A stretch of DNA of 64,000 nucleotides, taken from assembly GCF_056712565.1 (NCBI RefSeq), contig NZ_CM160072.1; one strand, written 5' to 3'. The notes beneath the pieces are model-generated. The model was given only the letters and a program-made list of their open reading frames with translations. It was not told the origin of the DNA and ran no database searches. A program made the position numbers and the translations under genes. Within the stretch, counting starts at the first letter, position 1; every line of letters starts with the position of its first letter. Of this stretch, positions 1 through 64,000 are shown one piece after another.

Positions 1-877
1 AGCCGCCCAGTGAACCTAAGCAACCCGCAGCTGCGCAGAAGGAAACAATGGCCCCGGCGGTGTCACCCAACGCCATCCGTGCGGCATCACCGAATGGCGA
101 AGCAGAAACGCGCAGTGCGGCATTAGGGATCATCCCCATAATCGCGGTGGTAGAAAGTACATAGCAAACGGCAGCAATCAATACCCCGCCAATGGTGGCG
201 ATAGGGACGTTGCGTTTCGGGTTTTTCACCACACCTGCGGCAACGGAGGCACTTTCCACACCGATGAACGACCACAGCGTAACGTTAAGGGTACTTTGAA
301 TCGCACCGAAGGTGCCCAGGCCGCTGACGTTCCATGCCGCCATATAGGTTTCACCACGGAACCAGAACCAGCCAAATACGGCAATCCCGACGATGGGGAT
401 CAGCGCCAGCACGGTAGCAACGGCCTGTACGCGGGTGATCATTTTCGGACCGACAATGTTCAGCAGGACGAAGATCCACAGCACCACGACGCAGGTGATG
501 GTTAATACCAATGGATCTTTCAGAATCGGGAAGAAGTAACTTAAATATCCTACGCCAATGACCACCATAGCGATATTGCCGATCCAGCAGGCCAGCCAGT
601 AGAGGACGTTGGTTTGATAACCGAGAAACGGGCCAAAGCAGCGGCGGGCGTAAGCGTAAGAACCACCAGGACTTGGGTCGAGGAACGACATTTTGGCGTA
701 TACCATCGAGAGCCCCAGCGCACCGATAATCGTCACCAACCATCCATAAATGGCAATCCCGCCAGTGGAGGCCAGGTTTGCAGGTAACAGAAAAACACCT
801 GACCCCATAATATTCCCCGACACCATCAGGGTGACGGGGATTAAGCCCACTTTGTGAGCATCAGCATCCGAAGACAT
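1..877 (-). CDS. adiC: Arginine:agmatine antiporter AdiC, partial (C-terminal part lies beyond the window start)
   Basis: Minus-strand reading from ATG at 875-877 gives [27 protein letters not shown]..., the AdiC N-terminus; ORF runs off the window edge; adiY/adiA neighbours as in K-12. Confidence 0.9.
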
Positions 878-1013
878 AATTAAACTCCTGCGAAGGCGAG
901 CTTCGTGACAATAAATTACGTCATATCATACGCCTGCATTCGATAGTTGAATTATTATCGGCCGGGTTATCGCTGATGCCGTTATTAATATAGCTCTTCG
1001 TTAAGGTTAAAAA

Positions 1014-1775
1014 TCAGGCGACAGTGCGTTCTCTGTGCTGACTAACATAATGCAGCGGCGTCATACCGTAGAAGTCTTTAAAGACAGAAATAAAGTACGA
1101 CGTACTGTTGTAGCCGCAGGACTGTGATACCTGAGAGATATTTTTACCGTCCATCATTAATTCATTTACGGCATAACGCATGCGGCAGGTGGTGATTATT
1201 TGGCTATAACTGGTGTTTTCGCTTTTCAGCTTTTTCTTTAACAGACTTGGGCTAAGACATAAACAACTGGCTACCATACTAAGATTCCAGTCTTTGTGGA
1301 TATCGCTTTCAATAATTTGATAAACGCTGTCACTTACACAATTACGTAACATATACATCATTAGTGAAAGGAATTTTTTACTGTCGAGAAAACGGGATAG
1401 CACAGTGAATAATAATGCACGTGTTCGTTCCTTTTCTGACTCAGTTTCAGCGGGCATCATGCTATGCTGCGCGGCAACGCGAAAGACGTCTGGCGTCAGG
1501 CATGGCAGGGTGAGGATGGGCGTAGCGCTACGTTGCCATACTGGTATTTGCGAGAGATCTTTATTCAGAAACCGGAGGTAATCTTTGATGATGTCGTGAC
1601 TAATATGAGCAACCAAAGTGTTATTAAGAGAGGAGACGTCGATAATATTATTTTCACAATTTAATAACGCCATGTGGTTAGCTTTAAGGCTAATAGGTTC
1701 TTTCCCATTCACCCTTATCCAGACATCTTTTTCAGTCAATAAAACAATACAAGGTTGGTCGCTGCAAATCCTCAT
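1014..1775 (-). CDS. adiY: AraC-family regulator of the arginine decarboxylase system
   Basis: 253-aa ORF, AraC-type C-terminal HTH, located between adiC and adiA. Confidence 0.9.
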   Translation of the reverse strand: MRICSDQPCIVLLTEKDVWIRVNGKEPISLKANHMALLNCENNIIDVSSLNNTLVAHISHDIIKDYLRFLNKDLSQIPVWQRSATPILTLPCLTPDVFRVAAQHSMMPAETESEKERTRALLFTVLSRFLDSKKFLSLMMYMLRNCVSDSVYQIIESDIHKDWNLSMVASCLCLSPSLLKKKLKSENTSYSQIITTCRMRYAVNELMMDGKNISQVSQSCGYNSTSYFISVFKDFYGMTPLHYVSQHRERTVA

Positions 1776-2110
1776 ACATGTACTCCTGAGTGCGAATAAA
1801 AGACCAGTTCTCGCTAAAGCGAAGCGATACCGGGAAATGGTTATATAATTGTATGATGAATATAAACATGCATAAAAATAACGAGTTTTACTAATATTAC
1901 AAATTTTTATAGTAATTTCTCATGTACATATTTTTTTACAGGCTAAAAAAAGGATAAATAACAGGCAAAAAAAAGCGCGGGGTGGGACCGCGCAAAAAGC
2001 ATGACATTTTTTGTTTGCAGCAATTTTTATGAAAACGTTGCCATACTTAAAAGGCCTCAAGCCAGGCGGCGTAATGTTATTTAACAATTACGCCTTCAGC
2101 GGAATAGTGG

Positions 2111-4378
2111 TTACGCTTTCACACACATAACGTGGTAAATACCGTCAATAATTTCTGTCCCTTCTGTTTCGTGTTCAAATCCAGGGAAATGATGGTCCCA
2201 GGATTGCAGCGAGCGTAAATAACTTACTTGCGGACTGTTTTTATCGCCGAAGTTTTCACCAGACAGCAGCATCGGGATTCCTGGCGGATACGGGATAACT
2301 GAGTTTGCCGCGATACGTCCTGGCAGATTTTCAATGGATACCAGTTCGACATTGTTGTCGACAATCGCGTTGTACGCTTCACGCGGGGTGATTTCCGCCA
2401 CCGGTAGGCCGGAATAGGCTTCATTCAACCGTGCGCCAGGGTTGTTTTCTTTCAGCCAGGCAAACATGGTGTCACCCAGATCGTGAATCCCTATGTTCGC
2501 GTAAGTGTCAGGATATTGTTCAACAAGTTCCGGCATCACCTGCGCCAGCGGTGTGTTGGCATCATAGTGGCGTTTGAAGGAGCAAAGGGTGTTAACCAGA
2601 GTCCCCCATTTCCCACGGGTCACGCCCATAGAGAACAGGAACATAATCTGGAAGTCAGTGGTACGGGTAGGCACAATGCCGTGGCGACCAAGCCAGGCTG
2701 TGACCAGCGCCGCCGGAACACCGGTTTCTTCCAGTTCACCATCTTCACCCATTCCCGGAGCAAGGATGCTGACTTTAATCGGGTCGAGCATACTCCAGTT
2801 ATCCGGAATATCTTTGAAGCCGTGCCAGCTTTCGCCCGGATGCATGACCCAGCAGTCCTGAACGGTGGTCAGCAGTTTGGTTGGTGCGTCAGCAAAGTCA
2901 TAGGTTTTGCCGGTTTGTGGGTCGGTGACGACTTCTTTGTTCCACGGTTTGAAGAACCAGCTACCGTCAGCGGTGAACTCTTTATACAGCCGCGCCATCG
3001 CCTGACGGAAATCAACCGCTTCGTCGATCACTTCCTGGGTCAGTGACAGGCCGCTGTTGCCGTCCATCATCGACACTGCCACGTCGTTGGATGCGCAGAT
3101 GGCATACAGCGGGGAGGTGGTGGCATGCATCATGTAGGCCTGGTTGAAGCGGGAGAAGTTAATCGCCCCACGACCTTCACGTACATGAATATAAGAGGCC
3201 TGGGACAGCGCATTCAGCAGTTTGTGGGTGGAGTGGGTGGCGAAAACGGTAGGACCGTTGTGATCGCCAGGTTCGCCGCGCATGGCATAGTGATCGGCAT
3301 AGATCGGGTTGAAACGTGCATAGCCGTACCAGGCTTCGTCAAAGTGCAGACGATCGGAGGTTTTTTCCAGCAGATCCTGCGCTTCTTTAGCGTTATAACA
3401 CACGCCGTCATAGGTACAGTTGGTCACCACGCAGTAAGACGGTTTTTGCCCGACTTTGTCTTTGGTCAGCGGGCTTTCACTGATTTTCTTCTGCAAGGTT
3501 TCAGGTTGCATTTCCTGCGGATAGATTGGCCCGATAATGCCGTAGCGGTTGCGGCTTGGCACCATGTAGACCGGTTTCGCGCCTGTCAGCATCAAGCCTT
3601 GTTCGATGGATTTATGGCAGTTACGGTCAACGACCACGACATCGTTATCGGTCATGCAAGCCTGCATGATGGTGCGGTTAGAGCCGGAAGTACCGACGAC
3701 TACCGACCAGGAGCGATCGGCACCAAATACGCGTGCGGCATATCTTTCGCTTTCGCCAAATGCGCCAGTATGGTCAAGCAAAGAACCGAGGGAAGTGCGT
3801 TCGATGCCCATGTCGGTGCGGAACAGATTTTCACCATAGTAGTCATGGTAGAAACGTCCGGCGGGTGTTTTGGTAAAACCAACGCCGCCCTGGTGGCCTG
3901 GCGCTGCCCAGGAATATTCATGGATGTCGCTATATTTCATCAGCGCGCTGAACAGTGGCGGCAATAGCTGCTGGCGGTAGCGGGTCATCGCGGCAACGGC
4001 GCGTCCGGCGATAAAGTCGGCAGTATCTTCCAGAATCCAGGCGAATTCATCGACAAGCTCCAGCAGGTCGCGATCCATTGCGGCGAGGGCTTTTTCCCGA
4101 TCGCCCAACAGGAAGACCGGCACGTTTTGTTGGCGCTCATGAAGCTTACCGATCAATTGTCTGACGTTTTGATGTTCGTCCGGATGTTCCATTTGATAGC
4201 TGAACATCAGGCAGTCAATGGCTTCGTTTGAAGAGAGAATGGCAAAACCATCATCAAAGGAGGTGGATTTAATCACGGTAACATTTTGCTGGCTTAAAGC
4301 ATCTGCCAGACGCTCAACGGCGTTACCGACCCAGGTGTCTTGATGGAGAAACTCGCTTTCAACAATTAATACTTTCAT
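2111..4378 (-). CDS. adiA: Biodegradative arginine decarboxylase (PLP-dependent, acid resistance)
   Basis: ORF track 756 aa starting MMKVLIVESEF; canonical start taken at second Met (755 aa); fold-type I decarboxylase paralogous to cadA. Confidence 0.95.
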   Translation of the reverse strand: MKVLIVESEFLHQDTWVGNAVERLADALSQQNVTVIKSTSFDDGFAILSSNEAIDCLMFSYQMEHPDEHQNVRQLIGKLHERQQNVPVFLLGDREKALAAMDRDLLELVDEFAWILEDTADFIAGRAVAAMTRYRQQLLPPLFSALMKYSDIHEYSWAAPGHQGGVGFTKTPAGRFYHDYYGENLFRTDMGIERTSLGSLLDHTGAFGESERYAARVFGADRSWSVVVGTSGSNRTIMQACMTDNDVVVVDRNCHKSIEQGLMLTGAKPVYMVPSRNRYGIIGPIYPQEMQPETLQKKISESPLTKDKVGQKPSYCVVTNCTYDGVCYNAKEAQDLLEKTSDRLHFDEAWYGYARFNPIYADHYAMRGEPGDHNGPTVFATHSTHKLLNALSQASYIHVREGRGAINFSRFNQAYMMHATTSPLYAICASNDVAVSMMDGNSGLSLTQEVIDEAVDFRQAMARLYKEFTADGSWFFKPWNKEVVTDPQTGKTYDFADAPTKLLTTVQDCWVMHPGESWHGFKDIPDNWSMLDPIKVSILAPGMGEDGELEETGVPAALVTAWLGRHGIVPTRTTDFQIMFLFSMGVTRGKWGTLVNTLCSFKRHYDANTPLAQVMPELVEQYPDTYANIGIHDLGDTMFAWLKENNPGARLNEAYSGLPVAEITPREAYNAIVDNNVELVSIENLPGRIAANSVIPYPPGIPMLLSGENFGDKNSPQVSYLRSLQSWDHHFPGFEHETEGTEIIDGIYHVMCVKA

Positions 4379-4576
4379 CATTGCTTACCCGGTTATGAAG
4401 GAATCTTCGTTGCGGGCAAGTATCTTCCGGCCTTTTCGGGCTGTAAAGCGCGTGAAAAACAAACATTTTTGAAATATTTATTTTTATAAACAACACGTTA
4501 TGTGATTATTTTAAATTATTTTCACTGCTTATTATCGACGGCTAAACTATTTTTTTGGCTGATACTGATATCGTCT

Positions 4577-5485
4577 TTAGCCGGGAAACGTCTGGCGGCG
4601 CTGTTGGCTAAGTTTGCGGTATTGTTGCGGCGACATGCCGACATATTTGCCGAACGTGCTGTAAAAACGGCTACTCGAACGAAAGCCTGCCGTCAGGGCA
4701 ATATCGAGAATACTTTTATCGGTATCGCTCAGTAACGCGCGAACGTGGTTGATGCGCATCGCGGTAATGTACTGTTTCATCGTCAATTGCATGACCCGCT
4801 GGAATATCCCCATTGCATAGTTGGCGTTAAGTTTGACGTGCTCAGCCACATCGTTGATGGTCAGCGCCTGATCATAGTTTTCGGCAATAAAGCCCAGCAT
4901 CTGGCTGACATAAAATTGCGCATGGCGCGAGACGCTGTTTTTGTGTGTGCGCGAGGTTTTATTGACCAGAATCGGTTCCCAGCCAGAGAGGCTAAATCGC
5001 TTGAGCATCAGGCCAATTTCATCAATGGCGAGCTGGCGAATTTGCTCGTTCTGACTGTTTAATTCCTGCTGCCAGCGGCGCACTTCAAACGGGCTAAGTT
5101 GCTGTGTCGCCAGTGATTTGATCACCATGCCGTGAGTGACGTGGTTAATCAGGTCTTTATCCAGCGGCCAGGAGAGAAACAGATGCATCGGCAGATTAAA
5201 AATCGCCATGCTCTGACAGGTTCCGGTATCTGTTAGTTGGTGCGGTGTACAGGCCCAGAACAGCGTGATATGACCCTGATTGATATTCACTTTTTCATTG
5301 TTGATCAGGTATTCCACATCGCCATCGAAAGGCACATTCACTTCGACCTGACCATGCCAGTGGCTGGTGGGCATGATATGCGGTGCGCGAAACTCAATTT
5401 CCATCCGCTGGTATTCTGAATACAGCGACAGTGGGCTACGGGTCTGCTTTTCGTCGCTGCTGCACATAAACGTATCTGTATTCAT
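4577..5485 (-). CDS. melR: Melibiose operon AraC-family activator
   Basis: 302-aa ORF with C-terminal AraC HTH, divergent from melA. Confidence 0.9.
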   Translation of the reverse strand: MNTDTFMCSSDEKQTRSPLSLYSEYQRMEIEFRAPHIMPTSHWHGQVEVNVPFDGDVEYLINNEKVNINQGHITLFWACTPHQLTDTGTCQSMAIFNLPMHLFLSWPLDKDLINHVTHGMVIKSLATQQLSPFEVRRWQQELNSQNEQIRQLAIDEIGLMLKRFSLSGWEPILVNKTSRTHKNSVSRHAQFYVSQMLGFIAENYDQALTINDVAEHVKLNANYAMGIFQRVMQLTMKQYITAMRINHVRALLSDTDKSILDIALTAGFRSSSRFYSTFGKYVGMSPQQYRKLSQQRRQTFPG

Positions 5486-5767
5486 GGATGACTCTCTTTC
5501 CTGGAATATCAGAATTATGGCAGGAGTGAGGGAGGATGACTGCGAACAGGCGCACGGTTTTATTCCTCTCCCTGGAGGTGCGAGGAGAGCGGATGAGAAG
5601 ATTTGGGTCGATTATTCAGCTTTTCAGGTAATTTATTCCCATAAACTCAGATCTATTGATGTGCCACTTAGGATCTGAGTTTTCGGGAATGCTCAACCGG
5701 GAAACCGGAGGTTTTCTGCGATATCGCCTGCCATGATGAAGTTATTCAAGCAAGCCAGGAGATCTGC
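5486..5767. promoter_or_regulatory. Divergent melR / melA promoter-operator region (MelR and CRP sites expected from K-12 knowledge; individual sites not mapped here)
   Basis: Intergenic region between divergent melR and melA; sites assigned from established K-12 biology, not located in the sequence. Confidence 0.4.
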
Positions 5768-7123
5768 ATGATGTCTGCACCCAAAATTACATTTATCGGC
5801 GCTGGTTCGACGATTTTCGTTAAAAATATTCTTGGTGATGTGTTCCATCGAGAGGCGCTGAAAACGGCGCATATTGCCCTGATGGATATCGATCCCACCC
5901 GCCTGGAAGAGTCGCACATTGTGGTGCGTAAGCTGATGGATTCAGCAGGGGCCAGCGGCAAAATCACCTGCCACACCCAACAGAAAGAAGCCTTACAGGA
6001 TGCTGATTTTGTGGTGGTGGCATTTCAGATTGGCGGTTATGAACCTTGCACGGTGACTGATTTCGAGGTCTGTAAGCGGCATGGTCTGGAACAAACCATT
6101 GCCGATACGCTGGGGCCGGGCGGCATTATGCGTGCGCTACGTACCATTCCGCACCTGTGGCAGATTTGCGAGGACATGACGGAAGTCTGCCCCGATGCCA
6201 CCATGCTCAACTACGTTAATCCAATGGCGATGAATACCTGGGCGATGTATGCCCGCTATCCGCATATCAAGCAGGTAGGGCTGTGCCATTCGGTGCAGGG
6301 AACGGCGGAAGAGCTGGCGCGTGACCTCAATATCGACCCGGCTACGCTGCGTTACCGTTGCGCAGGTATCAACCATATGGCGTTTTACCTGGAACTGGAG
6401 CGCAAAACCGCCGACGGCAGTTACGTGAATCTCTACCCGGAACTGCTGGCGGCTTATGAAGCAGGGCAGGCACCGAAGCCAAATATTCATGGTAATACTC
6501 GCTGCCAGAATATTGTGCGTTACGAAATGTTCAAAAAGCTGGGCTACTTCGTCACAGAATCGTCAGAACATTTTGCTGAGTACACACCGTGGTTTATTAA
6601 GCCAGGTCGTGAGGATTTGATTGAGCGTTATAAAGTACCGCTGGATGAGTACCCGAAACGCTGCGTCGAGCAGCTGGCGAACTGGCATAAAGAGCTGGAG
6701 GAGTATAAAAACGCCTCCCGGATTGATATTAAACCGTCACGGGAATATGCCAGCACAATCATGAACGCTATCTGGACTGGCGAGCCGAGTGTGATTTATG
6801 GCAATGTCCGTAACGATGGCTTGATTGATAACCTGCCACAAGGATGTTGCGTGGAAGTGGCCTGTCTGGTTGATGCTAATGGCATTCAGCCGACCAAAGC
6901 CGGTACGCTACCTTCGCATCTGGCCGCCCTGATGCAAACCAACATCAACGTACAGACGCTGCTGACAGAAGCTATTCTTACGGAAAATCGCGACCGTGTT
7001 TACCACGCCGCGATGATGGACCCGCATACTGCCGCCGTGCTGGGCATTGACGAAATATATGCTCTTGTTGACGACCTGATTGCCGCCCACGGCGACTGGC
7101 TGCCAGGCTGGTTGCACCGTTAA
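5768..7123 (+). CDS. melA: Alpha-galactosidase (NAD/Mn-dependent, GH4)
   Basis: 451-aa ORF MMSAPKITFIGAGSTIF..., Rossmann N-terminus typical of GH4; stop TAA at 7121-7123. Confidence 0.95.
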   Translation: MMSAPKITFIGAGSTIFVKNILGDVFHREALKTAHIALMDIDPTRLEESHIVVRKLMDSAGASGKITCHTQQKEALQDADFVVVAFQIGGYEPCTVTDFEVCKRHGLEQTIADTLGPGGIMRALRTIPHLWQICEDMTEVCPDATMLNYVNPMAMNTWAMYARYPHIKQVGLCHSVQGTAEELARDLNIDPATLRYRCAGINHMAFYLELERKTADGSYVNLYPELLAAYEAGQAPKPNIHGNTRCQNIVRYEMFKKLGYFVTESSEHFAEYTPWFIKPGREDLIERYKVPLDEYPKRCVEQLANWHKELEEYKNASRIDIKPSREYASTIMNAIWTGEPSVIYGNVRNDGLIDNLPQGCCVEVACLVDANGIQPTKAGTLPSHLAALMQTNINVQTLLTEAILTENRDRVYHAAMMDPHTAAVLGIDEIYALVDDLIAAHGDWLPGWLHR

Positions 7124-7770
7124 GGGGTAATCGCTTCCGGCGCTCTGGTGATTAAGCCAAAGCGCCGTAGCTGGCGGCAATGAAAGCGGGCGAGGAATAT
7201 CACCGTCGTTAATGCGCCCAGTAGTGCGCAGAACATATCGGATTGCGTATCCCACGGGTCGCCTTGAGTACCGAGAAAATCATCTGCGCCCTGGCCCATT
7301 GCCAGCGCTGCCCACCACTCGATTAACTCATACATCGCGCTTATCGCCAGCGCGACACAACAGACCAGAAACGCCACCATTTTACGCCCGCGAACGTACA
7401 TCCCGCGCACGAGGATCTCTCGTGCCACCAGTGCAGGCACCAGCCCCTGGAAAAAATGCCCCAGTTTATCATACGGATTACGGCTCAACCCCAGCCATTC
7501 CTGCACCTCAAAACCAACGGGGACTTTCGCGTAGGTGTATTGCCCGCCGACCATCAGGATGATGGCGTGAAAGAAAATGAGCGTATAGAGCAGCGGCGTT
7601 AACGGGTAACGTTTAGCGGTGGCAAGCAGTAGCGGCACGACAATAATCACCGGTGTCACTTCCATCAGCCAGGTGAGTTTGTCATGGGCCGAAATGCCGG
7701 TATAAATCAGGATTAACGTTAGCGCCAGTGCGCCGGTGTTAAGAATTAACGGCTTGAGTGTGCGGGTCAT
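7120..7770 (-). CDS. yjdF: Inner membrane protein YjdF-like (216 aa); stop codon overlaps melA stop
   Basis: Hydrophobic 216-aa ORF MTRTLKPLILNTGALALTLILIY...; convergent with melA, sharing TTAA at 7120-7123. Confidence 0.75.
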   Translation of the reverse strand: MTRTLKPLILNTGALALTLILIYTGISAHDKLTWLMEVTPVIIVVPLLLATAKRYPLTPLLYTLIFFHAIILMVGGQYTYAKVPVGFEVQEWLGLSRNPYDKLGHFFQGLVPALVAREILVRGMYVRGRKMVAFLVCCVALAISAMYELIEWWAALAMGQGADDFLGTQGDPWDTQSDMFCALLGALTTVIFLARFHCRQLRRFGLITRAPEAITP

Positions 7771-7892
7771 GGTGAGTTCGCAAGTCAGGGAAAATACTGA
7801 CTATTGACCAGTAAGCGTGAAATTACAATCGCAAAAGAGGTGGCCCAGGGGGATCACCTGGCAGCATGCTGCCAGGCGCTGGGCCGAAGAGG

Positions 7893-9539
7893 TTACTTAG
7901 TGCAGTTCGCGCACTGTTTGTTGACGATCTGCTGGAAGAAGTCGTTACCTTTGTCATCGACCAGGATAAACGCCGGGAAATCTTCTACTTCGATTTTCCA
8001 GATAGCTTCCATACCCAGCTCCGGATAAGCGACGCATTCCAGATGCTTGATGCTCTGCTGCGCCAGTACCGCCGCCGGACCGCCGATGCTACCGAGGTAG
8101 AAGCCGCCGTGTTTATGGCACGCGTCGGTAACCTGCTGGCTGCGGTTACCTTTCGCCAGCATGATCATGCTGCCGCCGTGGGATTGCAGCAGATCCACGT
8201 AGGAGTCCATACGACCTGCGGTGGTTGGGCCAAGTGAACCTGATGGATAACCGGCAGGCGTTTTCGCCGGACCCGCGTAGTAGATCGGGTGATCTTTGAT
8301 GTACTGCGGCAGTTCTTTACCGGCGTCAATCAGCTCTTTCAGCTTGGCGTGTGCAATATCGCGACCCACGATAATGGTGCCGGTGAGCGACAAGCGGGTG
8401 GATACCGGGTATTGCGAAAGCTGGGCAAGGATCTCTTTCATCGGGCGGTTAAGGTCGACTTTCACTGCTTCGCCTTCACCTGCCTGACGCAGTTCTTCTG
8501 GAATGTACTGGCCTGGATTGTGTTCCAGTTTTTCGATCCAGATACCTTCGCGGTTGATTTTCGCTTTAATGTTACGGTCAGCGGAGCAGGAGACTCCCAT
8601 GCCTACCGGGCAGGATGCGCCGTGACGTGGCAGACGGATAACGCGGATGTCGTGCGCGAAGTATTTACCGCCAAACTGCGCGCCAAGACCGAGTTTCTGG
8701 GCCTCTTCCAGCAGTTCCTGTTCCAGCTGGATATCGCGGAACGCCTGACCATGTTCGTTCCCTTCCGTCGGCAGTTCATCGTAATAGTGAGCGCTTGCTA
8801 ACTTGACGGTTTTCAGGTTGGTTTCCGCAGACGTACCGCCAATCACAAACGCGATATGGTACGGCGGGCAGGCTGCAGTACCGAGGGTACGCATTTTCTC
8901 GACGAGGAAGTTTTTCAGTTTGCCGGGCGTCAGCAGGGCTTTGGTTTCCTGGTAGAGATACGTTTTGTTGGCAGAGCCGCCGCCTTTAGCGACACAGAGG
9001 AATTTGTACTCATCGCCATCTACCGCGTACAGGTCGATTTGCGCAGGCAGGTTCGTGCCGGTGTTGACCTCTTTATACATGTCCAGCGGCGCGTTCTGTG
9101 AATAGCGCAGGTTATCTTCGATATAGGTGTTATAGACGCCTTTCGACAGCGCTTCTTCATCACCGCCACCGGTCCACACGCGCTGACCTTTTTTACCGAC
9201 GATGATCGCGGTGCCGGTATCCTGGCAGGTCGGCAGCACGCCTTTAGCGGCGATTTCGGAGTTTCTTAAGAATTGCAGCGCCACGTACTTGTCGTTTTCG
9301 CTGGCTTCTGGATCGTGAAGAATAGCCGCAACCTGTTTCTGGTGTGCCGGGCGGAGCATGAAAGAAGCGTCGTGAAAGGCTTGCTGCGCCAGCAGGGTCA
9401 GGGCTTCTGGTTCCACTTTCAGGATGGTTTCGCCGTCGAAGTCGGCAACGCTAACGTAATCAGAAGTGAGTAGATAGTATTCGGTATTGTCTTTCCCCAT
9501 CGGGAAAGGTGCCTGGTAGATAAAGGGTTTGTTTGACAT
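7893..9539 (-). CDS. fumB: Class I (Fe-S) fumarate hydratase, anaerobic
   Basis: 548-aa [27 protein letters not shown]...; adjacent to dcuB as in K-12. Confidence 0.95.
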
Positions 9540-9616
9540 AGCTTCCAGCCTGTAACTCTGTATTTGTTATTCGAAAATGGCGTGCCGCGTAGTCACGGGC
9601 GGCACGCAAAGTGCAT

Positions 9617-10957
9617 TTATAAGAACCCGTACATCGCGGCGAAGATCCAGCCGAAGACGCACGATACGCTCACACCAATCAACCCCGGCAGAATAAAGCT
9701 GTGGTTGATGACGAAGCGACCGATGTGGGTGGTGCCGGAACGGTCAAACTGAATCGCTGCCAGATCGCTCGGATAAGTCGGCAGGATGTAATAACCGTAG
9801 CAAGCCGGTGCTGAAGCCACGATGTATGCCGGATCAACGCCGATCGCCAGCGCGACCGGAACAATCGCCGCCAGCGCCGCAGCCTGAGAGTTTACAAACT
9901 TGGAAACCAGCAGCAGAACAATGGCATAGGCCCACGGATACTCTTTCACCATTTCACCCAGTACGCCCTGAATTTCAGACATATGCGCACCGAACATGGT
10001 TTCAGCCATCCATGCGATACCGTACACCGCCACGATGGCGATCATACCGGAACGGAAGACTTCGTTTTTTGAGATAGACGCGGGATTGGTTTTGGTCAGG
10101 ATAATAATCAGCGCCCCGGTCAGCAGCATAAACATCTGAATAACCAGTACCATCGACAGCGGTTTGCCGCCGAAGGATGGACGCAGGTCCGAATCAGCAC
10201 CAAGAAGGGCGACTACAGCGATTGCCCCGAGGAAGATCCACATTGCCAGCCAGTTGCTTTTCGGCAGTTTTTTATCCAGCAGCGTCGCGGTATCACCGTA
10301 AACATACTCACGGTTTTCCGGTACGGAGATGAATTTTTGGAACTCTTCGTCTTTATCCAGATCTTTACCGCGGAACCAGCTGAAGATACCGATCGCCAGG
10401 ATACCGATTAACGTCGATGGAATGGTGATTGCCAGCAGGTCGAGGAACTCAAGATGGCGACCATCAAAGGTGACATTACCCAGCATCGCAACCAAAGATA
10501 CGACCGCAACCGACACCGGACTGGCGATAATCCCCATCTGTGCACCGATAGAACTTGCCGCCATCGGACGTTCCGGACGGATGTTGTTCTTAATAGCAAC
10601 GTCGTAGATGATCGGCAGAATGGTGTAAACCACATGACCCGTACCGCAAAGAATGGTCAGCGTACAGGTCACAAACGGCGCGACAATTGAGACATATTTC
10701 GGGTTGCGACGCAGCAGCTTCTCGGCAATTTGCAGCATGACATCAAGACCGCCCGAAGCTTGCAAGGTCGCCGATGCCGCCACCACCGCAATGATAACCA
10801 GCATGACATCAACCGGTGGTTTACCTGGCTGAAGGTGGAAGACGAAGACCAGAATGACCAGACCGATACCGCCTAATAAACCCAGCGCGATACCCCCCTT
10901 TCTGGCACCATAAAACAGACATATCAGTATTATGATAAGTTGGATAGTAAATAACAT
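9617..10957 (-). CDS. dcuB: Anaerobic C4-dicarboxylate transporter
   Basis: 446-aa polytopic membrane [25 protein letters not shown]... Confidence 0.95.
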
Positions 10958-11527
10958 GTGTGAACCCTCGCGATAATCCTATTTAAATTTTTGCTGAATA
11001 GATCACAGTCACGTTCTGTTTTGTATGAACTGTTTTCAGAGCCTGACTAAATATCCGTTTGGTCGTTACCGGCTTGAGCAAATACCTCACAGTGAATATT
11101 GGCTGATTAAAGCAGCGGCAAATTTATGCACTGTGATAAGCGGCTTTTTCAGAGAGAAAGACTCTCTGGCGATGGGTTTATAGTTTGTACAGCGCAGATG
11201 TTAATGTTTTGTTTGCTGTTATCTTATTGATATTTATCGGTCTGTTTTTTGTTCTCAGGGCAGGTATCATTAGGTTTATAGATTAATCTGATCTACCCAT
11301 TTGTGGGTAAAAATACACATAATGTGGGTGACATAATAGTTAATTAACTTTTGTTAGCGTTTTGAAATTAAAAACACCGTTCATCTGAAGAGATATTAAT
11401 TTTTAGCGATGATGGAGGGATAATTATATTTGATCTGGCACAAGTTTTACTGATGAACGATGTAACTTGTGCCAGGGGGATTTTGCATTACGGTAATAAT
11501 TATTACTTACAGATAACCAGCGATCCG

Positions 11528-12247
11528 TTATTGGCAATATTGTTTCAGTAGTGAGTAGTGTTCTGCCTGAATACGGTAACGGTAAACCGGACGCCCCGTG
11601 ACGCCATAATGGATACTGGTGAACAATATGTGGCAGTTGACCAGCCAGATAAGGTATTTACGGCAGGAAACACGCGAGATGTTAACCTCGTTAGCCAGCT
11701 CGTCGGTTGAAAACTCATAGTCCTGATGCGCGTCAATCCACTGGCACAGCGTGCGTAACGTCTGCGGCGTTAAGCCTTTTGGCAAGCGACGAGGATCCTG
11801 CTCGTTGGAGCTGCTGCCGTGGATTAGCTGATCAAGCTCGGCCTGGTCATAATACTGATGTTTTTCCAGCGCCATTTTCTTTTGCCGCCAGCCGGTGAGC
11901 GCCTCTTCAAAGCGGGAAGCCTGGAAGGGTTTGATCAGGTAATCCACAACACCGTAATGCAGCGAATCTTTAATGGTTACTGCATCGGCAGCGGAGGAGA
12001 TGACAATCACATCACTTTTGCAACGCGCGTTATGCAGGACAGGCAGTAAATCGAGCCCGTTCTCTTTTTGCATATAGATATCTAGCAATATCAGGTCGAT
12101 AGGCGTATCGCTATTGAAGATAATCTCTTTGGCTTTCTCCAGCGTCGAAGCCGTTCCACAGCATTGAAAGCCCGGGATTTGTGCCACGTATCGGCGATTC
12201 AGCTCCGCGACCATTGCGTCGTCATCGATAATTAATACATTGATCAT
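11528..12247 (-). CDS. dcuR: Response regulator of the DcuS-DcuR two-component system
   Basis: 239-aa ORF with receiver domain (LILLDIYMQKENGLDLL); start overlaps dcuS stop by 4 nt. Confidence 0.95.
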   Translation of the reverse strand: MINVLIIDDDAMVAELNRRYVAQIPGFQCCGTASTLEKAKEIIFNSDTPIDLILLDIYMQKENGLDLLPVLHNARCKSDVIVISSAADAVTIKDSLHYGVVDYLIKPFQASRFEEALTGWRQKKMALEKHQYYDQAELDQLIHGSSSNEQDPRRLPKGLTPQTLRTLCQWIDAHQDYEFSTDELANEVNISRVSCRKYLIWLVNCHILFTSIHYGVTGRPVYRYRIQAEHYSLLKQYCQ

Positions 12248-13875
12248 CTGTTCGACCTCTCCCCGTCCCAGGGTATCTGGACAAAAAATTGTGTGAAAAT
12301 CCCGGGTTCCGATTCCACGGCGATGCTGCCGCCGAGATTTTCTACCTGTTGTTTGACAAGTGCTAAACCGACGCCTCGCTCGCTTCCTTTTGTCGAGACA
12401 CCTTTGTCAAAAATGTGATCGATTTTGTCGGGTGCGATCCCCGGTCCATCATCGTTAACTTCGCAGTGCAGCCAGCCGTGACGGTAGTGCAATGTTACGC
12501 TAATTTCGCCACCGGGTTCCGGTCCTAATGCCTCCAGCGCGTTTTCTATCAGATTTCCCAACGTGGTAATCAGCGTCGCGACCTGATCCTCACTACCGCT
12601 GTCTGGCAGCTGGCTTTCACTGTTTAAAATCAGCGTATGGCCTAAATCGGTCGCGCGGTTAATCTTGCTGATTAAAAAACCAGCGATAACCGGAGATTTG
12701 ATCTTACCCAGCAGAGAGCCAATCTCTTCCTGATAGTTATTGGCTGTTTTGAGAATGTAATCTTCCAACTGCTTATAACTCTTCAGATGCAATAATCCGA
12801 GAATCACATGCAATTTATTCATAAATTCGTGGGATCGTTCACGAAGTGCGTCAGCATAGTTGACCAGACCGTCGAGTCGCTGCATCAGTTTACGTACTTC
12901 AGTTTTGTCCCTGAAGGTTGAAATGGCACCGATGATAACGCCATTACTGCGCACCGGAACGGTGTTGATCAGTAATAGTCGGTCCTTAATCGTAATCTCT
13001 TCGTCGCGGCGTGGGGTTCCGTCGCGTAACACTTCCGAGACATCTACCACCTGTGACCACGAGTGGCTTAGCGTCGACAGTTTCTCATCGTCCTGCGACT
13101 TACGGTAATTCAGCAATTCTTGTGCGGCATCGTTGATCAGCGTGACCTCGCCGCGATCGTCCACGGCAACGACGCCTTCTTTGATGGACTGCAACATGGC
13201 CTGGCGTTGCTCAAACAGTGTGGAGATTTCGTAGGGTTCCAGGCCGAAAAGGATTTTTTTCAGTACGTTAACCAGAATGCATGTGCCGATCAGTCCGACC
13301 AGCATGCCAAATAGTACCGACCAGATAATGCTCCAGCGACTGTCATTGATCTGTTGGGTCACGCGGCTTAACTCAAGGCCGATCGCCACCACGCCAATTT
13401 GTTTATGATTTTCATCGTAGATGGGGGTAAATACGCGTAAAGCCTGCGCCAGAAAACCGCGATTGATAGCGACATTTTCTTCGCCATTCAGCGCTTTAAG
13501 GATGTCATCACCTTTAAATGGCTGACCAATACGCTGGGCTTCAGGATGCGAGTAGCGAAGGCTTTGCATATCGGTAACGACAATAAACAGCAGATCGTTG
13601 CGTTTGCGCACGGCTTCCGCGATGGCCTGGATTCCACTCTCCTGCGGTTTTTTCTGCAAGCCCTGACGGATTTCCGGCGAGTCGGCGAGGGTACGCGCTA
13701 CTGCCAGTGCCTTGTTAGCTAGCCCGTCTCGCGTCATATCACTGATTTGCGAGAAGTAAATCAGATGCACCACCAATAGCACCGAGAACAGTACCGCGCT
13801 GACCATTAAGATCACAGTGGTACTCAATTTCATCGGACGTTTGCGTAACATACGGTAGGGCAATGAATGTCTCAT
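12244..13875 (-). CDS. dcuS: C4-dicarboxylate sensor histidine kinase
   Basis: 543-aa ORF with N-terminal TM segments, periplasmic sensor, PAS and kinase core. Confidence 0.95.
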   Translation of the reverse strand: MRHSLPYRMLRKRPMKLSTTVILMVSAVLFSVLLVVHLIYFSQISDMTRDGLANKALAVARTLADSPEIRQGLQKKPQESGIQAIAEAVRKRNDLLFIVVTDMQSLRYSHPEAQRIGQPFKGDDILKALNGEENVAINRGFLAQALRVFTPIYDENHKQIGVVAIGLELSRVTQQINDSRWSIIWSVLFGMLVGLIGTCILVNVLKKILFGLEPYEISTLFEQRQAMLQSIKEGVVAVDDRGEVTLINDAAQELLNYRKSQDDEKLSTLSHSWSQVVDVSEVLRDGTPRRDEEITIKDRLLLINTVPVRSNGVIIGAISTFRDKTEVRKLMQRLDGLVNYADALRERSHEFMNKLHVILGLLHLKSYKQLEDYILKTANNYQEEIGSLLGKIKSPVIAGFLISKINRATDLGHTLILNSESQLPDSGSEDQVATLITTLGNLIENALEALGPEPGGEISVTLHYRHGWLHCEVNDDGPGIAPDKIDHIFDKGVSTKGSERGVGLALVKQQVENLGGSIAVESEPGIFTQFFVQIPWDGERSNR

Positions 13876-14055
13876 CAGCTTCCTTGTGTGACAAATTTCT
13901 TAAGCATTATCTCTGATGAGGCGGGTAATTCAAAGGGAGTAAGAATGATTGGCTATATAGGGGAAGAGACTCTGGCAACGGAAACTGCCAGTGCTGTATG
14001 AAGATTCCGGGGCTATGCTTATAGCGATAATCATACTGATGAGAGAGGGAAGGTC

Positions 14056-14286
14056 ATGGATCGGGCGCTACTGGACGGGGGTTATCGCTGTTATACCGGC
14101 GAAAATATCGATGTCTATTTTAACACTGCGATATGTCAGCATTCTGGCAATTGCGTACGTGGCAACGGCAAGTTATTTAATCTCAAACGAAAGCCGTGGA
14201 TCATGCCGGATGAAGTCGACGTTGCCACTGTGGTTAAAGTGATTGATACGTGCCCGAGTGGCGCGCTGAAATACCGTCATAAATAA
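14056..14286 (+). CDS. yjdI: Small Cys-containing protein YjdI
   Basis: 76-aa [36 protein letters not shown]... Confidence 0.85.
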
Positions 14287-14297
14287 GCGAGGGTAAA

Positions 14298-14570
14298 ATG
14301 GAAATACGCGAAGGCCACAATAAATTTTACATTAATGACGAACAAGGCAAGCAAATCGCTGAAATTGTCTTTGTGCCGACCGGAGAGAATTTAGCGATTA
14401 TCGAACATACCGATGTCGATGAAAGCCTGAAAGGGCAAGGGATTGGTAAACAGCTGGTTGCGAAAGTCGTGGAAAAAATGCGTCGGGAAAAACGAAAAAT
14501 TATCCCACTATGCCCATTTGCGAAACACGAATTTGATAAAACACGGGAGTATGATGATATTCGCAGTTGA
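14298..14570 (+). CDS. yjdJ: Small GNAT-like protein YjdJ
   Basis: 90-aa ORF 11 nt downstream of yjdI. Confidence 0.85.
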
Positions 14571-14797
14571 TGGGAGAGTACAGAGTCACGATATTTTTCA
14601 TGCTCTCCGCGGTGTGATGCAGGAGAGCATCTGAAGGGTAGGGGGATGCACAAAGAATGGTCAGAGAGAGCGTTTTTTTGTCCCAAGTCATCCCCTTTAC
14701 TGAGCAAAAAAAAAGAATATCTCCTATATGAGAATCATCATTCGGGGTTAATAAGTTTTGCGTCCCCAGAGCGTTCAATATTGATAGGAGTCATATT

Positions 14798-15094
14798 ATG
14801 GAAGGTAAAAACAAGTTCAATACTTATGTTGTTTCTTTTGATTATCCATCATCTTATTCCTCAGTGTTCTTAAGGTTAAGATCATTGATGTATGATATGA
14901 ATTTCTCCTCTATCGTGGCTGATGAATATGGGATACCACGACAATTGAATGAAAACTCCTTCGCAATAACGACATCGTTAGCCGCAAGTGAAATCGAAGA
15001 TTTAATCAGGCTCAAATGCTTAGACTTACCGGATATTGATTTTGACCTCAGCATTATGACAGTTGATGACTATTTCCGTCAGTTTTACAAGTAG
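14798..15094 (+). CDS. ghoS: Type V antitoxin GhoS (endoribonuclease cleaving ghoT mRNA)
   Basis: 98-aa ORF MEGKNKFNTYVVSFDYPSSYSSVF...; immediately upstream of ghoT. Confidence 0.85.
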   Translation: MEGKNKFNTYVVSFDYPSSYSSVFLRLRSLMYDMNFSSIVADEYGIPRQLNENSFAITTSLAASEIEDLIRLKCLDLPDIDFDLSIMTVDDYFRQFYK

Positions 15095-15121
15095 CCAGGA
15101 AGGATAAGAAGAACATAAAAA

Positions 15122-15295
15122 ATGGCACTATTCTCTAAAATATTAATTTTTTATGTGATTGGTGTGAACATATCCTTTGTCATTATCTGGTTTATCTCAC
15201 ATGAGAAAACACATATTCGTTTACTTAGTGCATTTCTGGTCGGAATAACCTGGCCAATGAGTCTTCCTGTGGCATTACTTTTTTCTCTCTTTTAG
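15122..15295 (+). CDS. ghoT: Type V toxin GhoT, small membrane-lytic peptide (57 aa); absent from the ORF track because it is under 60 aa
   Basis: Manual translation ATG 15122 to TAG 15293-15295: MALFSKILIFYVIGVNISFVIIWFISHEKTHIRLLSAFLVGITWPMSLPVALLFSLF. Confidence 0.8.
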   Translation: MALFSKILIFYVIGVNISFVIIWFISHEKTHIRLLSAFLVGITWPMSLPVALLFSLF

Positions 15296-15370
15296 GAGCT
15301 GTAGTTGAGTGGACCCGCTGGTTATCTTGAAACGAAGCGTCTCTCCTCAAAACTGGATTTGCGGAATGAC

Positions 15371-15400
15371 GAACGAAGCAGTCGCCTGACTGCTTCGTTC
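15371..15400. terminator. Stem-loop between convergent ghoT and lysU (possible bidirectional terminator)
   Basis: gaacgaagcag...ctgcttcgttc perfect 11-bp inverted repeat followed by a T-rich tract on the plus strand. Confidence 0.35.
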
Positions 15401-15413
15401 ATTAAAGTGAAAT

Positions 15414-16931
15414 TTATTTCTGTGGGCGCATCGCCGGGAAGAGAATAACGTCGCGAATAGTATGACTGTTTGTAAACAGCATAATCATTCGGTCGATACC
15501 AATACCCAGACCAGCGGTTGGCGGCAGACCATATTCCAGCGCAGTCACGTAATCTTCGTCATAGAACATGGCTTCGTCGTCACCTGCAGCTTTAGCGTTA
15601 ACCTGTTCCTGGAAACGTTCAGCCTGATCTTCTGCGTCGTTTAATTCGCTAAAACCATTACCGATTTCACGACCACCGATGAAGAATTCAAAACGGTCGG
15701 TGATTTCCGGGTTAACATCATTACGGCGCGCCAGCGGGGACACTTCTGCCGGATATTCCGTAATAAAGGTTGGCTGAATCAGATGTGCTTCTGCCACTTC
15801 ATCAAAGATCTCCGTAACAATACGTCCCAGTCCCCAGCTTTTCTCTACCGTAATACCGATAGATTCAGCTAATGCTTTAGCAGCATCAAAATTATCCAGA
15901 TCCGCCATATCGGTTTCTGGACGATATTTTTTGATTGCTTCGCGCATGGTGAGTTTTTCAAACGGTTTGCCGAAATCAAACACATGCTCGCCATAAGTGA
16001 CTTTAGTGGTACCCAGTACCTCTTGTGCCAGGGTGCGGAACAGTGACTCCGTCAGTTCAATCAAATCGTGGTAATCCGCATATGCCATGTAGAGTTCCAT
16101 CATTGTGAACTCAGGATTATGGCGAACAGAAATACCTTCATTACGGAAGTTACGGTTGATTTCGAATACCCGTTCAAAACCGCCTACAACCAGACGTTTC
16201 AGATACAGCTCCGGCGCGATACGCAGGTACATATCTAAATCCAGAGCGTTATGATGGGTAATAAACGGGCGAGCAGATGCCCCACCTGGAATTACCTGCA
16301 TCATCGGGGTTTCTACTTCCATAAAGCCGCGCGCGACCATGAACTGACGGATAGCGGCCAGAATTTTTGAACGGACAACAAACGTTTGACGGGATTTATC
16401 GTTAGCGATGAGGTCCAGATAACGTTGACGATAACGGACTTCCTGATCCTGCAGACCATGGAATTTATCTGGTAAAGGACGTAGTGCTTTAGTCAGCAGG
16501 CGCAGCTCAGTACAGTGAATGGAAAGCTCACCCGTTTGCGTCTTAAACAGCGTACCGCGGGCACCGATAATGTCACCCAGATCCCATTTTTTAAACTGAT
16601 CGTTATAAACACCTTCTGGCAGGCTATCTCTTGCAACGTACAGTTGAATACGGCCACCGACATCCTGCAACGTTACAAAGGAGGCTTTCCCCATAATACG
16701 ACGGGTCATCATTCGGCCAGCAACCGAGACTTCAATGTTTAAGGATTCCAGTTCCTGGTTATCCTTCGCATCAAACTCTTCGTGCAACTGGTCAGAGGTA
16801 TGGTCGCGGCGAAAATCATTGGGAAACGCCACACCTTGCTGACGTAGTGCCGCCAGTTTTTCGCGGCGATTTCTCAGTTCATCGTTAAAATCAATAGCCT
16901 CATTGGCTCCCCGTGTTTCTCGTTCAGACAT
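15414..16931 (-). CDS. lysU: Lysine--tRNA ligase, inducible isoform
   Basis: ORF track 514 aa; canonical start taken at [19 protein letters not shown] (505 aa); class II aaRS motifs. Confidence 0.95.
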
Positions 16932-17167
16932 TTTGGTTCCTCTAAATCCAGCTTTCAATTTAGCGTAGATAAAGAGACAGATCGGTACACTGTATTATCT
17001 GCCTCGACTATTAATAACTCAGTTTATCTTATCGAAACTAACGCTTACCTCAAGTTGATATCACTAATAAATAACCATAAAAATGGTTTAAATGACTTAT
17101 TAATCTCGATTTGCTAGTGTGATAAACTGAAAGTTATTTTATTCATAACCAATTGTTTTTACGACAG

Positions 17168-18625
17168 TTAATCGTTGCTCTCCTGTATCATATTCGTCGG
17201 CGTGCTAAACAGAAAACGGGTAGCAAAGGCCAATACCACGATGATCGCGACACAAGCCAACGTCCACTCTCCCATCTGAGAAAAGAATCGCTGGTAAGCG
17301 GCAATTGCCATACCGCTAATTTGCGACTCTGTCGTCTGCTGTGCCACGACGCCTGCCAGCCAGTTGGCGACTGCGCCTGTTGCCAGCATATAAATACCGG
17401 TTAATACGCCAGACATTTTCAGACGCGTGATTTGCGCAATCGCCACCGGGTCAATAAAGAGTTCAGCAAAGCCCATTAGCGCCAGCCCGGATATCATCAC
17501 GCCCATTGACGCTTGACCGCCAGCCGCTGCATGTCGGGCATCAAATGCCAGCAACATAAAGCCACAAGCCATCAGCAGTAAGCCAAAGGCAAACTTCAGC
17601 CAGACGCGCAATGCTGAATTGCCGCGGCTTTCTGGCGACGCCAGCCAGGCCAGAACAACCCCAGCGAGCATCACCGCAATGGCATTCACCGACTGGAATA
17701 GTGCTGTAGGTACTTCAATATTGAATGCCTGACGATTCACAAAGCGATCGATAAACAAGCTGATGGTACTGCCGCCCTGTTGTGCCAGTACCCAGAACAA
17801 CGTCCCGACAAACATCAACAATACAATTTGCCAAAGAGCACGGCGGTGTTCGGGGAATTTGATCATCATGCGGGCAATGATTTGTGCGGCAATGAGGCAA
17901 ACGATCGCCAGCAAATATCCGGACCAGTCGTTCTCCAGCAGCAGGGTAAAAAATACTGGGGCTAAACAGAGCATCACCACTAACCAGCTCCATACTGGTA
18001 AGGCAAATTTGACGCTTGTGAGCGCTTTTTTATCCATACTACGCGTGGACTGGAAATGACGATGACCACTTAAGAAAATCAACAAACCGATAAACATGCC
18101 GCCTCCCGCAAGGGCAAAGCCAACATGCCATCCATACCACTGAGCAGCCAGGCCGCAGGCGATGGGCGCGGCGATAGAACCGATATTGCCCGCAGCATAC
18201 AGCAGCGAAAAACCGCCATCACGTCGATGATCGTTCTCGTCGTAGAGCTCGCCAAGCAAACAGCTGATGTTTGATTTGAATAAACCGTAGCCACAAATAA
18301 TGATTGCCAGCGCCAGATACAGGCTAAAGGTTGAATTTGTATCAATGCCCAGCACCACATGGCCAAGGGTCATTAACAGCGCGCCGGCAATCACTGCAGT
18401 GCGGTTGCCGAGCAGGCGGTCGGCAAGCCAGCCGCCGAGAATAGGGGTAACGTAAACCAGAGAAGCATATGCGCTGAACAGGCTGATGGCATGGTTATCA
18501 TCAAAACCAAGCTGATGGGTGAGATAGAGAATGAGTAAGGCACGCATGCCGTAAAAACTGAAGTACTCCCAGATTTGGATCGCCACGATATAGTATATCG
18601 CGCGCGGCTGTGAGGGTGTTTTCAT
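17168..18625 (-). CDS. dtpC: Proton-dependent dipeptide/tripeptide permease (POT family)
   Basis: 485-aa MFS-type [38 protein letters not shown]... Confidence 0.9.
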
Positions 18626-18642
18626 GTGTTCTCCTTATGAGC

Positions 18643-18670
18643 AAAAAAGGGAAGTGGCAAGCCACTTCCC
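18643..18670 (-). terminator. Rho-independent terminator of the cadBA operon
   Basis: A6 then gggaagtggc-aa-gccacttccc hairpin on the plus strand, i.e. hairpin plus U-tract on the minus strand just after the cadA stop at 18684. Confidence 0.5.
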
Positions 18671-18683
18671 TTGTACGAGCTAA

Positions 18684-20831
18684 TTATTTTTTGCTTTCTT
18701 CTTTCAATACCTTAACGGTATAGCGGCCATCAGCCTGACGGTATGCACCGTGAATATCGGTTTCAAAGCCCGGATAGTGAGCGCCGATTTCACACAGCAT
18801 CTGCAGGAACTCCAGAACCGGACGGCTTTCTTCGGTGATCATTTCACCCGGCATTACCAGAGGAACTCCCGGCGGATACGGAAGGATCATATTGGCGTTA
18901 ATACGACCTACCATTTCGTCGAGGTAAACTTCTTCGGTCATACCGTGCAGCTCTTTCTGGAACGCAGCATACGGAGTCATTACCATAGTCGGCAGAACTT
19001 CAAATGCGCGATACATCAGATCCGGCAGATTGTGGTGAACAATCAGTTTGTGGATATTCTGAGCCAGTTCCTGAATACGCATGTTTTCATAGAATTCAGG
19101 ATCTTCACGATACAGAGACGGCAGCATGTTTTTCACACGCAGGTTCAGATCGAACGCACGTTTGAAGTCAGTCAGAGCACGCAGCAGGCTCAGTGCTTTG
19201 GTCTTATCGATACCGATGCTGAACAGGAACAGCAGGTTATACGGACCGGTTTTCTCAACAACGATGCCATGTTCGTCGAGGTATTTCGCCACGATGCTGG
19301 CCGGAATACCAAAGTCGCTCATGGTGCCGTCTTTTTCCATCCCCGGAGTCAGCAGGGTGACTTTGATCGGGTCAAGATACATGTGCTCGTTATCGATGTT
19401 TTTGAAGCCGTGCCAGGTGCTGTCAGAACGCAGCGGCCAGCATTCAGTCGTATCGATATGATCCGGCTGCCATACATCAAAGAACCAGCCATCAGATTCC
19501 GTTCTCAGACGTTTGATCTCTTTACGGAATTTGATCGCACGTTCAATGGAACCATTGATCAGACGTTTACCTGCATTGCCTTTCATCATCGCCGCAGCGG
19601 TTTCAGTGGACGCCACGATACCGTAGTGCGGAGAGGTGGTGGTGTGCATCATGTAGGCTTCGTTAAAGGTTTCTTCGTTTACGTCACCTTTAACGTGGAT
19701 CATGGAAGCCTGAGAGAACGCCGCCAGCAGTTTGTGAGTAGACTGGGTTTCGTAAATCACTTTCCCTTCTACACGGCCACCGCTCATACCGCATTTACCT
19801 TCGTAAATCGGTGAGAAGTTGGTGTAAGGCACCCACGCGGAGTCAAAGTGGATGGATTTCACATCCAGTGTTTTCTTGATGAAGTCGGTGTTGTACAGCA
19901 GACCATCATAGGTAGAGTTGGTAATTACAGCATGTACCGGCCAGGTTGCGTTTGGTGTTTCTTTCACGCGCTTAGCAATGGTAGCGTGCTGGAATTCACT
20001 CTGTGGGATACCACCAAGAATACCGTAAGCGTTACGGGTCGGGCGGAAATAGATTGGCGTAACATCGCTCATCATCATCAGGTGGGTCAGCGATTTGTGG
20101 CAGTTACGGTCAATCAGAATGGTGCTGCCTGCCGGAGCAGAGTACATACCAACAATTTTGTTCGCAGTGGAAGTACCGTTGGTCACCATGTAGCTGCGGT
20201 CTGCGTTAAAGACGCGAGCGATATACTGTTCTGCTTCTTTGTGTGGACCACTGTGATCCAGCAGAGAACCCAATTCAGATACTGAAATGGAAATATCAGA
20301 TTTCATGGTGTTCGGACCAAAGAAATCATAGAACAGGCTACCTACCGGGCTTTTCTGGAATGCAGTACCACCCATGTGACCAGGAGTACAGAAAGTATAT
20401 TTACCTTCACGAACATATTTAAACAGTGCTTTGGTCAGCGGAGGCAGAATAGTGTTGATATATTCGTCAGTGGTCTGCTTGATCTTGTTAGCAATATCAT
20501 CAGCAGCACCCAGCGCATATTCAAAGAAGCTAATCTGTAAACGCAGGTCATTCAGGCTTACATCGAGAGTGGAATACGTATTAGCGAACGCGTACAACGG
20601 CAGGTTCTCGTTCATTTTGCTAATTTCTTCGCACAGCTCGAGATTATATTTATCCCAGTCAAAAATAACGCCGCACAGACGCGCATTGTTTTCGATCAGT
20701 TTTAATAAGTCGTCACGGTCGTTCGGGTAAACAATCTGGAAGTTCAGACGTTCAAGCGCGCGATGAAGTTCACGGATGGGTTCTTCTTTAAAATAAACCC
20801 CCATGTGATTCAATATTGCAATAACGTTCAT
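18684..20831 (-). CDS. cadA: Inducible lysine decarboxylase
   Basis: ORF track 728 aa; canonical start at MNVIAILNHMGVYFKEE (715 aa). Confidence 0.95.
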   Translation of the reverse strand: MNVIAILNHMGVYFKEEPIRELHRALERLNFQIVYPNDRDDLLKLIENNARLCGVIFDWDKYNLELCEEISKMNENLPLYAFANTYSTLDVSLNDLRLQISFFEYALGAADDIANKIKQTTDEYINTILPPLTKALFKYVREGKYTFCTPGHMGGTAFQKSPVGSLFYDFFGPNTMKSDISISVSELGSLLDHSGPHKEAEQYIARVFNADRSYMVTNGTSTANKIVGMYSAPAGSTILIDRNCHKSLTHLMMMSDVTPIYFRPTRNAYGILGGIPQSEFQHATIAKRVKETPNATWPVHAVITNSTYDGLLYNTDFIKKTLDVKSIHFDSAWVPYTNFSPIYEGKCGMSGGRVEGKVIYETQSTHKLLAAFSQASMIHVKGDVNEETFNEAYMMHTTTSPHYGIVASTETAAAMMKGNAGKRLINGSIERAIKFRKEIKRLRTESDGWFFDVWQPDHIDTTECWPLRSDSTWHGFKNIDNEHMYLDPIKVTLLTPGMEKDGTMSDFGIPASIVAKYLDEHGIVVEKTGPYNLLFLFSIGIDKTKALSLLRALTDFKRAFDLNLRVKNMLPSLYREDPEFYENMRIQELAQNIHKLIVHHNLPDLMYRAFEVLPTMVMTPYAAFQKELHGMTEEVYLDEMVGRINANMILPYPPGVPLVMPGEMITEESRPVLEFLQMLCEIGAHYPGFETDIHGAYRQADGRYTVKVLKEESKK

Positions 20832-20910
20832 AGTCATATCTCCAGGTAAAAAAGGCCCCTCCCAACACATGGGACAAAATGAAAGGAGGAGCCTCGGAAA
20901 ATACTTTTAA

Positions 20911-22245
20911 TTAATGTGCGTTAGACGCTGTGTGGTTATCCATTGAGTGGCTCTGGCGCTCGTGCATTTTGCGAGCGTAGAACATCAGGATAATCAGGCT
21001 GACGATGAAGGTACCTGCCAGCTCGAAGGAGCTTGCGCCCATCAGCGCGATGAAGCAGAACACGCAACCCAGTACAGAGCAGATCAGGCTGACAAAGTTG
21101 CGGATGTTAACGCCTTCAAAACGAATCAGGTCAACGCAAGAGTAGAAGTACGGCAGCATAGTCAGCAGTACTGCGATACCGGTCAGTTCACCGAACAGGT
21201 CAGAGGCTTTACCACCGGCAGAGTTCATCAGAGTGATGAGGATCATCAGGGCAGTCATTTTCACTGCAGCCAGCAGCAGACCTTTTTTCGGAATACCGTT
21301 GCTGTCGACTTCACCATAAACTTTCGGGAAGTTACCGTCGTTAGCGGCACGTACACCTGCCTGGCCTACCAACATCATCCAGGAGCCCAGAGAAGTCAGG
21401 CACGCAAAGGCGGTGAATGCAGAAACCAGTGGCGCAGCCCAGTTACCGAGGATAGTTGAAGCACTGATTGCAAACGGAGCACCGGAAGCCGCCATTACAG
21501 AAGACGGATACATACCGGAAAGCACCTGAGTCGCAGCGATGTAAACAATACCTGCTAAACCAGTACCCAGCATGGTTGCCAGCGGAACGGTACGTTTCGG
21601 GTTTTTAACCATACCAGTACTTACTGCTGCGGATTCAACACCCACGAAGGCCCACAGGCAGAGCAGAATACTTTTAATGATCGCATGACCATCAGTGGTA
21701 TCCGCAGTATTCCAGTTAGCTGCATAAGTTGCTGCATCAAACCAATGCCAGCCAACAATAGCAGTCATCACCACAGGAATAAGAACCAGCACCAGACCAA
21801 TCGTGGTTAAACGGCTTACCCAGGTACCGCCGAGCATATTCACAAAGGTAAATACCCAGACGATAGCAATACAGGCGATACCCGCCGGAACAGGATCATT
21901 TAATACTGGGAAGAAGGTGGAAAGATAAGATACAGCGGTAATACCAATTGCCAGGTTACCAATCCAGTTAGCATGGTAATAAAGAACACCTGTCTGAAAA
22001 CCAAATGCAGGGGAAATTTCTCCGGCATACGCAATTGGGCCACCTTGTTGCGGGTTTTTTGTTGCCAGTCGGGCATATACATATGCCAGCGACATTGCAC
22101 CAATAATAGAGATAATCCAACCCCAGATAGCAATACCACCGATACTTGCTAGGTTCGCAGGTAATAATGCAATACCGCTCCCCATCATATTACCGGCAAC
22201 AACACCGGTACAGGCAAATAGCCCGATCTTCTTGGCAGAACTCAT
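20911..22245 (-). CDS. cadB: Lysine:cadaverine antiporter
   Basis: 444-aa APC-family ORF MSSAKKIGLFACTGVVAGNMMGSG... Confidence 0.95.
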   Translation of the reverse strand: MSSAKKIGLFACTGVVAGNMMGSGIALLPANLASIGGIAIWGWIISIIGAMSLAYVYARLATKNPQQGGPIAYAGEISPAFGFQTGVLYYHANWIGNLAIGITAVSYLSTFFPVLNDPVPAGIACIAIVWVFTFVNMLGGTWVSRLTTIGLVLVLIPVVMTAIVGWHWFDAATYAANWNTADTTDGHAIIKSILLCLWAFVGVESAAVSTGMVKNPKRTVPLATMLGTGLAGIVYIAATQVLSGMYPSSVMAASGAPFAISASTILGNWAAPLVSAFTAFACLTSLGSWMMLVGQAGVRAANDGNFPKVYGEVDSNGIPKKGLLLAAVKMTALMILITLMNSAGGKASDLFGELTGIAVLLTMLPYFYSCVDLIRFEGVNIRNFVSLICSVLGCVFCFIALMGASSFELAGTFIVSLIILMFYARKMHERQSHSMDNHTASNAH

Positions 22246-22610
22246 GCTCTTCTCCTAATTTCATTTTTGAATTTGGAGTCCGGGTCATGATGTATAACTA
22301 TTTCCTGACCAGACCAAACTGGCGCTAAGATTACTCACGAAAAAAGGATTAATCCTAAAGATTAGGTGAAATAACACAAAAGTTTCTGTAAGTGAGAACT
22401 TGAGGTTTTTTATTAACACATCAGGATCGCAAGTTGATATCATGAAAAGATAAACATTCAATGTTTACAATGCATTGCGTGACATTCTCTGGTTAAATTT
22501 ATGTAATAAAAATTATGCGGCAAATAAATTGCCGCAACATATTATACCAACGGGAACATACAAAAACTCAACAACAAATATTCCCGAGCATGAATCAACC
22601 CGGGAGTTAC
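22246..22610 (-). promoter_or_regulatory. cadBA promoter region (Pcad; CadC and H-NS sites expected from K-12 knowledge, not mapped here)
   Basis: 365-bp AT-rich intergenic region between cadC and cadB. Confidence 0.45.
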
Positions 22611-24149
22611 TTATTCTGAAGCGAGAAATTTGTCGAGATAAGGTACAACATAAGGAACAGAAGTCTGGAATATACCATTTTCAATCCAGTAAAGGGTGTT
22701 TGCCCCTGGGCGTAAATTAAAGGCGGTGAGATATGCATCAGCTGCTTCCCGGTTCATCCCCTTCATTTCATAAACCTTGCCAAGCAACACATAATTTAGC
22801 CAGGACATTTCAAGATCAATGCCGGTATTTATCGCCTGATAAGACTCATCTGTTTTACCTTTTACCAGGGCACTGACCGCTTTTATTTGATATATAATGG
22901 ACAGGTTGTTCAATTCCGGCAGTGTAACAATGTTATCTATTTCTGTGTTCAGTGCTGCTAATTGTTTTTCGTCTAAAGGATGTTGAGAATGGCGCACGAT
23001 ATCAACTAATGCTTTTTCTGCTCTCGCGTAGGTAAATTCTGGGGATGATTGAACAATCTCACCTAATAATTCACTGGCACGATCCAATGATTTATCATCA
23101 CCATGCAGTAAATAATCATGTGCCTGATAAAAATTAGTTAATAACGCACCACGATGCGGCAAAATTTGCTGGAGCATCTCCTGCATTCGTTGTGGCCACG
23201 GTTGGTTTAACGCTTTTGATAAACTCTGGAGCAAATCATTTTGAATCGCCAGCTGATTACCGTTAGTGATGACATAACGTTTATCCAGCATGGTTGAACC
23301 ATCTGCATTGTCTACCAATTTTACCGACATAAAGCATTGTTGAGCACGGTATTGGCGCTGATTAACAAACGCAATAGATAATGTTTTACCGGAACTGCTC
23401 GGTTCATCAATGTTGTAGTTGATTTTGTCATGCACCATAAAGGTGGAGAAGGTGTTAAGTGATGTCGCCACCAAATCACCCACGCCTATCGCGTAAGAGA
23501 GCTGATACGGAGAACTCCAGCTGTTACAACTCTTATTAACCATATTAATGTCAATATCGCGTGGATTGAGCAAAATGCGCGATTTACTCATAGGAAGACG
23601 TGTTTCAAGACTTGAAAACGCTACCAGTGCGACACAGATACCTAACGACAACAGGAAAAAAAACCATACCCAAAAGGTAGTGAATCGTTTGCTTTTAACT
23701 GGGGATTGTTCAGGTGGCGTTGTGGTGTTTTGAATGTTAAGACTGTGGGAGGGAGAATCTGTGGCAGGAACCGCCTCTGGTATAGGGGGAGGCGAAGATA
23801 GCATTATTTCCTCTCCCTCTTCTTCGCTGTACCAGATAACCGGCACCATTAATTTATAGCCGCGCTTTGGTACAGTAGCGATATAGACAGGACTATCTTC
23901 ATCATTATCTTTTAATGACTTACGTAGTTCTGAGATACTCTGCGTCACAACGTGATTGGTGACAATACTTCTCTTCCAGACATTATCGATAAGTTCATCC
24001 CTGCTAAGTACTTCGCCACTGTGTTGAGCAAAGAAAACCAGAAGATCGATTAATCTCGGCTCAAGGGTAAGTTGACGCCCATTGCGGCTAATTTGGTTTA
24101 TGGACGGAGTAACAAGCCATTCGCCAACGCGAACTACAGGTTGTTGCAT
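22611..24149 (-). CDS. cadC: ToxR-like membrane-integrated transcriptional activator of cadBA
   Basis: 512-aa ORF, N-terminal winged-helix domain, central TM segment (FTTFWVWFFFLLSLGICVALVAF), periplasmic sensor. Confidence 0.95.
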   Translation of the reverse strand: MQQPVVRVGEWLVTPSINQISRNGRQLTLEPRLIDLLVFFAQHSGEVLSRDELIDNVWKRSIVTNHVVTQSISELRKSLKDNDEDSPVYIATVPKRGYKLMVPVIWYSEEEGEEIMLSSPPPIPEAVPATDSPSHSLNIQNTTTPPEQSPVKSKRFTTFWVWFFFLLSLGICVALVAFSSLETRLPMSKSRILLNPRDIDINMVNKSCNSWSSPYQLSYAIGVGDLVATSLNTFSTFMVHDKINYNIDEPSSSGKTLSIAFVNQRQYRAQQCFMSVKLVDNADGSTMLDKRYVITNGNQLAIQNDLLQSLSKALNQPWPQRMQEMLQQILPHRGALLTNFYQAHDYLLHGDDKSLDRASELLGEIVQSSPEFTYARAEKALVDIVRHSQHPLDEKQLAALNTEIDNIVTLPELNNLSIIYQIKAVSALVKGKTDESYQAINTGIDLEMSWLNYVLLGKVYEMKGMNREAADAYLTAFNLRPGANTLYWIENGIFQTSVPYVVPYLDKFLASE

Positions 24150-24730
24150 AATAGAAACTCATTCGAAAAGGGAATGATGCAATGATAATTGCCATAACCT
24201 ATTTTTTCCATCTATAGATGGGTTTATTTACATATTATTGGTGAATGTAGGACGTTATTTTTACCCGCCATAAACTTCTTGATTACATAGTATTACGAAA
24301 GGATTTTACTGAGAACCAGAAGTAATTTTCCTTACCATCAAAATTCATCATCTTTGCCAAAGAAAAATGTTCAGAAAATAATCCATGAAAAATTGTCCGG
24401 AGCGCTTACTATTTTAATGGATTGTTAGTCTTTGCATGAGCAAACGGACTGATACATTTCTCTTTGTTCTCATTCAGAAAATCTCATCAGTTGGCGTTCT
24501 GCCCGATGTTGTGCTTTATGGGTGCGTTACGCTCCTGATGACGTCATTTGACGTTCAACAGCATCACGGGGCCGCACGACATTTCACGTCAGTCAGCGCT
24601 ATAGCTCAGAAACAAATTTTCCCGAATTGGGATATGCCCGCAAATTGCTGGTGATGTGGGGAGAATCTGGTTGAGTTCGGTAGAATTGATTTGGCGGCAG
24701 GACGCTTAAATCGTGGCGTCCTGAAACGAA

Positions 24731-24756
24731 AAACGGACCTCCGTGGAGGTCCGTTT
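24731..24756 (-). terminator. Native pheU-proximal terminator hairpin retained beside the att remnant
   Basis: aaacggacctcc-gt-ggaggtccgttt perfect palindrome immediately downstream (minus-strand sense) of the tRNA-Phe 3' fragment. Confidence 0.5.
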
Positions 24757-24765
24757 ATATGAATT

Positions 24766-24787
24766 TGGTGCCGGACTCGGAATCGAA
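24766..24787 (-). repeat. pheU: 22-nt copy of the tRNA-Phe 3' end (island attachment-site direct repeat); not an intact tRNA
   Basis: tggtgccggactcggaatcgaa equals the reverse complement of the tRNA-Phe 3' end TTCGATTCCGAGTCCGGGCACCA with one C missing; homology stops at 24787 and AT-rich foreign DNA follows. Confidence 0.7.
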
Positions 24788-24939
24788 TATTTTATTTATC
24801 ATATTGATATTGATGTGATTTATTTGGTTTGGTGAAAAATGTACCCTCTTTTGTACCCTCAGTCCCTTTTGCTGTGAAAAAGGAATCAAACCCGGGAGTT
24901 GGAAGATGAGGTGAAAAGGGGGACGCATAAAGGGATTCA

Positions 24940-24964
24940 CCTTAACAGCGTACTACTGTTAAGG
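24940..24964 (-). terminator. Stem-loop downstream of the island-terminal gene
   Basis: ccttaacag-cgtacta-ctgttaagg perfect 9-bp stem; no clear U-tract. Confidence 0.25.
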
Positions 24965-24980
24965 TGGGAGGACCATCTCA

Positions 24981-25544
24981 TTATCCCCACCGGTCCCATC
25001 TCACCAGGTTGTTGATGATAATTTTATTACTAAATTTGCAGGGCGGCCTGGTTTTGTAATCCCGGCTCAGTCCTCTGAAGGCATTGATCTCCCCCCGCTC
25101 AAACAGCTCATCCTTATTCTGGTGCAGTTGTTTAAATGTGCTCAGAATGTTCGCTTCGCTGATTTCCGGAAAATTATCATATTCCAGTGACCTGAACCCT
25201 GTATCACGTGCCTGTGCATCCATTAAGGAAAACATCCCGGAACGCTGCATCAGGTTACGCCAGATTTCGCGCTCAAGATTCCGGGTAATGGCTTTCATTG
25301 CTGTTTCTGGTTTCTCCATCATCCAGCAACCACAGCGAAAATTCTGTTTCATCGCCCAGTCCGGGGCGGCTTTACCGCCAATATTTTCCGTCAGTGCTGA
25401 GATTTCTGTCAGTTGCCGGATAAGCGTGTCGATTTGCAGTAGTGTACTCTTTCGTACAGCCAGGATGTGTCTGATACTTGTGGAACAGATAACGGCTGTA
25501 TGCCCGTTGACCGCGTTCGGGTGGGGGATTGTGATATCTGACAT
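24981..25544 (-). CDS. Hypothetical protein at the distal end of the CP4-like module
   Basis: 187-aa ORF with coding-like composition in operon orientation with the yeeW-like/cbtA genes; family not recognised. Confidence 0.45.
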   Translation of the reverse strand: MSDITIPHPNAVNGHTAVICSTSIRHILAVRKSTLLQIDTLIRQLTEISALTENIGGKAAPDWAMKQNFRCGCWMMEKPETAMKAITRNLEREIWRNLMQRSGMFSLMDAQARDTGFRSLEYDNFPEISEANILSTFKQLHQNKDELFERGEINAFRGLSRDYKTRPPCKFSNKIIINNLVRWDRWG

Positions 25545-25628
25545 TATGAGGTTTCCTTTCTGTTTATAAACGAAAACGCCAGCCCTGTTCAGGCTGGCGT
25601 CAGGAGAATGGAGTCTGGTGAGTGAGAT

Positions 25629-26051
25629 TCACCGGTTCTGGTGCATAAGTTGCAGTTGGTGCAGGGTACGGATATCCTCCCTGGCCTGTTCAATACAGGG
25701 CAGCAGTGCTGCCGAATCCGTTTTATCCTCATCGTTGTCGAAAATAATTCCGGACCCGCAGTCGATATTGTCCTGCAGCCACGCAATGAGGATATCCAGC
25801 GCTGTTTCAGTGGTTAATGGCATCACGCTCTGTATCACTGTATTGTCTTCCGGCAACTGATGAGGGCTGGCATAAGTTGCCGGTGTTTCGGTAGAGTCAC
25901 GGTCATCCACCACGCGGAGTGAATCACCGTTTTCAGCGGCCTTATTAATCAGTTCAGCGAGATTAACACCATCAATGTCAACGACAATTCGCCCCATATT
26001 CAGTGCCTGTACGTTAACGCTGTCGGCTTCCGGCGTCAGGGAAAGTTTCAT
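25629..26051 (-). CDS. YeeW-like protein encoded downstream of the CbtA toxin
   Basis: 140-aa ORF overlapping the cbtA stop by 4 nt; position equivalent to yeeW in CP4-44. Confidence 0.5.
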   Translation of the reverse strand: MKLSLTPEADSVNVQALNMGRIVVDIDGVNLAELINKAAENGDSLRVVDDRDSTETPATYASPHQLPEDNTVIQSVMPLTTETALDILIAWLQDNIDCGSGIIFDNDEDKTDSAALLPCIEQAREDIRTLHQLQLMHQNR

Positions 26052-26425
26052 TGTTTCACCTCCGGGTGCTTACCCAGGATAATATTATTTACCGTTCTGT
26101 AATTGTCGCGGGTCATCAGGCCGGTCGCCCTGCGAGCCCGGAGGATATCAATACTGTTTATTAACTGAGAACGGGTACAGGCGCTGAATCCCGGCTGGTC
26201 GGTACGTACCAGTGCGTATTTTTCAACGAGAAAGTTCACCGCATCGCACAGTGAAATGCCTGCCTCAATATGCTGCTCAATCACACGTTCATCAGCGAAC
26301 GGTGTGTCATTCAGCGTAAGGCCGTAGTGCTGATCCAGCAGTCGGGTGAGCAGTGTCTGCCAGATTTCAACCGGAGACGGGCGTGAACTGGCCGCCTGCC
26401 CGGGTAATACAGGTAATGTTTTCAT
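26048..26425 (-). CDS. cbtA: CbtA-family toxin (type IV TA; cytoskeleton inhibitor)
   Basis: 125-aa ORF MKTLPVLPGQAASSRPSPVEIWQTLLTRLLDQHYGLTLNDTPFADE..., near-identical to recalled K-12 CbtA/YeeV. Confidence 0.85.
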   Translation of the reverse strand: MKTLPVLPGQAASSRPSPVEIWQTLLTRLLDQHYGLTLNDTPFADERVIEQHIEAGISLCDAVNFLVEKYALVRTDQPGFSACTRSQLINSIDILRARRATGLMTRDNYRTVNNIILGKHPEVKQ

Positions 26426-26513
26426 ACTGAAGATTTTCCTGATATGCAGAGATGAAAAATGGAAAAGTGGCGTGGTGAAAGCACCAGGCCGAGCAGAAGG
26501 TTATTCTGGAGAG

Positions 26514-26882
26514 TTACTTTTTCGTTTCGGGCGTCGGATAAACAGCCATATAAACGTAGCCACAACTGCCGAGGGTGTCGGCTTCGCAGGTCAGCCCTTT
26601 TGCATACAGCGTGACGGTATGCTGATGGCGGGGATTCAGTTCACCGCTGGTGAGCATGAGTTCCAGTTGTTTCATCAGCAGCGGAAAGGCCTGGTCCAGG
26701 TGGTACGAATCCGCGTCGCTGAACCGCCCTCTGATACCGGCGCGGTCGGCAAGGTAATGCAACCGGTTGCCTTCCTGTACCAGACGGGCACCAAAACAGG
26801 GCGTCACGGTGCAGGGCAGTCCCCACCAGGTACGGTCGTTATTGTCGTCGGGAAGCGTTGTCCCGGGGAGTGTGTCTGACAC
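26514..26882 (-). CDS. cbeA: CbeA-family antitoxin (YeeU/YfjZ family)
   Basis: 122-aa ORF MSDTLPGTTLPDDNNDRTWWGLPCTVTPCFGARLVQEGNRLHYLADRAG... Confidence 0.85.
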   Translation of the reverse strand: MSDTLPGTTLPDDNNDRTWWGLPCTVTPCFGARLVQEGNRLHYLADRAGIRGRFSDADSYHLDQAFPLLMKQLELMLTSGELNPRHQHTVTLYAKGLTCEADTLGSCGYVYMAVYPTPETKK

Positions 26883-26961
26883 GATAAAATCCTCACAGAA
26901 AATTGGTTAAGAATGGTCCGGTGGTGGCGATAATTCTGCTCTTCTGAATGCCCTTCCAGAC

Positions 26962-27183
26962 TCAGTTCAGGGTGACGCTCATCAGCCGGACATACGGACC
27001 AAAACTGTCCTTCCGGCGTTCTGCAAACACGGCCAGCACACAGGGAATATCCTGTACTTCACGGCCGGTATATGTATCCGTGCTACCGTGCCAGCGGTAT
27101 TTACCGGTACAGAACGGAAAAAGACGGGATGCAGGATGCTGACGGTGAATACGCATGGCTTCACCACGGGTGATGATTTTCAT
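26962..27183 (-). CDS. yeeT: YeeT/YkfH-like small protein (DUF987)
   Basis: 73-aa ORF in the conserved position between the radC-like and cbeA genes. Confidence 0.65.
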   Translation of the reverse strand: MKIITRGEAMRIHRQHPASRLFPFCTGKYRWHGSTDTYTGREVQDIPCVLAVFAERRKDSFGPYVRLMSVTLN

Positions 27184-27269
27184 GAGAATAGTCCTCCTGA
27201 ATGTGAAAGTAAGAAACAGCTGAGAAAGAGAAACTGAAGTGATATGAAGGTGATTGTGACGGTGACGGG

Positions 27270-27746
27270 TTAAAGCAGACCGTGTTCCGCAAAGGAGAAA
27301 ACCTGGCTGCCACCGACTATCAGATGGTCCGGCACCCGGATATCCACCAGGCCCAGTGCCTGTACCAGACGTTCCGTGATAAGGCGGTCTGCCTTGCTGG
27401 GTGTGACTTCACCGGACGGGTGATTGTGTGCCAGCACCACAGCAGCGGCATTGTGATACAGGGCGCGTTTAATCACTTCCCGGGGATGGACTTCCGTGCG
27501 GTTGATGGTGCCGGTGAAGAGGGTTTCACCGGCAATCAGCTGATTCTGGTTGTTCAGATACAGCACCCGGAACTCTTCCCGCTCCAGTCCCGCCATGTTC
27601 AGAATCAGCCATTCTCGTGCCGCACGGGTGGAGGTGAAGGCCACGCCGGGTTCATGAAGATGGCGGTCCAGGGTTTTCAGGGCCCGTTGAATGAGGCTGC
27701 GCTCACCGGGCGTCATTTCTCCGGGCAGAAAGGAAATCTGTTGCAT
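27270..27746 (-). CDS. yeeS: RadC-like JAB-domain protein (YeeS/YfjY/YkfG family)
   Basis: 158-aa ORF with JAMM motif region ...VVLAHNHPSGEVTPSKADRLITERL... Confidence 0.8.
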   Translation of the reverse strand: MQQISFLPGEMTPGERSLIQRALKTLDRHLHEPGVAFTSTRAAREWLILNMAGLEREEFRVLYLNNQNQLIAGETLFTGTINRTEVHPREVIKRALYHNAAAVVLAHNHPSGEVTPSKADRLITERLVQALGLVDIRVPDHLIVGGSQVFSFAEHGLL

Positions 27747-27760
27747 TGTTCCGGCCCCTT

Positions 27761-28240
27761 TCAGTCAATGATGCGCATAATGGCGCTGCATTCCGGATGC
27801 TGCAGGGCGTAATCCCGCAGCCGGTAATAATGGACCGTCATGGCATAACATTCCGTACGACAGGCATGATGGCTGTACGTCATCAGACAGGCGGCAATAC
27901 CGGCAGCTTCCGGACTCATTTCAGCGCGGTTACCGTTCATGGCATTGAACAGTACCCATGTTTCGTCATCATCGTCATCCGGTTCAGGTGCCATAAATGC
28001 GCCACCGTTGTTCAGGGTGTACAGATTCCAGATGCCCCCGCAGTAGTCTTCGCACAGACGGTCCATCCAGCCGAAGACACGGGGCTCCAGGGTCACCCAC
28101 TGTGGAATGAGGCCAAAATGCTGCGGCCAGAAGCTGATACGTTGTTCATCAGGGACGGGAGTAGCAACCAGTTGGGGCTGGTTATTCCCTGGTGCTGTGG
28201 CTGAAGAAAGAGCAGTTGTGTTCTGAGAAACGATTTTCAT
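27761..28240 (-). CDS. Antirestriction protein (KlcA/ArdB-like; YfjX/YkfF family)
   Basis: ORF track 183 aa; likely start at internal MKIVSQNTT...; acidic DDDDDE stretch and conserved C-terminal half. Confidence 0.65.
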   Translation of the reverse strand: MKIVSQNTTALSSATAPGNNQPQLVATPVPDEQRISFWPQHFGLIPQWVTLEPRVFGWMDRLCEDYCGGIWNLYTLNNGGAFMAPEPDDDDDETWVLFNAMNGNRAEMSPEAAGIAACLMTYSHHACRTECYAMTVHYYRLRDYALQHPECSAIMRIID

Positions 28241-28505
28241 GAGTGAAATCCTTACAATGTGTATAAATGAGAGGAAATAAAGGCCGGGGGCTGACAACAT
28301 CACGTTCATCACTGACCGTGAGACCCGGCAATATCAGGGATGAATGATATTCGGCTGAAATTCCGGACAGCCGTACGCGTAACCGTTCCGGTCACAGACG
28401 GATGGCCAGAAGATGCCATTGCCTGTACTCAGTCTGCACAGACTGAGTTCTCCGGGGCGTCGGGTGATTCTGGTGCCTGAATCACGCCTTCAGGGACAGA
28501 TTGCA

Positions 28506-29324
28506 TCAGCGCAGGCTCTCCAGTAGCGTTTCTGCCATCACCCACAATGCGCGATTGAGCTTAATGCCGGTGTCGATGCTGTGAATGGCACGGGTGTGGA
28601 TACGTTTTCCTCTGGCACTGCGACCGGAAATTCCGCCTTTTAGCATATTCTCCTGGATGGTCTGATAAGTACTCCACAGGTCCTTACCGTAATCCTCCCG
28701 GCGTCGTGGCGTCAGAATGTCGGCGGTGGTGACGGGCTGATGTTCGTCACCATAACGGTAAGTCAGTGCCGCCTGTGCCAGCGCCTGGCGTGTCGGTGGC
28801 GGCAGGACCAGCGACTGCATGGCATCACGCTTCTCCTCTATCCGGTCAAACACGCCCACCACCTCGTAAGCCCCTTCAATAACTTTCTCCACCACATTTC
28901 CCCGGTGTGGAACACGCAATTCTCCCAGAGACTGACCGCAGACCAGTCCATTGGTACAAATGGCACGAAAATATCCGGGTAACATCTGGTAGCTGGATGA
29001 ACCGTCATGGGAGTTGAGCAGAATAATTTCAGGCACATGCTGACCGGTTATCTGTCCGGCCCGCCGCAGACGCAGCATATGTTTGGTATATTCCCGGCGG
29101 CTCTGGTCGCGCACACGGGTCTGGCAGGCGAAGAACGGCTGAAAGCCTTCCCGCTGCAGATTTTCCAGGACGGTGATGGTGGGAATGTACGCATACCGTT
29201 CACTGCGGGAGGTGTGCCGGTCTTCTCCAAAAATACTCGGGACGTGGTACATCAGTTCTTCGCGTGTCAGTGGGCGCTCCCGACGGATCTGATTTACATG
29301 ACCAAAACGACTGGCTAATTGCAT
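28506..29324 (-). CDS. DUF932-family protein (YafZ/YfjQ-like)
   Basis: 272-aa ORF in the conserved CP4-type gene order. Confidence 0.55.
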   Translation of the reverse strand: MQLASRFGHVNQIRRERPLTREELMYHVPSIFGEDRHTSRSERYAYIPTITVLENLQREGFQPFFACQTRVRDQSRREYTKHMLRLRRAGQITGQHVPEIILLNSHDGSSSYQMLPGYFRAICTNGLVCGQSLGELRVPHRGNVVEKVIEGAYEVVGVFDRIEEKRDAMQSLVLPPPTRQALAQAALTYRYGDEHQPVTTADILTPRRREDYGKDLWSTYQTIQENMLKGGISGRSARGKRIHTRAIHSIDTGIKLNRALWVMAETLLESLR

Positions 29325-29413
29325 ACTTTGCTCCTTATGAATGAATTAGCGGTATAAACGAAAAGGCCGCGTCTCCCGGAGAAGACGCGGCCTGATGGAT
29401 GAAATGAAGACGT

Positions 29414-29647
29414 TTATTGCCTGAGAATTCCCTCACTGGCGAGATACGAATTTAGCTGTTTTCCGGCATCAGGTTCAAAATTCCAGCACCGCCAGCGTAG
29501 CTGCCCTTCGGCATTGCGGATAACCAGCCGGAAATGCGTTCCCTGGTCATCTTCAATAAGCACATTGCGGTAAGCTGTTGTGATGACAACCGCCTGTTCG
29601 CGTGAGAAAGGGCCTTCGGGCAATAAAACAGGGCGACAGTCCAACAT
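29414..29647 (-). CDS. Small hypothetical protein of the CP4-like module
   Basis: 77-aa ORF in operon orientation; family not recognised. Confidence 0.35.
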
Positions 29648-29652
29648 ACCGG

Positions 29653-30330
29653 CTATTTTCCGATAAATTCAACGCTGGCGCCGGTGGCATTACCGTCAGC
29701 ACCAACCGTGACGGTCACTTTGTCGTACGCACGGTCTTCAGGATTGAATACTTCAAACTCAACCTTATTGCCTTTTACTTCGTAAGAGCCAAAATCAGCG
29801 GTTTCTGTTGTTTCCTCGTCGTATTTCCGGGCGTATGCCTGTCGGGCAGCCTGCAGTACGGAGTCTTTATTAATAGTGGTCGTCTGTTTCGGGGAAAAAA
29901 CGGCAAGTGATGTGACAAATTTCGGACAGACCTTCAGCATATCACCGCGGGTGAATTCCATTCGTACACCAAATGCCTGTAAAACGGACACATCACGCTC
30001 TGCTATGGAGTGAACGGCTTTTTTGACCATTTCCGACGCCTGTTCGGCTTCCACCTCAACAGCCCTGAATCCCGTCTGCTGATTACACATTTGTGATGTG
30101 GGGATCAGGTTACCGTTAATACTGATACGGCTGCCCAGGAGCGTCTGTACGCCATTCGGGCATCCCTGCATCAGGCCGGTAATACCAATCGTGCCATTTT
30201 TCAGCATTACCAGCGCCTGACCATCTTCCGTCATGGTCTGGCACCAGCCGTTTTTGACAGCCCAGTTACCGGCGGAGGCGGAGAAGGATGCAACAGTGAA
30301 AAGCAGGGGAAAAAGAGTTCTGGTATTCAT
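29653..30330 (-). CDS. Putative secreted protein or lipoprotein (YfjS/YafY-like position)
   Basis: ORF track 261 aa; likely start at [22 protein letters not shown], a signal-peptide-like N-terminus. Confidence 0.4.
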
Positions 30331-30480
30331 GACTGACCTCTGAAATGAACGTACGGTGTTATTGATAATGATGGAAGGTATGCAGTGACTGTTCAGGAAA
30401 TGACGTAATAGCCATATATTTAGTTTTCTGTTCAACATATTGTCTCCATACCTGTCGGGACGGCTTTGGCAGGCCGGCGA

Positions 30481-31161
30481 TCACAGGTTAAAGGTGTTGA
30501 TAAGTTTATGGATGAAAGAGAAATGTGGCAGGGCGGAGATAAAACGCTCTTCAGCGACCAGATTGTGGATGTGGCCTCTCCGTTCAAACCGTTCTGATGT
30601 CAGGCTGACTGATTTGATATCTGCCAGGGGAAAGACCTGCAGTTTTCCCTTCTGTAACGCGATCAGATACCAGCTTCCGCTGTAATAAATGAGCCGGCAG
30701 GGCTCCAGTGACGTATACCATCGCTCAGTCATCAGCGAGATGTGGATACACTGTTTTATTGCCAGGATGAGTTGCGAGAAACACTCGGGGAACGTTGCAG
30801 TGATATCCGGCGCCGGTAGCCAGATAAGGCAGGGAGAGGGCTCCTGGTTGTCGGTAAGACAGGTTATCAGTCGTCCGTTCCGGAGCGGAAGTATCCGTGC
30901 GATCCCGGTATTCTGTATAAAAGAAAGCATTTCAGGGATCGCACACGGGCTGCTCTGTCGTCTGAGGCTGTACCTGCCATTTCTGTACTCTAAATCCAGG
31001 TGAACCAGACGCTGATGAAAATCGCGCTGTAAAGTACGTTCTGTAACGCCAAATTCATCTGACAGTGTCTTTAGTGACAGAGATTCTCCGGCCATCAGTC
31101 GGCTGATAATGAGTGATAAGCGAACCGCCAGACGATCATGCCGGGAACGATCATCAGACAT
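30481..31161 (-). CDS. WYL-domain transcriptional regulator (YfjR-like)
   Basis: 226-aa ORF, N-terminal HTH (LKTLSDEFGVTERTLQRDF) and C-terminal WYL-like region. Confidence 0.65.
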   Translation of the reverse strand: MSDDRSRHDRLAVRLSLIISRLMAGESLSLKTLSDEFGVTERTLQRDFHQRLVHLDLEYRNGRYSLRRQSSPCAIPEMLSFIQNTGIARILPLRNGRLITCLTDNQEPSPCLIWLPAPDITATFPECFSQLILAIKQCIHISLMTERWYTSLEPCRLIYYSGSWYLIALQKGKLQVFPLADIKSVSLTSERFERRGHIHNLVAEERFISALPHFSFIHKLINTFNL

Positions 31162-31363
31162 AGATGTGTACTCCGTAAGAAAACATCTTTTATTTCATGA
31201 TGTTATTATGCCTCATGGTGTTGAAAGGATGTGTCGTATCTGAATAATCAGGAATAAAATGCAGCAGAAAAAATATTCCTTTAATTATCTGATTTTTAAT
31301 GATGATTTCATAAAAAGAAGAATACTCGTTAATCCAGCGACACATCCTGTCGGCGTGAGTGTG

Positions 31364-32248
31364 TCAGAACAGACGATCCCACAGTGTTTCCAGCAGGCGG
31401 ATAATGCGGTCCCGGGCTTTACGCAGAAGCTGTAACATCCAGACCGGAAAAGTGAACCGGGCAACGGCGTCGTCAAAACTTTTCCCGATGGCGTCACCAA
31501 AAGTCTGTTGTGCGTGTTTCTGGGCCTGTTCAGAGCGGTTTTCCCCCCGGATATGTGAATAAACCGCACTGGTTGCCTGCGGTGGCAGGGCGTGGATCAT
31601 CAGCGACACAAACGCCGGAAGATTCCAGCCGACAGGCGCAGCAACGGGGAGTACCGGAAATGATGACGGGAACAGGGTTGCCACCCTGGCTGTAACAGTT
31701 GCCAGTGAGAGTTCCTGGTGACGGGATGGGCATTTTTCTGTGGCATTCCATTCTTCAGCAGGAAACACGCGATCGGCATGGCTGAGAACAAACAGAAAAC
31801 GCGAGGGATCTGCACCTTCATTCAGTAAAAACTGATGCATGGCAATATCGGCAGCATACGCACGTTCATCAGCCCGCAGGATCCAGATAATCAGATCCAG
31901 TTCCGGCAGTAACTGACGGTAAATCTCCCGGTATTCCTGATCATGCTGCGGTGTCTCACCAATGCCGGGCAGATCGACCAGCGTCATTCTGCGTTCACCA
32001 ATCTGCAGGGTGAGGCGATGAGCCTGGCGGGTGCAGCCGTTCAGGGGATGCGTGGCGCAGATACGGGACTGAAAAATGGCATTACACAGACTGCTTTTGC
32101 CGGTGCCGGATTTACCCATAATGCCAATCACGGGCTCGTAATGAATAACACCGTGGAGATGTTCAAGGATTTTCTGGCGAATTTCTTCAGGAAGAAACGT
32201 CAGATATGATTTCACTTGCGCGGAGAGGGAAGAATTGCTGAATGGCAT
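31364..32248 (-). CDS. YeeP/YfjP/YkfA-family GTPase
   Basis: 294-aa ORF with P-loop GIMGKSGTGKSSLCNAIF and DLPG switch motif. Confidence 0.8.
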   Translation of the reverse strand: MPFSNSSLSAQVKSYLTFLPEEIRQKILEHLHGVIHYEPVIGIMGKSGTGKSSLCNAIFQSRICATHPLNGCTRQAHRLTLQIGERRMTLVDLPGIGETPQHDQEYREIYRQLLPELDLIIWILRADERAYAADIAMHQFLLNEGADPSRFLFVLSHADRVFPAEEWNATEKCPSRHQELSLATVTARVATLFPSSFPVLPVAAPVGWNLPAFVSLMIHALPPQATSAVYSHIRGENRSEQAQKHAQQTFGDAIGKSFDDAVARFTFPVWMLQLLRKARDRIIRLLETLWDRLF

Positions 32249-32348
32249 ACCGGTATCCTGTTGATTTCACTGAACCGGATCACACTAATCCGGTTTATCA
32301 TTCAGGTAATATGGGTGTGAAAATTTTTCCATTGACGGGAAGAAGAGT

Positions 32349-33572
32349 ATGGCTAAAAACAAAGGTATCTGTCGGAATAAAAAATGCAGTAATCCTGTTT
32401 CAGAATTTGATGAGGCAAATGCCTTAAGGTTATGCGATGATCATTATAAGCTATGGAAGCGAAATAAAGAGAATCGTCGGGTCAGGAATATTTGTCGTAT
32501 AATTAGTAGATATGACAAAAGTCTGGACTGGGAGATATTTTATAGAGTAAGAGATGCTGCAAAAAATAAAACGGGAAAGAGAATTATTGAGGACGCAAAA
32601 ATATTACACCAATGGCGTGCTTCAAAGCAAGTAAGAAAAAGTTTTCACAAGGGTGTGCTTCGGTCACGGGAATGGCTTAATACACAGGAGTTACTGAGCA
32701 GAAAACATATATCTGTTACAGGTGAACTATTTAAATTTTACATAAAAGATATTATCAGATTATATTGCTATAAGTTTCTCTACAGCAGAGAATATCTTAA
32801 TGAAAACGCATACAAAAAACGATATCAGAGAGATATTCACCCCAGAAAAGTTAATGTTCCGATACTGCAACTTGAAGTTGCATGGATAAATAATAATTGC
32901 CGCTCAAGTGATTCAAGCACTGATATTATTATCCTTCCGAGGATGATAAGAAGAATGGTTGTATTTAATTATACGAAGATAAATAAACAATTAGAGAAAG
33001 TGTTGGGGGGGATAGCACGAAAACAAACCTCAGAAAGGAATAAAGGCGGTCTCTATACCAGAATAAAAAAAGAAAGTGACTTTCTTTCTATGGATAGATT
33101 TATGGTGGAAATAGAAAATATCATAAGACCTGAAAGGTTTCCTACATCAATTTATCCAGTCTTTTCACATTCATTTATTGAACGAGAGCTTCCGCTACTG
33201 AATCTTGCCCGATCACAGTATAAAAGAGCAATAAGTAAAAGAGTGGCGAATTCAATTTTTTATACTTTGCAAAAAACTAACGTGGCATTATGGCTATATC
33301 TTGAAATGTTTGCTCTGGTGGCATTCATTAAACTGTATACAGGAAAAGGTTTTGAATTCATAAAGAACATGTGTGTATTTATCGATTATGAGAAAGGGAT
33401 AATAAAATCCACACATGAAGAACTGCTGGGTGAAATTAAACGTAACATTCAAGTGAATTTGAAGGTGAATCCTGATAATTTTCCAGAGTTAATAGATATA
33501 TACAATTCATGCTTTAGTGAAAATATATTGTCATATGATATTCAGGATGGTAATTTTAAATGGCGCTCATGA
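32349..33572 (+). CDS. Hypothetical 407-aa basic protein with an N-terminal Cys4-type (zinc-ribbon-like) motif; AT-rich foreign gene, family not recognised
   Basis: Uninterrupted 1224-nt ORF in visibly AT-rich DNA, divergent from the GTPase gene; N-terminus CRNKKCSNPVSEF...LCDDHYKLW; Lys/Arg-rich. Confidence 0.6.
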   Translation: MAKNKGICRNKKCSNPVSEFDEANALRLCDDHYKLWKRNKENRRVRNICRIISRYDKSLDWEIFYRVRDAAKNKTGKRIIEDAKILHQWRASKQVRKSFHKGVLRSREWLNTQELLSRKHISVTGELFKFYIKDIIRLYCYKFLYSREYLNENAYKKRYQRDIHPRKVNVPILQLEVAWINNNCRSSDSSTDIIILPRMIRRMVVFNYTKINKQLEKVLGGIARKQTSERNKGGLYTRIKKESDFLSMDRFMVEIENIIRPERFPTSIYPVFSHSFIERELPLLNLARSQYKRAISKRVANSIFYTLQKTNVALWLYLEMFALVAFIKLYTGKGFEFIKNMCVFIDYEKGIIKSTHEELLGEIKRNIQVNLKVNPDNFPELIDIYNSCFSENILSYDIQDGNFKWRS

Positions 33573-35024
33573 TGTGAAAATATTAATTTCACATTACATA
33601 TTAATTATCCACAAAAAACATATAATTAATTTCAATGAGTTACATATAAAAACGTTGATGATTATCCAGCTTAGTATGGTTATGCAATGTGATGCTTAAC
33701 GCTTACAGATAATAACACATTCATATGAGCTATATATCATAATATTCAATAATCATGATATGCTAATCTGATTATGGATAAAAATTACTGAATGACGCCA
33801 TATTATGATTGGCAGTGTTTCCTGTATACGATGACTTATCTCTCCCGCATCATATGGGGGTACGTTTCTTAGGAAAAGTGACGGGGTTACAGAAGCCAAT
33901 TACGATAGTTTGTTGTAGAGTTATCACGAGTTTTTGTTGTTCTGAAGACGGAATCAGAAAAATAATTCCAGAGTAAACATGTCTGTTTTTTGACCAGTAA
34001 AGATCCATGCTGGCCGTGAAAAACTGAAATCAACACTCAGTCTGCATGGATGTCTGAAGATATTGAGAATGTCGGGAATGGTACTATATACGTATTATAC
34101 AGACATATCTTCACTAAGTGTTATACACGCATTTTCATAAACAATTCTACAAGTGTTTTCATTAAGCATTGCTGTACACATTGTTTGATCTGATACACAT
34201 CCAGTTTAGTAAATCTTTACGTTAGCTAAAATCAGTTTAAAGCTGCTACAAAACAATTTTTCTTGTTTAAGTAATCAGGATGATATTCTATTTTTCTGAA
34301 GTTACGTTTAACCTTTTCTTAGTTTTTGTGTTTTTAGTCGTTAACCTGAGACAAGTGTCTTTATGTAAAAACGCAAATCCGGCTGAGATAACCTGGCGTG
34401 ATTTACTGTGTGCTTACGATGATTTTGTTAAATGGTTTTATGGATGATTTTGTAACGATGAGATTGATGAGATGATTAACTGGCCCTGGTGTTTTTTCTC
34501 AGCGCAAGACTCTTTTCAGGAAAAGCGTGATGATTGGTTCTGGTGTTTTGATTCAGATGAGGTTTACGTTATCGATGGTTAACCGTTTTTATGGAGCGTA
34601 GTTAAAAGTAACGTTTTCAGTATAAGAAAATCGATTCTGATGTTGGTGGTTTTTGTTCTTGGGGCGGGGGTGTCTGTAAACAGGTTTTAATCGCGCTGTT
34701 CGGCTCTGTGATTGAGTTGTGTGGTTAAGCTGTAGGTGTGGTGTTGCTGTTGATTTACAGCGCCAGAAAGCGTTCTGATTGCGTTTCTGACGTTTTGTTT
34801 GCGCGTTCTGTTGATCCGTTTCCCTTCAGGCTTTGTAGTTTTTAAAAAACATTTATGCCGTTGTTGTGTGTTTTACTCTGCGTGTAGGTTTATTTTTTCT
34901 TCGTGGGGGATTCATTCTGTTTTAATCAGGAGCCATTGGCGTTGCTCAATGGCGGGATGCCGTAAAGTTTTACCGCAGTGATTAATGATGTGAAGTCAAT
35001 CCAAATCAACGGAGATCTCTCATC

Positions 35025-35756
35025 ATGAATCAACCAATACACAATGCTTACTGGTTATCCCGTTTTGAAAGTATTCTCAACAGTGCCCTGGCGCAACACC
35101 GTGCCGTCTCGTTAATCCGGGTGGATTTACGTTTCCCTGAGTATATGCCTGCCACCATCATGGATACCGATTTAGATTCAGCGGTGATTTCTCGTTTTTT
35201 TGCATCCCTGAAAGCAAAAATTCAGGCTTACCAGCGACATAAACGACGTGCCAACAAGCGTGTGCGTGCAACCACTCTGCGTTATTTCTGGTGTCGGGAG
35301 TTTGGCAAGGAAAAAGGCAGGAAACATTATCACGTGATATTACTGCTCAACAAAGATACCTGGTGCTCGCCAGGGGATTTCACCGTTCCTTCTTCGCTGG
35401 CGACGCTGATCCAACTGGCATGGTGCAGTGCTCTGCATCTCGAGCCCTGGCAGGGTAATGGACTGGTTCATTTTTCCAGGCGGACGCCTTTCCGTAAACC
35501 GACATCATCTGATGCTCGCCCTTCTTCCGATGATACGCCTTTGTCGGGTGGATGTTCTGAAACCAGGAAGGCTTCAGACAAAAAGTCTGGTGGATCCGCT
35601 GTGCTCTGGGTCAAGCGTGGTGATGTGGAAGCGATGCAGAAAGCCCGGAACAGAGCCAGTTATCTCGTGAAATATGAGACGAAGCAGCATGACGGTTCCG
35701 GGCAACGTAATTATGGTTGCAGTCGTGGGGTAGGGCGTCTACTGGATGGCAGGTGA
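35025..35756 (+). CDS. YagK/YfjJ-family protein (inovirus Gp2-like, HUH-type motif HYHVILLL)
   Basis: 243-aa ORF with RVDLRFPEY and HYHVILLL motifs; assignment from recalled family signature and island context. Confidence 0.45.
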   Translation: MNQPIHNAYWLSRFESILNSALAQHRAVSLIRVDLRFPEYMPATIMDTDLDSAVISRFFASLKAKIQAYQRHKRRANKRVRATTLRYFWCREFGKEKGRKHYHVILLLNKDTWCSPGDFTVPSSLATLIQLAWCSALHLEPWQGNGLVHFSRRTPFRKPTSSDARPSSDDTPLSGGCSETRKASDKKSGGSAVLWVKRGDVEAMQKARNRASYLVKYETKQHDGSGQRNYGCSRGVGRLLDGR

Positions 35757-36102
35757 GCCCTGTAAAACGGCATCCGGTACCAGAGTGTATGTCACGGTAA
35801 GGGCGTCAGCCAACGCCCTTAGATCGTTTTCTGCTAATAGCCCTGAAGTCATGAAACGGTATTTTTATCTGCTTCCGCTCCTGGAAACACTCCGTCGGTA
35901 AAAACTTACCGGGATGATTAATGATGTGAACCGAAGTCAACGGAGATCATTCCCCCTGAACCTGCATCCAGTGTTCTTTCCCTTATCTTCCCGTTCTGCT
36001 TCGGTTCTTCACTTATTCCATCAACTCCATCCGCAAACCATAACACGTCAGCTTATTCACGGGCAGGACGCATTGTGGGCTGCGCATAACGGAGCATATC
36101 TT

Positions 36103-36678
36103 ATGAATGCTATCCCTTATTTCGACTATAGCCTGGCCCCCTTCTGGCCATCTTATCAGAACAAAGTCGTCGGCGTCCTTGAGCGTGCGCTGCGTGAGCA
36201 GTCCGGCTCACGGATACGGCGGATCCTGCTTCGTCTGCCGTGTGAATATGACAATACCTTCAACAGCAGAACGACCTGGTTTGGTATGGATTTTATCGAA
36301 ACCGTCAGTGCGCTGATGAATGCAACCCCCGGACGTGATCTCTGCTGGCTCCTGACCCGTCATCCTGAAAAACCGGAATACCACGTGGTGCTGTGCGTCA
36401 GACAGGAGTATTTCGATGGCCCTGAATTGGACCGGTTGATACTGGATGCCTGGAGTAACGTACTGGGCTTCGCGTCACCGGGTGAAGCAAAGCAGTATCA
36501 GAAGCAGATCACCCGGGATGTGGTGCTGGACAGTCGTTCACCGGACTGTGAAAACATCCTCAAAGAGTTGATATGGGCGTTCAGTGATTTCGCCCGCGAT
36601 CGTCGTGGTGTGTGCGATCCGGAAGCCCGTTGCCTCGCCGGTAATCCCGGCTATCCCGGATCTGCAGGACCGTTCTGA
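36103..36678 (+). CDS. Second YagK/YfjJ-like paralog with degenerate HUH motif (EYHVVLCV)
   Basis: ORF track starts at 35914 but the first 63 codons are the conserved upstream motif and low-complexity sequence; Met at 36103 aligns with the paralog-1 N-terminus (RILLRLPCEY vs RVDLRFPEY). Confidence 0.4.
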   Translation: MNAIPYFDYSLAPFWPSYQNKVVGVLERALREQSGSRIRRILLRLPCEYDNTFNSRTTWFGMDFIETVSALMNATPGRDLCWLLTRHPEKPEYHVVLCVRQEYFDGPELDRLILDAWSNVLGFASPGEAKQYQKQITRDVVLDSRSPDCENILKELIWAFSDFARDRRGVCDPEARCLAGNPGYPGSAGPF

Positions 36679-36806
36679 AAGCTCGGTTCAGCATCTTTCC
36701 CTGCATTCGCACAAACTTCATAAATCTCACAAAGGACATTCTGACCATGTTGACCACAACAAGCCACGACAGCGTGTTACTGCGTGCCGACGATCCCCTG
36801 ATCGAC

Positions 36807-36980
36807 ATGAACTACATCACCAGTTTCACCGGTATGACCGATAAATGGTTTTACAAGCTGATCAGTGAAGGTCATTTCCCTAAACCCATCAAACTGGGGC
36901 GCAGCAGCCGCTGGTACAAAAGTGAAGTGGAGCAGTGGATGCAGCAGCGAATTGAGGAATCACGAGGAGCAGCAGCATGA
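36807..36980 (+). CDS. alpA: AlpA-family phage transcriptional regulator (excisionase-like HTH)
   Basis: TDKWFYKLISEGHFPKPIKLGRSSRWYKSEVEQW matches the AlpA signature; ORF track start 36747, internal Met at 36807 preferred. Confidence 0.7.
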   Translation: MNYITSFTGMTDKWFYKLISEGHFPKPIKLGRSSRWYKSEVEQWMQQRIEESRGAAA

Positions 36981-37098
36981 AACGTGTTGCAATACCAGCG
37001 CCGGCATTGCGGAAATCAGCCCTGTCCCCGATGCTGGCGACACTCCCGCTCATCTTTCTGCTGACTCCTCTGGTCTGCCAACTGTTTGTCATCATTTC

Positions 37099-37266
37099 CT
37101 GACTGATTCGTCATTCCCTTCGTCCCGCCAGTCACTGGTGTTTGTATCGTACCGTCCGGTGTTGATGTGCGTTTTCCGTGTGTCTGCACCGGCTTAACAA
37201 AATTCAACAGGGTTTGAAAAGGAACATTTCGTGCAAATAACCGAAGCCTTAATTTCAGAGCCGGGA
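37099..37266. repeat. Copy 1 of a ~150-170 bp repeat (inverted relative to copy 2 at 44502-44651) with a conserved 7-1-7 palindrome
   Basis: Manual alignment to the reverse complement of 44502-44651: blocks ccggctctgaaa, gcttcggttatttgca, tccttttcaaacc, cgccagtNactggcg, gaatgacga shared; roughly 75 percent identity. Confidence 0.6.
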
Positions 37267-37279
37267 GACATCCGGCGTT

Positions 37280-37636
37280 TTGTTCAGCAGGCGCTGGAGT
37301 TCTTTAATCTGCTTCATGGCAGCAGCAAGTTCAGAGGCAGGAACGACCTGTTCTCCTGCGGCCACAGCAGTAAGACTTCCCTCCTGGTATTGCTTGCGCC
37401 AGAGAAATAACTGGCTGGCTGCCACACCGTGTTGCCGGGCAACAAGGGAGACCGTCATTCCCGGTTCAAAGCTCTGCTGAACAATAGCGATCTTTTCCTG
37501 TGTAGTACGCCGTCTGCGTTTCTCCGGTCCTAAGACATCAATCATCTGTTCTCCAATGACTGGTCTAAAAACTAGTATTAAGACTATCACTTAAATAAGT
37601 GATATTGGTTGTCTGGAGATTCTGGGGGCTAGTCTA
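37280..37636 (-). mobile_element. insC: IS2 remnant (left inverted repeat plus 5' part of insC); rest of the element missing
   Basis: Terminal ggttgtctggagattctgggggctagtcta matches the IS2 IRL; minus-strand [56 protein letters not shown]... equals IS2 InsC until homology ends near 37280. Confidence 0.75.
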
Positions 37637-38793
37637 GTTTTAAAGCGCCCCCTGCCGTATCAGAACTGGGGAATGCTACAGGGTTTGACCTGTTCCTCGA
37701 GGATCGTAGCGGAGCTAGCCATGAAAAAATGATCCAGGCCCGAAATCAGCTTCTTGCTGAAGCGGCGAAAAGTCCAGCGTTAAACATGGTTCGTCCTAAC
37801 GGCATGAACGATGAGCCTCAGTTCCAGATTCTGATTGATGACGAGAAAGTTCAGGCGTTTAAACTGAGCATGAGCGACGTCGACAACATAATGTCAGCAG
37901 CCTGGGGTTCGATGTATGTAAATGATTTTAACGATCGTGGACGGGTGAAAAAAGTCTATATTCAGGGCGAACCCGGCTCACGTATATCACCGCAGGATTT
38001 TGATAAATGGTATGTCCGTAACAGTGATGGCGACATGGTTTCCTTTGCCTCTTTTGCAACAGGCAAATGGATTTATGGCTCACCAAAACTGGAGCAATAT
38101 AATGGTATCTCTGCTGTCGAAATCCTGGGGGAACCGGCACCAGGATACAGTTCCGGGGATGCAATGAAAGCAATTGAGGATATTGCGGCAAGACTTCCCG
38201 AAGGTTTCCATATTTCCTGGACAGGTTTGTCTTTTGAGGAACGACTTTCAGGTTCTCAGGCTCCTGCACTATATGCACTTTCACTGTTGATCGTCTTTCT
38301 GTGTCTGGCTGCACTGTATGAAAGCTGGAGCATTCCTTTCTCGGTCATGCTGGTTGTTCCGCTTGGTGTCCTGGGGGCTGTCTGTGCTACTTTGTTGCGC
38401 GGCCTTGGTAACGATGTCTTTTTCCAGGTCGGTTTATTAACAACAATAGGGCTGTCTGCGAAAAATGCCATACTTATCGTGGAGTTTGCTCGTGAATTGC
38501 ATGAGAAAGAAGGACTAAGCATTAAAGAGGCTGCTGTTGAAGCGGCGAGAGTGAGGTTAAGACCGATAATTATGACTTCGCTGGCATTTGTAATGGGGGT
38601 TATCCCACTGGCTGTCTCGACTGGAGCAAGTTCCGGAAGTAAACATGCCATCGGTACTGGTGTGGTTGGAGGGATGATCACTGCTACGATACTGGCAATC
38701 TTTTATATTCCTCTCTTCTATATGTTAATTGCCGGGTTCTTCAGCCGCAGAAATAAGAAATCATCGGATAAGACTGAAGCTGAGCAATCATAA
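37637..38793 (+). pseudogene. RND multidrug efflux pump (AcrB/AcrF-like), C-terminal ~350 residues only; 5' part removed at the IS2 junction
   Basis: [28 protein letters not shown]...[25 protein letters not shown]... aligns with AcrB residues ~690-1049; no N-terminal two thirds. Confidence 0.8.
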
Positions 38794-38892
38794 GCATGAG
38801 TAAATATTCAGGTGCAGTAAACAACATACTGCGCCTGAGTAAATGGCTGTTGGGTTGGTACTAAATGCCCCAGAGATATTTCCTGAAATAAG

Positions 38893-39493
38893 ATGTCAAT
38901 GGAGATTTCAACAGTGGTGCGGCACACAAAATTTGCAGCGGAAGAAACCCGCAAACAAATCCTGGATGTGGCAGAGTTCTGCTTTTGTGAGACGGGCTTT
39001 TCGAAGACGACACTGGAGATGATTGCGGCGCGCGCAGGTTGTACTCGGGGGGCCATATACTGGTATTTCAACGAAAAAAAAGATCTTCTGCGACAAGTCA
39101 TCGAGCGGGTACCACTATCATTATTTGATGAGCTTACAGCCATCAAAAATGGGAGAGTTTTTGAACCGGTTAAAGCGATGTATCGTTGCTTATCACGTAG
39201 CCTGATTAAATTACAATATAATGTACACTTACGGAATGTAATTTATATTGTGTTTTTTTTGTGAAGAATGTCCGGATGATATAAGAATAAATTTCTTACA
39301 AAAAATGGTGGATGTCAATAATTTTGTGAAATTACTATGTTATATTTTCGAAAAAGGTAAGTTATATAGAGAAATATGTTTGGAAATTCGTAGTGAGACT
39401 CTGGCGTTCCTGCTTTTTTCTTTGTTTACGGGGGGGGGCGAAGTTGCATTCTGCAACCTGATAATAAATCCCTTTTCAGAGAGGGTTGCATAG
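38893..39493 (+). pseudogene. TetR-family regulator (AcrR/EnvR-like), apparently frameshifted
   Basis: N-terminal TetR HTH (TTLEMIAARAGCTRGAIYWYFNEKKDLL) in the 38893-39264 ORF; remainder continues in another frame (39248-39493); T8 run at 39253-39260. Confidence 0.55.
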
Positions 39494-39535
39494 TACTGGA
39501 GTTGACCCAATCAACCTTCACAGGCATCGATAAAA

Positions 39536-39881
39536 ATGAACGCTACTATAAAAAACAGCTCTGATATCAATGAGTTTGCTAAATGGATTGATGAAAATCT
39601 TGAGGTAGAACTCTCAATAAATATTGAGGCAAAAAAAGCTGGATATTCAAAATGGTATTTACAGAGATTGTTTAAACATATCATTGGTATTTCTATTGGT
39701 AGGTATATTAATAAATGCAGCAGAAGAACTACGTTCTACTACTGAATCGGTCACGACTATCACTTTTAAATATCAGTTTGATTTTCAGCAGACATTTACA
39801 AGGGCATTTACTCGCCGCTTTGGTATAGCTCCTATTGCATACCGAAAACTCGCTAAGGAAGAAGTGAGATGGAATAGTTAG
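39536..39881 (+). pseudogene. MarA/SoxS-like small AraC-family regulator, split across two frames
   Basis: INEFAKWIDENLEVELSINIEAKKAGYSKWYLQRLFKHIIG in one frame, FDFQQTFTRAFTRRFGIAPIAYRK in the next; together they resemble MarA. Confidence 0.5.
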
Positions 39882-40237
39882 TTATGTAAGCGTTATTTAC
39901 TTAAGCGTGGATATATAAGAATGATATTATCAATATGTTGCTCATGAGTTTTTAATAGCATATAGGCTTGTTAACATAGCCCAGCAATATACTTTGCAGT
40001 GGGAGCAGGTATGCATACAGAACAGTGGGCGAGGACGAGCGTCCCTTTTCGAACAAGGTAGCAAAAGAGGAAGAAGAAAGACAAATACAACTGGGCCTGA
40101 AAGGGTAGTGTTTAAGCCCCCTTTCAGGGGGCCGTGTCAAAGCCGCCCGCTATGCAGATGGTTTTTTACTTTATCTGTTAAGCAAAAAAATGCCGCGATA
40201 AAGAAATTGTTACCGCGGCAGCGTCATAGCAATTTAC

Positions 40238-40783
40238 TTATTTTTTCTTGCCGCTGGAACGAGGACCTTTCTTTGCTGCCTCCTGCGGTACATCAGATTT
40301 TGTAGGTTTAGTGTTTTCTATTGAGGGTTTAACTGGTTGATGCTGCTCCACGGACTTCAGCGTTTCATCAGTGACATCCATACAGGATGCGCTGATTGAC
40401 GTATCAAGGTTAACCACCGGGAATGTCTGTGAAGGCGCGTTTTCAGCCTGCAGTGTCGGTTGTGCAGCAGGCACTTCAGGTTGAGGTTCTGCGACGCCGG
40501 CGGTCACTTTAGAGTGAATAATCTGCTCGATATGCTGCGCGGTGCGGGCGATCACCTTATGGGCATACACCTCGCCAACCCGGCTTGCCGCGCTGATGGC
40601 TGCCGCTACCGCCGCGTTAATTGCGCCCACTTCCCCTTCCAGCTTCACGGTCACCATCCCGCCGCCTTTCGTCAATTCATAGCCTACCAGACTAACGTTA
40701 GCGGATTTCATTGCGGCATCGGCGGCTTCTACCGCCGCAGACATCCCGACGGTTTCGATTAAGCCTAAACTTTTCCCAGACAT
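40238..40783 (-). CDS. BMC-H shell protein (PduA/EutM fold) with ~90-aa Pro/Lys-rich C-terminal extension
   Basis: MSGKSLGLIETVGMSAAVEAADAAMKSANVSLVGYELTKGGGMVTVKLEGEVGAINAAV... then a low-complexity tail; start at internal Met preferred over ORF-track start. Confidence 0.8.
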   Translation of the reverse strand: MSGKSLGLIETVGMSAAVEAADAAMKSANVSLVGYELTKGGGMVTVKLEGEVGAINAAVAAAISAASRVGEVYAHKVIARTAQHIEQIIHSKVTAGVAEPQPEVPAAQPTLQAENAPSQTFPVVNLDTSISASCMDVTDETLKSVEQHQPVKPSIENTKPTKSDVPQEAAKKGPRSSGKKK

Positions 40784-40827
40784 AAATTTCTCCTGTAATA
40801 AATTCAACTGTGCTGCGCGTCGTCGGC

Positions 40828-41979
40828 TTAACGTCCAACGTCTTCGTATAATAGCGCCGCTTTGTCCGTAACTTCCCACGGAAAGCTGTCGCGACCAAAG
40901 TGACCATAGCAGGCTGTTTTACGATAGCGGGGGACCAGCAGATCAAGCGTAGTAATGATGCCGAACACGCTAAGATCGAAATGGCTGTTAACGCCTCTCA
41001 GCAACGCTTCAGATGACACTGTTTGTGTACCGAAGGTGTTAATCCTGACGGAAACAGGGCGGGGCAGGCCGATGGCCCATCCCAACTGGACTTCACAGCG
41101 TGAGGCAAGCCCAGCGGCGACGATGTTTTTCGCCACATAGCGAGCAGCGTAGGCGGCGGAACGATCGACTTTCGACGGATCTTTGCCTGAAAACGCGCCG
41201 CCGCCATGGCAAGCCGCGCCGCCATAGGTATCAACAATAATTTTACGCCCCGTTAGCCCGCAGTCACCCACCGGCCCGCCAATCACAAAACTGCCTGCAG
41301 GGTTCACCAGAAAGCGGGTTTGTGGTGTGAGCCAGTGCGAAGGCATCACAGGTTTAACAATTTCTTCGATGACCGCTTCCCGTAGCGCGTCCAGAGAAAC
41401 GTCAGGGCTGTGTTGGGTAGACACCACAACGGTATCTACTGAATGAACACGATTATCCTGATAGCGCAGGGTAACCTGGCTTTTGGCATCAGGGAGTAAA
41501 AATGGTAACCGTTGGGATTTACGCAACTGCGCCTGGCGCTCCATCAGACGATGGGCGTATACCAGCGTGGCGGGCATCAGTTCCGACGTTTCATCACAGG
41601 CGTAACCGAAGGTGATGCCCTGATCGCCCGCCCCCAGTTCTTCCATCGAGTGGCCGCGAATGCCTTCAGCAATATTGGCGGACTGTTTGCCAAGGATATT
41701 TAATACACAGCAGGTATTGCCATCAAACCCCAATCGCGAATGGTCGTAACCAATCTCTTTTATGGTGTTGCGGACAATCTTCTCAATATCCACGGCGGCA
41801 TGGGTAGATATTTCTCCGGCAACAATAGTGGCACCAGTTTTCACCAAGCATTCACAGGCAACCTTACCCCACGGGTCCTGTAGGAGTATCGCATCCAAAA
41901 TGGCATCAGAAATTTGGTCCGCCATTTTATCGGGATGCCCTTCGGCAACGGATTCGGAGGTAAACAGGTAATCGTTCAA
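40828..41979 (-). CDS. S-adenosylmethionine synthetase paralog (MetK family) within the microcompartment locus
   Basis: 383-aa ORF with MetK signatures [71 protein letters not shown]. Confidence 0.9.
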
Positions 41980-42107
41980 AGCGAGCCCACTTGTTTGGGA
42001 AGTTTATTCCTATCTTAGGATAGGAACCTGACAAGTGGGCGTAAACTATCTTGCGGGCGTGTTGGACTATTTTGCTTTCATTATCGGGCCAATGCAAAAT
42101 CACGCCA

Positions 42108-43163
42108 TCACCGTGTAATTCCCGGGGACACGACTTTTCGATAATCAGAGGGGGTCATGCCAGTATCTTTTTTGAAGATGCGGCAAAAATAGTTTGAATC
42201 CTGGTATGCCAGTTCCAGCGCAATGGTATTTACTTGTAAGTCACTGAACCGCAATAACGATTTGGCGATAGTAATTTTACGCGTGGCAATATAGTTCGAA
42301 AACCCGAACCCGGTAATTTTCTTAAAGGTACGGCTCAAATAGCAGGCACTGACAAACGATTTTGCTGCCACGTCATCGAGCGTCAAGTTTCTGAGAATAT
42401 TTTTCTCAATATGGAATTTCGCTCGTTCGATAAAATCGATATTGCCTGTATAGCCTTTTAATGCGTAATCAAACAGCTCTTCGCTAATGGTCAGCAGGCT
42501 GATCATGATGCGGAAATAGCGGCTTTCCATCATGCCATACTGGTTGATGTCTTTGATCAGCGCGGCGACTTTACGGTTAGTCGGCATTAACTTTTCCCCT
42601 TTGGCGGTCATATACTGGCTAACTATTTCCAGAAAATCGATCACGTCTTTGCGCTTATCCTCTTCTATCATATCCACCGGACAGGCACCGTTGAGCGTGT
42701 CAAAAATAAAGTTGTGCCACTGGGTGTAATCGCAATCGTCTATCATGGCGAACACTTTCTGTTTTAGGGCGCGGGATTTTTCATTTTCTCCTTCGTCGAA
42801 TGCTAGGGTTTTTTTGATGGTGTCGGTCAAGATACATTTTTTCACTGGTTTGAGCAGATAATCATCCACTTTAAGGTTGTACATGCTGCGTACTATATCA
42901 AAGTCATCATTGGCCGTGATTACGATGATTTTAGTATCGCTGTTTTTTTTCTTCAGATATTCAATCACCTGTTTACCGTTCGGCAACGGAATATTAATGT
43001 CCACTAAGATCATATCGATTTGACTCAGTTGGTCAATTAAGTGAATCGCTTTTTTACCGGTTGAGGCTTCATGGATCGCAGCGTTTTCCACACACTGGGA
43101 GATAATCTGCCGCAGGGATTCTAATTCGATGGGCTCATCTTCAACGATAACAATGGTAAACAT
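42108..43163 (-). CDS. Response regulator with CheY-like receiver and C-terminal AraC-type HTH (YesN-like)
   Basis: 351-aa ORF MFTIVIVEDEPIELESL...DMILVDINIPLPNGKQV... and C-terminal AraC HTH. Confidence 0.85.
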   Translation of the reverse strand: MFTIVIVEDEPIELESLRQIISQCVENAAIHEASTGKKAIHLIDQLSQIDMILVDINIPLPNGKQVIEYLKKKNSDTKIIVITANDDFDIVRSMYNLKVDDYLLKPVKKCILTDTIKKTLAFDEGENEKSRALKQKVFAMIDDCDYTQWHNFIFDTLNGACPVDMIEEDKRKDVIDFLEIVSQYMTAKGEKLMPTNRKVAALIKDINQYGMMESRYFRIMISLLTISEELFDYALKGYTGNIDFIERAKFHIEKNILRNLTLDDVAAKSFVSACYLSRTFKKITGFGFSNYIATRKITIAKSLLRFSDLQVNTIALELAYQDSNYFCRIFKKDTGMTPSDYRKVVSPGITR

Positions 43164-43179
43164 ATGTCCTTTTCCTGTA

Positions 43180-44442
43180 TCAGGCTTCCTGCATTGGGAA
43201 CCGAAGTTTAATGGTTGTACCCATCCTGGGTTTGTTAGGGCTCATTATTTCCAAGCCATAGCTCTCGCCAAATAACAACTTCAATCTATTTTTTATGTTG
43301 TTAATGCCAATACTGCCTTTTTGCAATTTTTGGTCGCCTGATAAAATGCGATTAATGGTATCTGGTGCGATGCCGTCGCCATTGTCAGTGACTTCAATAA
43401 TCACGTTCAGGCCATCGTCCGTGGCACGGATCAGCAGATGACTATTGCTATCCCTTGGCTCCACTACGTAGTTAAAGAAGTTTTCCACCAGCGGTTGCAG
43501 GATCAAAAACGGGCAGACTACATCCAGATATTTTTCCGGGATATCGCACAGGTAATCGAAACGGTCTCTCATACGCACTTTTTGGATCGACATATAGTTG
43601 TTGACGTAATTTATTTCATTACGCAGAGTAATCAGGCCGTGACTATTTTTACGTAACAAATAGCGCATCATGTCAGAGAAATCGTGCACCATTGTTTCGG
43701 TACGCTGCGCATCTTCAAGAAAAGCTAACCGGCCAATGGTATTTAATACGTTAAATAAAAAGTGTGGATTTATCTGATAAGAGAGCGCTTTAAATTCAGC
43801 TTCATGTAGTGAGCGTTCTATCTCTACACGTTTTCTTAACTCATTAGCCAGTGCAAGATCCTTTTTACGAAGTTCGCGTTGGATATTATTGGTGTGCGCT
43901 TGTTCGACCAGATAAGACGATACGTGTAGTAACGTCGAGGCAGTAGACTCAAAACGCTCATACGGCATGCGACGTGTATTCTGGTGCAAATTAATTAACC
44001 AAGGATTATCTTTCCAGACGTCATTATTATTCAGAATATAGGAAATGCTCTGTTCTTTCTCTTCTTCGACTTTTACCTGACCGGAAATAAAAGCACCGAG
44101 ATAATGATCGTTAATCATGATTGGGACAGCGAATTCGACAAAACCGCAGTGGCAGCGATAAACCACCGGTTTGCGAGCGTGCATCGCGGCACGGCCACCA
44201 GCGTTGTCGCTTTCATAACAGTGGTGCGCCAGTGTCGGGTTGAGACGCGAACGCATGCAGAAGTCTGAAAAACCGCTGGGCTTAGTGACCGGGATACCAT
44301 TCTCATCCACAACCACGAGCGCGATCATCATTGATTTTGAAAAGTTGTCCTGCAGGGTCTGAAGGCGTTTTACATCCAAAAACTCATTTAATTTGTATTT
44401 ATTCTTCATACTTTCAGCCTGCATTTTTAAAAACATAATCAT
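43180..44442 (-). CDS. Sensor histidine kinase with N-terminal PocR-like small-molecule-binding domain (cytoplasmic, YesM/LytS-type core)
   Basis: 420-aa ORF; Cys/His-rich N-terminal domain ([22 protein letters not shown]...[14 protein letters not shown]), H-box [18 protein letters not shown]-terminal ATPase; no TM segments noted. Confidence 0.8.
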
Positions 44443-44501
44443 ATATTTATAAATAATTTGTCGCGAAAAAATTGAAATGGATCACAGCAACAAAAACAGC
44501 T

Positions 44502-44651
44502 CCGGCTCTGAAAGTAATGCTTCGGTTATTTGCAAGGGATACTCCTTTTCAAACCTTGCTGAACCAGTGCAGATACACAGGGAAACGTATACCAGAACTG
44601 CCACAATACAAACGCCAGTTACTGGCGATACGAATGGAATGACGAGGCAGT
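44502..44651. repeat. Copy 2 of the inverted repeat (see 37099-37266); lies in the upstream region of the PocR kinase operon and abuts the group II intron 3' end
   Basis: Same alignment as copy 1; contains the perfect palindrome cgccagt-t-actggcg. Confidence 0.6.
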
Positions 44652-44713
44652 CTGTCAGAAAGCCCCACATGAACGATCACCACCTACATAGGAGGTGTTT
44701 TAAAATTGATCGA

Positions 44714-46515
44714 GTAGGAGGCGGGATCACTCCCGCCGTCCTCTCACACCACCGTACATGCGGCTCCGCATACGGCGGTTCATGTTAACACTGGAACTGC
44801 CTCTGCTGTTCCAGCAGTGATATCAGACCCTGCCTGCTGAACCACGCATTCTTTATCGCCTGATTCATATGGCTTGACTCTGAGTTCCACCATGGCCCGT
44901 GGTTGTTGTACGCTGAGATCATCGCCCTGTCCTTACTCAGTCCTGCTCTTTGCAGGTTCTTTGCCCGGGTTAGCGGTCTCTTCCACTGCCGCTACAACAA
45001 GCAACGCAGTTTCCGTTTGATCCAGCCATCCAGCTCCTCCAGCACTCCTCTGACCTCCGTCAGCCTGAAGTAGCTTATCCATCCACACAGCACTGGTGTC
45101 AGAGCATTGATTGTCGCTTTCACTGATTTGCTCCGGTTTCCCGTCGTCAGACTGTGGACTTTCTCCTTCAGCCTGTTCACGCTCGTCAGGGCTATCTTCA
45201 GCTTCGCCTGTTTGTGCCATGTCACACTGTACCCGAGGAACTTCCGATCCCACGGGCGCGCCACCGCGCTCTTCTTCTCATTCACCTTCAGTTTGTTCTC
45301 CACGAACGCCCTGATGTTCTTCAGCAGATGGTCGCCCGCTTTCCGGCTGCTTACGTAGATGTTGCAGTCGTCTGCGTAGCGGCAGAAGCTGTGTCCACGA
45401 CGCTCCAGTTCTTTATCCAGTTCATCCAGCAGGATGTTCGACAGTAACGGCGACAGTGGGCCGCCCTGCAGCATGCCCGCCTGCCGTTTCTCCCTTTGCC
45501 CGTCTTTAACCATTTCCGCTTTCAGGTAGCGGCGTATCAGTCACAGCACCCGCCTGTCCTTTATCGTTCTGGCCAGACGCGTCATCAGGAGTCTGTGATC
45601 CACCCGGTCGAAGAACTTCTCCAGATCCATATCCACCACCCACCGTTTGCCACCCCGTATGTAACGCTGTGCCTGTTGCACCGCCTGCTGGATAAGCCTG
45701 TCCACCACCGTCGGGATGCCTGAGGTTCTCACGCCGCCATCCGGCTTCGGGATATCCATCCGGCGTATTGTCCGCGGCTGGTAGTTTCCGTCAATCAATG
45801 CCTGCCTGACGCTGCGCCAGTTCTTCTTCAGCCACGGTTTCAACTCCGCCACGCTGAGGTTATCCACCCCCGCCGTGCCTTTGTTTTCCACCACGCGCTG
45901 ATAAGCCAGCATCAGGTTTTCTCTCGTTATCACCGCTTCCATCGTCAGCGGCACTTCCGCTTTCGTTTGCCCACCCGCCGCCGTGCTGATTTCAGCGCCA
46001 TCATGCAGCCCTGACGGATACTGTCCGTCTCCTCTGCCGCTGGTCGCAGTGGCCTGCGCTTGTGCTTCATTAATCATCATCGGGTTCGGATGTCCTAATC
46101 ACAGTTAATCATGTTCGGCCCTTCATGCTGCCGGTTTTGCAGCACTACTACGGCGTCGGCTGACTTCTGCCGCCCCATCCCGGCGCCTCACGGCGCCGGT
46201 AGCACACTGGCAGGGCGACAGATCTCCCGGGGTAATTCACGCGACTTTCCTGCTTATGCCTGTCGGCTTTACGTCACAGCGTTCCGTGTGAGTATCGGGC
46301 TTTGGTGATTAGTGCCACCTTACCCTGCTGCGCCGCCTTAACCGCTTCCTGTTCGTCAGGCCAGCATTTTGCATCCAGCTTCCTTCAGATTTCACCTCGC
46401 GATGAACACCCTTGCCTTCCGCTAACACTTCCCCTCACCGGGTGTGTGGAGGACTTTCACCTCTTAGTCGTTCTTCTGCCACCACAGTTGAAGAACAGCG
46501 CCAGTCACGGCGCAC
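44714..46515 (-). mobile_element. Group II intron (bacterial class C-like: inserted just downstream of an intrinsic terminator)
   Basis: Minus-strand 5' end GTGCG at 46511-46515, six nt after the terminator U-tract; domain V-like hairpin (GAACCGCCGTATGCGGAGCCGCATGTACGG) and domain VI-like hairpin near 44715-44780; RT ORF inside; 3' boundary approximate. Confidence 0.7.
44992..45942 (-). pseudogene. Intron-encoded reverse transcriptase/maturase interrupted by in-frame stop codons
   Basis: RT motifs (GVDNLSV, QGGPLSPLLSNILLDELD, FCRYADDCNIYV) and X-domain (CGWISYFRL); in-frame TGA at 45541-45543 and TAG at 44992-44994 after which the frame still reads RQWKRPLTRAKNLQ. Confidence 0.7.
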
Positions 46516-46525
46516 ATAACAAAAA

Positions 46526-46548
46526 GCCAGCAGGCAGACACTGCTGGC
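46526..46548 (-). terminator. Rho-independent terminator of the upstream membrane-protein gene; insertion target of the intron
   Basis: gccagcag-gcagaca-ctgctggc hairpin flanked by A5 and T5. Confidence 0.55.
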
Positions 46549-46565
46549 TTTTTGTTATGGCGGGA

Positions 46566-47471
46566 TTAAAACAGGGGAACCAAGGTAAATAATCCAATGG
46601 TCGCCAACAGATTAATCATCGTGGTCATAATGGTGATGACCATCGCCGGCGGGTCAATATGTGTATCGCCGTGGATCAGGAAGATACGCGACATCAGTTC
46701 ACCCAATATCGCGCAAATTATGCCAACGATAGCAGCCCAAATCAGGCTACCTGATGGCACCGCTACCAACGCGGCAGGCAGCGAAATATGATGTGACACC
46801 GGTACCTGAGTATTGAAATGCAGGAAAATCAGTGAGAACGCGGAAATACCAAACGCCAGCAGCGCGCCGTTGCCGCCAAACTTCAGGCCTAAAAAGCCTG
46901 CCATCAAGCCAATACCCAAGCCCAGCACGGAAAGCTGCGGAATGCGGCTATGGTAAGGTATCCAGCACTTATCCTGCGGCGGATAGCAGTGACGAATTCC
47001 CTGCTCCGGTTTTCCAAACAGGCCAGTTTTACCGAAAACCAGACGCGAGACCACGCCAGAAATCACCACGGTTAGTGCCACGGTATCGGTCCAAGCATTG
47101 CCGGACGGGAAGGCCGGAATCTGGTTCAACCCCCAGGCGATGATGTAACCAACCGCCCCAAAAACCCCGCCTACCAGCAGCACATCGTAAGCCGCCAGAC
47201 CGCTCAACCCGGCAGTGATATCACGCCCGGAACCCAGCTTGCCTTTCTTCGCTGCATACGCCGTCGCCGCAACCCCAGCGGCAAAGCCGCCGGTGTGCGG
47301 GCCAAACAGTCCAAACGGAAAAGTAATAAAGTCCGATGATGCTCCGGTAATAATTTGCACTACCGTCATGGCGATAACCAGAAGCCCAACGAATTCAAAC
47401 GCCGCCAGCGCGCCAACAGCCGCACCAAATATGCCGCCGCCGAAGGCAACTACAATATCTAAGCTATTCAT
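46566..47471 (-). CDS. Polytopic membrane protein, probable transporter (family not recognised; no NPA motifs, so not a GlpF/PduF-type channel)
   Basis: 301-aa Gly/Ala-rich hydrophobic ORF directly downstream of the activase gene. Confidence 0.55.
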   Translation of the reverse strand: MNSLDIVVAFGGGIFGAAVGALAAFEFVGLLVIAMTVVQIITGASSDFITFPFGLFGPHTGGFAAGVAATAYAAKKGKLGSGRDITAGLSGLAAYDVLLVGGVFGAVGYIIAWGLNQIPAFPSGNAWTDTVALTVVISGVVSRLVFGKTGLFGKPEQGIRHCYPPQDKCWIPYHSRIPQLSVLGLGIGLMAGFLGLKFGGNGALLAFGISAFSLIFLHFNTQVPVSHHISLPAALVAVPSGSLIWAAIVGIICAILGELMSRIFLIHGDTHIDPPAMVITIMTTMINLLATIGLFTLVPLF

Positions 47472-47607
47472 CTAGCTTACCTCTGTAATTAAATCAAATG
47501 ACAATATAAGTAATGCAGATTGCTCTATATTTTTAAAATTGAAATAGTATTCATGCGTAACAAATAAACAAGCGCAGCATTTTTTCGCACTCTTATTACA
47601 TCTTTTA

Positions 47608-48525
47608 TTAACCGCCGATATGGCAGTTAAAACCTAAGGATTCAACCATTGCTTTTAACTCTGCCATTTGGGCTTCTTCGATACTTTTTGTATCGCCCAT
47701 CGGATACTGGCGACCAAGCAGATTATATTTATTTTCACCGAAGCTGTGATAAGGCAATAAGTGAATGGTATCGACGTTCTGCATCAGGCGGGCGAACTCC
47801 GCAATATTATGGATTTCCTGCGAATTGTCATTCACTCCTGGGATCACAGGAATACGCACAACCACTTTGGTTAAAAAGGAGATGCGCAGCAGATTCTCCA
47901 GAATCACTCTGTTATTCACGCCGGTGTTGCGCTCATGGATTTCCGGATCGATGGCTTTAATATCGGTCAGAGCAAGATCGACATAGGGAAATATCTCATC
48001 AATCACCGCTTTGGTGGTGAAGCCGCTTGTTTCAATAGCGGTGTGCCAGCCTTTGGCTTTACAGGCTTTAAGCAGCTCGCGGGCAAATTCCGGCTGCGCC
48101 AGCGGTTCACCACCGGACAGGGTAATCCCGCCGCCTGAACGCCGGTATAAATTCTCTTCTTTTTCCAGTTCGCGCATCACTGCCGTTACCGACATACGCT
48201 TGCCCTTCATTTCCAGCGCACGGGTAGGGCAAATCTCAGTACATTTCCCACACTGAATACAGCGGTCGCGATTGATAAACCAGGCATTAGTAGTGGAAAG
48301 AGCCTGTTGTGGGCAAGCATCAATACATTTTCCACAGCGGATGCAATCATTCTTTTTAAATAATAACTCTGGGCTGTGACGTTGTGATTCAGGATTACTA
48401 CACCATTTGCAGGACAGCGGGCAGCCTTTAAAAAAAGGAATGGTTCGAATGCCTGGACCATCATGCAAAGAATAGCGTTGAATATTAAATATGACGCCTT
48501 CGGTTTCGTACTCAACTTTATTCAT
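47608..48525 (-). CDS. Glycyl-radical enzyme activating enzyme (radical SAM, with two ferredoxin-like 4Fe-4S motifs)
   Basis: 305-aa ORF with CPLSCKWCSNPE radical-SAM motif and CIRCGKCIDACP / CIQCGKCTEICP clusters. Confidence 0.9.
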   Translation of the reverse strand: MNKVEYETEGVIFNIQRYSLHDGPGIRTIPFFKGCPLSCKWCSNPESQRHSPELLFKKNDCIRCGKCIDACPQQALSTTNAWFINRDRCIQCGKCTEICPTRALEMKGKRMSVTAVMRELEKEENLYRRSGGGITLSGGEPLAQPEFARELLKACKAKGWHTAIETSGFTTKAVIDEIFPYVDLALTDIKAIDPEIHERNTGVNNRVILENLLRISFLTKVVVRIPVIPGVNDNSQEIHNIAEFARLMQNVDTIHLLPYHSFGENKYNLLGRQYPMGDTKSIEEAQMAELKAMVESLGFNCHIGG

Positions 48526-48633
48526 AACATCACTCTATATTTACCAGATGAATTACCTTTTCAGATAAAAGTAACAACCAGAAGTCGTGGAGAAAGTAAC
48601 GGGCTATATATTGATACATAGCCCGTCTGGTAT

Positions 48634-51186
48634 TTACGACAGTTGTTGCTCAGTACGGCTGATTATGTCGTCCTGAACTTCTTTCGCTAAAACTACCCAC
48701 TGGGCGCTATAGCCCGCAACGCGTACCACCAGATCCTGATGTTGCTCAGGATTTTTCTGGGCTTCGATCAAAGTGTTGCGGTCGATAACGTTAAATTGAA
48801 CGTGCATCCCTTTCTTATCGAAGTAGTGACGTATCAGGCCGCTGAAGTTGCGCAGACCGTTCTCGCCAGCCAAAGAAGACGGCAGGAATTTCTGATTATA
48901 GAGCGTACCGTTGGAGGCGATAAAGTGATCCAGTTTGGCAACTGAGTTGGCTGCGGCGGTTGGGCCAAGGGTGTCTTTACCCTGACGTGGAGATACGCCA
49001 TCCGCCAACGGCTCTTTCGCCAGACGGCCATCCGGCAGTGCGGCAACGTCTTTACCAAACAGCACGTTCGCAGACACCGGATAGATACCAGCCTGGAACT
49101 GGCCACCGCGCGGGTTGGTATATTTCTCAACTTCCTGGCAGTAGATCAGCGCACATTTACGCGCTACTAAATCCACGTCATCGATGTCGTTACCGAAGCA
49201 CGGTGTGTTTTCCAGAATACGACGGATCTCCTCGTGACGGGACATAGTGCCGGATTGCACCGGTGCTGCACTGCCGGAAGTCAGCTGGCGATAAACTTCG
49301 TTTTTAATCGCTGCCGGATCCAGCGCGCCATGCTGTTCAATGATGCGTTTCACCACATCGTAGATATCCTGCTCGTTGAGCGAGGATTTCGCCGCTGGAG
49401 TGTGCGGGTTCGCACCCACCGGATAACCGAAGTTGGCGTCCAGTGCGCTTTTCAGTTCGCTCAAAGACAGTTTACGATCTTCGAATACCTGTTTCTGGAT
49501 GGCATAGACGGAGTCGCCGGTATCGGCTACGCCGAATGCTTGCGGCCCAGTAAAGTTGTAAATCGCCCCGCCTTCCTGGAGAGATTTACCACGGCCGATA
49601 CAGTCGTCGACCAGTGCTGATAGGAACGGCAGCGGGCAGCGTTCGCCGTGGGCAATATCCACGCTGTTACAGGCTTCAACCAGTTGATGAACGAAGTGCG
49701 CCATCTGTTTCTGGAACGCGGTGTAGAAGTCCTCCATGCTGGTGAACTGAGTCAGTTCGCCAGTCACTGGGCCTAGCTGTTTATTGCCAACGCGACCGTT
49801 GTTCAGGGTGATTTCCAGCACTTTTGCAACGTTAAAGAACGCGGCGTCATGCCAGCCCTCGGTGCGATGCGGTGCCTGCGGCTCTACGCAGCCGATGATA
49901 CAGTAATCACGCGCATCACGCAGCGAAATGCCACGGTTCTGCAGCGCCGGGATGATTACTTCATCGTTGTACATTGCCGGAACGCCCAGGCCCATACGCA
50001 CCAGCTCGCAAGCGCGATACAGAAACTCATCCGGAGTACCCTGCCATACGCGGATTGAGAAGGATGGCTGCGGCAGACGCACATGGGCAGTCGCTTCCAT
50101 ACACATGTAGCTCAGATCGTTAGTTGCGTCGCGACCGTCTTCTGTCTGGCCGCCACAGCACAGGTTCTGGAACACTGCGTAACCGGCAAACGCCTGGGCA
50201 GAGACTTCGTCACGCGTTTTGTTAATGTCGTTAAGCTTGATCCAGCAGCAATCCACCAGTTCCTGCGCGAATTCACGCGAGATAGATTTGTCCGACTCCA
50301 GATACGGGTACATATACTGGTCGAAACGCCCCGGGGAGATAGAATGACCGCTGGATTCAATCTGTAACATGCTCTGAATAAACCAGAATGTCTGGCATGC
50401 TTCCCAGAATGTGGTAGCACCGTATTCCGGCACGCGAGTACAGTTTTGAGCAATCTGCTCCAGTTCGCGTTTACGGGTCGGATTGCTCTCCTGCTGCGCC
50501 AGACGGGATGCTTCTTCAGCGTAACGATGGGCGAAACGGATCGCTGCGTTATAACTGATCAGCACCGCATTATAGAACTGTTCTTTCTTTATATATCCTG
50601 GTTCAGTGCGATCTAATGATTCCAAGGCACGGCTAACTTCATTAATGATACCACGGAAACCAATTTTCAGCACTTTACCGTAGTCAACACTGACATGACC
50701 GACGCCCCCGAAGAAGTAGTTACCAACAGTGAATACACCGCTCGCCATACTCTCTTTAGTGCCTTCTGACATGTAAGATGCCGCCAGAGCACTGGTAGTT
50801 TTACCCGGCCAGTATTTAAATGCTTCATGAAGCTCCTGAGCAGTCTTTTTCGGGATAACAAACGGGTCGGCAATACGGTGTTCCATAGTCTCAAACTCTT
50901 TTTCCACCCAGTCGTAGGAGAACTCAGGGCAGATTTCAGTTGAGCGAGGATTAATAGTTACCGCTCCAACGATTAATTCGTCTGGGCGAATTGTTACCGG
51001 TAATTGGTTAAAGATTTTTTCCACCACTTTAGCACGACGCATAATCGCGGGCAGTTGTTCTGTTTCTTTATATGCTTCGGTTGCTAACACCGCGCGTTCT
51101 GATTCCACATACGGCTTCGCCGTCAGGATCATATTTCTCAGTCTTACAACACGGTCTGTCGGATTAGAAAAGCCTTTCTCTAACAT
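48634..51186 (-). CDS. Glycyl radical enzyme of the dehydratase/eliminase clade (probably B12-independent 1,2-propanediol dehydratase; choline TMA-lyase or another diol/amino-alcohol lyase not excluded)
   Basis: 850-aa ORF with catalytic GCVEP motif (DYCIIGCVEPQ) and C-terminal glycyl radical motif VVRVAGYSAQW; substrate assignment is inference from locus context. Confidence 0.85.
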   Translation of the reverse strand: MLEKGFSNPTDRVVRLRNMILTAKPYVESERAVLATEAYKETEQLPAIMRRAKVVEKIFNQLPVTIRPDELIVGAVTINPRSTEICPEFSYDWVEKEFETMEHRIADPFVIPKKTAQELHEAFKYWPGKTTSALAASYMSEGTKESMASGVFTVGNYFFGGVGHVSVDYGKVLKIGFRGIINEVSRALESLDRTEPGYIKKEQFYNAVLISYNAAIRFAHRYAEEASRLAQQESNPTRKRELEQIAQNCTRVPEYGATTFWEACQTFWFIQSMLQIESSGHSISPGRFDQYMYPYLESDKSISREFAQELVDCCWIKLNDINKTRDEVSAQAFAGYAVFQNLCCGGQTEDGRDATNDLSYMCMEATAHVRLPQPSFSIRVWQGTPDEFLYRACELVRMGLGVPAMYNDEVIIPALQNRGISLRDARDYCIIGCVEPQAPHRTEGWHDAAFFNVAKVLEITLNNGRVGNKQLGPVTGELTQFTSMEDFYTAFQKQMAHFVHQLVEACNSVDIAHGERCPLPFLSALVDDCIGRGKSLQEGGAIYNFTGPQAFGVADTGDSVYAIQKQVFEDRKLSLSELKSALDANFGYPVGANPHTPAAKSSLNEQDIYDVVKRIIEQHGALDPAAIKNEVYRQLTSGSAAPVQSGTMSRHEEIRRILENTPCFGNDIDDVDLVARKCALIYCQEVEKYTNPRGGQFQAGIYPVSANVLFGKDVAALPDGRLAKEPLADGVSPRQGKDTLGPTAAANSVAKLDHFIASNGTLYNQKFLPSSLAGENGLRNFSGLIRHYFDKKGMHVQFNVIDRNTLIEAQKNPEQHQDLVVRVAGYSAQWVVLAKEVQDDIISRTEQQLS

Positions 51187-51234
51187 ATAAAACTCCCGAA
51201 TATATTTTGTTAACCTTGCGGAGATGCCAGGGTA

Positions 51235-51810
51235 TTAATGAATAATGCTAGTGCCCATTTGAGTAATAAAGTGACGTAATATTGCTGGATGCCCCATCCA
51301 GGTAGTCGCGGTTATTAAATTACCATCCACAATGGCTTCATCATCTGCGGCAGTGACCCACTGGCCACCCGCCATTTCCACTTCCGGTTTTACCGTAAAA
51401 TATCCCGTCAGTTTCCGGCCTTTTAATACCCCAGCAGCGGCCAGAATTTGTGGGCCATGACAAATTGCAGCAACAGGTAATGTTAAATTCATCGCGTAAT
51501 GCACGATATCCAATACTGACTTATTTAATCGCAAGTATTCCGATGAACGCCCACCAGAAATATAAACACCACTATATTCCTGTAACCTTATGTCATCAAA
51601 TGATGCAGTTAATCTAAAAAGATGTCCGGGTTTTTCGGTGTAGGTCTGATCACCTTCAAAATCATGAATCGCGGTTTTAATAAACTCGCCGGTACGTTTT
51701 CCCGGACACACTACATCCACTCTGAAACCTAACATGTTTAATGCCTGCCATGGCACCATGACTTCATAGTCTTCAGAGAAATCGCCTGTGATAAGTAATA
51801 TCTTCTTCAT
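51235..51810 (-). CDS. DJ-1/PfpI-family protein (class I glutamine amidotransferase-like)
   Basis: Start at internal MKKILLITGDFSEDYEV (191 aa); nucleophile-elbow motif VAAICHGPQILAAAGVL. Confidence 0.75.
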   Translation of the reverse strand: MKKILLITGDFSEDYEVMVPWQALNMLGFRVDVVCPGKRTGEFIKTAIHDFEGDQTYTEKPGHLFRLTASFDDIRLQEYSGVYISGGRSSEYLRLNKSVLDIVHYAMNLTLPVAAICHGPQILAAAGVLKGRKLTGYFTVKPEVEMAGGQWVTAADDEAIVDGNLITATTWMGHPAILRHFITQMGTSIIH

Positions 51811-51820
51811 AAGCGGACTC

Positions 51821-52120
51821 TCAAAACTGGTTATCGTCTTCCTCAATGATTCGCATGGCTTCATGCACCGCCGCGACTTCGCCAAAAATGGCCAATGTGG
51901 TGATATGCTGAGGGCAACTGCCAAAGATTTCTGATACCACCACATTGGCGCTTTTACTGGCTACGTCGGCATAAAAATAGAGATCCGGAACCGGCAGTAT
52001 TAACAAACCAATGGCGTCGATGCGAATCAAATCCAAACGCGAACGAAACTCCCCGGGCATACGCCGTTTCAACATAGCCAAAATATCCGGGGTCGGTGCG
52101 TTTATGATTCGTTTTTTCAT
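51821..52120 (-). CDS. BMC shell protein, EutS/PduU-type (circularly permuted BMC domain)
   Basis: 99-aa ORF ...IGLLILPVPDLYFYADVASKSANVVVSEIFG...TLAIFGEVAAVHEAM... resembling EutS/PduU. Confidence 0.65.
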   Translation of the reverse strand: MKKRIINAPTPDILAMLKRRMPGEFRSRLDLIRIDAIGLLILPVPDLYFYADVASKSANVVVSEIFGSCPQHITTLAIFGEVAAVHEAMRIIEEDDNQF

Positions 52121-52143
52121 CTTTAAGTCACCCTTCGCGATAG

Positions 52144-53661
52144 TTAGCGAATATTCAGCGCTTCAACCATTACACAGCGACGACGGCGTGCAAACGAACG
52201 CGCTGACGTAAGTCCCTCGCCGGTCGGTCCGGCAATCGTAAAGGTGGCATGCCCTTCACCGCCCACCCCCAGCCCTGCATAAGAGGGACCATTTTTAACA
52301 AAGATGGTGGTCTGGATCAGGCGCGCCATTTTGGTCAGCTTTTCGACGTTGGTGGAGTGCATAACCGCGGTATGACGATTGCCGTGCTCCACTTTCACCG
52401 CCAGCTCAATGGCTTCATCAACATTGTCTACGCGCACCACCGGCAGGACCGGCATCATCAGCTCATGCACCACAAACGGATGTGTTTTCTCAGCCTCAAT
52501 TAAGATGACTTTGATATCGTCGCCAACCTGGATTCCCAGTTGTTGCAGGATATAGCGCGCATCTTTGCCGACAAAGGCGGTATTCGGCCCAGTGCCTTTT
52601 TCATTAAGCACCAACGATTGCAGTTGTTGACTTAACTTCTTATCGCACAACAGATAGGCACCGCTTTTCTTCATGCAGTGAATCAGATAGTCCGCTACCT
52701 GGTTCACAACAATCACCTCTTTTTCCGCCACGCACGGCAGGTTGTTGTCGAAGCTACAGCCCTTAATGATGTCGCGGGCTGCTTTTTCGATATCCGCCGT
52801 TTCATCTACCACAGCTGGCGGGTTACCTGCGCCTGCACCAATCGCTTTTTTACCTGATGACATCACGGTTTTCACGATGGCTGGACCGCCAGTCGCTACC
52901 AGCATGTTGATACGTGGGTCGTTGATCAGGACGTTGGTATTGTCGATGGACGGTTTGGTCACCGTTACCACCATGTTCGCCGGTGCGCCCAACTGGGCAA
53001 GCTTGTTGTTGATCAGCTCAACCGCGTACAGCGACACTTTGCGCGAGCGCGGATGTGGACTGAACACCACAGTGTTGCCTGCCGCCAGCATGCCTATGCT
53101 GTTGTTGATAATGGTTTCGGTCGGGTTAGTCGTTGGTGTAATCGAACCAATCACTCCGAACGCAGAGTATTCGATCAACGTTAAACCCCCGTCTCCGGAA
53201 ACCGCGCTGGTGGTCAGATCTTCGATACCTGGCGTTTTCAGCGCTGCGACGCGGTTTTTGATCAGTTTGTCCTCGTAATTCCCCATGCCGGTCTCTTCCA
53301 CCGCCATACGGGAAAGGGCACACAGCACATCTTCCTGCAGGAAGACATCGCGAATGCCATTGATAAACGAGGCGCGGTCTTGCATAGAACAGTGGCGATA
53401 CTGTACCTGTGCCAAGACGGCGGCGGAAATCGCCTCATCCATGGTATCGAATGCTCCAGTGCTAGCATTCGCTACCTTCGCTACCTGAGAGATCGCACTG
53501 GCGTCGCGCACGGAAGAGTGCTGCGCCAACGCCTTAGCGACAATTTCATCCAACCCGTCGACCCGCGCTGCTTCTGACGTGGCGGGAGCTTCATCCGGTG
53601 TTGCTTTGGTGAATTTGCTCAGGATGGTCGAGACAGCCTGAGCGATTTCAATATCATTCAT
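52144..53661 (-). CDS. CoA-acylating aldehyde dehydrogenase (PduP/EutE family)
   Basis: 505-aa ORF with aldehyde dehydrogenase core including catalytic Cys region NNLPCVAEKE. Confidence 0.9.
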   Translation of the reverse strand: MNDIEIAQAVSTILSKFTKATPDEAPATSEAARVDGLDEIVAKALAQHSSVRDASAISQVAKVANASTGAFDTMDEAISAAVLAQVQYRHCSMQDRASFINGIRDVFLQEDVLCALSRMAVEETGMGNYEDKLIKNRVAALKTPGIEDLTTSAVSGDGGLTLIEYSAFGVIGSITPTTNPTETIINNSIGMLAAGNTVVFSPHPRSRKVSLYAVELINNKLAQLGAPANMVVTVTKPSIDNTNVLINDPRINMLVATGGPAIVKTVMSSGKKAIGAGAGNPPAVVDETADIEKAARDIIKGCSFDNNLPCVAEKEVIVVNQVADYLIHCMKKSGAYLLCDKKLSQQLQSLVLNEKGTGPNTAFVGKDARYILQQLGIQVGDDIKVILIEAEKTHPFVVHELMMPVLPVVRVDNVDEAIELAVKVEHGNRHTAVMHSTNVEKLTKMARLIQTTIFVKNGPSYAGLGVGGEGHATFTIAGPTGEGLTSARSFARRRRCVMVEALNIR

Positions 53662-53721
53662 CTTTAAATTCCTTACTACTCTTCATCTACCGACCGCGCC
53701 GCGTGCATCGTCATCAGATGC

Positions 53722-54507
53722 TTAGATATATGGCGTCGTGGTGGATTTAATTTCCACCGGATCTAACGTGGAGAGCAGTTGTAGACCGACTTCACGCGCG
53801 GCAATCACCGCCTGACGTACTGCACCGGAATCACCGGAGAAGGTGAAGATCACTTCGTTACTAAAGCTGGTGCCTTGCGACGGGCTGGCATAACCCACCG
53901 GGTCAATCACGGCGGATTTCGCCGCAGCGTCGGCAATCACTAGGCCAATCGCCGCAGGCGAGGCACAGGTCATCCCGAAGGATTTACCAATCGGCGCACC
54001 CAGCGCTTTATTCAGCGCGTAGCTGGCACGAGCGGTGTACTGGAATTCAAGATGTCCGGCTGACGAGCCATAAACGTCACCCATGGTGCGTTCAATTTCA
54101 GACAGCGCCACTTCAACCGCACGCCTGACGTCGGAAACATCAGACGCACCAAAAATAATTAAGCAACCGTGTCCGCCACCTCCTTCGGTATCGCGGGCCA
54201 GCTCAATAGAAATAATTTCGCTGTTGGTTGCTTTAATCGCTTCGTCAGCCGCAAAAATTTGCGGGCCTGCGCCAGTACGTGCGCCAAGAATACCGATAGA
54301 GCGATATTTCTTGTCGATATTCATGACTTCATGCAATTGATTATCAACATTGGCAATCACTAGGCCGATAGTGTGGCCCAACGCAGTGCCGACAAATTCC
54401 GTAATACCGCAACCAGCGAAATTTGCTGCTGTTTTAGCTTCCGGTGAGATATCGGTTTGTTTATTCATTACGTCAGATATAATCTGCTCAACAAGATTAT
54501 CTCTCAT
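53722..54507 (-). CDS. BMC-T shell protein (tandem BMC domains, PduB-like)
   Basis: 261-aa ORF with two BMC-like repeats. Confidence 0.75.
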   Translation of the reverse strand: MRDNLVEQIISDVMNKQTDISPEAKTAANFAGCGITEFVGTALGHTIGLVIANVDNQLHEVMNIDKKYRSIGILGARTGAGPQIFAADEAIKATNSEIISIELARDTEGGGGHGCLIIFGASDVSDVRRAVEVALSEIERTMGDVYGSSAGHLEFQYTARASYALNKALGAPIGKSFGMTCASPAAIGLVIADAAAKSAVIDPVGYASPSQGTSFSNEVIFTFSGDSGAVRQAVIAAREVGLQLLSTLDPVEIKSTTTPYI

Positions 54508-54528
54508 GATCAGTATCCTTTATTGTTA

Positions 54529-54810
54529 TTAACCGATAGCCTTCGGTAGAATTTTTTCCACCTCAATGTGTGGGCGTGGAATAACATGTACGGAGACCAG
54601 TTCTCCCACTTTACTCGCAGCAGCGGAGCCCGCATCTGTCGCGGCTTTCACTGCGCCAACGTCGCCGCGAACCATCACAGTCACCAAGCCGGAGCCGATT
54701 TTTTCATAACCCACTAGGGTCACGTTGGCAGATTTCACCATGGTATCTGCAGCTTCAATTGCAGAAACCAGACCTTTCGTTTCAACCATTCCTAATGCTT
54801 CTTGTTGCAT
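54529..54810 (-). CDS. BMC-H shell protein (PduA/EutM-like)
   Basis: Start at internal [57 protein letters not shown] (93 aa). Confidence 0.85.
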
Positions 54811-55094
54811 AACGACCTCAATATTTCCGATAGAAAGAAAACGTGCACAGAGGAATAGCAATCTACGGATTCACCCATGTGCATTAATTATTTAATTATC
54901 ATAATGCTAAGGTTATTCAGACAAAATGTTTTGCGCGTCAGTGGGACTATCTTGCTTTTGCATTCCCGCAATTGACAATAAAATCCACCCGAGGTTTGTA
55001 ATAAAAGATCTGCGTTTAAATTTCCTTGCAAAATAGCCCCGCTCTGAATAGCAATCATAATTACTGTTAAAACTGTCGTATTTTTGCCAATTAG

Positions 55095-56291
55095 TTATGC
55101 CGTGCGGGCAATCTCCGCTGCATCTATAGCAATCATTTTTTCTTCATTGGTTGGGATGACCGCAATCTTCGTGGTGTCGGTTTTAGAAATCAGTCCGCTA
55201 CGTCCGCCGAACAGCTGCTGGTTACGTTCTTTATCCAGTTCCAATCCCAGCGCCTGAAGGCGTTGCACGGTAAGTTCTCGAATTAACGCCGAGTTTTCGC
55301 CAATTCCACCGGTGAAAATCAGCGCATCGAAGCGTTTAAGCGAGGTCACGTGGCCGCCGATATGTCGTGCGAGACGATGTACTAACACGTCGATGGCTAA
55401 CGCTGCCCGTTCGTGGCCCTCATCACGCGCCTGCTGAAGGGTGCGGCAATCGCTGGATAAGCCGGAAATCCCCATTAGGCCGGACTGGTTATTGAGCATT
55501 TTGTACAGCGTGTCGAACGTTTGACCTGTGCGTTTCGCCAGATATGCGACGACACCAAAATCAAGATCCCCGCAGCGCGTGCCCATTACCAGCCCTTCCA
55601 GCGGGGTCATACCCATTGAGGTGTCAATGCTCGTGCCGTTTTGCACCGCACATAGCGATGAACCGTTGCCCAAGTGGGCAATCACGATGCCATGATCCGC
55701 CGGGTCGAGATCTAGTGATGCAAGCGCCTCGGCGGCAATATAGCGGTGAGATGTTCCGTGAAAGCCGTAACGTCGCACCATATAATCTTGCTGGAACTCC
55801 AGCGGGATCGCATAGGTGTAAGCAGCCGGAGACAAGGTCTGGTGGAACGCAGTATCGAACACCGCAATATGCGGCAACGCGGGCAACAGAGCCCGAGCCG
55901 CTTCAATACCAATCAGGTTGGCAGGGTTATGCAAAGGGGCCAGCACCGACAGCGCGCGGACTTTTTCGATCACATCATCGGTAACCAGTACTGATCTTTT
56001 GAAGTCGCTGCCGCCATGAGCCACGCGGTGCCCAACGGCGTTGATGGCTTCCAACAGTTGCTGTTCGTCGAGCTTCGCGAAGAGCACTTTGAGCGCATGC
56101 TGATGGCTGGCGTCATCCAGCGCGACAGTGGATTTATGGCCGTCTCGGTCTTTAAACGTTATGACAGCATGATCAATACCCAGTCGTTCCGCTAGGCCCG
56201 ACAGCAACGGCTGATCTGCATCCTGAGGAATGACGGAGAATTTCATTGATGAGGAACCACAATTAATCACTAATACACAAGCTAAAGACAT
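55095..56291 (-). CDS. Acetate/propionate kinase (AckA/PduW/TdcD family)
   Basis: Start at internal MSLACVLVINCGSSSMKF (398 aa); ASKHA motifs FHGTSHRY and FTGGIGENS. Confidence 0.85.
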   Translation of the reverse strand: MSLACVLVINCGSSSMKFSVIPQDADQPLLSGLAERLGIDHAVITFKDRDGHKSTVALDDASHQHALKVLFAKLDEQQLLEAINAVGHRVAHGGSDFKRSVLVTDDVIEKVRALSVLAPLHNPANLIGIEAARALLPALPHIAVFDTAFHQTLSPAAYTYAIPLEFQQDYMVRRYGFHGTSHRYIAAEALASLDLDPADHGIVIAHLGNGSSLCAVQNGTSIDTSMGMTPLEGLVMGTRCGDLDFGVVAYLAKRTGQTFDTLYKMLNNQSGLMGISGLSSDCRTLQQARDEGHERAALAIDVLVHRLARHIGGHVTSLKRFDALIFTGGIGENSALIRELTVQRLQALGLELDKERNQQLFGGRSGLISKTDTTKIAVIPTNEEKMIAIDAAEIARTA

Positions 56292-56319
56292 GATGCCCCC
56301 TGAAATGGACTGCAAAAAA

Positions 56320-56817
56320 TTAACGGGTTGTTGTGAGGGGATAACGCAGAACGCTAAACTGCGCCATCGCCTGGCGGGCGATGAGCATATCTTCCTCAAC
56401 ACTGCCGCCGCTGATGCCGATGCCGCCTAGTAAGCGCCTGCCCGACCAGCAGGGAAAACCACCGCCGAAGCAGCAGATATCTTTTTCTTTCTCAAGGCCG
56501 TACAAATCACCACCCGGCTGTACCAGCGTTGCCAGTTCGTGAGTTGGCATTTTGAGAGCTACCGCGGTCCAGGCCTTTTGTGGTGCCAAGGTATGGCTGA
56601 CCAGCAGGGCGTTATCCATGCTGAAGAAAAAACGCTGCTGACCGCAGGCATCCACTAGGCTAAAAACGATCGATACATTGCTGGACTGTGCTATTTCCCG
56701 GACCAACTTTGCCAGCAGTTCACTGTCCTCCAGGCTCAGCGACATCCGGAGTTCCGGTAACTGCGTGGCAATAGCCTCGTTAATCCAGTTGTCGAGTGAA
56801 GCCTCATTCGCAGACAT
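56320..56817 (-). CDS. GlcG/PduO-C-terminal-like (DUF336, heme-binding-type) protein
   Basis: 165-aa ORF with C-terminal GGIGISGGSVEEDMLIARQAM motif. Confidence 0.65.
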   Translation of the reverse strand: MSANEASLDNWINEAIATQLPELRMSLSLEDSELLAKLVREIAQSSNVSIVFSLVDACGQQRFFFSMDNALLVSHTLAPQKAWTAVALKMPTHELATLVQPGGDLYGLEKEKDICCFGGGFPCWSGRRLLGGIGISGGSVEEDMLIARQAMAQFSVLRYPLTTTR

Positions 56818-56844
56818 AAGTATTCCTCAGCGTACGCGCCGCTA

Positions 56845-57114
56845 TTAACCGTTAAGTTCGAGCGAGTCGACGATACCCACCACGGCAGCGTCAATCACCG
56901 AGTGATCTTTGTTGTTGCTCATACGCGCCGAACTGCCGGTGGTGATGATCACAATCTCTCCATTGCCCGCGCCGACAGTATCAACTGCCACCTGGGCATG
57001 AACAGTCGGCTGATAGTTTTCATCGAGCCGCGCCACTATCAGCAGTTTTGAGCCATTCAGCGAGGCGTGTTTGGTGGTGGAAACCAATGCGCCAGTAACT
57101 TTAGCGAGGTACAT
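56845..57114 (-). CDS. BMC-P vertex (pentamer) protein, EutN/PduN/CcmL family
   Basis: 89-aa ORF MYLAKVTGALVSTTKHASLNGSKLLIV...GAGNGEIVII... Confidence 0.85.
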   Translation of the reverse strand: MYLAKVTGALVSTTKHASLNGSKLLIVARLDENYQPTVHAQVAVDTVGAGNGEIVIITTGSSARMSNNKDHSVIDAAVVGIVDSLELNG

Positions 57115-57125
57115 ATTTCCTCCGG

Positions 57126-57830
57126 TTAACCATGGATAACAGTGAGATTACGCCGCTGGATTTCATCTCTGGCAGCAGGGGTAATCAGCGTGTCGCTCTC
57201 AATGCGCAGCACTGTGCCAATGGTCAGTAGGCGGATATCGCTCTGGGTGATTAAACGTTTTTTACCGGCTACTGTCAGGGTGGATTGGCTTCCTTGCACC
57301 GACTTGACATGGGCTGCACGTTTACCGAAAAGCGTAATGCCATAGCTCTCTAGGACCTGAGCGTAACCTTCCAGACAAGACAGCAGTGGCATCGGTAATT
57401 CGCTATCGACGCATTGTTGATGCAGCGTGGCGATAATCTGTTTACGGTGCTGTAACGTCTGAAATACAGTTTCACAGGCCAGATTATCGCGAATGCCCAG
57501 CGCAATTTTGCTCATGCTGTTGACAGAGAGCGCAGGCAGATAGAGCACCTCATAGTGAGGCGGCGATCTGTCAAATCCAGCACGAGAACCACGCTGAATT
57601 AGCGCATCCATGCAGACAGATTTCAGCGCCGACTGGCTGGCGCTGTGAGAAAAATTTACCCACAACTGATAACCCGCCAGCTCAAGCGCCTCAAGGCAGT
57701 TCAGCGTTTCCGGCAGCGAGGAGATATCCTCACCAGTCACCACTACGCAGACATTTTTCTGCGCGACGGATTGTGCCAACACTTCAGCGATGACCCGGTC
57801 CAGCAGTTGCGATAAGGTTTGATTGTCCAT
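57126..57830 (-). CDS. Hypothetical protein of the microcompartment operon (possible flavoprotein-like fold; unassigned)
   Basis: ORF track 241 aa; start at internal MDNQTLSQLL preferred (follows the EutJ-like stop); VCVVVTGEDISSL motif; family uncertain. Confidence 0.45.
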   Translation of the reverse strand: MDNQTLSQLLDRVIAEVLAQSVAQKNVCVVVTGEDISSLPETLNCLEALELAGYQLWVNFSHSASQSALKSVCMDALIQRGSRAGFDRSPPHYEVLYLPALSVNSMSKIALGIRDNLACETVFQTLQHRKQIIATLHQQCVDSELPMPLLSCLEGYAQVLESYGITLFGKRAAHVKSVQGSQSTLTVAGKKRLITQSDIRLLTIGTVLRIESDTLITPAARDEIQRRNLTVIHG

Positions 57831-57834
57831 TGAT

Positions 57835-58593
57835 TTACCCCTGGTCCGCATTCATGGCGATGCCTAATGGTGTGACCAATAGTGGCTCTGCCGAAGGAAT
57901 CACATTTTTACCGGTTTGTTTACTGAACACGTTGGCAAACTGGCTGAAGCTGCTCGCGCCACCTACCAAATAAATATTTTTTACCTGCTGGGTAGCGAAC
58001 CATCCCGACACCAAGCTGGCCATTTTCTGGGCCACCGGTAGCACCAGGGTAAAGACCTGCGCTTCCTGCCCGTTTTTTTTCATTTCTTCCGCCTCGGCAT
58101 AAGGCAAGCCCAGCGCGCCAGCGATCACCAACTTCATATGGCTTCCACCGGTGGGCTCATCGGCACTGAACGTCACTTTACCGCTTTTCAAAATGCTCAT
58201 GCCGGTGGTGCCTCCTCCGACATCCACCACCGCCCCGTTTTTAATATTCAGCGCGCTGGCAGCGGCTACCGGTTCATCTAGTACTTGGGTCACGATAAAA
58301 CCCGCCAACTCCACTACGTTGACGATCACTTTTGTGTTGCCTTCAGAGATCCCCGGTGGGACTGCGATCGCCGCGCGCTCCAGCGTGCAGCCCTGTTTCT
58401 GTTCAAGAATTTGTTTGAGACGTGCTACTACCCGGCTGGCGGTCAGGTAATCCACCACCACGCCGTCTTTCACCACATTGGAGGGATACATTACCCCTGC
58501 CACCGGCTGGTTATCTTCATCCAGCACCACGATTGCGATATTGGCGGTACCGAGATCCCCCCCACCTTCAACGCGCCGGAGTAGGGCCGACAT
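57835..58593 (-). CDS. EutJ-like actin/Hsp70-fold chaperone; N-terminus apparently displaced by a -1 frameshift in a C7/G7 homopolymer
   Basis: 252-aa ORF with DLGTANIAIVV and VDVGGGTTG motifs; an upstream ATG at 58653-58655 reads MANSPENCRFHELAALIDSGECRPYSGALKVG in another frame and would join in-frame if the run at 58557-58563 were 8 nt. Confidence 0.7.
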   Translation of the reverse strand: MSALLRRVEGGGDLGTANIAIVVLDEDNQPVAGVMYPSNVVKDGVVVDYLTASRVVARLKQILEQKQGCTLERAAIAVPPGISEGNTKVIVNVVELAGFIVTQVLDEPVAAASALNIKNGAVVDVGGGTTGMSILKSGKVTFSADEPTGGSHMKLVIAGALGLPYAEAEEMKKNGQEAQVFTLVLPVAQKMASLVSGWFATQQVKNIYLVGGASSFSQFANVFSKQTGKNVIPSAEPLLVTPLGIAMNADQG

Positions 58594-58647
58594 TCGCCGC
58601 TGTCAATCAGCGCGGCCAATTCGTGAAATCGGCAGTTTTCGGGGCTG

Positions 58648-59334
58648 TTAGCCATGGCGCGCAGCCTGTTTTATGCCGCGAACGGTATCGCCATTACGCA
58701 GACCGACGCCGTTAGCTTCTTCCATATCAATATGCAGTTCCAGCACTGCATCCGCCGTGACGCGTACCACTACATGGCTGAGCACACCACCGCGCGGACC
58801 GTTTGTTTGCACATCGATTTCCATTCCGTCATGCAGGCCGTGCAGTTCGGCTTCTTCGGGCGAGATATGGATATGGCGCCAGGCGACAATCATGCCGTTG
58901 TGTTTCACCACCCGCCCTTTCGGACCGATGATTTCAATGCCCGGCGAATCCAGCAGATCCCCCGACATGCGCACCGGAGCTTTAGTGCCCAGCGCAAAGC
59001 CGTCGGCCACAGAGATTTCCACCTGCGTGGCATTACGCAGTGGCCCTAACACGCGCACTTTGTTGAGCTCGCCTTTTGGCCCGCGCAGCGTCACCATCTC
59101 TTCGGCGGCATACTGACCGGGCTGTTTCAACGCTTTAGAACGGGTTAGCGTAGAGCCGTAGCCAAACAGAATGTCCATATCTTCACGGCACAGATGAACA
59201 TGGCGGTTGGACACGCCCACCGGAATATTCAGCGCGACAGGCGCGGCAGCAGGCGCTGCCGTTTTTTTACTGGTGGCAAGTTCCTGCAAAATTTGTTGGG
59301 TAATCCACTCGGCTTGTTGTTCGGTGTAATTCAT
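58648..59334 (-). CDS. PduL-type phosphotransacylase (phosphate acyl-transferase)
   Basis: 228-aa ORF with PduL signatures NRHVHL and WRHIHISPEEA. Confidence 0.85.
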   Translation of the reverse strand: MNYTEQQAEWITQQILQELATSKKTAAPAAAPVALNIPVGVSNRHVHLCREDMDILFGYGSTLTRSKALKQPGQYAAEEMVTLRGPKGELNKVRVLGPLRNATQVEISVADGFALGTKAPVRMSGDLLDSPGIEIIGPKGRVVKHNGMIVAWRHIHISPEEAELHGLHDGMEIDVQTNGPRGGVLSHVVVRVTADAVLELHIDMEEANGVGLRNGDTVRGIKQAARHG

Positions 59335-59473
59335 AATGGGTACGACCTGATTATTGGGTTATCTTATGGGTAATGGGCGTCTAACGATCAGGATAGGGAG
59401 TAACGACGCCCGGTTTTTGTTTATCAGCAGGACTTTTTTGACTGCTTCACGGAGGCTGAACAAAGTTATCCAG

Positions 59474-60592
59474 CTAGCCGGTAATCAGGTCGATCAACCC
59501 TTCGACATCATGCGTCGTCACCTGCCGCGGGTTCGACGCGGTACAACCGTCGGCCAGCGTCGAATTCACCAGTGCGCTGCGCAACTCGATGATTTTTGCA
59601 CGGTCGATGCCCAGTTCGCTGAGAGTGACGGGGATGCAGAAATGGCGATTGATCTGGCGGATCTCCTGAGTCATCAGCGCGATGGCCTGCTCCGGTACCG
59701 CATGGTCAATGCCTATGATTTGCGCGCAACGGTGATAGCGATCGCGGGTTTCAGTGCTGGCCCGTTTGCTGTTGAAGTCGATGACAATCGGCAGCAGCAT
59801 GGCGTTAATTTTGCCATGAGGAATATGCAGCATCCCGCCGATGGCGTGTGCCATGCCGTGTACCAACCCCAGCCCGGCGGAGTTAAATGCCATGCCTGCC
59901 ATACAGGAGGCATTGTGCATGTGGGTGCGCGCCGCAATGTCTTTTTCGTCGTTAAACACCTGCGGCAGATAGCGCCAGGTCAACGCGATGGCTTTTTCCG
60001 CCAGCGCATCGCTAAAGTCATTTGAGCCAGTAGAGACAAAGGCTTCAATGGCATGGGTCAGCACGTCCATGCCGGTATCTACCGCGACATGACGCGGCGC
60101 GGTTAACACTAGGTTAGGATCGAGAATGGCGATTTCCGGCACCAGTTGCCCGGAGATCAACGGATATTTGCGGCCATTTTGCGGATCAGAGATGATCGCG
60201 TAGGACGTCACTTCAGAGCCGGATCCGCTGGTTGTGGGAATAGCAATGAGATCGATTTGATGATCTCCAAAATACTCTTCCAATGTGACTTTAATTCCTT
60301 TCGCAGCGTCCAGCGACGAGCCGCCGCCGAGGGCGATAATAACGTCGGGCTTAAAGGCTTTAAAACGCGCCGCGCCGGAAGTCAGAATATCAATATCTGG
60401 ATCCGGAGTAACCTCACCGAAAATGCATACCGATGCCTCAGGCATATGGCTTATTAAATAACGAGTTTTACCTGATGACATCATAAAATCATCGGTGACA
60501 ATACCGACTCGTTTATTATTAAATTGGCATAGAGAGGTTATTGCCTCTTCACCAAAATAAATTTTGGGGCACGAAAAATAATAGCGGGCCAT
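59474..60592 (-). CDS. Iron-containing alcohol dehydrogenase (PduQ/EutG-like); first gene of the operon
   Basis: 372-aa ORF with Fe-ADH motifs GGGSSLDAAK and His-rich metal site; 5' intergenic region upstream. Confidence 0.9.
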   Translation of the reverse strand: MARYYFSCPKIYFGEEAITSLCQFNNKRVGIVTDDFMMSSGKTRYLISHMPEASVCIFGEVTPDPDIDILTSGAARFKAFKPDVIIALGGGSSLDAAKGIKVTLEEYFGDHQIDLIAIPTTSGSGSEVTSYAIISDPQNGRKYPLISGQLVPEIAILDPNLVLTAPRHVAVDTGMDVLTHAIEAFVSTGSNDFSDALAEKAIALTWRYLPQVFNDEKDIAARTHMHNASCMAGMAFNSAGLGLVHGMAHAIGGMLHIPHGKINAMLLPIVIDFNSKRASTETRDRYHRCAQIIGIDHAVPEQAIALMTQEIRQINRHFCIPVTLSELGIDRAKIIELRSALVNSTLADGCTASNPRQVTTHDVEGLIDLITG

Positions 60593-60810
60593 GTGTAACT
60601 ACCTTAATCATGGTAAACGACCAAATTTGATGTCGTTAACCTAACATGGCGATTTTTTTAATGGACTGAGGATGTTTGTGCAGGTGAAGGATTATTTTGC
60701 GGTATTGTTTTGCCTTGAGCAAAAAAGTCCTTTTCTAGGAAATACCTAAAATCTGATACAGTCAAACTCAATATTTATTGTCAGAGAATGAATAAAAGCG
60801 GGGTGTTTTT

Positions 60811-61442
60811 TTGCCACTGCACTGCTTCAGGAATGTATTCACCCCTCATAAAGGCTTCAATGACTCTCCGCCATGGCAAACATGCCATAGGGGGAGATTT
60901 TCAGATAATGATAATAATGTTCGCCCACATCCGATTGTAAATGGATCAGAAAAATGGCCGCGTATTGCCCTGCTGAATGTGGATTACGTCACCTGTTTTG
61001 AATTGCCTTTCTGCTTACCCGGACACCACAACTGATTGCTGTGCTGCGTGAAGAATGGGACATCAGCCAGAAAAATGTGGTGTTCAACGATAAACGCTTT
61101 GGCTGCGTGTACAGCCTGAAGGCCAGTCTTTCCAGTGTGCCGGATACATACCGGTATCATCTGTCTCACCGTATTCGTCGCGTGGTTGGGAATGAAAACA
61201 CATCATTGCCATATCAGCAGGTTGCCCGGGAAGTGAAAGCGCCCCGTGAACGGCTGAAGTATGCGCTGGAGGCGGGGTTACTGGTGACCGCACTGGACGG
61301 CCTGTTCTGGTCTGGCAGTCAGCGTATTGCGGCTGATGTCCTGAGACTAAGACAGAGCGGAATGCCGGTGGTGACAACGACCGTGGAGGTGCACGATAAC
61401 CTGACGGGAACAACCCGCAAAATACCGGCATACCATCTCTGA
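60811..61442 (+). pseudogene. Gene fragments of unknown function (two adjacent ORFs in different frames, no convincing start)
   Basis: ORFs 60811-61035 and 61041-61442 (GTG-initiated in ORF track) look like pieces of one disrupted gene; family not recognised. Confidence 0.25.
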
Positions 61443-61462
61443 TACAACCATCAGGGGGAATA

Positions 61463-61771
61463 TTGCTCTGGCAGCAGCAGTACGACATTCTTTATACTTT
61501 ATCCCCGTGCCTGAAAACATGTGCTAAGGAAACGGGAATGGCAAGGTCCGATTACGATATTATCAATCTGTCTCTGGAACATGAACTGAATGAGTGGCTG
61601 GCAGAGAGAGGTTATGCCGGACTGGCGTATAACCGGAACCGGGTGGTAGAGGTGGTTACCCGCAAATTGCAGGACAGCTTTTATATCAACGTTTCCTGGG
61701 ATGCGCTGAACACGGCATACAATGAACACCCGGAGTGGTTTTCAGGGTTTGTCTCCGGGGATGAGAATTAA
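61463..61771 (+). CDS. Hypothetical small protein
   Basis: 102-aa ORF, plausible shorter start at MARSDYDIINL; family not recognised. Confidence 0.3.
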   Translation: MLWQQQYDILYTLSPCLKTCAKETGMARSDYDIINLSLEHELNEWLAERGYAGLAYNRNRVVEVVTRKLQDSFYINVSWDALNTAYNEHPEWFSGFVSGDEN

Positions 61772-61823
61772 TAAGTGGATTATGCTGCCATCAGGCAGTG
61801 TGATTGCCGGCAGGGATTTCGTT

Positions 61824-62015
61824 TTATTCTGTTTCTTCCCGGGGGTCGGGTTTGAATTTTCCCAGAAAGTTGTACATCGGTCGCATACAGGGATGCGGAT
61901 AACCCTCCCGCATAAAAACCACTCGGGTTTCTTCGACGCTGGTTACGGTGGCCAGTGCTCCATGATCGTCTTTGTATCGCTGATTGACTTTCGGTAATGG
62001 AACATCTTCTGACAT
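61824..62015 (-). CDS. Hypothetical small protein
   Basis: 63-aa ORF MSEDVPLPKVNQRYKDDHGALATVTSVEETRVVF...; family not recognised. Confidence 0.3.
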   Translation of the reverse strand: MSEDVPLPKVNQRYKDDHGALATVTSVEETRVVFMREGYPHPCMRPMYNFLGKFKPDPREETE

Positions 62016-62607
62016 AAATTTTAGTACGGTAACAGTTAACTAAATTTTCATGTGGTAGCACTGAATCAGGAGACTGCGTTTCCTGATGTGCGCTGTTAAT
62101 TTTCTGTTTTTACGAAACATTTTCCCCTTCTTCCTGTGTATTTTATTGCGCTCCTCTTTTCATGTCCTTCCCATATCCTGAAACTCACTTAAATGCTGTT
62201 GAATCGTCACGCATTGCAATTTTCAATGACTGAAATCAAAAATTGCTATTTTTTAAGCTAACCAACTGTATTAAAAGCATTCAGTGGAATAATTTTCTGC
62301 ACTTTTCCATTAATTATGGTTATAAATTTTGTAATGTGCTGTTTTTGCGATATTAGTCAGAATAAAGAACTGTTCATTTGTATTATATTGATCGATAAAT
62401 CTGCCATATTGCTGTAGTTCAGATCATTATTCTATAATGATCAAAATTAAGTCAGCTAAAAATTGGCAGATTTATTACTCAGCATTCTGGTACCGGTTGA
62501 TGTGGGTAAATACCGGAAAGGCGGTAGCGTGCCATTGCAAAAAATGGTGGGAGGTATCGTCAGGAGGCTGGTAATTGTTGGTATGGCATGAATAAAAGGT
62601 TTTTCGT

Positions 62608-63045
62608 TTGACTGGAAAATTATGTTGCAGGAACGTGAGGGCTGAGGAACAAAGCGTATTCCGGCGCTGTCCGTCCTTGCTGTCACTGACACTGATGTCT
62701 GCTTTATTATCGCCTTTATCTCTTCAGGCAGCGGATGTCCGGCGTAGCGGAGATGAAGCATTTATCATTCAGCAGCAGCGTCAGGAAGCCCTTGAGCAAC
62801 AACTGATGCCTTCAGCCCCTGATGTTCGCCTTTCTGCACCTGGCTCTTTTGCACGTAAGATTAATTTTCCTGTTGAAACGCCCTGTTTTCAGATTAAACA
62901 GACGGAACTGGAGGGGGCTGATGCGTTACCACACTGGCTGCCTTTACAAAAAATCGCCAACGGGGCGGTCGGGCACTGTCTGGGGGCGAAAGGAATTAAT
63001 CTGCTGATGAGTACATTGCAGAACCGTCTGGTCGATCATGGTTAA
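62608..63045 (+). pseudogene. TpsB-family (ShlB/FhaC/CdiB-like) outer-membrane transporter, N-terminal fragment only
   Basis: Signal peptide plus POTRA-like N-terminus ending ...[20 protein letters not shown] then stop; full TpsB proteins are ~550-590 aa. Confidence 0.55.
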
Positions 63046-63116
63046 CCCTTTCCGGTCAGCAGATAACGCGACTGACAGAATTACCCCCGGCATATAACCT
63101 GCAGCGCAGTGCGCAG

Positions 63117-63515
63117 TTGCTGCAGCAACTGATGGTACTTTTCCCCGACAATCCCCATGTTCAGGAAATGGTGGATAACTGGCAGAAGAGCGTAAGGAGT
63201 CGTGCGCTCCCGGAAGAGGCGATGACGGGCTGGAATGAAGGCATGACCCGCTTACAGCAGCTGGCTGAACGCCTGAACCGTCTGGATGAACAGCGGGGAA
63301 AATACATGACGGTCAGTGAACTGAGAACGGAGGTGTTTGGCATCATGCAGGCCTTTAACCGGCATATCCCGGCGGAAGAGCAGTTACGTCGCTATGATGA
63401 AGCCCGTAACCAGAATGGCAGTGAACAGCAGCAAAAACAGGCTGAAATGGCACTGAATCAGCTGATTAATCGTTATCAGGTGGAACACGCTGGCAAACCG
63501 GAGAGGCAGCCATGA
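63117..63515 (+). CDS. Hypothetical protein or gene fragment
   Basis: 132-aa ORF; reading frame extends upstream without a start; family not recognised. Confidence 0.25.
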   Translation: MLQQLMVLFPDNPHVQEMVDNWQKSVRSRALPEEAMTGWNEGMTRLQQLAERLNRLDEQRGKYMTVSELRTEVFGIMQAFNRHIPAEEQLRRYDEARNQNGSEQQQKQAEMALNQLINRYQVEHAGKPERQP

Positions 63516-63753
63516 TGGCTGATAAAACATGGTAATGGAAAATAAACCCAAAAGAATGCGCACACCATGGGCAATCGAAGATATTCGCTACCTTGAAACG
63601 CATTATGGCGTGAAAAAAAACGCGAAATAGCGGCATATTGCCATGGGAGGGGATATGTCTGTCAGGCTGACTTGTTTTTCTCTTAAATAGCCTTTATTTA
63701 AATTAGCCTTGGTATGAAATTAGAATCTATTAATTTTTATCAAAGGAGATTGT

Positions 63754-64000
63754 GTGACAATAGCAAGAGATTCTGTTAGTGGTGAAATTGTTCATGGTCA
63801 TGATCTTCGGGAAATGGATGATCTTTATATACGAACAACCACTTTTGAATGCCCGTATGACAAATGTAGGATACCCGCTACTCCATGTAGCTTCAAAGAA
63901 ATAAATTTAAATCAATCATACTTTCGATATAAAGAGACTCATAGGCCGGGATGTAATATTCATGATCCTAAGAGTAAAAATAAGTGTAACTCAAAGAATA
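63754..64000 (+). CDS. Cys-rich hypothetical protein, partial (runs off the window end)
   Basis: GTG at 63754 preceded by AAAGGAG at 63742-63748; 82 codons without stop; AT-rich. Confidence 0.35.
   Translation, partial: MTIARDSVSGEIVHGHDLREMDDLYIRTTTFECPYDKCRIPATPCSFKEINLNQSYFRYKETHRPGCNIHDPKSKNKCNSKN

Follow-up and report, generated by a model that had tools for sequence, protein, structure and literature searches.

What is a stretch of about 1.4 kb without substantial genes, and with two strands of markedly different composition, doing in the middle of a bacterial island? The interval (33573-35024 of the window, by which we mean the whole 64,000-nucleotide stretch analyzed here) lies in a CP4/P4-type integrative island of E. 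coli, with the cargo slot on one side and the yagK-like/alpA gene set on the other, and a sequence-only reading had offered a decayed gene, a structured non-coding RNA or a replication or transfer-related site as explanations. It is real non-coding DNA, and it is composite, consisting of a cargo trailer, a conserved promoter-like module and a fast-evolving G+T-rich spacer (Table 1). The sequence-only reading was right in calling the interval coding-poor and skewed, but it overlooked the composite make-up and the promoter-like module.

Table 1. Features of the interval and its surroundings (window coordinates).
Feature	Position	Strand	Details
Cargo gene	32349..33572	+	407 aa, low GC, no family
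AT-rich 3' trailer of the 407-aa cargo gene	33573..33955	+	co-occurs with that gene
Box 1	33962..33974	+	ATAATTCCAGAGT, consensus GATAAYTCCAGAGT
Box 2 and promoter-like core	34063..34090	+	TTGAGA 34063-34068; GTCGGGAATGGTACTATA 34071-34088
Degenerate direct repeats	34089..34180	+	TAyrTrTTATACAsrCAT, AAGTGTTTT; families D7, D11
G+T-rich, C-poor tract	34300..34950	+	GTTTT, GTGTTTT, TGGTGTT, GATGATT motifs
Translation-initiation module	34955..35032	+	nearly invariant, 2-5% divergence
YagK/YfjJ-family ("inovirus Gp2 family") gene	35025..35756	+	HUH nickase-fold protein
Second copy of the 56-nt initiation-region element	35898..35948	+	blastn self-match 75%, E=1.5e-4
191-aa degenerate YagK-like paralogue	36103..36678	+	hhalign against the YagK-like family alignment, probability 89%, E=2e-6
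AlpA-family regulator	36747..36980	+	PF05930 at 2e-10

The initial description of the DNA has held up well. Open reading frames of 60 aa or more are absent from both strands between 33700 and 34798 in the mechanical ORF list, with a 60-aa frame ending at 33699 and the next one starting at 34799. The first part is AT-rich, as had been stated (33573-34299, 32% GC), and without G+T bias (G+T 0.51), and 34300-35024 has 40% GC and a G+T fraction of 0.65. The plus strand is G+T-rich at 34400-34920, where the fraction reaches 0.68 (A 19%, C 13%, G 27%, T 41%). The asymmetry had been called unusual, and in 400-nt windows across the 64 kb G+T averages 0.505 (sd 0.038) and peaks here at 0.69, approximately 4.9 sd above the mean. 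The skew calculation that had been proposed was run: over the 64 kb, GC skew peaks (+0.41) and AT skew reaches its minimum (-0.41) in this interval. The short repeated motifs were confirmed too, with 14 copies of GTTTT (4 expected by composition), four of GTGTTTT (0.4 expected), four of GATGATT (0.12 expected) and three of TGGTGTT (at 34487, 34541, and 34739). The plus-strand skew is real and well beyond chance. Homologues of 70-90% identity have the same skew; as these are copies by descent, they do not constitute independent replication.

Among 5426 complete E. coli genomes, 1876 carry the interval (median 2 places in each), and it is almost never annotated. A plasmid or phage origin was considered and rejected, given that only 4 E. 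coli plasmids carry it, that none of 50,697 phage records matches and that IMG/VR holds one matching contig. Roughly one E. coli genome in three has YagK/YfjJ nickases on CP4/P4-type islands, as do other Enterobacterales; the islands bearing them include the pheU/pheV/selC pathogenicity-island backbones. Scanning the genome collection with the YagK-like protein returned two close loci only. The AlpA gene is the usual downstream partner of the yagK-like gene, and this order recurs in distant lineages. Upstream, modularity is evident from the partial matches, which break at query positions 384, 551, and 936; positions 1-936 recur with the 407-aa gene independently of the downstream part, and homology classes 5' of Box 1 change with the type of cargo. 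At least four alternative cassettes occupy the cargo position across islands, the 407-aa gene being one and 376-aa, 316+262-aa, or 320+284-aa (RepB-family) genes being others. The cargo gene has no match in Pfam, PADLOC or PHROGs, and defence-system annotation of the cargo genes found nothing. A terminator scan placed a terminator-like hairpin in the trailer at 33842-33860. The second copy of the initiation-region element lies 5' of the next gene.

On its left side, the block that invariably comes with the yagK-like gene is delimited by Box 1. This box is found on the same strand 5' of YagK-family genes (36-100% protein identity) in E. coli, including K-12 yagK and yfjJ, in Providencia and Brenneria, and on Logan/ENA and IMG/VR contigs. 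Both boxes are kept in eight lineages whose YagK proteins are 36-43% identical to that of the window, and all family members examined, the K-12 genes included, have both boxes 5'. Outside the boxes little is shared: blastn finds no similarity between the K-12 loci and the 1.45-kb interval, and in nhmmer searches with the E. coli alignment other lineages match at the short boxes only. A metagenome scan for the Box 1-gap-Box 2 pattern gave 120 chance matches, with none adjoining a YagK-like gene. Two other identities for Box 1 were rejected. It is the same in islands of different genera and sites, so a tRNA-derived att remnant was dropped, and its C variants lose the critical A, so a leftward -10 element was dropped as well.

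Box 2 keeps the pattern GTnnG(n5-6)TAnTATA across the eight lineages, and seven positions are still invariant once K-12 is added. Its TAnTAT, which has the form of a sigma-70 -10 element, is invariant in the eight lineages and K-12, including the second and last positions, which in a -10 element are the critical -11A and -7T. In the window it is part of an extended -10-like TGnTACTAT (34079-34087). The TGn is present in the window, in the other E. coli homologues read and in three other lineages, and is missing in K-12 yagK/yfjJ (AGG), Providencia, Brenneria, and lineage L030. The -35-like TTGAGA, 16 nt from TATATA in the window, is weak and is not kept in other genera. It should be noted that Box 2 ranks mid-table in a position-weight promoter scan and is unlisted by a consensus scan. 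In the K-12 yagK-yagL spacer, a constitutive RpoD promoter, TTTAGA-16-TATAAT, with H-NS was reported from genomic SELEX using RpoD holoenzyme (PMC3946193), and the spacer is reported to bind RNA polymerase holoenzyme, H-NS, and RcdA (PMC3946193, PMC3535384). The reported -10 hexamer overlaps Box 2 and, on sequence grounds, Box 2 corresponds to this sigma-70 promoter. The Cappable-seq supplement for MG1655 does not mention yagK or yfjJ. That for EDL933 gives starts only for a different, YfjI-linked Gp2 type, where the start lies 7 nt past a TATAAT overlapping the annotated ATG and is uninformative for the present type of locus.

Our preferred explanation, to which we give a probability of roughly 45%, combines a cargo trailer with a YagK/YfjJ control module and a G+T-rich untranslated leader, of maintained composition, that ends in a hairpin occluding the ribosome-binding site. 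The trailer of the cargo cassette would occupy 33573-33955, and 33962-34090 would represent the ancestral control module of the YagK/YfjJ genes, with Box 1 as a probable regulator or nickase recognition site and Box 2 as a putative sigma-70 promoter with an extended -10. Transcription would proceed rightwards from ~34093 to 35024, yielding an untranslated leader of ~930 nt, and the G+T-rich tract is most likely part of this long leader of the HUH gene. Between Box 2 and the annotated ATG lie ~60 nt in yfjJ, ~180 nt in yagK, 245-325 nt in L039, Providencia, and L025, ~810 nt in L035 and ~940 nt in the window; the E. coli clade appears to have lengthened this spacing through slippage of short G+T-rich repeats. 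The initiation module contains a small palindrome (34959-34976), and a predicted hairpin at 34979-35032 pairs both the GGAG ribosome-binding site and the AUG (RNAalifold -18.2 kcal/mol, 24 pairs, 0 compensatory changes), which may thereby be occluded from translation. A long untranslated leader must evade Rho, and this may be why the tract is kept C-poor and G-rich. The composition is that expected of a Rho-resistant leader: C/G is 0.48 in the plus-strand RNA and 2.09 in the minus-strand RNA, and hardly any structure is predicted for the minus strand of the tract (MFE about -4 to -9 kcal/mol per 100 nt). The sense transcript would escape Rho-dependent termination, and its antisense counterpart, C-rich and unstructured, would offer Rho a good substrate.

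It is also conceivable, if unlikely, that the tract has no function, being a spacer that grew by slippage of G+T-rich units between promoter and gene, with a skew that every homologue has merely inherited. The tract is indeed indel-rich and specific to the E. coli clade, with no homology found outside it by nhmmer. Pairwise divergence is 13.8% in the tract, 13.9% in the whole region and 8.8% at 4-fold sites of the next gene; the tract outpaces neighboring synonymous sites and its sequence is weakly constrained. Micro- and minisatellite expansions are seen in homologues (TGATGG x10.8, a 17-nt unit x2.7, a 12-nt unit x5.7), and homologue L009 has additional G+T-rich insertions. In L004, L020, and many ST167-like genomes most of the tract has been replaced, with the last ~175 nt kept and a 176-aa opposite-strand gene carried instead, so that either the tract is dispensable or a proximal promoter exists. 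A G-run at 34662, GGGGCGGGGG, which we take to resemble part of the P2/P4 cos sequence, was dropped as a cos site on account of its not being conserved in the second E. coli clade. Against an idle spacer stand the substitution rates, which are strand-asymmetric toward high G+T (AC->GT 0.471 and GT->AC 0.307 per site, p=0.001), although these come from 16 sequences with modest counts and from parsimony, which is imperfect in skewed sequence. They imply an equilibrium G+T of 0.61 in the tract, whereas both flanking controls are symmetric (0.50 in the upstream part, 0.53 at third codon positions of the gene), and the C/T ratio of the tract, 0.32, equals the ratio of T>C to C>T rates. The net flux, however, runs slightly away from G+T (100 GT->AC changes vs. 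73 AC->GT, binomial p=0.048), in favor of an idle spacer. Per site, plus-strand substitutions to G or T are favored while the flanks evolve symmetrically, and composition, rather than sequence, may be what is maintained in the tract. That the gene lacks this asymmetry at its third positions makes a mutational cause tied simply to transcription less likely, although selection is not thereby proven. In Providencia, an independent lineage, the corresponding region is likewise C-poor (7%), rich in G+T and equipped with GTGTTT repeats, which also speaks against an idle spacer. C-poor leaders are confined to the E. coli and Providencia lineages and are not seen in Brenneria, L025, L035 or L039, thus Rho evasion is not a general property of these loci.

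A doubtful alternative is that the conserved module and the adjoining repeats form a cis-acting origin, comparable to a double-strand origin or oriT, for the YagK-like HUH nickase. One of the two boxes would supply the invariant sequence that is nicked or recognized, and the lineage-specific repeats would act as iterons for the origin-binding face of the protein. The tract would adjoin this origin and owe its skew to C-to-T and A-to-G deamination of a single-stranded plus strand or, alternatively, to additional low-affinity binding sites. The sequence-only reading had raised such a site as a possibility, and it may be right in this, given the adjacent HUH-fold gene and the lineage-specific repeats beside a box; nick-site hairpins and other origin hallmarks were not found. 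YagK/YfjJ proteins have the HUH nickase fold, and the HUH and catalytic Tyr motifs of the YagK-like protein are conserved across genera. Box 1 is conserved over 12-14 nt at 36-43% protein identity, which exceeds the usual need of a promoter element. Just 3' of Box 2, three lineages have direct repeats of unrelated sequence whose periods resemble those of iterons (Providencia 11/37 nt, E. coli 12/24 nt, L035 22-23 nt). The copy number differs among homologues (alignment A1), CFT073 having TATTTTACTAAG x5.7 at the same place, and the repeats of the window are evidently the remnant of a variable-copy array. The plus-strand excess of C>T and A>G changes matches a single-strand deamination signature, and in some islands a gene for YfjI, a P4 alpha-like primase, adjoins the nickase gene.

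Set against this, neither box lies in a conserved hairpin loop when eight lineages are folded with DNA parameters, and single-strand folding is unremarkable. Direct repeats 3' of Box 2 were not found in L025 and Brenneria, and those of the window are so degenerate that Tandem Repeats Finder reports none of them. A search for theta-origin features gave one perfect DnaA-box 9-mer (33605-33613), located in the cargo trailer, and neither an IHF site nor a GATC cluster (4 GATC sites vs. ~5.7 expected if all four bases were equally frequent). The skew begins ~330 nt from Box 1 and goes no further than the start of the gene, whose third positions are free of asymmetry, and Box 2 is independently explained as a promoter. 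The two readings are nevertheless compatible; in geminivirus origins, promoter and origin overlap. The most specific version, in which Boxes 1 and 2 with the lineage repeats are the nick sequence and iterons by which YagK/YfjJ nickases replicate or mobilize the excised island, and the tract is a mutational or functional footprint of the repeatedly displaced strand, such as a priming or R-loop zone, seems to us less probable still. If it is true, chromosomal rolling-circle origins would gain a new class, and two K-12 y-genes a function.

The two remaining explanations fare far worse. A decayed protein-coding gene is very improbable: a protein-like 100-aa read-through frame (34280-34582) is intact in a few genomes and RefSeq occasionally annotates 44-82-aa hypotheticals here, mostly on the minus strand, but the proposed pseudogene check gave no match in a six-frame Pfam search, and exhaustive six-frame HMMER against 1.84 billion representative proteins returned 21 matches (37-168 aa, 54-94% identical) that are spread over all six frames and represent ORFs called spuriously on this DNA rather than a protein family. 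Searching with the 100-aa frame found near-identical proteins only; the source-named matches are from E. coli. The suggested comparison of homologues points the same way, as no ORF is conserved among the 12, indels are mostly not multiples of three and one clade has a 4-nt indel in the candidate frame. A structured non-coding RNA (riboswitch, sRNA or P4 CI-type immunity RNA), which long conserved non-coding DNA beside P4-type regulatory genes and the predicted folding of the final ~55 nt might suggest, has equally slim prospects, since Rfam 15 has no match in the interval at E<=1 (two weak matches within 30000-40000 lie outside it, far under the gathering score), and structure conservation and covariation are absent across the tract. 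RNAalifold in 120-column windows on both strands gave SCI mostly <0.5 and z near 0 except in the last ~120 nt. Single-sequence folding energies mostly resemble those of shuffled sequence, the lowest z values being -2.8 (plus strand, cargo trailer) and -4.0 (minus strand, 34700-34799), each in a single 100-nt window.

YagK and YfjJ are uncharacterized "y-ome" proteins of very common E. coli islands, and the two boxes are oligonucleotide-sized targets for binding, nicking, and promoter assays. The tract may exemplify DNA in which composition rather than sequence is maintained and, if the leader reading is right, it would show how an acquired operon with a very long leader handles Rho. Annotators should not label this recurrent, unannotated block of ~1 kb a pseudogene; the small hypothetical ORFs occasionally called in it are spurious.

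Several known systems invite comparison. In the HUH rolling-circle origins (the geminivirus/CRESS-DNA intergenic region, pMV158, and the parvovirus NS1/AAV Rep elements), a nickase-fold gene adjoins a non-coding region, as here, and our locus likewise combines a family-wide invariant short sequence with lineage-specific direct repeats and a promoter that may overlap the site. Unlike those origins, the locus has no conserved stem-loop to present its candidate site, some lineages lack the repeats, which are degenerate in the window, and the putative origin lies on a chromosomal, integrase-borne element. The left arm of the island (DUF932, antirestriction, RadC, YeeU/CbtA) resembles the gene sets of conjugative-plasmid leading regions (Frpo/ssi), but the tract has no stable hairpins on either strand, and the few 100-nt windows that fold better than shuffles contain no long, stable hairpin of the Frpo/ssi type. 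Leading genes of the F plasmid are transcribed toward oriT. An oriT with the left arm as its leading region was rejected here, as the gene orientation does not fit and neither flanking gene set would be served. The same two boxes, arranged and oriented as in the window, stand before yagK and yfjJ of the K-12 cryptic prophages CP4-6 and CP4-57 (Box 1 as TAATTGCAGAGTAA and TAATTTAAGAGTAAA, Box 2 as GTTGGATAGGTATTATATAAT and CTTGATAGGTAATATATAG); the ~60-180 nt that separate Box 2 from the start codon there are not G+T-rich, whereas the window has ~930 nt of clade-specific skewed sequence and, unlike K-12, a cargo slot 5' of Box 1. Finally, like the long leaders of acquired operons that are subject to Rho and H-NS silencing, the leader predicted here is long, untranslated and H-NS-prone, with an extreme C/G asymmetry (0.48 sense, 2.09 antisense); an ops or JUMPStart element was not found in the interval, and nothing points to RfaH.

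The strand skew and the gene-free stretch noticed in the sequence-only reading are real. As it had claimed, ORFs of at least 60 aa are absent between 33700 and 34798, the first half of the interval is AT-rich (32% GC, G+T = 0.51), and the plus strand then turns G+T-rich, here from ~34300 (34400-34920: G+T 0.68, C only 13%). Of the short motifs, GTTTT, GTGTTTT, TGGTGTT and GATGATT stand above composition-based expectation. The asymmetry is indeed unusual: when skew was computed across the 64-kb window, the interval held the extremes, with the tract standing out in G+T fraction (~4.9 sd), GC skew (+0.41) and AT skew (-0.41).

The window DNA is of E. coli phylogroup-B2 type, and S88, APEC O1, ATCC 11775 and many ST95-like genomes carry the interval at 100% identity. 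The island sits at the cadC/pheU-side locus and adjoins cadC in S88, where an integrase fragment abuts that gene; ARAGORN found no tRNA genes across the 64 kb. Parts of the interval occur in 1,876 of 5,426 complete E. coli genomes (megablast), at a median of 2 and a maximum of 8 places per genome, almost always without annotation. These matches have breakpoints at query positions 384, 551 and 936 and, judged from such comparisons, the interval is composite. Its first 383 positions (33573-33955) co-occur with the 407-aa cargo gene, and homology among all compared islands resumes exactly at Box 1. In other islands the same slot holds a gene of 376 aa, genes of 316+262 aa, or one of 320 aa together with a RepB-family protein, each with its own trailer. 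By sequence, the slot (also in L004-L009 and L012-L017, E. coli-clade islands) is a cargo hotspot, with at least four unrelated cassettes among different E. coli islands, none having a Pfam or PADLOC match.

Coordinates of the interval, its neighbors and related sites in the window
Feature	Position	Direction	Remark
Weak Rfam match (a1/b1 targets of P1/P7 C4 antisense RNA)	30437-30480		18.6 bits, E=0.58; at WYL regulator gene start; far below gathering score
YfjP-like GTPase gene	31364-32248	leftward	first of leftward set
Rest of leftward set			WYL/HTH regulator, DUF905, DUF932, antirestriction, RadC/JAB, DUF987, YeeU/CbtA, DUF4942
Slot between GTPase gene and Box 1	32249-33955
Box 2-like GGTAATATGGG	32300-32320		between GTPase and cargo genes, 35-40 nt 5' of cargo ATG
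407-aa cargo gene	32349-33572	rightward	no recognizable family
Box 1-like GATAATTTTCCAGAGTTAATAGATATATAC	33470-33500		3' end of cargo gene
Unannotated interval	33573-35024		1,452 nt
DnaA-box 9-mer TTATCCACA	33605-33613		perfect; 33 nt past cargo stop codon
Box 1, AGAAAATAATTCCAGAGT	33962-33974
Box 2	34071-34088		GTnnG(n5-6)TAnTATA
Predicted hairpin	34979-35032		-18 kcal/mol; GGAG and AUG paired
YagK/YfjJ ("inovirus Gp2 family") gene	35025-35756	rightward
Copy of initiation module	35898-35948		56 nt; 5' of 191-aa gene
191-aa gene	36103-36678		3' of YagK-like gene
AlpA-family gene	36747-36980		followed by IS debris
Two adjacent reverse-transcriptase-domain ORFs	~44990-46080		S88 locus L001 23420-24508, within its grp (propanediol utilization) cluster

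Some of these sites are side observations. Only cassettes of the 407-aa class have the Box 1-like sequence, which could be fortuitous or could be left over from cassette capture, the Box 2-like sequence is possibly the cassette promoter, and sites matching TTWTNCACA number only seven across the 64-kb window.

The YagK-like protein was traced to relatives at 36-43% identity in Providencia, Brenneria, and Logan/ENA and IMG/VR contigs. The ancestral arrangement is divergent, with the GTPase/DUF932/antirestriction set leftward and YagK-AlpA rightward, and ~450-1,360 nt of non-coding DNA separate the two gene sets in loci of this kind. By nhmmer, these relatives resemble the E. coli interval in nothing beyond two short boxes, namely Box 1, with the consensus GATAAYTCCAGAGT, and Box 2, which lies 52-96 nt beyond it. 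Both are also found upstream of K-12 yagK and yfjJ. Box 2 reads as a putative -10 element, TAnTAT, that never varies at its second and last positions and usually has TGn in front; promoter scans give the site only moderate rank. From this anatomy we infer a mechanism to which we assign slightly less than even odds (roughly 45%): Box 2 would act as a yagK-type promoter and the tract would be its long untranslated leader or spacer. Such a C-poor, G-rich leader (C/G 0.48) would escape Rho, the antisense RNA (C/G 2.09, unstructured) would be an ideal Rho substrate, and the terminal hairpin would add translational control. The last ~80 nt of the interval are near-invariant (2-5% divergence), and the hairpin lacks covariation because nothing varies. 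By hhalign (89%, E=2e-6), the 191-aa gene behind the copied initiation module encodes a paralogue of the YagK-like protein that is degenerate, with EYHV instead of HYH; since an in-frame CTG at 35956 lies 10 nt past the copied GGAG, the true start of this gene may be 5' of the annotated ATG.

The main rival, which we consider unlikely, takes the boxes and repeats as the origin of the HUH nickase, and it can hold together with the promoter reading. It keeps alive the third proposal of the sequence-only reading, a replication- or transfer-related site. HUH and YLxK are kept throughout the YagK family, as HYHVILLLN and YLVKY in the YagK-like protein. The E. coli 243-aa protein also has a ~45-residue low-complexity insertion (residues 153-188; pLDDT <50) between the HUH and Tyr motifs, missing from 189-207-aa relatives. 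Direct repeats, mutually unrelated in sequence, lie directly 3' of Box 2 in three lineages: a 12-nt unit in E. coli (TATTTTACTAAG, x5.7 in CFT073, degenerate in the window), 11/37-nt units with TATGTGTTT in Providencia, and 22-23-nt units (x3) in the distant lineage L035. Two lineages have none there. Box 2 and the annotated start codon are ~60 nt apart for yfjJ, ~180 nt for yagK, 245-325 nt in Providencia and the distant L025 and L039, ~810 nt in L035 and ~940 nt in the window, which makes the tract an expansion confined to this E. coli clade, to which L019 (protein 70% identical) also belongs. Slippage is ongoing in homologues (TGATGG x10.8; a 17-nt unit x2.7; an extra GGTTGTTTGTGG... insertion). 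A TGATGG/GGTGAT hexanucleotide microsatellite of ~11 copies was seen within the tract of one island (L008 6745-6807) and, at the homologous position (window ~34650), in another (L009).

That the tract is a functionless spacer is just as doubtful. In many islands (L004 7033-8185; L020; e.g., ST167-like genomes) most of it has given way to unrelated DNA in which a 176-aa hypothetical gene runs on the other strand, with the last ~175 nt of the interval kept; together with other lineages that have no skew, this argues against an essential role. Mean pairwise divergence is 13.9% for the whole region and 13.8% for the tract, above the 8.8% at the adjacent gene's 4-fold sites, so the tract sequence is weakly constrained outside conserved islands (alignment columns 761-800, 961-1080, 1241-1320). 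When substitutions in 16 sequences were polarized by parsimony, those in the tract were strand-asymmetric (AC->GT 0.471 vs GT->AC 0.307 per site, p=0.001), with A>G above T>C (p=0.001) and C>T above G>A (p=0.09). The implied equilibrium G+T is 0.61, against 0.50 upstream and 0.53 at gene third positions. As both controls are symmetric, the skew appears partly maintained by a tract-confined process, and since the co-oriented gene shows no asymmetry, a mutational bias coupled simply to transcription or replication is insufficient. This leaves selection acting on either composition or motif density, or else single-strandedness that only untranslated DNA undergoes.

The sequence-only reading had also proposed a decayed gene or a structured non-coding RNA, and both are ruled out. 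Six-frame translations of the interval match no Pfam family, and no ORF is common to 12 aligned E. coli homologues (79% mean identity; indels of 1, 4, 8 and 17 nt frequent). The most protein-like frame, a 100-aa read-through ORF (34280-34582), has only 17 relatives among 5.8 billion clusters, all near-identical and, where the source is named, from E. coli. When all six frames of 34400-34951 were searched exhaustively with HMMER (1.84 billion representatives), 21 matches came back (37-168 aa, 54-94% identical), spread over all frames; we rejected them as a protein family and regard them as ORFs spuriously called on this same DNA. No Rfam family matches the interval at E<=1, and structure-conservation indices are mostly <0.5 with z ~0 on both strands (RNAalifold, 120-column windows), the sole exception being the final window ahead of the start codon. 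Single-sequence folding z is mostly unremarkable, each minimum being one 100-nt window (-2.8, plus strand, cargo trailer; -4.0, minus strand, 34700-34799), and the tract's C+A-rich minus strand has folding energies of no more than some -4 to -9 kcal/mol per 100 nt.

The tract on its own is modestly interesting; of more use is the conserved Box 1/Box 2 module, common to K-12 yagK and yfjJ and tied to an HUH-fold protein. Alone among the other lineages, Providencia has, independently, a region with GTGTTT repeats that is poor in C (7%) and rich in G+T (0.61-0.69). The K-12 yagK-yagL spacer was listed by Shimada et al. as a constitutive RpoD-holoenzyme target, with a promoter TTTAGA-16-TATAAT and H-NS binding (PMC3946193), and RcdA binding to it has been reported (PMC3535384). 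The hexamer of this K-12 promoter falls inside Box 2, and its homologue in the window is TTGAGA-16-TATATA.

Follow-up and report, generated by a model that had tools for sequence, protein, structure and literature searches.

Two stretches of about 150 nt face each other across a 7.3-kb segment in this DNA, each in the company of mobile-element debris, and the locus raises the question of what such a pair is. We examined it in a window of 64,000 nt (the whole stretch of contig NZ_CM160072.1, assembly GCF_056712565.1, that was analyzed), for which an earlier note had considered a shared operator, a recombination site and a structured RNA. We conclude that the repeat is most probably an assembly scar of an island backbone and not a switch, an operator or a structured RNA. 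With a probability of roughly 85%, the arms are relics, each truncated independently, of a single multi-copy segment of that backbone, namely a leader and the first codons of a UCP030791 gene.

The inverted repeat pair itself is genuine. Copy 1 (37101–37265, + strand) aligned to the reverse complement of 44652–44502 over 150 ungapped columns, of which 123 matched (82%), and the alignment required two indels, one of 4 and one of 10 nt. The local alignment scored 123, whereas none of 500 shuffles exceeded 25, and blastn inside the window recovered the match at E=4e-25. The longest exact match between the copies was 16 nt. The palindrome that had been reported as perfect in both copies is perfect in copy 2 (CGCCAGTaACTGGCG, 44627–44613) and imperfect in copy 1 (CGCCAGTcACTGGTG, 37126–37140). 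Similarly, limits of 37099–37266 for copy 1 describe the part that aligns with copy 2, but matches to intact relatives run to 37298, and the common 3' end of the pair is the truncation point of copy 2.

The pair is not a two-copy element: among 5,426 complete E. coli genomes, 3,681 contained the repeat sequence, and its places added up to 7,485. Its content is a leader of ~130 nt followed by the first codons of a UCP030791 (PF27752) gene, and at family places in other E. coli genomes the annotated CDS begins inside the match. The UCP030791 protein family comprised 333 clusters, nearly all from Escherichia and all with PF27752. Both copies aligned with intact members (L002, L003, L008–L043) through the leader, Shine-Dalgarno sequence, start codon and first codons. 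The statement that neither copy holds a consistent ORF was therefore wrong: the last ~35 nt of each contain a Shine-Dalgarno sequence, a start codon (GTG at 37231 in copy 1; TTG at 44535, minus strand, in copy 2) and a common N-terminus, (V/L)QITEAL(I/L)SEP, as found in UCP030791-family proteins. Intact UCP030791 ORFs encode ~166–182 aa. Because only 22 codons remain in copy 1 and 11–12 in copy 2, we consider both to be relics and not functional genes, and as a pair they probably do nothing.

Native loci showed unbroken homology across alpA, a small ORF, the leader and the CDS. Intact CP4-type islands in Escherichia have the order YagK/YfjJ-type gene, hypothetical gene, alpA, small ORF, leader, UCP030791, 207-aa gene and 77-aa gene, and the native backbone order was observed in more than 30 loci. 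UCP030791 natively follows alpA (or zinc-ribbon genes) and precedes variable cargo, which in intact islands sits directly after the gene or inside it. The repeat element was mosaic and occurred in a median of 2 and up to 7 copies per genome. Leaders were also visibly mosaic across the family, with identities of 51–82% versus 82–93% in flanking coding DNA, and additional orphan leader fragments adjoined other cargo.

Since homology in the native context continues on both sides, the repeat is not the terminal repeat of an IS or transposon, a candidate that we rejected; the only mobile elements nearby were an IS2 end fragment and an intron. A related proposal, in which a 7.5-kb composite mobile element has the two copies as its terminal inverted repeats, has almost no chance of being right. 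It would account for the inverted orientation and for the IS2 remnant and intron beside the two copies, but homology at native loci carries on through the genes to either side, the copies are oriented inwards like the starts of genes and unlike the termini of an element, the arms enclose no transposase, target-site duplications are absent, and each of the 7,485 family places is a single copy within a constant gene context.

Copy 1 lies among the following features.

36747–36980, + strand: alpA-like gene of 77 aa with a Phage_AlpA/excisionase-type HTH (PHROG excisionase/regulator matches; PF05930 on its homologues in L008, L019, L030 and L038)
36977–37102, + strand: conserved 41-aa small ORF (ORF list and RefSeq annotation; conserved in alpA-type backbones)
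37101–37230, + strand: copy 1 non-coding leader of the UCP030791-family gene (alignments to copy 2 and the family)
37231–37298, + strand: copy 1 GTG start and ~22 codons of the UCP030791 gene (match to intact genes; a truncated pseudogene in RefSeq)
37286–37636, - strand: IS2 left-end remnant (IS2 match)
60947–61442, + strand: 5'-truncated 207-aa backbone gene (L040/L019 from 3723 on match the window from 60947 on, + strand; annotation)

The alpA-like gene is the upstream neighbor of the leader in the native backbone. The 41-aa ORF overlaps the alpA stop (ATGA), and its own TGA stop forms the 5' edge of copy 1. Copy 1 had been placed between alpA and the IS2 remnant; the remnant does cut it off, but the 41-aa ORF separates it from alpA. 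The junction between IS2 and UCP030791 falls inside a 13-nt stretch (37286–37298) that is identical between the two at 12 of 13 positions, and an IS2-associated deletion at this microhomology would have cut the gene after ~22 codons. Because the 207-aa gene directly follows UCP030791 in intact islands, the gene at 60947 represents the other edge of the backbone of copy 1. Copy 1 would be the left edge of that backbone, still in place, with the right edge resuming at 60947.

Copy 2 has different surroundings.

44502–44535, - strand: copy 2 TTG start and 11–12 codons of the UCP030791 gene, fused to grp DNA (grp homology of relatives ends at 44496)
44536–44652, - strand: copy 2 non-coding leader (alignments; 5' flank of L044/L048 type)
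44653–44708, - strand: 56-nt spacer between the intron 3' end and copy 2 (sequence comparison)
44709–46515, - strand: group II intron (Rfam RF02001, RF01998 and RF00029; sequence; annotation)
46521–46553, - strand: grpO terminator hairpin, flanked by an A-run and a T-run (bidirectional type)

Copy 2, entirely unannotated in RefSeq, has lost its upstream backbone partner and kept a 5' flank like that of L044/L048, with the grpP cargo following directly. Copy 1 is of the alpA type, as in L019. The flanks bear out the view that no recent duplication made the pair, and judged by them the copies stem from distinct variants of the backbone. Copy 2 would then be a second fragment from another variant, cut after 11–12 codons and fused upstream of grpP. 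It does not abut the intron, as had been thought, because 56 nt of unrelated sequence intervene, for which no match was found in the other sequences compared. The intron begins with GTGCG, is inserted 5 nt past the T-run of the grpO terminator, and has its reverse transcriptase gene split into two ORFs. The terminator itself is homologous to the hairpin between the convergent grpS and grpO of relatives.

The genes immediately downstream of copy 2 encode GrpP/GrpQ, a two-component system that has been characterised and linked to virulence (PMC11724981). The conservation of copy 2 at this position is perfect, with at least 99% identity in 536/536 E. coli grp loci. This conservation may reflect only the youth of the island. 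An operator shared by the PocR-kinase/AraC-type system had been considered, in which GrpQ (AraC-type), or some other regulator of the locus, would bind CGCCAGT-N-ACTGGCG at either end of the segment. In its favor, a palindromic 12-mer, GCCAGTNACTGG, had four strand-matches at three window sites where 0.02 were expected by chance, and one copy lies ~170 nt upstream of grpP. We nevertheless rate a shared operator as highly improbable. Common descent explains both leader sites. The sequence was present in 3,681 genomes, 536 of which had the grp locus (the grp query gave any match in 649 of the 5,426), and the leader was thus also found in ~3,000 genomes without that locus. Most family members have not kept the palindrome, which moreover lies outside the grp DNA common to other genera. 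The binding sites of AraC-type regulators are usually direct or degenerate repeats and not a 7-1-7 palindrome.

The leader contains two predicted hairpins in each copy.

37126–37140, + strand: hairpin 1 of copy 1 (the palindrome above), a 6-bp stem and 3-nt loop followed by TTTGTAT (terminator scan; predicted -7.0 kcal/mol)
44613–44627, - strand: hairpin 1 of copy 2, the perfect palindrome, followed by TTTGTAT (terminator scan; predicted -8.6 kcal/mol)
37154–37193, + strand: hairpin 2 of copy 1, a GU-rich imperfect stem-loop, CCGGUG...CACCGG (structure prediction)
44565–44601, - strand: hairpin 2 of copy 2, weaker, at -11.3 kcal/mol (structure prediction)

A structured RNA was not supported. 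Apart from the intron, Rfam gave no match at the gathering threshold and only chance-level matches at E≤1, and the single-sequence structure z-scores were -0.4 and -1.9. Covariation in hairpin 2 across 38 distinct copies was null: 86.6% of cells were paired versus 85.9% in shuffles (68/500), and six pairs had double changes versus 5.5 (255/500). The covariation score alone was above nearly all shuffles (2/500 and 3/500, the latter on these 38 copies), a measure that relatedness inflates. Hairpin 1 and its T-rich tract are predicted to make, in each copy, at most a weak terminator for transcription arriving from upstream. In the native context the leader may have a cis-acting role, given this score and the prediction of hairpin 2 in 13 of 14 family variants, where it tolerates deletions and insertions at the apex.

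A stronger form of this idea makes the two hairpins an attenuation or antitermination module, in which the AlpA-like protein or translation of the small ORF controls read-through into UCP030791 and the cargo, and copy 2 still insulates or tunes grpPQRS. We think this unlikely. In both copies a hairpin and T-rich tract lie on the strand reading towards the gene, hairpin 2 is widespread, and the terminator/promoter scan found no sigma-70-like promoter within the leader of either copy, which makes it plausible that transcription reads through from alpA. Pseudomonas AlpA is known to act as an antiterminator. However, hairpin 1 was stable in only three of the 14 variants, weak in five and absent in six, with intact genes where it was weak or absent; hairpin 2 was destroyed in the L047/L082/L070 subgroup and has no U-tract behind it; the covariation was not significant; and no part of the module is less conserved than the leader.

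The scar reading must also accommodate the orientation of the grp genes next to copy 2.

40238–44496, - strand: grpP-grpQ-grpR-grpS block, with copy 2 on its grpP end (comparison with other Enterobacterales grp loci)

This block is inverted relative to the grp loci of four other genera or lineages, in which it is convergent with grpO, and the grp homology of these relatives stops at 44496. Copy 2 and grpPQRS would have formed one block that now lies inverted relative to an ancestral arrangement with grpPQRS facing grpO, and the two leaders face each other because of this inversion. The suspicion of an invertible segment thus survives as a historical echo, with copy 2 at one end of the inverted genes, while active inversion is unsupported; the inversion records a past rearrangement and is not an active switch. 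A query with the predicted chimeric inversion junction found no place covering at least 80% of its length in any of the 5,426 genomes, and the annotation of 36–47 kb contained no site-specific recombinase gene, the sole integrase remnant adjoining cadC ~12 kb away.

Whether the leaders themselves carried out the past inversion is a separate matter. Recombination between them could have flipped the 7.3-kb segment, taken grpPQRS from convergent to co-directional with grpA–O and left two chimeric leaders. Undoing such an event on paper yields alpA, small ORF, leader, 12 codons and grpP reading towards grpO, which is a typical backbone-cargo junction in the ancestral orientation, and the mosaic leaders of the family and the inverted grpPQRS would also fit. 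We regard this route as possible but doubtful. It needs prior insertion of a 3.3-kb block with a second leader between grpS and the grpO terminator, and the copies, at 82% identity with no exact match beyond 16 nt, are a poor substrate for RecA-dependent recombination. There is no adjacent recombinase gene and no genome with the other orientation (0/5,426), and tandem accretion followed by illegitimate inversion gives the same map without copy 1 taking part. A combined alternative to the scar reading, in which a cis RNA formed by hairpin 2, joined in some lineages by hairpin 1, gates alpA read-through into UCP030791 and cargo, with copy 2 co-opted to insulate or tune grpPQ, or else the leaders mediated the inversion that made grpPQRS co-directional with grpA–O, is in our estimate decidedly unlikely.

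Taken as two decayed copies of a routine backbone gene start, this striking 150-nt inverted repeat beside mobile-element debris is a clean negative, and similar repeats in E. coli islands should first be compared with the UCP030791 leader family. In a very common island type, the UCP030791 gene sits at the boundary between backbone and cargo, and among the cargo at this point are Kiwa defence genes, fimbriae, a type VI secretion system and the grp microcompartment locus. Compared with other genera, E. coli has a grp locus in which grpPQRS is inverted and a fixed, degenerate group II intron follows grpO, and both may bear on transcription of the GrpP/GrpQ system (PMC11724981).

Several known systems resemble parts of this locus. 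As in fimS and Hin/Gin-type switches, inverted repeats bracket a several-kb segment with regulatory genes, but the repeats here measure 150 nt and share 82% identity, unlike short identical recombinase sites, no invertase gene is adjacent, and the alternative orientation occurred in none of 5,426 genomes. Like intrinsic (Rho-independent) terminators, hairpin 1 has a short GC-rich stem and a TTTGTAT tract just past the upstream operon, oriented with transcription; unlike them, this hairpin, known by prediction, has a weak stem (-7 to -8.6 kcal/mol), an interrupted U-tract and no conservation in the family. Group IIC introns home just after terminator hairpins, and the neighboring intron likewise sits after the grpO terminator, a class assignment that comes from the insertion site only; its reverse transcriptase ORF is split, and it adjoins copy 2 outside the repeat. 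Another parallel is with CP4-type (P4-integrase-associated) islands and cryptic prophages of E. coli (CP4-57/CP4-6-like), which share the neighborhood of a YagK_YfjJ_C gene, an alpA-like gene, the leader and UCP030791. Unlike in their backbone module, both copies here are fragments, and copy 2 is displaced into the cargo and inverted. CP4-type islands also carry a far-end module with a GTPase and a YeeU/CbtA toxin-antitoxin pair, and a cbtA/yeeU/JAB-domain/antirestriction/GTPase module is present in this island as well.

The inverted repeat in the window is real but ordinary: its arms, copy 1 (37101–37265, plus strand) and copy 2 (44652–44502, minus strand), both derive from the same very common gene of the island backbone, as relics of its leader and start. 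A repeat finder returned two collinear inverted blocks (37203–37264 with 44502–44563, 85% identity; 37101–37150 with 44603–44652, 84%), which gapped alignment joined into a single match of 37101–37265 to the reverse complement of 44652–44502. This match had 123 identities in 150 ungapped columns (82%) with indels of 4 and 10 nt, scored 123, when none of 500 shuffles exceeded 25, and had an E value of 4e-25 in within-window blastn, confirming the pair described in the earlier note as genuine. The perfect palindrome claimed for both arms (hairpin 1, 37126–37140 and 44613–44627) was found only in copy 2, while the copy 1 version was imperfect (CGCCAGTcACTGGTG). The palindromic 12-mer at the core of the copy 1 palindrome, GCCAGTCACTGG, also occurred within grpM of the grp microcompartment locus at 49759–49770, probably by chance.

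The two-copy pair was not special to this locus, as a 176-nt query matched 7,485 places in 3,681 of 5,426 complete E. coli genomes (blastn), with a median of two per genome and up to seven. In intact members of this family the last ~35 nt of the match fall within the start of an annotated gene, and both copies therefore end in the start of a UCP030791 (PF27752) gene, preceded by its leader of ~130 nt of non-coding DNA. The copies had been thought to lack a consistent ORF, but the 3′ ends of both carried a Shine-Dalgarno site, a start codon, and the conserved N-terminus (V/L)QITEAL(I/L)SEP. UCP030791 proteins are 166–182 aa and were identified solely by the precomputed PF27752 label; an intact 182-aa protein had no matches in the Pfam-A copy used, NCBIfam, or PHROGs. 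At 90% identity these proteins fell into 333 clusters, of which nearly all were from Escherichia, and a literature search found nothing on UCP030791. Some members are named “inovirus Gp2/YagK”, which we could not confirm by BLASTP against the neighboring YagK_YfjJ_C protein (no similarity). Scans for the Shine-Dalgarno/start block gave one match among species-representative genomes, an O157-type copy on a contig labeled as a Collinsella metagenome-assembled genome, and one among viral contigs, so these exact blocks seldom occur in sequence that does not derive from E. coli.

We surveyed the native gene order at more than 30 genomic loci fetched by exact-protein look-up. The order was a YagK_YfjJ_C/REP-like gene, a ~190-aa hypothetical, Phage_AlpA (77 aa), a small ORF, the leader, and UCP030791, often followed by 207-aa, 77-aa, and DUF4222 genes and then by variable cargo. 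Homology in these native loci was unbroken from alpA into the UCP030791 gene, so that the “element” of the earlier note is one part of a longer conserved backbone. At L026, one of the Escherichia loci fetched for comparison, the 11-nt motif ATTCCTCACTG was repeated three times in tandem directly 5′ of the leader (~2930–2965); related loci had one or two.

Features at the two copies in the window
36747–36980: alpA, upstream of copy 1 in native position
36977–37102: hydrophobic 41-aa ORF overlapping the alpA stop (ATGA), conserved across alpA-type backbones
37286–37636, minus strand: IS2 remnant, with the IS2 end at 37636
44652–44502, minus strand: copy 2, leader plus 11–12 codons, with a TTG start at 44535
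44653–44708: spacer of 56 nt separating copy 2 from the intron end, with no match to the other sequences compared
44709–46515, minus strand: group II intron, inserted 5 nt past the T-run at the terminator hairpin of grpO, a class-C-like target

Copy 1 is in its native position 3′ of alpA and the 41-aa ORF, and homology to the leader begins at the stop codon of that ORF. Its match to intact genes ran to 37298, beyond the end at 37266 originally assigned to it. Since IS2 homology began at 37286, the junction between IS2 and the truncated UCP030791 gene lies within the 13-nt overlap 37286–37298 (AGCAGGCGCTGGA), identical at 12 of 13 positions in both sequences, which suggests that the gene and IS2 were joined by a microhomology-mediated deletion. 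The backbone picks up again at 60947, within the 207-aa gene and on the same strand. All of 37299–60946 is cargo, consisting of the IS2 remnant, an RND-transporter remnant, a TetR gene, grpS to grpP, copy 2, the intron, and grpO to grpA.

Copy 2, a further fragment, lies inside this cargo. Its 5′ flank (GACAGACTGCCTCGTC) matched the variant at loci L044 and L048, where zinc-ribbon genes, not alpA, precede the leader. The two copies thus trace to separate backbone lineages, and this accounts for their 18% divergence. Copy 2 does not abut the intron as first described, because the 56 nt of unmatched sequence lie in between. We considered this spacer as a missing 3′ tail of grpS and rejected it, as nothing is missing from grpS, whose tail carries an indel. 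The intron reverse transcriptase/maturase was split into two ORFs (45541–46080 and 44992–45513), so the intron is probably immobile. Across the 536 grp loci found in complete E. coli genomes, copy 2 and the intron end were always present at ≥99% identity and the intron 3′ junction was fixed. Orphan leader fragments like copy 2 adjoined other cargo in other strains, indicating that such scars are common.

Comparison with other genera points to a rearrangement of the grp locus itself. GrpP homologues in Buttiauxella, Pectobacterium, Vibrio, and a metagenomic lineage (GrpP 89% identical) were encoded outermost in the locus and, where visible, grpPQRS converged on grpO across a shared bidirectional terminator. 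Nucleotide homology with these relatives upstream of grpP ended at 44496, leaving a gap of 5 nt to copy 2, and grpO-side homology began at 46521, the terminator, exactly at the intron start. These breakpoints and the convergent order in relatives indicate that E. coli has the block 40238–44496 (grpP-grpQ-grpR-grpS) in the opposite orientation to other genera, with copy 2 turned along with it. Recombination between two inverted leaders would fit this map, but it requires an extra earlier insertion and the leaders are a poor substrate, with a longest exact match of 16 nt. The map also fits a history in which two backbone fragments accreted in tandem and an illegitimate inversion came later. The leaders may have taken part in the historical inversion of grpPQRS. 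The grpP gene was annotated and called at 420 aa (43180–44442, minus strand), while nearly all homologues are 409 aa, and translation probably begins 11 codons further downstream.

The same arms had been proposed to bracket an invertible 7.3-kb segment. The predicted inversion junction, built as alpA, small ORF, leader, and grpP, had no place covering ≥80% of the query in any of 5,426 genomes, and no recombinase gene was adjacent. A role as operator of the grp regulator was likewise not supported: the leader was present in ~3,000 genomes without grp, was not part of the grp DNA common to other genera, and lacked the palindrome in most family members. GrpP/GrpQ is a characterized two-component system in CFT073 (PMC11724981), though that report contains nothing bearing on the fragment upstream of grpP, and a literature search found nothing on the grpP promoter.

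The third proposal was a structured RNA. The leader matched no Rfam family at the gathering threshold or, beyond chance-level hits, at E ≤ 1, and single-sequence folding gave z-scores of −0.4 and −1.9. RNAalifold ignored the palindrome and proposed a GU-rich hairpin 2 (37154–37193 and 44565–44601), predicted in 13/14 variants. A structure test was mildly positive with 14 sequences and faded with 38 distinct copies, which we collected with a coding-region anchor to avoid bias on the leader. Among these 38, pairing was 86.6% vs 85.9% in shuffles (68/500) and double-change pairs numbered 6 vs 5.5 (255/500); only the covariation score, a measure inflated by relatedness, was nominally high (3/500). 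One subgroup with intact genes had lost hairpin 2. Hairpin 1 followed by TTTGTAT scored as terminator-like on the gene strand in both copies, but the hairpin was weak (−7 to −8.6 kcal/mol) and stable in only 3/14 variants. A sigma-70 scan predicted no promoter in either copy. Across alpA-type members the leader was indel-rich and 51–82% identical, compared to 93% for alpA and 92% for the first 70 nt of the UCP030791 gene. In the best-supported reading the pair does nothing, beyond a weak termination at hairpin 1 at most; in intact islands hairpin 2 may have a cis role.

We propose that the rearrangements assembling a composite island next to cadC left the two relics facing each other. The left 25 kb of the window is core genome (adiA, dcuS, fumB, cadCBA), an integrase remnant adjoins cadC, and the window contains no tRNA gene. 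The island CbtA/YeeU/antirestriction/GTPase module (~24983–34500) is on the strand opposite to the alpA module, which suggests a further rearrangement. The window was colinear with strains ATCC 11775 and HS13-1; colinearity with M217 failed left of 35871. Among the comparison loci, the UCP030791 gene formed the backbone-cargo boundary of CP4-type islands (L008–L013, L022, L030, L038, L040, L045–L048), with Kiwa KwaA/KwaB defense genes, K88-type fimbriae, ProQ-like and H-NS genes, a type VI secretion system, or a DeoR-rbsK module directly 3′ of it.

Follow-up and report, generated by a model that had tools for sequence, protein, structure and literature searches.

Among the multidrug-efflux systems described so far, those closest to the locus studied here are the HAE1-type tripartite RND systems MexAB-OprM of Pseudomonas aeruginosa and AcrAB-TolC of E. 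coli, together with acrEF-envR, a further E. coli RND operon which resembles AcrAB and has a TetR-family local repressor. AcrR is a TetR-family repressor and MexR is of the MarR type. On the side of activation, marRAB and ramR-ramA provide the nearest likenesses, each pairing a repressor with a small activator of the MarA/SoxS/Rob/RamA family that switches on efflux genes; the repressor in marRAB is a member of the MarR family. Pseudogenisation and deletion mediated by insertion sequences (IS) are an established general phenomenon in bacterial accessory regions. With a probability of about 0.9, positions 37286-40049 of a 64-kb stretch of E. coli DNA (hereafter the window) are what is left, without function, of an accessory RND multidrug-efflux module that had been acquired horizontally. 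Its features are collected in Table 1.

Table 1. Features of the remnant, with positions in the window
Feature	Position	Strand	Basis
IS2 relic (left inverted repeat and most of insC/orfA)	37286..37636	-	Ungapped 95% identity to K-12 IS2A nt 1-351
Junction bases, origin ambiguous	37637..37644	.	Three-way alignment; BLAST match to the intact locus begins at 37645
MexB/AcrB-type RND permease gene, 3' remnant	37645..38793	+	Translation, Pfam, identity to intact homologue
Inverted repeat, 15-nt, conserved; possible RNA hairpin or operator	38805..38841	+	Lies between RND stop and tetR2
tetR2 pseudogene (TetR/AcrR family)	38893..39567	+	Pfam TetR_N; repair of the indels restores the full protein
T8 tract, +1 frameshift in tetR2	39253..39260	+	Alignments; T7 in intact orthologues
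G9 tract, second tetR2 lesion	39430..39438	+	Alignments; length differs among strains
MarA/RamA/Rob/SoxS-type activator pseudogene	39536..39881	+	Pfam HTH_AraC and HTH_18 matches divided over two ORFs
Site of 14-bp deletion, frameshift in MarA-like gene	39706..39707	+	Alignment to intact E. coli and C. koseri loci
SLC13/DASS permease gene, 5' stub of 13 codons	40011..40049	+	Alignment to intact locus

The intact counterpart of the module consists of a divergent tetR1, genes for a periplasmic adaptor and an RND permease, tetR2, a marA-like gene and an SLC13 gene, in this order. E. coli PRO_A-1374-6M-A_ESBL carries such a module (RND gene 3135 bp, tetR2 666 bp, helix-turn-helix (HTH) regulator gene 360 bp), which shares 92% nucleotide identity with window positions 37645-40049. 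As the remnant haplotype is about 8% diverged from this intact copy, the latter represents a sister and not the direct ancestor. Citrobacter koseri has its genes arranged in this way as well; the arrangement is also kept in Brenneria, without the AraC-type gene, and in Enterobacter bugandensis, where the activator's counterpart is a Rob-like protein of 299 aa that carries a GyrI-like domain and shares 51% identity in its DNA-binding part, and where an outer-membrane factor gene, absent from the E. coli and C. koseri versions, is present. The adaptor is encoded in all intact loci examined (E. coli, C. koseri, Enterobacter and Brenneria), and the E. coli and Enterobacter RND proteins are 84% identical. 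Relatives were located through a protein database and contig look-ups; a scan of genome contigs with a TetR2 peptide pattern gave 47 pattern matches, none of which was confirmed.

The intact permease matches the HAE1 model TIGR00915 over its full length (1679 bits, cut-off 940). Among solved structures, MexB (1587 bits) is its best relative, followed by AcrB (1400 bits), the adaptor is best matched by the MexA and AcrA models, and the divergent TetR-family gene upstream of the pump recalls the AcrR system. Nevertheless, the intact proteins differ from AcrB, AcrD, MexA and AcrA in scoring under the equivalog cut-offs; the permease reaches 1512 on AcrB (cut-off 2150) and 1441 on AcrD (cut-off 1854), and is not an AcrB/AcrF/AcrD equivalog. 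The module differs from AcrAB and MexAB further in being an accessory island element, intact in only four of the 5426 complete E. coli genomes on which all population counts given here are based. The preliminary description had suggested comparison with intact acrEF-envR-like loci. An intact orthologous locus was indeed found and aligned, but the acrEF-envR-like character does not stand, given that this island-borne pump is nearer to MexB than to AcrB (62% identity to K-12 AcrB). In gene order, too, the module departs from acrEF-envR, having its regulators downstream of the pump and an AraC-type gene in addition, as it does in location, the remnant lying in an island beside cadC and the grp locus. 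Orthology with acrEF-envR was rejected at the level of the regulator as well, where TetR2 scored 61.6 bits on the acrEF/envCD-regulator model (cut-off 274) and higher on AcrR.

The likeness to marRAB and ramR-ramA resides in the activator. The intact 119-aa protein matches RamA, Rob, SoxS and MarA over both HTH motifs (HTH_18 1.7e-21; these four are also its best structure matches, with E=1e-29 to 1e-24), its gene adjoins efflux genes, and the gene is co-oriented with and overlaps tetR2 by 23 bp, as marA follows marR. Unlike in marRAB, the repressor here belongs to the TetR family. RobA and RamA are the best NCBIfam models, yet the scores (RobA 135.7, RamA 122.9, SoxS 120.4, MarA 92) lie under the equivalog cut-offs of 380, 180, 174 and 250, respectively; the protein is a distinct member of the MarA/SoxS/Rob/RamA subfamily. 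By analogy with the acrR-acrAB, marRA and ramRA pairs, TetR1 would repress the pump genes in the intact module and TetR2 would repress the tetR2-marA-like transcript, while the MarA-like protein would activate the efflux genes once an inducer releases TetR2.

In the window, the module begins abruptly at an IS2 end, in agreement with the preliminary description. The match to IS2A, 1331 bases long in K-12, begins exactly at nt 1, at window position 37636, and runs for 351 bp that contain the left inverted repeat and belong to orfA (insC); the full element of 1.3 kb, which has two inverted repeats and orfAB, is lacking, there is no second IS2 match in the 64-kb window, and RefSeq annotates the relic as a partial transposase. 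Whilst the abutment of IS2 on the pump gene is real, truncation by a simple insertion is not, since an IS2 reduced to a 351-bp relic means that at least one further deletion took away the upstream genes. The RND frame is open from 37639 to the stop codon at 38791-38793 without an internal stop. Its approximately 383 codons correspond to codons ~663-1044 of 1044, plus the stop; the remnant was correctly recognised as C-terminal only, but the earlier figure of about 350 residues had been counted from the first ATG. The fragment covers profile positions 656-1020 of the 1021 in Pfam ACR_tran (PF00873; E=7e-133) and is 95% identical in amino acids to residues 663-1044 of the intact 1044-aa E. coli homologue. 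A full-length RND protein of ~1040 aa, with both pseudo-repeat halves, 12 TM segments and two periplasmic loops, is not encoded, and the window RND is a gene fragment, not a functional member of the family. Searches of the window by tblastn and blastn for the RND N-terminus, the adaptor, tetR1 and their flanking DNA returned the known fragment only, so that no intact upstream RND sequence exists at the IS2 boundary or elsewhere in the window; without an adaptor (MFP) homologue in the window, the parts of a functional tripartite efflux system are not present.

Both regulator genes downstream are broken. The 123 N-terminal codons of tetR2 are in frame and encode an N-terminal HTH (TetR_N, PF00440, on residues 23-69 of the 123-aa ORF, E=2e-14), after which the T8 tract leads to a stop at 39262-39264. 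The frame change in the T run had been noticed before, whereas the second lesion had been overlooked: the middle 60 codons lie in another frame, and the frame shifts again at the G9 tract, which arose from ancestral GGGGGTGGTG by the loss of one T (1 nt) plus a T>G change. With the two indels repaired, tetR2 encodes 224 aa that align collinearly with the 221-223 aa of the intact orthologues. The window allele encodes no contiguous TetR of ~200 aa with the C-terminal ligand-binding/dimerisation domain in frame; such a protein is encoded by the intact locus and by the alleles of NCTC86 and AF3. The MarA-like gene is divided across frames, as previously proposed, with HTH1 in 39536-39745 and HTH2 in 39624-39881, and two HTH motifs do not occur together in one polypeptide of ~110-130 aa. 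A homopolymer slip was considered as the cause of this split and ruled out, for comparison with the intact orthologues reveals a 14-bp deletion, its position ambiguous by about 2 nt, and putting the 14 bp back restores a 119-aa ORF. Neither a pump nor a complete regulator can be made from the window remnant, and the remnant is presumably not expressed.

On the right, a fourth truncated gene, absent from the preliminary description, marks the end of the remnant. The ATG at which the 472-aa SLC13 gene of the intact locus begins is homologous to the start of the stub; homology to the intact locus stops at 40049/40050, where grpS-flanking sequence begins, and beyond it lies the grp propanediol microcompartment locus. 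A scan for a pheU attachment site found no tRNA gene in the window. The remnant is not mentioned in the literature returned by a full-text search or in the text of the GrpP/GrpQ paper (PMC11724981).

The remnant is present in 528 of the 5426 genomes, nearly always joined to grp. The SLC13/grp junction was detected in 535 genomes and the grp locus in 538, which makes the linkage tight (535/538 grp-positive genomes carry the junction). The 14-bp deletion junction occurs in 517 genomes, and this deletion, the IS2 junction and the SLC13/grp junction are common to essentially all carriers. The TetR lesions are later and lineage-specific, and tetR2 looks intact in most other carriers: 321 of them fall into a 95-99% identity band, an allele group with tetR2 annotated as full-length that NCTC86 and AF3 represent, and in which tetR2 may conceivably keep a residual role. 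The NCTC86 allele has two nonsense codons, one each in the RND stub and the MarA-like gene. The T8 and A7 segments are exact in 114 and 127 genomes, respectively, and the G9 segment in 74, others carrying 68-, 70-, 71- and 66-base variants; some of these differences in G-run length between assemblies may be errors of assembly and not biology. A7 has become A6 in NCTC86, in AF3 and in an ST1193 strain, and this slip of -1 together with the deletion of 14 restores an open 114-aa MarA-like ORF with HTH2 intact. As A6 is found on both T7 and T8 backgrounds, it has either recurred or recombined. The same pump has been truncated independently by an IS3-family element in four further E. coli genomes, a lineage which keeps its regulators and SLC13 intact.

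Substitutions among five remnant alleles comprise 3 synonymous, 12 nonsynonymous and 2 nonsense changes (17 in total). Two functional copies, by comparison, differ by changes of which ~50% overall are nonsynonymous, with dN/dS of 0.07-0.11 in the RND segment. In a binomial test, the remnant substitutions departed from the functional pattern (p=0.006) and not from neutrality (p=0.78), on the basis of the five alleles and 17 changes; the pattern among remnant alleles fits relaxed selection. The earlier proposal of relaxed selection following IS2 insertion is borne out in its first half. Its timing holds for the TetR lesions only, which alone are demonstrably younger than the IS2 truncation: T7 and T8 alleles have the IS2 junction in common.

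We propose the following history, in which the order of the early steps is our inference. IS2 entered the RND gene near codon 662, and a deletion or recombination then removed tetR1, the adaptor gene and the first two-thirds (5') of the RND gene along with IS2 nt 352-1331, leaving the IS2 stub joined to a CP4/P4-like prophage remnant. A 14-bp deletion put the MarA-like gene out of frame, and on the right side the module was severed at codon 13 of SLC13, where it now meets the grp microcompartment locus. Later, in the window's sub-lineage only, tetR2 acquired the T7 to T8 change and the loss of a base where the G9 run formed. The traces of all but this last step are found in essentially all remnant-bearing E. 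coli, while those of the last step and the lesions of other alleles are polymorphic. The IS2 event, the 14-bp deletion and the grp junction are all fixed among carriers and so do not reveal which of them came first. The remnant DNA persists through its physical linkage to the grp locus. The likeness to IS-mediated decay in general is close, as a truncated gene borders directly on an IS end, a later deletion cut the IS in its turn, and neighbouring genes gained frameshifts and nonsense codons with a neutral substitution pattern; what stands out against the general case is the tight grp linkage and the second, independent IS truncation of the pump.

The preliminary description had allowed that the frame changes might be homopolymer errors of sequencing or assembly in regulators that are really intact. 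Two of the lesions do lie in homopolymer runs (T8 and G9), and the length of the G run varies between near-identical assemblies, as error-prone homopolymer calling can yield. However, many complete genomes that were sequenced independently, S88 and the type strain ATCC 11775 among them, match a 3001-bp stretch at 100% identity, and the recurrence of the exact T8 segment in independent genomes excludes sequencing error. The MarA-like lesion is a 14-bp deletion, the G9 lesion includes a substitution, and T8 alone gives the stop even if the G run were miscalled; there is next to no chance that the regulators are intact, and the remnant is a case of ordinary gene decay in which both regulators were broken by real mutations. 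It is also very unlikely, though somewhat less so, that the regulators are alive in another way, the tracts (T7/T8, G8/G9, A6/A7) acting as slipped-strand switches or the pieces (the 123-aa TetR N-domain, the intact tetR2 of other alleles, the 114-aa MarA-like ORF) controlling other genes as orphan regulators, for example acrAB-tolC or the neighbouring grp locus. The full-length tetR2 of the NCTC86 and AF3 alleles, the HTH2-bearing ORF that A6 alleles restore, the occurrence of A6 on two backgrounds and the polymorphic tract lengths can all be read in this way. Against this stand the 0 synonymous and 6 nonsynonymous changes in tetR2 among remnant alleles, in which purifying selection is not apparent, the nonsense codon in one allele's MarA-like gene, and the 114-aa ORF itself, in which 25 out-of-frame residues replace the HTH1 recognition helix. 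Moreover, a full TetR in the window allele would need correction of two frameshifts, and the cognate pump and tetR1 are gone. That the intact tetR2 of other strains and the 114-aa ORF are retained as orphan regulators together, with the T, G and A tracts as slipped-strand switches, is a slighter prospect still; their targets might then lie among core efflux genes or in the neighbouring grp microcompartment locus.

Whether IS2 set off the decay of the module is a separate matter. The module or its regulators could already have been non-functional or dispensable, for instance after grp had replaced the SLC13 side or after the 14-bp deletion, with the IS2 insertion and the ensuing deletion as later steps of decay. 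This order of events is compatible with the presence of all three early lesions in essentially all carriers, and the independent truncation of the pump by a different IS, along with the rarity of the intact form, suggests that the pump is dispensable in E. coli generally. The IS3-truncated lineage argues the other way, as its intact regulators and SLC13 indicate that truncation of the pump can precede other damage, and so does the age of the TetR lesions relative to the IS2 junction. On balance, we consider it doubtful that IS2 came late, although this is by a good measure the most plausible of the alternatives, and we retain IS2 insertion as the opening step of the proposed history.

The mechanistic importance of the locus is small, since this is textbook IS-associated gene decay. 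It matters for annotation, as RefSeq lists the TetR and AraC fragments of the window allele as ordinary protein-coding genes when they are actually pieces of pseudogenes. For screens of efflux and resistance genes, it means that ~10% of complete E. coli genomes carry a dead stump, while few have an intact MexAB-like module complete with TetR and MarA-like regulators. The remnant is also a fixed scar that marks the grp island, and its polymorphic lesions are handy neutral markers for the history of that island.

An Rfam scan found nothing in 37280-40049, a group II intron elsewhere in the window being the sole match. The inverted repeat between the RND stop and tetR2 is nonetheless found at the equivalent site in the window, the intact E. 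coli locus and C. koseri; its arms differ among the three loci but remain 87-100% complementary, probably with G-U wobble pairing.

The DNA between the IS2 relic and the propanediol microcompartment gene cluster (grp) is the scar of an accessory efflux module of the MexAB/AcrAB type, whose regulators were of the TetR and MarA-like kinds. The pseudogene cluster is real, was rightly recognised and is of an ordinary sort; bounded by the IS2 relic and the grp junction, it decays neutrally while hitch-hiking with grp. The preliminary description placed the truncation of the RND pump at the left end of IS2 and saw frame changes in the MarA-like gene and, at a T8 run, in the TetR-family gene downstream of the pump (tetR2); all of these were borne out by the features collected in the table. 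The alignment with K-12 IS2A begins at nucleotide 1, and therefore the left end of IS2 lies at 37636 and the element is a mere 351-bp relic; no other part of IS2 was found within the window. In tetR2 the TetR_N domain is present, the stop directly follows T8 and the remainder reads on in a different frame. The lesions were mapped by three-way and nine-way alignments with intact orthologous loci, among them L003, the complete module of strain PRO_A-1374-6M-A_ESBL. Mending both tetR2 indels yields a 224-aa TetR protein, and putting back the 14 bp yields a 119-aa MarA-like protein. The adaptor gene, the divergent TetR gene (tetR1) and the RND N-terminal sequence, whose discovery upstream would have contradicted a truncated pump, are found nowhere else within the 64-kb window. 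Both regulator genes have a high AT content, at 34-40% G+C compared with 47% in the pump. In RefSeq the pieces of the transposase and the RND pump are already marked partial, but the fragments of TetR and AraC appear there as ordinary genes. Full-text literature searches found no earlier description of the remnant, and the recent GrpP/GrpQ paper on the adjoining locus is silent on efflux, TetR, AraC and pseudogenes (PMC11724981).

Coordinates of the remnant and neighbouring features in the window
Feature	Position (strand)	Observation
melA; yjdF	5768-7123; 7120-7770 (-)	directly adjacent in matching S88 annotation
CP4/P4-like prophage remnant	24409-37285	between cadC and IS2 relic
IS2 relic	37636 to 37286 (-)	K-12 IS2A nt 1-351; 95% identity, ungapped
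RND remnant	open from 37639, stop 38791-38793	Pfam ACR_tran positions 656-1020 of 1021
Segment aligned with L003	37645-40049	92% identity
Inverted repeat	38805-38841 (+)	12-15 nt, just past RND stop; L003 9009-9048, L004 8914-8947
tetR2	from 38893	stop 39262-39264
tetR2 lesion	39253-39260	T7 to T8
tetR2 lesion	39430-39438	GGGGGTGGTG to G9: one base lost and T>G
MarA-like gene, two frames	39536-39745; 39624-39881	first; second helix-turn-helix
A7 tract, MarA-like gene	39631-39637	compared with loci L002, L010, L012
MarA-like gene lesion	39706/39707	14-bp deletion
SLC13/DASS permease 5' stub	40011-40049 (+)	ATG 40011
Breakpoint	40049/40050	homology to intact locus stops abruptly, thirteen codons into SLC13 gene; exact efflux remnant/grp boundary
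Group II intron	44709-46406 (-)	between grpP and grpO; reverse-transcriptase ORFs about 44992-45513 and 45541-46080
Fragments past grpA	60943-63515	frameshifted ECs1377-family gene, truncated POTRA-domain gene, truncated VasL-domain gene (S88 annotation)

Homopolymer sequencing errors, offered in the preliminary description as another cause of the frame changes, are excluded. Many independent complete genomes carry the 3-kb stretch at 100% identity, the exact T8 segment recurs in 114 genomes, and the lesion of the MarA-like gene is a 14-bp deletion. Assembly error might have distorted, in some records, the exact length of the G-run alone; this leaves the conclusion unaffected, because T8 already gives a stop.

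Among 5426 complete E. coli genomes, 538 carry grp. The remnant is present in full (IS2 relic to grpS flank) in 528, the junction of the 14-bp deletion in 517 and that between the SLC13 stub and grp in 535 (535 of the 538 grp-positive genomes), and the remnant is therefore a near-constant neighbour of grp. These three junction-type lesions (IS2, 14-bp deletion, SLC13/grp) are common to carriers. When the regulator segment was used as query in a sensitive DNA search, 538 E. coli genomes matched, in three identity bands: the window allele group comprises 208 at >=99%, the group of the NCTC86 and AF3 alleles comprises 321 at 95-99% (mostly 98.8% among the matches listed), and nine, including L003, fall at 90-95%. 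Only four genomes hold the intact module, and in four others a different IS3-family element has truncated it independently: tetR1, the adaptor gene and the first ~60 codons of the RND gene are gone, and tetR2, the MarA-like gene and SLC13 are intact. In E. coli strain 10 (NZ_CP048330.1; locus L013, 6733-10955) this element is complete and represents a second, independent inactivation of the pump. NZ_CP173464.1, a circular record of 64,877 bp that bears a plasmid label, is made up of the chromosomal island itself and contains the whole grp locus and the efflux remnant together with the IS2 relic, psuK-psuG-nupC and CP4-like genes; it may represent the island excised as a circle, or an artefact of assembly.

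The complete module of L003 comprises the divergent tetR1, a periplasmic adaptor gene, an RND permease gene (3135 bp), tetR2 (666 bp), a helix-turn-helix gene of 360 bp that shares 23 bp with tetR2, the SLC13/DASS permease gene and a two-component system. The intact permease matches general RND permease models and reaches none of the AcrB, AcrD and OqxB equivalog cut-offs; among solved structures it scores highest with MexB (1587 bits), above AcrB (about 1400 bits; 62% identity to K-12 AcrB), and the adaptor scores best with MexA, followed by AcrA. The models nearest to tetR2 are AcrR and MtrR, although it scores far under their cut-offs, and the 119-aa protein has matches to RamA, Rob, SoxS and MarA that cover both helix-turn-helix motifs. 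Citrobacter koseri shares the architecture, with a tetR2 80% identical, as does Brenneria without the AraC-type gene. In Enterobacter bugandensis the product of this gene is instead a Rob-like protein of 299 aa with a GyrI-like domain, and an outer-membrane factor gene comes next; permease identity between E. coli and Enterobacter is 84%, and the MarA-like protein shares 51% identity with the Rob-like N-domain. By analogy with acrR-acrAB, marRA and ramRA, we infer that the intact module would be a pump under local repression, together with a repressor-activator pair. The position of the inverted repeat is kept in E. coli and C. koseri, and its arms vary among three loci while remaining 87-100% complementary; it could form an inter-cistronic RNA hairpin or serve as a TetR operator.

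The tetR2 lesions are polymorphic and the IS2 junction is common to carriers, therefore the lesions of the window's tetR2 postdate the IS2 truncation. IS2 breaks off at nucleotide 351, next to a phage-gene fragment; its insertion was therefore followed by at least one deletion, which removed RND codons 1-662, the adaptor gene and tetR1 along with the rest of IS2. A psuK-psuG-nupC-sugar-kinase block lies left of the module in the intact-type and NCTC86-type islands (92-94% identity), which fits in-place decay within two diverged versions of one island. The block is missing from the S88-type allele and stands between two Gp2-hyp-AlpA units in the NCTC86-type island, which suggests its loss from the window's island by deletion between these repeated units. 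The exact G9 segment occurs in 74 genomes, with 68-, 70-, 71- and 66-base variants elsewhere, and the exact A7 of the MarA-like gene in 127, most others (roughly 390) having A6. The NCTC86 allele has an intact tetR2, A6 and nonsense codons in the RND stub (CAG>TAG) and the MarA-like gene (TGG>TGA), and the allele of an ST1193 strain has an extra A with T8, a G8 run and A6. A6 is seen on both T7 and T8 tetR2 backgrounds and has therefore recurred or spread by recombination.

A comparison of functional copies (intact E. coli vs C. koseri) gives dN/dS values of 0.07 in the RND segment, 0.33 in tetR2 and 0.55 in the MarA-like gene. The 17 coding substitutions among five remnant alleles (3 synonymous, 12 nonsynonymous, 2 nonsense) depart from the functional pattern (binomial p=0.006) and fit the neutral expectation of about 77% nonsynonymous changes (p=0.78). 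Small as this sample is, it agrees with the indels and points to the relaxed selection proposed in the preliminary description. A residual or phase-variable regulatory role of the remnant would draw on the A6 alleles, in which the -14 deletion and the -1 slip together give -15 and reopen a 114-aa ORF. However, the 25 codons between these lesions are out of frame and replace the recognition helix of the first helix-turn-helix, and the tetR2 alleles differ exclusively by nonsynonymous changes, making such a role very improbable.

The window is collinear with the E. coli S88 chromosome (4,596,726-4,660,725), with 6 mismatches. In the RefSeq annotation, adiC to cadCBA are followed by an integrase fragment and the prophage remnant, which contains a cbtA/yeeU toxin-antitoxin pair, an antirestriction gene, YfjJ/Gp2-like genes and AlpA; the efflux remnant, the glycyl-radical 1,2-propanediol microcompartment locus (grpS to grpA, minus strand) and more gene fragments complete the order. 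ARAGORN found no tRNA genes in the window. No melB is annotated between melA and yjdF in the matching S88 annotation, unlike in the K-12 order, melA-melB-yjdF. The VasL domain belongs to type VI secretion. Given the fragments beyond grpA, decay spans the whole island and is wider than the efflux remnant. The intron within grp matches the Rfam models group-II-D1D4-3 (139.7 bits) and D1D4-1 and a domain V/VI model, and the same insertion is found in the NCTC86-type allele. Its reverse-transcriptase region is annotated in RefSeq as two short ORFs, and thus the maturase appears broken.

Follow-up and report, generated by a model that had tools for sequence, protein, structure and literature searches.

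The minus-strand gene cluster at positions 40238 to 60592 of the window (the whole stretch of 64,000 nucleotides analysed here) is almost certainly the grp (glycyl radical propanediol) locus, a GRM3-type microcompartment locus for B12-independent, anaerobic 1,2-propanediol fermentation. The cluster is bounded by the stop of grpS (40238) and the start of grpA (60592), and every gene lies on the minus strand. Its 20,355 bp are found at 100% identity in many RefSeq E. coli chromosomes, including that of ATCC 11775, in which the genes already carry the names grpA to grpS, and an identity of at least 99% is kept in hundreds of genomes. To judge from its contiguity, co-orientation and conservation in these hundreds of genomes, the cluster is no chance pattern. 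The locus is already known, being named and genetically studied in extraintestinal pathogenic E. coli; it is real but ordinary.

An earlier, sequence-only reading of this DNA had noted a likeness to grp of uropathogenic E. coli, and the cluster proved to be literally that locus. Comparison of the window with CFT073 (NC_004431.1) gave 99.84% identity over 21,157 aligned bases (approximately 21.1 kb), with 31 substitutions. CFT073 (c45xx genes) carries the same 19 genes, identically ordered and oriented, and shares the broken group II intron that lies between grpO and grpP; the protein accessions of GrpA, B, C, E, G, I, J, K, L, M (WP_000890295.1), O, Q and S are identical. The grpH gene has two extra single bases and a frameshift flag in the CFT073 RefSeq record, whereas grpH in the window is intact, shows no mismatch to the ATCC 11775 record and encodes WP_001301171.1. 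The island adjoins cadC in the window and yicL/nlpA in CFT073; its surroundings are rich in pseudogenes. The novelty that had been considered possible is gone because the GrpM accession, gene content and gene order are the same as in the characterised CFT073 locus; the substrate-pocket residues are also identical.

The CFT073 locus has been genetically characterised for 1,2-propanediol fermentation by Lundin et al. (2020, J Bacteriol 202:e00017-20, PMC7148129), as related in PMC13210347 and PMC11724981. According to these accounts, the locus comprises 21 co-oriented genes, five of them for shell proteins, and 1,2-propanediol fermentation via grp occurs in over 10% of ECOR strains. Polyhedral organelles and the conversion of 1,2-propanediol to propionate and 1-propanol are likewise reported there for CFT073. 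By analogy, the strain of the window may form organelles and ferment 1,2-propanediol as CFT073 does.

Table 1. Features of the grp locus in the window, in order of position
Feature	Position	Strand	Assignment	Evidence
grpS	40238..40783	-	BMC-H with low-complexity C-terminal extension of ~90 aa	BMC domain match, residues 1-90
grpR	40828..41979	-	methionine adenosyltransferase (MetK paralogue), TTG start	TIGR01034, 588 bits
grpQ	42108..43163	-	response regulator, AraC-type HTH output	REC residues 1-130, AraC-family residues 240-345
grpP	43180..44442	-	cytoplasmic PocR-domain sensor histidine kinase	Pfam PocR (E 2e-44), His_kinase and HATPase_c
group II intron	44708..46515	-	decayed, ~1.8 kb, between grpO and grpP	Rfam RF02001 139.7 bits, RF01998 73.8 bits, RF00029 48.5 bits
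terminator	46518..46556	-	intrinsic-terminator hairpin directly 3' of grpO	AACAAAAAGCCAGCAG-TGTCTGC-CTGCTGGCTTTTTGTT
grpO	46566..47471	-	hydrophobic membrane protein, 301 aa, RefSeq 'permease'	RefSeq name
grpN	47608..48525	-	radical-SAM activating enzyme	TIGR02494, 415 bits, cut-off 174
grpM	48634..51186	-	glycyl radical enzyme, 850 aa, 1,2-propanediol dehydratase by pocket	motifs, profile match, structure alignments
grpL	51235..51810	-	DJ-1/PfpI family protein	TIGR01382, 153 bits, cut-off 139
grpK	51821..52120	-	permuted BMC, GrpU type (EutS/PduU-like), GSCPQ Fe-S motif	Pfam BMC partial match
grpJ	52144..53661	-	CoA-acylating propionaldehyde dehydrogenase	NF011927, 732 bits
grpI	53722..54507	-	BMC-T tandem-domain protein, PduB type	NF011944 PduB, 423 bits, cut-off 173
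grpH	54529..54810	-	BMC-H hexameric shell protein, 93 aa, intact	EutM family, 129 bits
grpG	55095..56291	-	propionate kinase	NF009045, 694 bits, cut-off 580
grpF	56320..56817	-	GlcG/HbpS-like (DUF336) protein	Pfam PF03928, E 3e-29
grpE	56845..57114	-	BMC-P pentameric vertex protein	CcmL/EutN families; RefSeq vertex protein GrpE
grpD	57126..57851	-	flavoprotein-like, PduM/eut_hyp-like C-terminus	Pfam Flavoprotein PF02441, E 5e-6; RefSeq 'flavoprotein GrpD'
grpC	57835..58593	-	EutJ-family chaperone-like protein	TIGR02529 EutJ, 384 bits, cut-off 152
grpB	58648..59334	-	PduL-type phosphotransacylase	NF011652 phosphate propanoyltransferase, 257 bits, cut-off 209
grpA	59474..60592	-	iron-containing alcohol dehydrogenase (1-propanol dehydrogenase, PduQ-like)	RefSeq name

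The features of the cluster are listed in Table 1; the longest-ORF starts of grpS, grpL, grpG and grpH run beyond the RefSeq gene models. The description as a complete, aldehyde-sequestering metabolosome of GRM3 type was borne out. A glycyl radical enzyme (GrpM) and its cognate radical-SAM activase (GrpN) stand beside five shell genes in one cluster, the arrangement that marks a glycyl radical enzyme microcompartment, and GrpN residues of approximately 54-119 match ferredoxin families, forming the ferredoxin-like, Cys-rich insert of GRM3 activases. The activase, aldehyde dehydrogenase, PduL, kinase, iron-containing alcohol dehydrogenase and EutJ calls agreed with family matches for GrpN, GrpJ, GrpB, GrpG, GrpA and GrpC, as did the SAM synthetase, DJ-1/PfpI, GlcG-like, PocR kinase and AraC regulator calls for GrpR, GrpL, GrpF, GrpP and GrpQ. 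Several of these genes had been regarded as unusual additions; they are the standard GRM3 accessory set, and RefSeq gives every one of them a grp name. An acetate-type kinase, a peptidase, a flavoprotein, EutJ, a SAM synthetase, a PocR kinase/AraC regulator pair and a DUF336/GlcG protein are counted by Axen et al. (2014, PMC4207490) among the usual ancillary genes of GRM3 loci, and the whole set is present here as GrpG, GrpL, GrpD, GrpC, GrpR, GrpP/GrpQ and GrpF, respectively. The earlier parts list had missed grpO, grpD and the decayed group II intron.

Five shell genes, namely, grpH, grpS, grpI, grpK and grpE, were identified, and no further BMC copy was found when all five shell proteins were searched against the whole window using tblastn. 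The count of six given previously was not right; five are also reported in the literature. The BMC domain of GrpS is 49% identical to GrpH, and GrpK matches PDB 4OLP ('GrpU microcompartment shell protein') over its full length (E 1e-48) with the GSCPQ motif kept.

Among the enzymes acting on the aldehyde, GrpJ has its best solved relatives in the R. palustris GRM3 aldehyde dehydrogenase structures (5JFL, 5JFN) and carries an N-terminal two-helix extension of approximately 60 aa, a probable encapsulation peptide by analogy with PMC5311937. The match of GrpB to NF011652 begins at residue 37, leaving an N-terminal extension of approximately 36 aa that is also a probable encapsulation peptide. GrpA matches iron-containing alcohol dehydrogenase families (such as lactaldehyde reductase and EutG), each below the equivalog cut-off. 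GrpR matches E. coli MetK structures over its full length (e.g. 1FUG, 7LL3), GrpD has weak matches to TIGR02536 and TIGR04493, and GrpO gave no family match in NCBIfam, Pfam or PDB searches. Putative roles are assigned to GrpR, GrpL, GrpF, GrpD, GrpC and GrpO, with GrpO, GrpD, GrpF, GrpL and GrpC placed at annotation level.

Regulation has been studied directly in CFT073, where autophosphorylation of GrpP and phosphotransfer to GrpQ were demonstrated in 2025 and anaerobic induction of grp by 1,2-propanediol requires grpP and grpQ; no grp transcripts could be detected in LB cultures grown aerobically (PMC11724981). A second role of GrpP/GrpQ in type 1 fimbria control is published. The regulatory genes are separated from grpO by a terminator with a folding energy of -34.9 kcal/mol (RNAfold, 61-nt segment) and by the group II intron, whose 5' end (GTGCG at 46515) lies 2 nt past this terminator. 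The ribozyme domains of the intron are recognisable; compared with intact ltrA, its broken RT/maturase ORF has two stops in frame and lacks 29 aa. The intron occupies a spacer between two genes and interrupts no gene; the same fragments are carried by CFT073.

The signature enzyme was examined at residue level, and both motifs of the 850-aa glycyl radical enzyme were found on re-inspection: GCVEP at residues 432-436 (Cys433, Glu435) and the glycyl motif RVAGYSAQW at residues 822-830 (Gly825). GrpM scored 788 bits against TIGR01774 (cut-off 678). The pocket residues His164, Ser282, Phe333, Cys433, Glu435, Asp447, Tyr702 and Gly825 are conserved, and the pocket equals those of R. planticola PDH (9RCR) and RiDD (5I2A) at every position compared. 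Where glycerol dehydratase has Tyr339 and Ser642, GrpM shares Phe (Phe339) and Val (Val704) with both crystallised propanediol dehydratases. We take Phe339 and Val704 to be the selectivity-determining positions reported by LaMattina et al. (2016), the backing here being identity to two propanediol-bound enzymes. By eye, GrpM and the R. planticola GRM3 1,2-propanediol dehydratase are approximately 90% identical; the latter has been crystallised with 1,2-propanediol bound and has a very low affinity for glycerol. Residues 587-649 of GrpM form an internal insert of approximately 60 aa with two helix-like segments, as judged from sequence, between Pro/Ser/Ala-rich linkers. The insert is missing from C. 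butyricum glycerol dehydratase and corresponds to the intramolecular encapsulation peptide described as typical of GRM3/4/5 enzymes; the GrpM N-terminus aligns from residue 1 and has no extension. It had been held that the substrate could not be settled from sequence; comparison of the pocket with published structures points to 1,2-propanediol, an assignment that sequence and structures together can settle well.

A B12-independent glycerol dehydratase, with an organelle handling glycerol-derived 3-hydroxypropionaldehyde, would account for the gap-free alignment of GrpM residues 1-586 with the C. butyricum enzyme (1R8W), to which GrpM is 59% identical over aligned residues and which outscores the R. 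inulinivorans propanediol dehydratase. This reading is scarcely credible, since GrpM has Phe339 and Val704 in place of the Tyr339 and Ser642 of glycerol dehydratase. Furthermore, the approximately 90%-identical R. planticola enzyme bound no glycerol in crystals and was protected from protease to only a minor degree at 1.5 M glycerol, the GRM3 enzyme of R. palustris reportedly accepts 1,2-propanediol and no other substrate, and the C. butyricum enzyme lacks both the encapsulation insert and a microcompartment association, whereas GrpM is encoded inside a BMC locus. The probability that the cluster is instead a choline-utilisation (CutC, GRM1/GRM2) microcompartment making trimethylamine is practically nil. 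A pathogenicity island with a GRM2 choline locus is indeed present in E. coli 536 and like strains, and GrpM matches the CutC model (E 3e-166); however, GrpM reaches 555 bits with the CutC equivalog TIGR04394, for which the cut-off is 1050, and CutC structures rank far under diol dehydratases. The BMC-T protein of grp is absent from GRM2 loci (PMC4207490), and the internal insert of GrpM contrasts with the N-terminal extensions of GRM1/GRM2 enzymes (PMC6325248).

It is also very unlikely that the 1,2-propanediol locus is a decaying relic in which the intron uncouples or silences the regulators and the organelle is lost. The degenerate intron directly after a strong terminator, the pseudogenes filling the surrounding island and the lack of detectable transcripts in aerobic LB would fit such decay, but all 19 ORFs are intact in the window, the intron sits in a spacer, the sequence is at least 99% identical in hundreds of genomes, and CFT073, with the same intron, still induces grp genes anaerobically with 1,2-propanediol in a grpP/grpQ-dependent manner. 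That the intron, in every CFT073-type grp locus, is co-opted rather than inert and, separately, that GrpO is the founder of an undescribed diol-transporter family is a speculative proposal that we consider improbable. A co-opted intron could, for example, insulate grpPQRS (regulators and SAM synthetase) from the structural operon, or supply a promoter or RNA-stability element. GrpP/GrpQ could then be expressed whether or not the organelle is made, in keeping with their role in controlling type 1 fimbriae.

Compared with known microcompartments, the GRM3 loci of R. palustris BisB18 (Zarzycki 2017, PMC5311937) and Raoultella planticola (PDB 9RCO-9RCR, PMC12756279) share the same core of glycyl radical enzyme, activase and aldehyde dehydrogenase in other hosts. 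GrpM has the pocket of the R. planticola enzyme and an internal insert as in native GRM3 enzymes; the deposited R. planticola chain is without the 55-aa insert, and we infer that it represents a trimmed construct. The GrpU-type Fe-S shell protein GrpK is present, and a profile search of the 19 grp products turned up neither PduS nor PduT. By GrpU presence and PduS/PduT absence alone, the locus would be placed in GRM3b, in which a GrpU-type protein occurs, PduS/PduT are usually absent, and subtype also rests on locus arrangement and phylogeny of the glycyl radical enzyme (Ferlez 2019, PMC6325248). GRM5 loci (Roseburia inulinivorans, Clostridium phytofermentans) share the signature-step chemistry, the Phe and Val pocket positions and the place of the insert, but add fuculose-phosphate aldolase and lactaldehyde reductase and always PduS and PduT (PMC6325248). 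GRM5 was rejected, with none of the 19 products assigned to any of these four proteins. The B12-dependent Pdu system of Salmonella has the same substrate, aldehyde intermediate and downstream PduP, PduL, PduW and PduQ equivalents, as well as PduB-, PduU- and PduN-like shell parts and a PocR sensory domain in its regulator. However, its signature enzyme is the adenosylcobalamin-dependent PduCDE rather than a glycyl radical enzyme, grp has no cobalamin recycling genes, and the one-component PocR of Salmonella is replaced in grp by a PocR-domain histidine kinase with an AraC-type response regulator.

In the proposed pathway, GrpP and GrpQ would turn the genes on with 1,2-propanediol under anaerobiosis. 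GrpN would use SAM, the supply of which may be supplemented by GrpR, to generate the glycyl radical on Gly825 of GrpM. The radical would pass to Cys433, which would take hydrogen from 1,2-propanediol, and with Glu435 and His164 the C2 hydroxyl would be eliminated, thereby yielding propionaldehyde. The shell of GrpH, GrpS, GrpI, GrpK and GrpE would retain this toxic aldehyde, and helical encapsulation peptides, one internal to GrpM and one at the N-terminus of GrpJ, probably direct these two enzymes into the lumen. Within the shell, GrpJ would oxidise the aldehyde to propionyl-CoA and GrpA would reduce it to 1-propanol, thereby recycling NAD+/NADH; GrpB would form propionyl-phosphate and recycle CoA, and GrpG would produce propionate and ATP. 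Data from homologues, extended here by analogy, cover substrate specificity, the 1,2-propanediol-bound structure of the glycyl radical enzyme, the aldehyde dehydrogenase mechanism and Fe-S binding by GrpU.

The biology of grp is already published and its genes are named in routine RefSeq annotation; the present gain is a corrected parts list. The locus lets extraintestinal pathogenic E. coli gain ATP without B12 from 1,2-propanediol, a product of fucose and rhamnose fermentation in the gut, and its regulators also feed fimbrial virulence control.

The microcompartment cluster in the window is the grp locus of E. coli and is already known. Its 20,355 bases were found at 100% identity in many RefSeq E. 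coli chromosomes, including that of the type strain ATCC 11775, and every gene of the stretch has been named there by PGAP, from grpA to grpS. At least 80% of this stretch was present in 456 of the 5,426 complete genomes. Over longer ranges, the window differs from ATCC 11775 by 2 mismatches across 29.8 kb and from strain ZJ3920 by 1 mismatch across its first 40.2 kb. The locus of uropathogenic CFT073 (NC_004431.1, 4306029-4326385) aligns to that of the window over 21,157 bases at 99.84% identity. It has the same gene order and the same RT fragments, and its glycyl radical enzyme (GRE), GrpM, shares the protein accession WP_000890295.1 with that of the window; thus, the novelty that the sequence-only reading had left open is nil.

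As reported from Lundin et al. 2020 in PMC13210347 and PMC11724981, the CFT073 cluster consists of 21 co-oriented genes and has been characterised by genetics as encoding a glycyl radical microcompartment in which 1,2-propanediol is fermented, a trait likewise attributed there to more than 10% of ECOR strains. These 21 genes correspond to 19 grp genes and two RT fragments. GrpP autophosphorylates and transfers the phosphate to GrpQ, both proteins are required for anaerobic induction of the grp genes by 1,2-propanediol, and in the response to D-serine they activate type 1 fimbriae via fimS (PMC11724981). PocR-domain regulators in GRM3 loci were remarked on by Axen et al. (PMC4207490). The PocR pair, SAM synthetase, DJ-1/PfpI protein and GlcG-like protein, previously regarded as unusual additions, are therefore the textbook GRM3 accessory set.

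The sequence-only reading was right as to what the locus is, and its observation was real and well read. In GrpM, 850 aa long, the GCVEP motif spans residues 432-436 and RVAGYSAQW spans 822-830, and the gene immediately downstream encodes the radical-SAM activase (TIGR02494, 415 bits). The locus further encodes a CoA-acylating aldehyde dehydrogenase (NF011927, 732 bits), a SAM synthetase (TIGR01034, 588 bits), a propionate kinase as the proposed acyl kinase (694 bits against a cut-off of 580), a PduL phosphotransacylase, an EutJ homologue, an iron alcohol dehydrogenase, a DJ-1/PfpI protein and a GlcG/HbpS-like protein. The two-component system comprises a sensor kinase with PocR, His_kinase and HATPase_c domains and a partner with a receiver domain and an AraC-type HTH. 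The shell genes number five rather than six: a tblastn search with the five shell proteins against the full 64 kb window yielded no further copy, and five is also the published number for CFT073. The parts list, sound in the features that it quoted, had omitted grpO, grpD and a group II intron remnant. Searches of NCBIfam, Pfam and the PDB sequences found nothing that matched GrpO, whose functional assignment appears to come from annotation alone.

Features of the grp locus and its surroundings, with positions in the window
Feature	Position	Strand	Description
Island, one side	24400-40200		Mosaic island carrying the grp genes; island content: CP4-57-like module (cbtA/yeeU, antirestriction, DUF932), integrase remnant, RND/TetR fragments
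Island, other side	60600-64000		Same island
Region just past grpS	37648-39881		Truncated RND efflux permease pseudogene, TetR-family gene, split AraC-family fragments
grp locus	40238-60592	minus	Run of co-oriented ORFs
Group II intron remnant	44708-46515	minus	1.8 kb, between grpO and grpP; also in CFT073
Intron D5/D6	44709-44780	minus	Rfam match
Substitution cluster	44758-44923		166 bp, 3' part of the intron
Intron D1-D4	46118-46406	minus	Rfam match
grpO hairpin terminator	46518-46556	minus	RNAfold -34.9 kcal/mol for a 61-nt segment
grpO	46566-47471	minus	301-aa hydrophobic membrane protein, RefSeq name permease
grpM	48634-51186	minus	GRE
grpH	54529-54810	minus	BMC-H, intact
grpS		minus	BMC-H, long C-terminal tail
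grpI		minus	PduB-type BMC-T
grpK		minus	Permuted BMC
grpE		minus	BMC-P
grpD		minus	Flavoprotein/PduM-like protein

The substrate of GrpM, earlier held not to be decidable from sequence, is largely decidable through solved relatives and pocket residues. The best solved relative is the GRM3-type 1,2-propanediol dehydratase of Raoultella planticola (9RCO-9RCR), with about 90% identity outside one insert, followed by the glycerol dehydratase of C. butyricum (1R8W) and the propanediol dehydratase of Roseburia inulinivorans (RiDD, 5I2A). Crystals of the R. planticola enzyme held 1,2-propanediol in the active site, and glycerol and 1,3-propanediol were not bound (PMC12756279). Residues 1-586 of GrpM align without gaps to the glycerol dehydratase, and the alignment shows His164, Ser282, Phe333, Cys433, Glu435, Asp447, Tyr702 and Gly825 to be kept; Tyr339 and Ser642 of the glycerol dehydratase are replaced by Phe339 and Val704 in GrpM. 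The two propanediol dehydratases likewise have Phe and Val at these positions, numbered Phe344 and Val696 in RiDD. LaMattina et al. in 2016 reportedly described this Phe/Val pair as a hydrophobic pocket for the methyl group of the substrate. A full-text literature search for the role of RiDD Val696 and Phe-344 returned unrelated papers only. Phe339 and Val704 are candidate selectivity positions, as suggested by the 2016 work and the alignment to two propanediol-bound enzymes. Other readings were rejected on the curated models: the one for a glycerol enzyme scored below its cut-off, and those for the choline enzyme CutC, the hydroxyproline enzyme HypD, the sulfopropanediol dehydratases and PFL fell far below theirs.

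GrpM residues 587-649 (GYPVGANPHTPAAKSSLNEQDIYDVVKRIIEQHGALDPAAIKNEVYRQLTSGSAAPVQSGTMS) are absent from the glycerol dehydratase and from the deposited R. planticola chain, and RiDD has an insert at the matching position. GrpJ, the aldehyde dehydrogenase, possesses an N-terminal extension. Among solved structures, those closest to GrpJ are of the GRM3 aldehyde dehydrogenase from R. palustris, in which residues 1-85, a count that takes in the Strep-tag, were interpreted as a two-helix encapsulation peptide (PMC5311937). GrpK matches the GrpU shell protein 4OLP over its full length and retains the GSCPQ motif. A GrpU-type protein without PduS or PduT is the pattern termed GRM3b (PMC6325248), and the grp locus of the window, where neither PduS nor PduT was found, may belong to this subtype.

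The standard GRM3 model is the best explanation for the grp locus. GrpM would be activated by GrpN and SAM and would convert 1,2-propanediol to propionaldehyde within the shell; the aldehyde would be divided between propionyl-CoA, via GrpJ, and 1-propanol, via GrpA, and GrpB and GrpG would yield propionate and ATP. The system would be induced by GrpP and GrpQ. We infer the role of GrpR, namely SAM supply, and those of GrpL, GrpF, GrpD, GrpC and GrpO.

The intron begins with GTGCG at 46515, 2 nt past the T-run of the grpO terminator, which a simple terminator scan missed on the minus strand and RNAfold made clear. Class C introns typically insert just behind a terminator. The RT ORF contains two in-frame stops and lacks approximately 29 residues, including the FRPGRS motif, relative to an intact, 82% identical ltrA on plasmid NZ_CP100527.1. 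A synthetic intron-less query for the CFT073-type grpO-grpP junction found it uninterrupted in none of the 5,426 E. coli genomes. Of the 31 substitutions that separate the window from CFT073, ten are crowded into the 3' part of the intron, which could reflect exchange or gene conversion with other intron copies in the genome. In grpH, the CFT073 RefSeq copy (11812-12095 of the CFT073 locus, L003) is flagged as frameshifted in the 2002 record and contains one additional base at each of two places, which face window positions 54660 and 54575; the frameshift could be a sequencing error in that record or a real defect. FDAARGOS_497, considered as a resequenced CFT073, was rejected as another strain with differing Grp proteins.

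The island that carries the grp genes lies beside cadC in the window and beside yicL/nlpA in CFT073, and therefore occupies two chromosomal sites; no tRNA gene was found within the window. The genes just past grpS look like what is left of a cargo module that the island carried earlier. A divergent grp locus occurs in strain PK5074 (NZ_CP072802.1; 9767-28087 of its locus, L004), where grpO is approximately 88% identical. Unlike the window and CFT073 type, it has no intron, and its grpPQRS block is inverted and convergent with grpA-O. An IS1 lies upstream of grpP in this strain. The locus offers minor leads only: its group II intron, the protein family of GrpO and the occurrence of grpPQRS in two arrangements.
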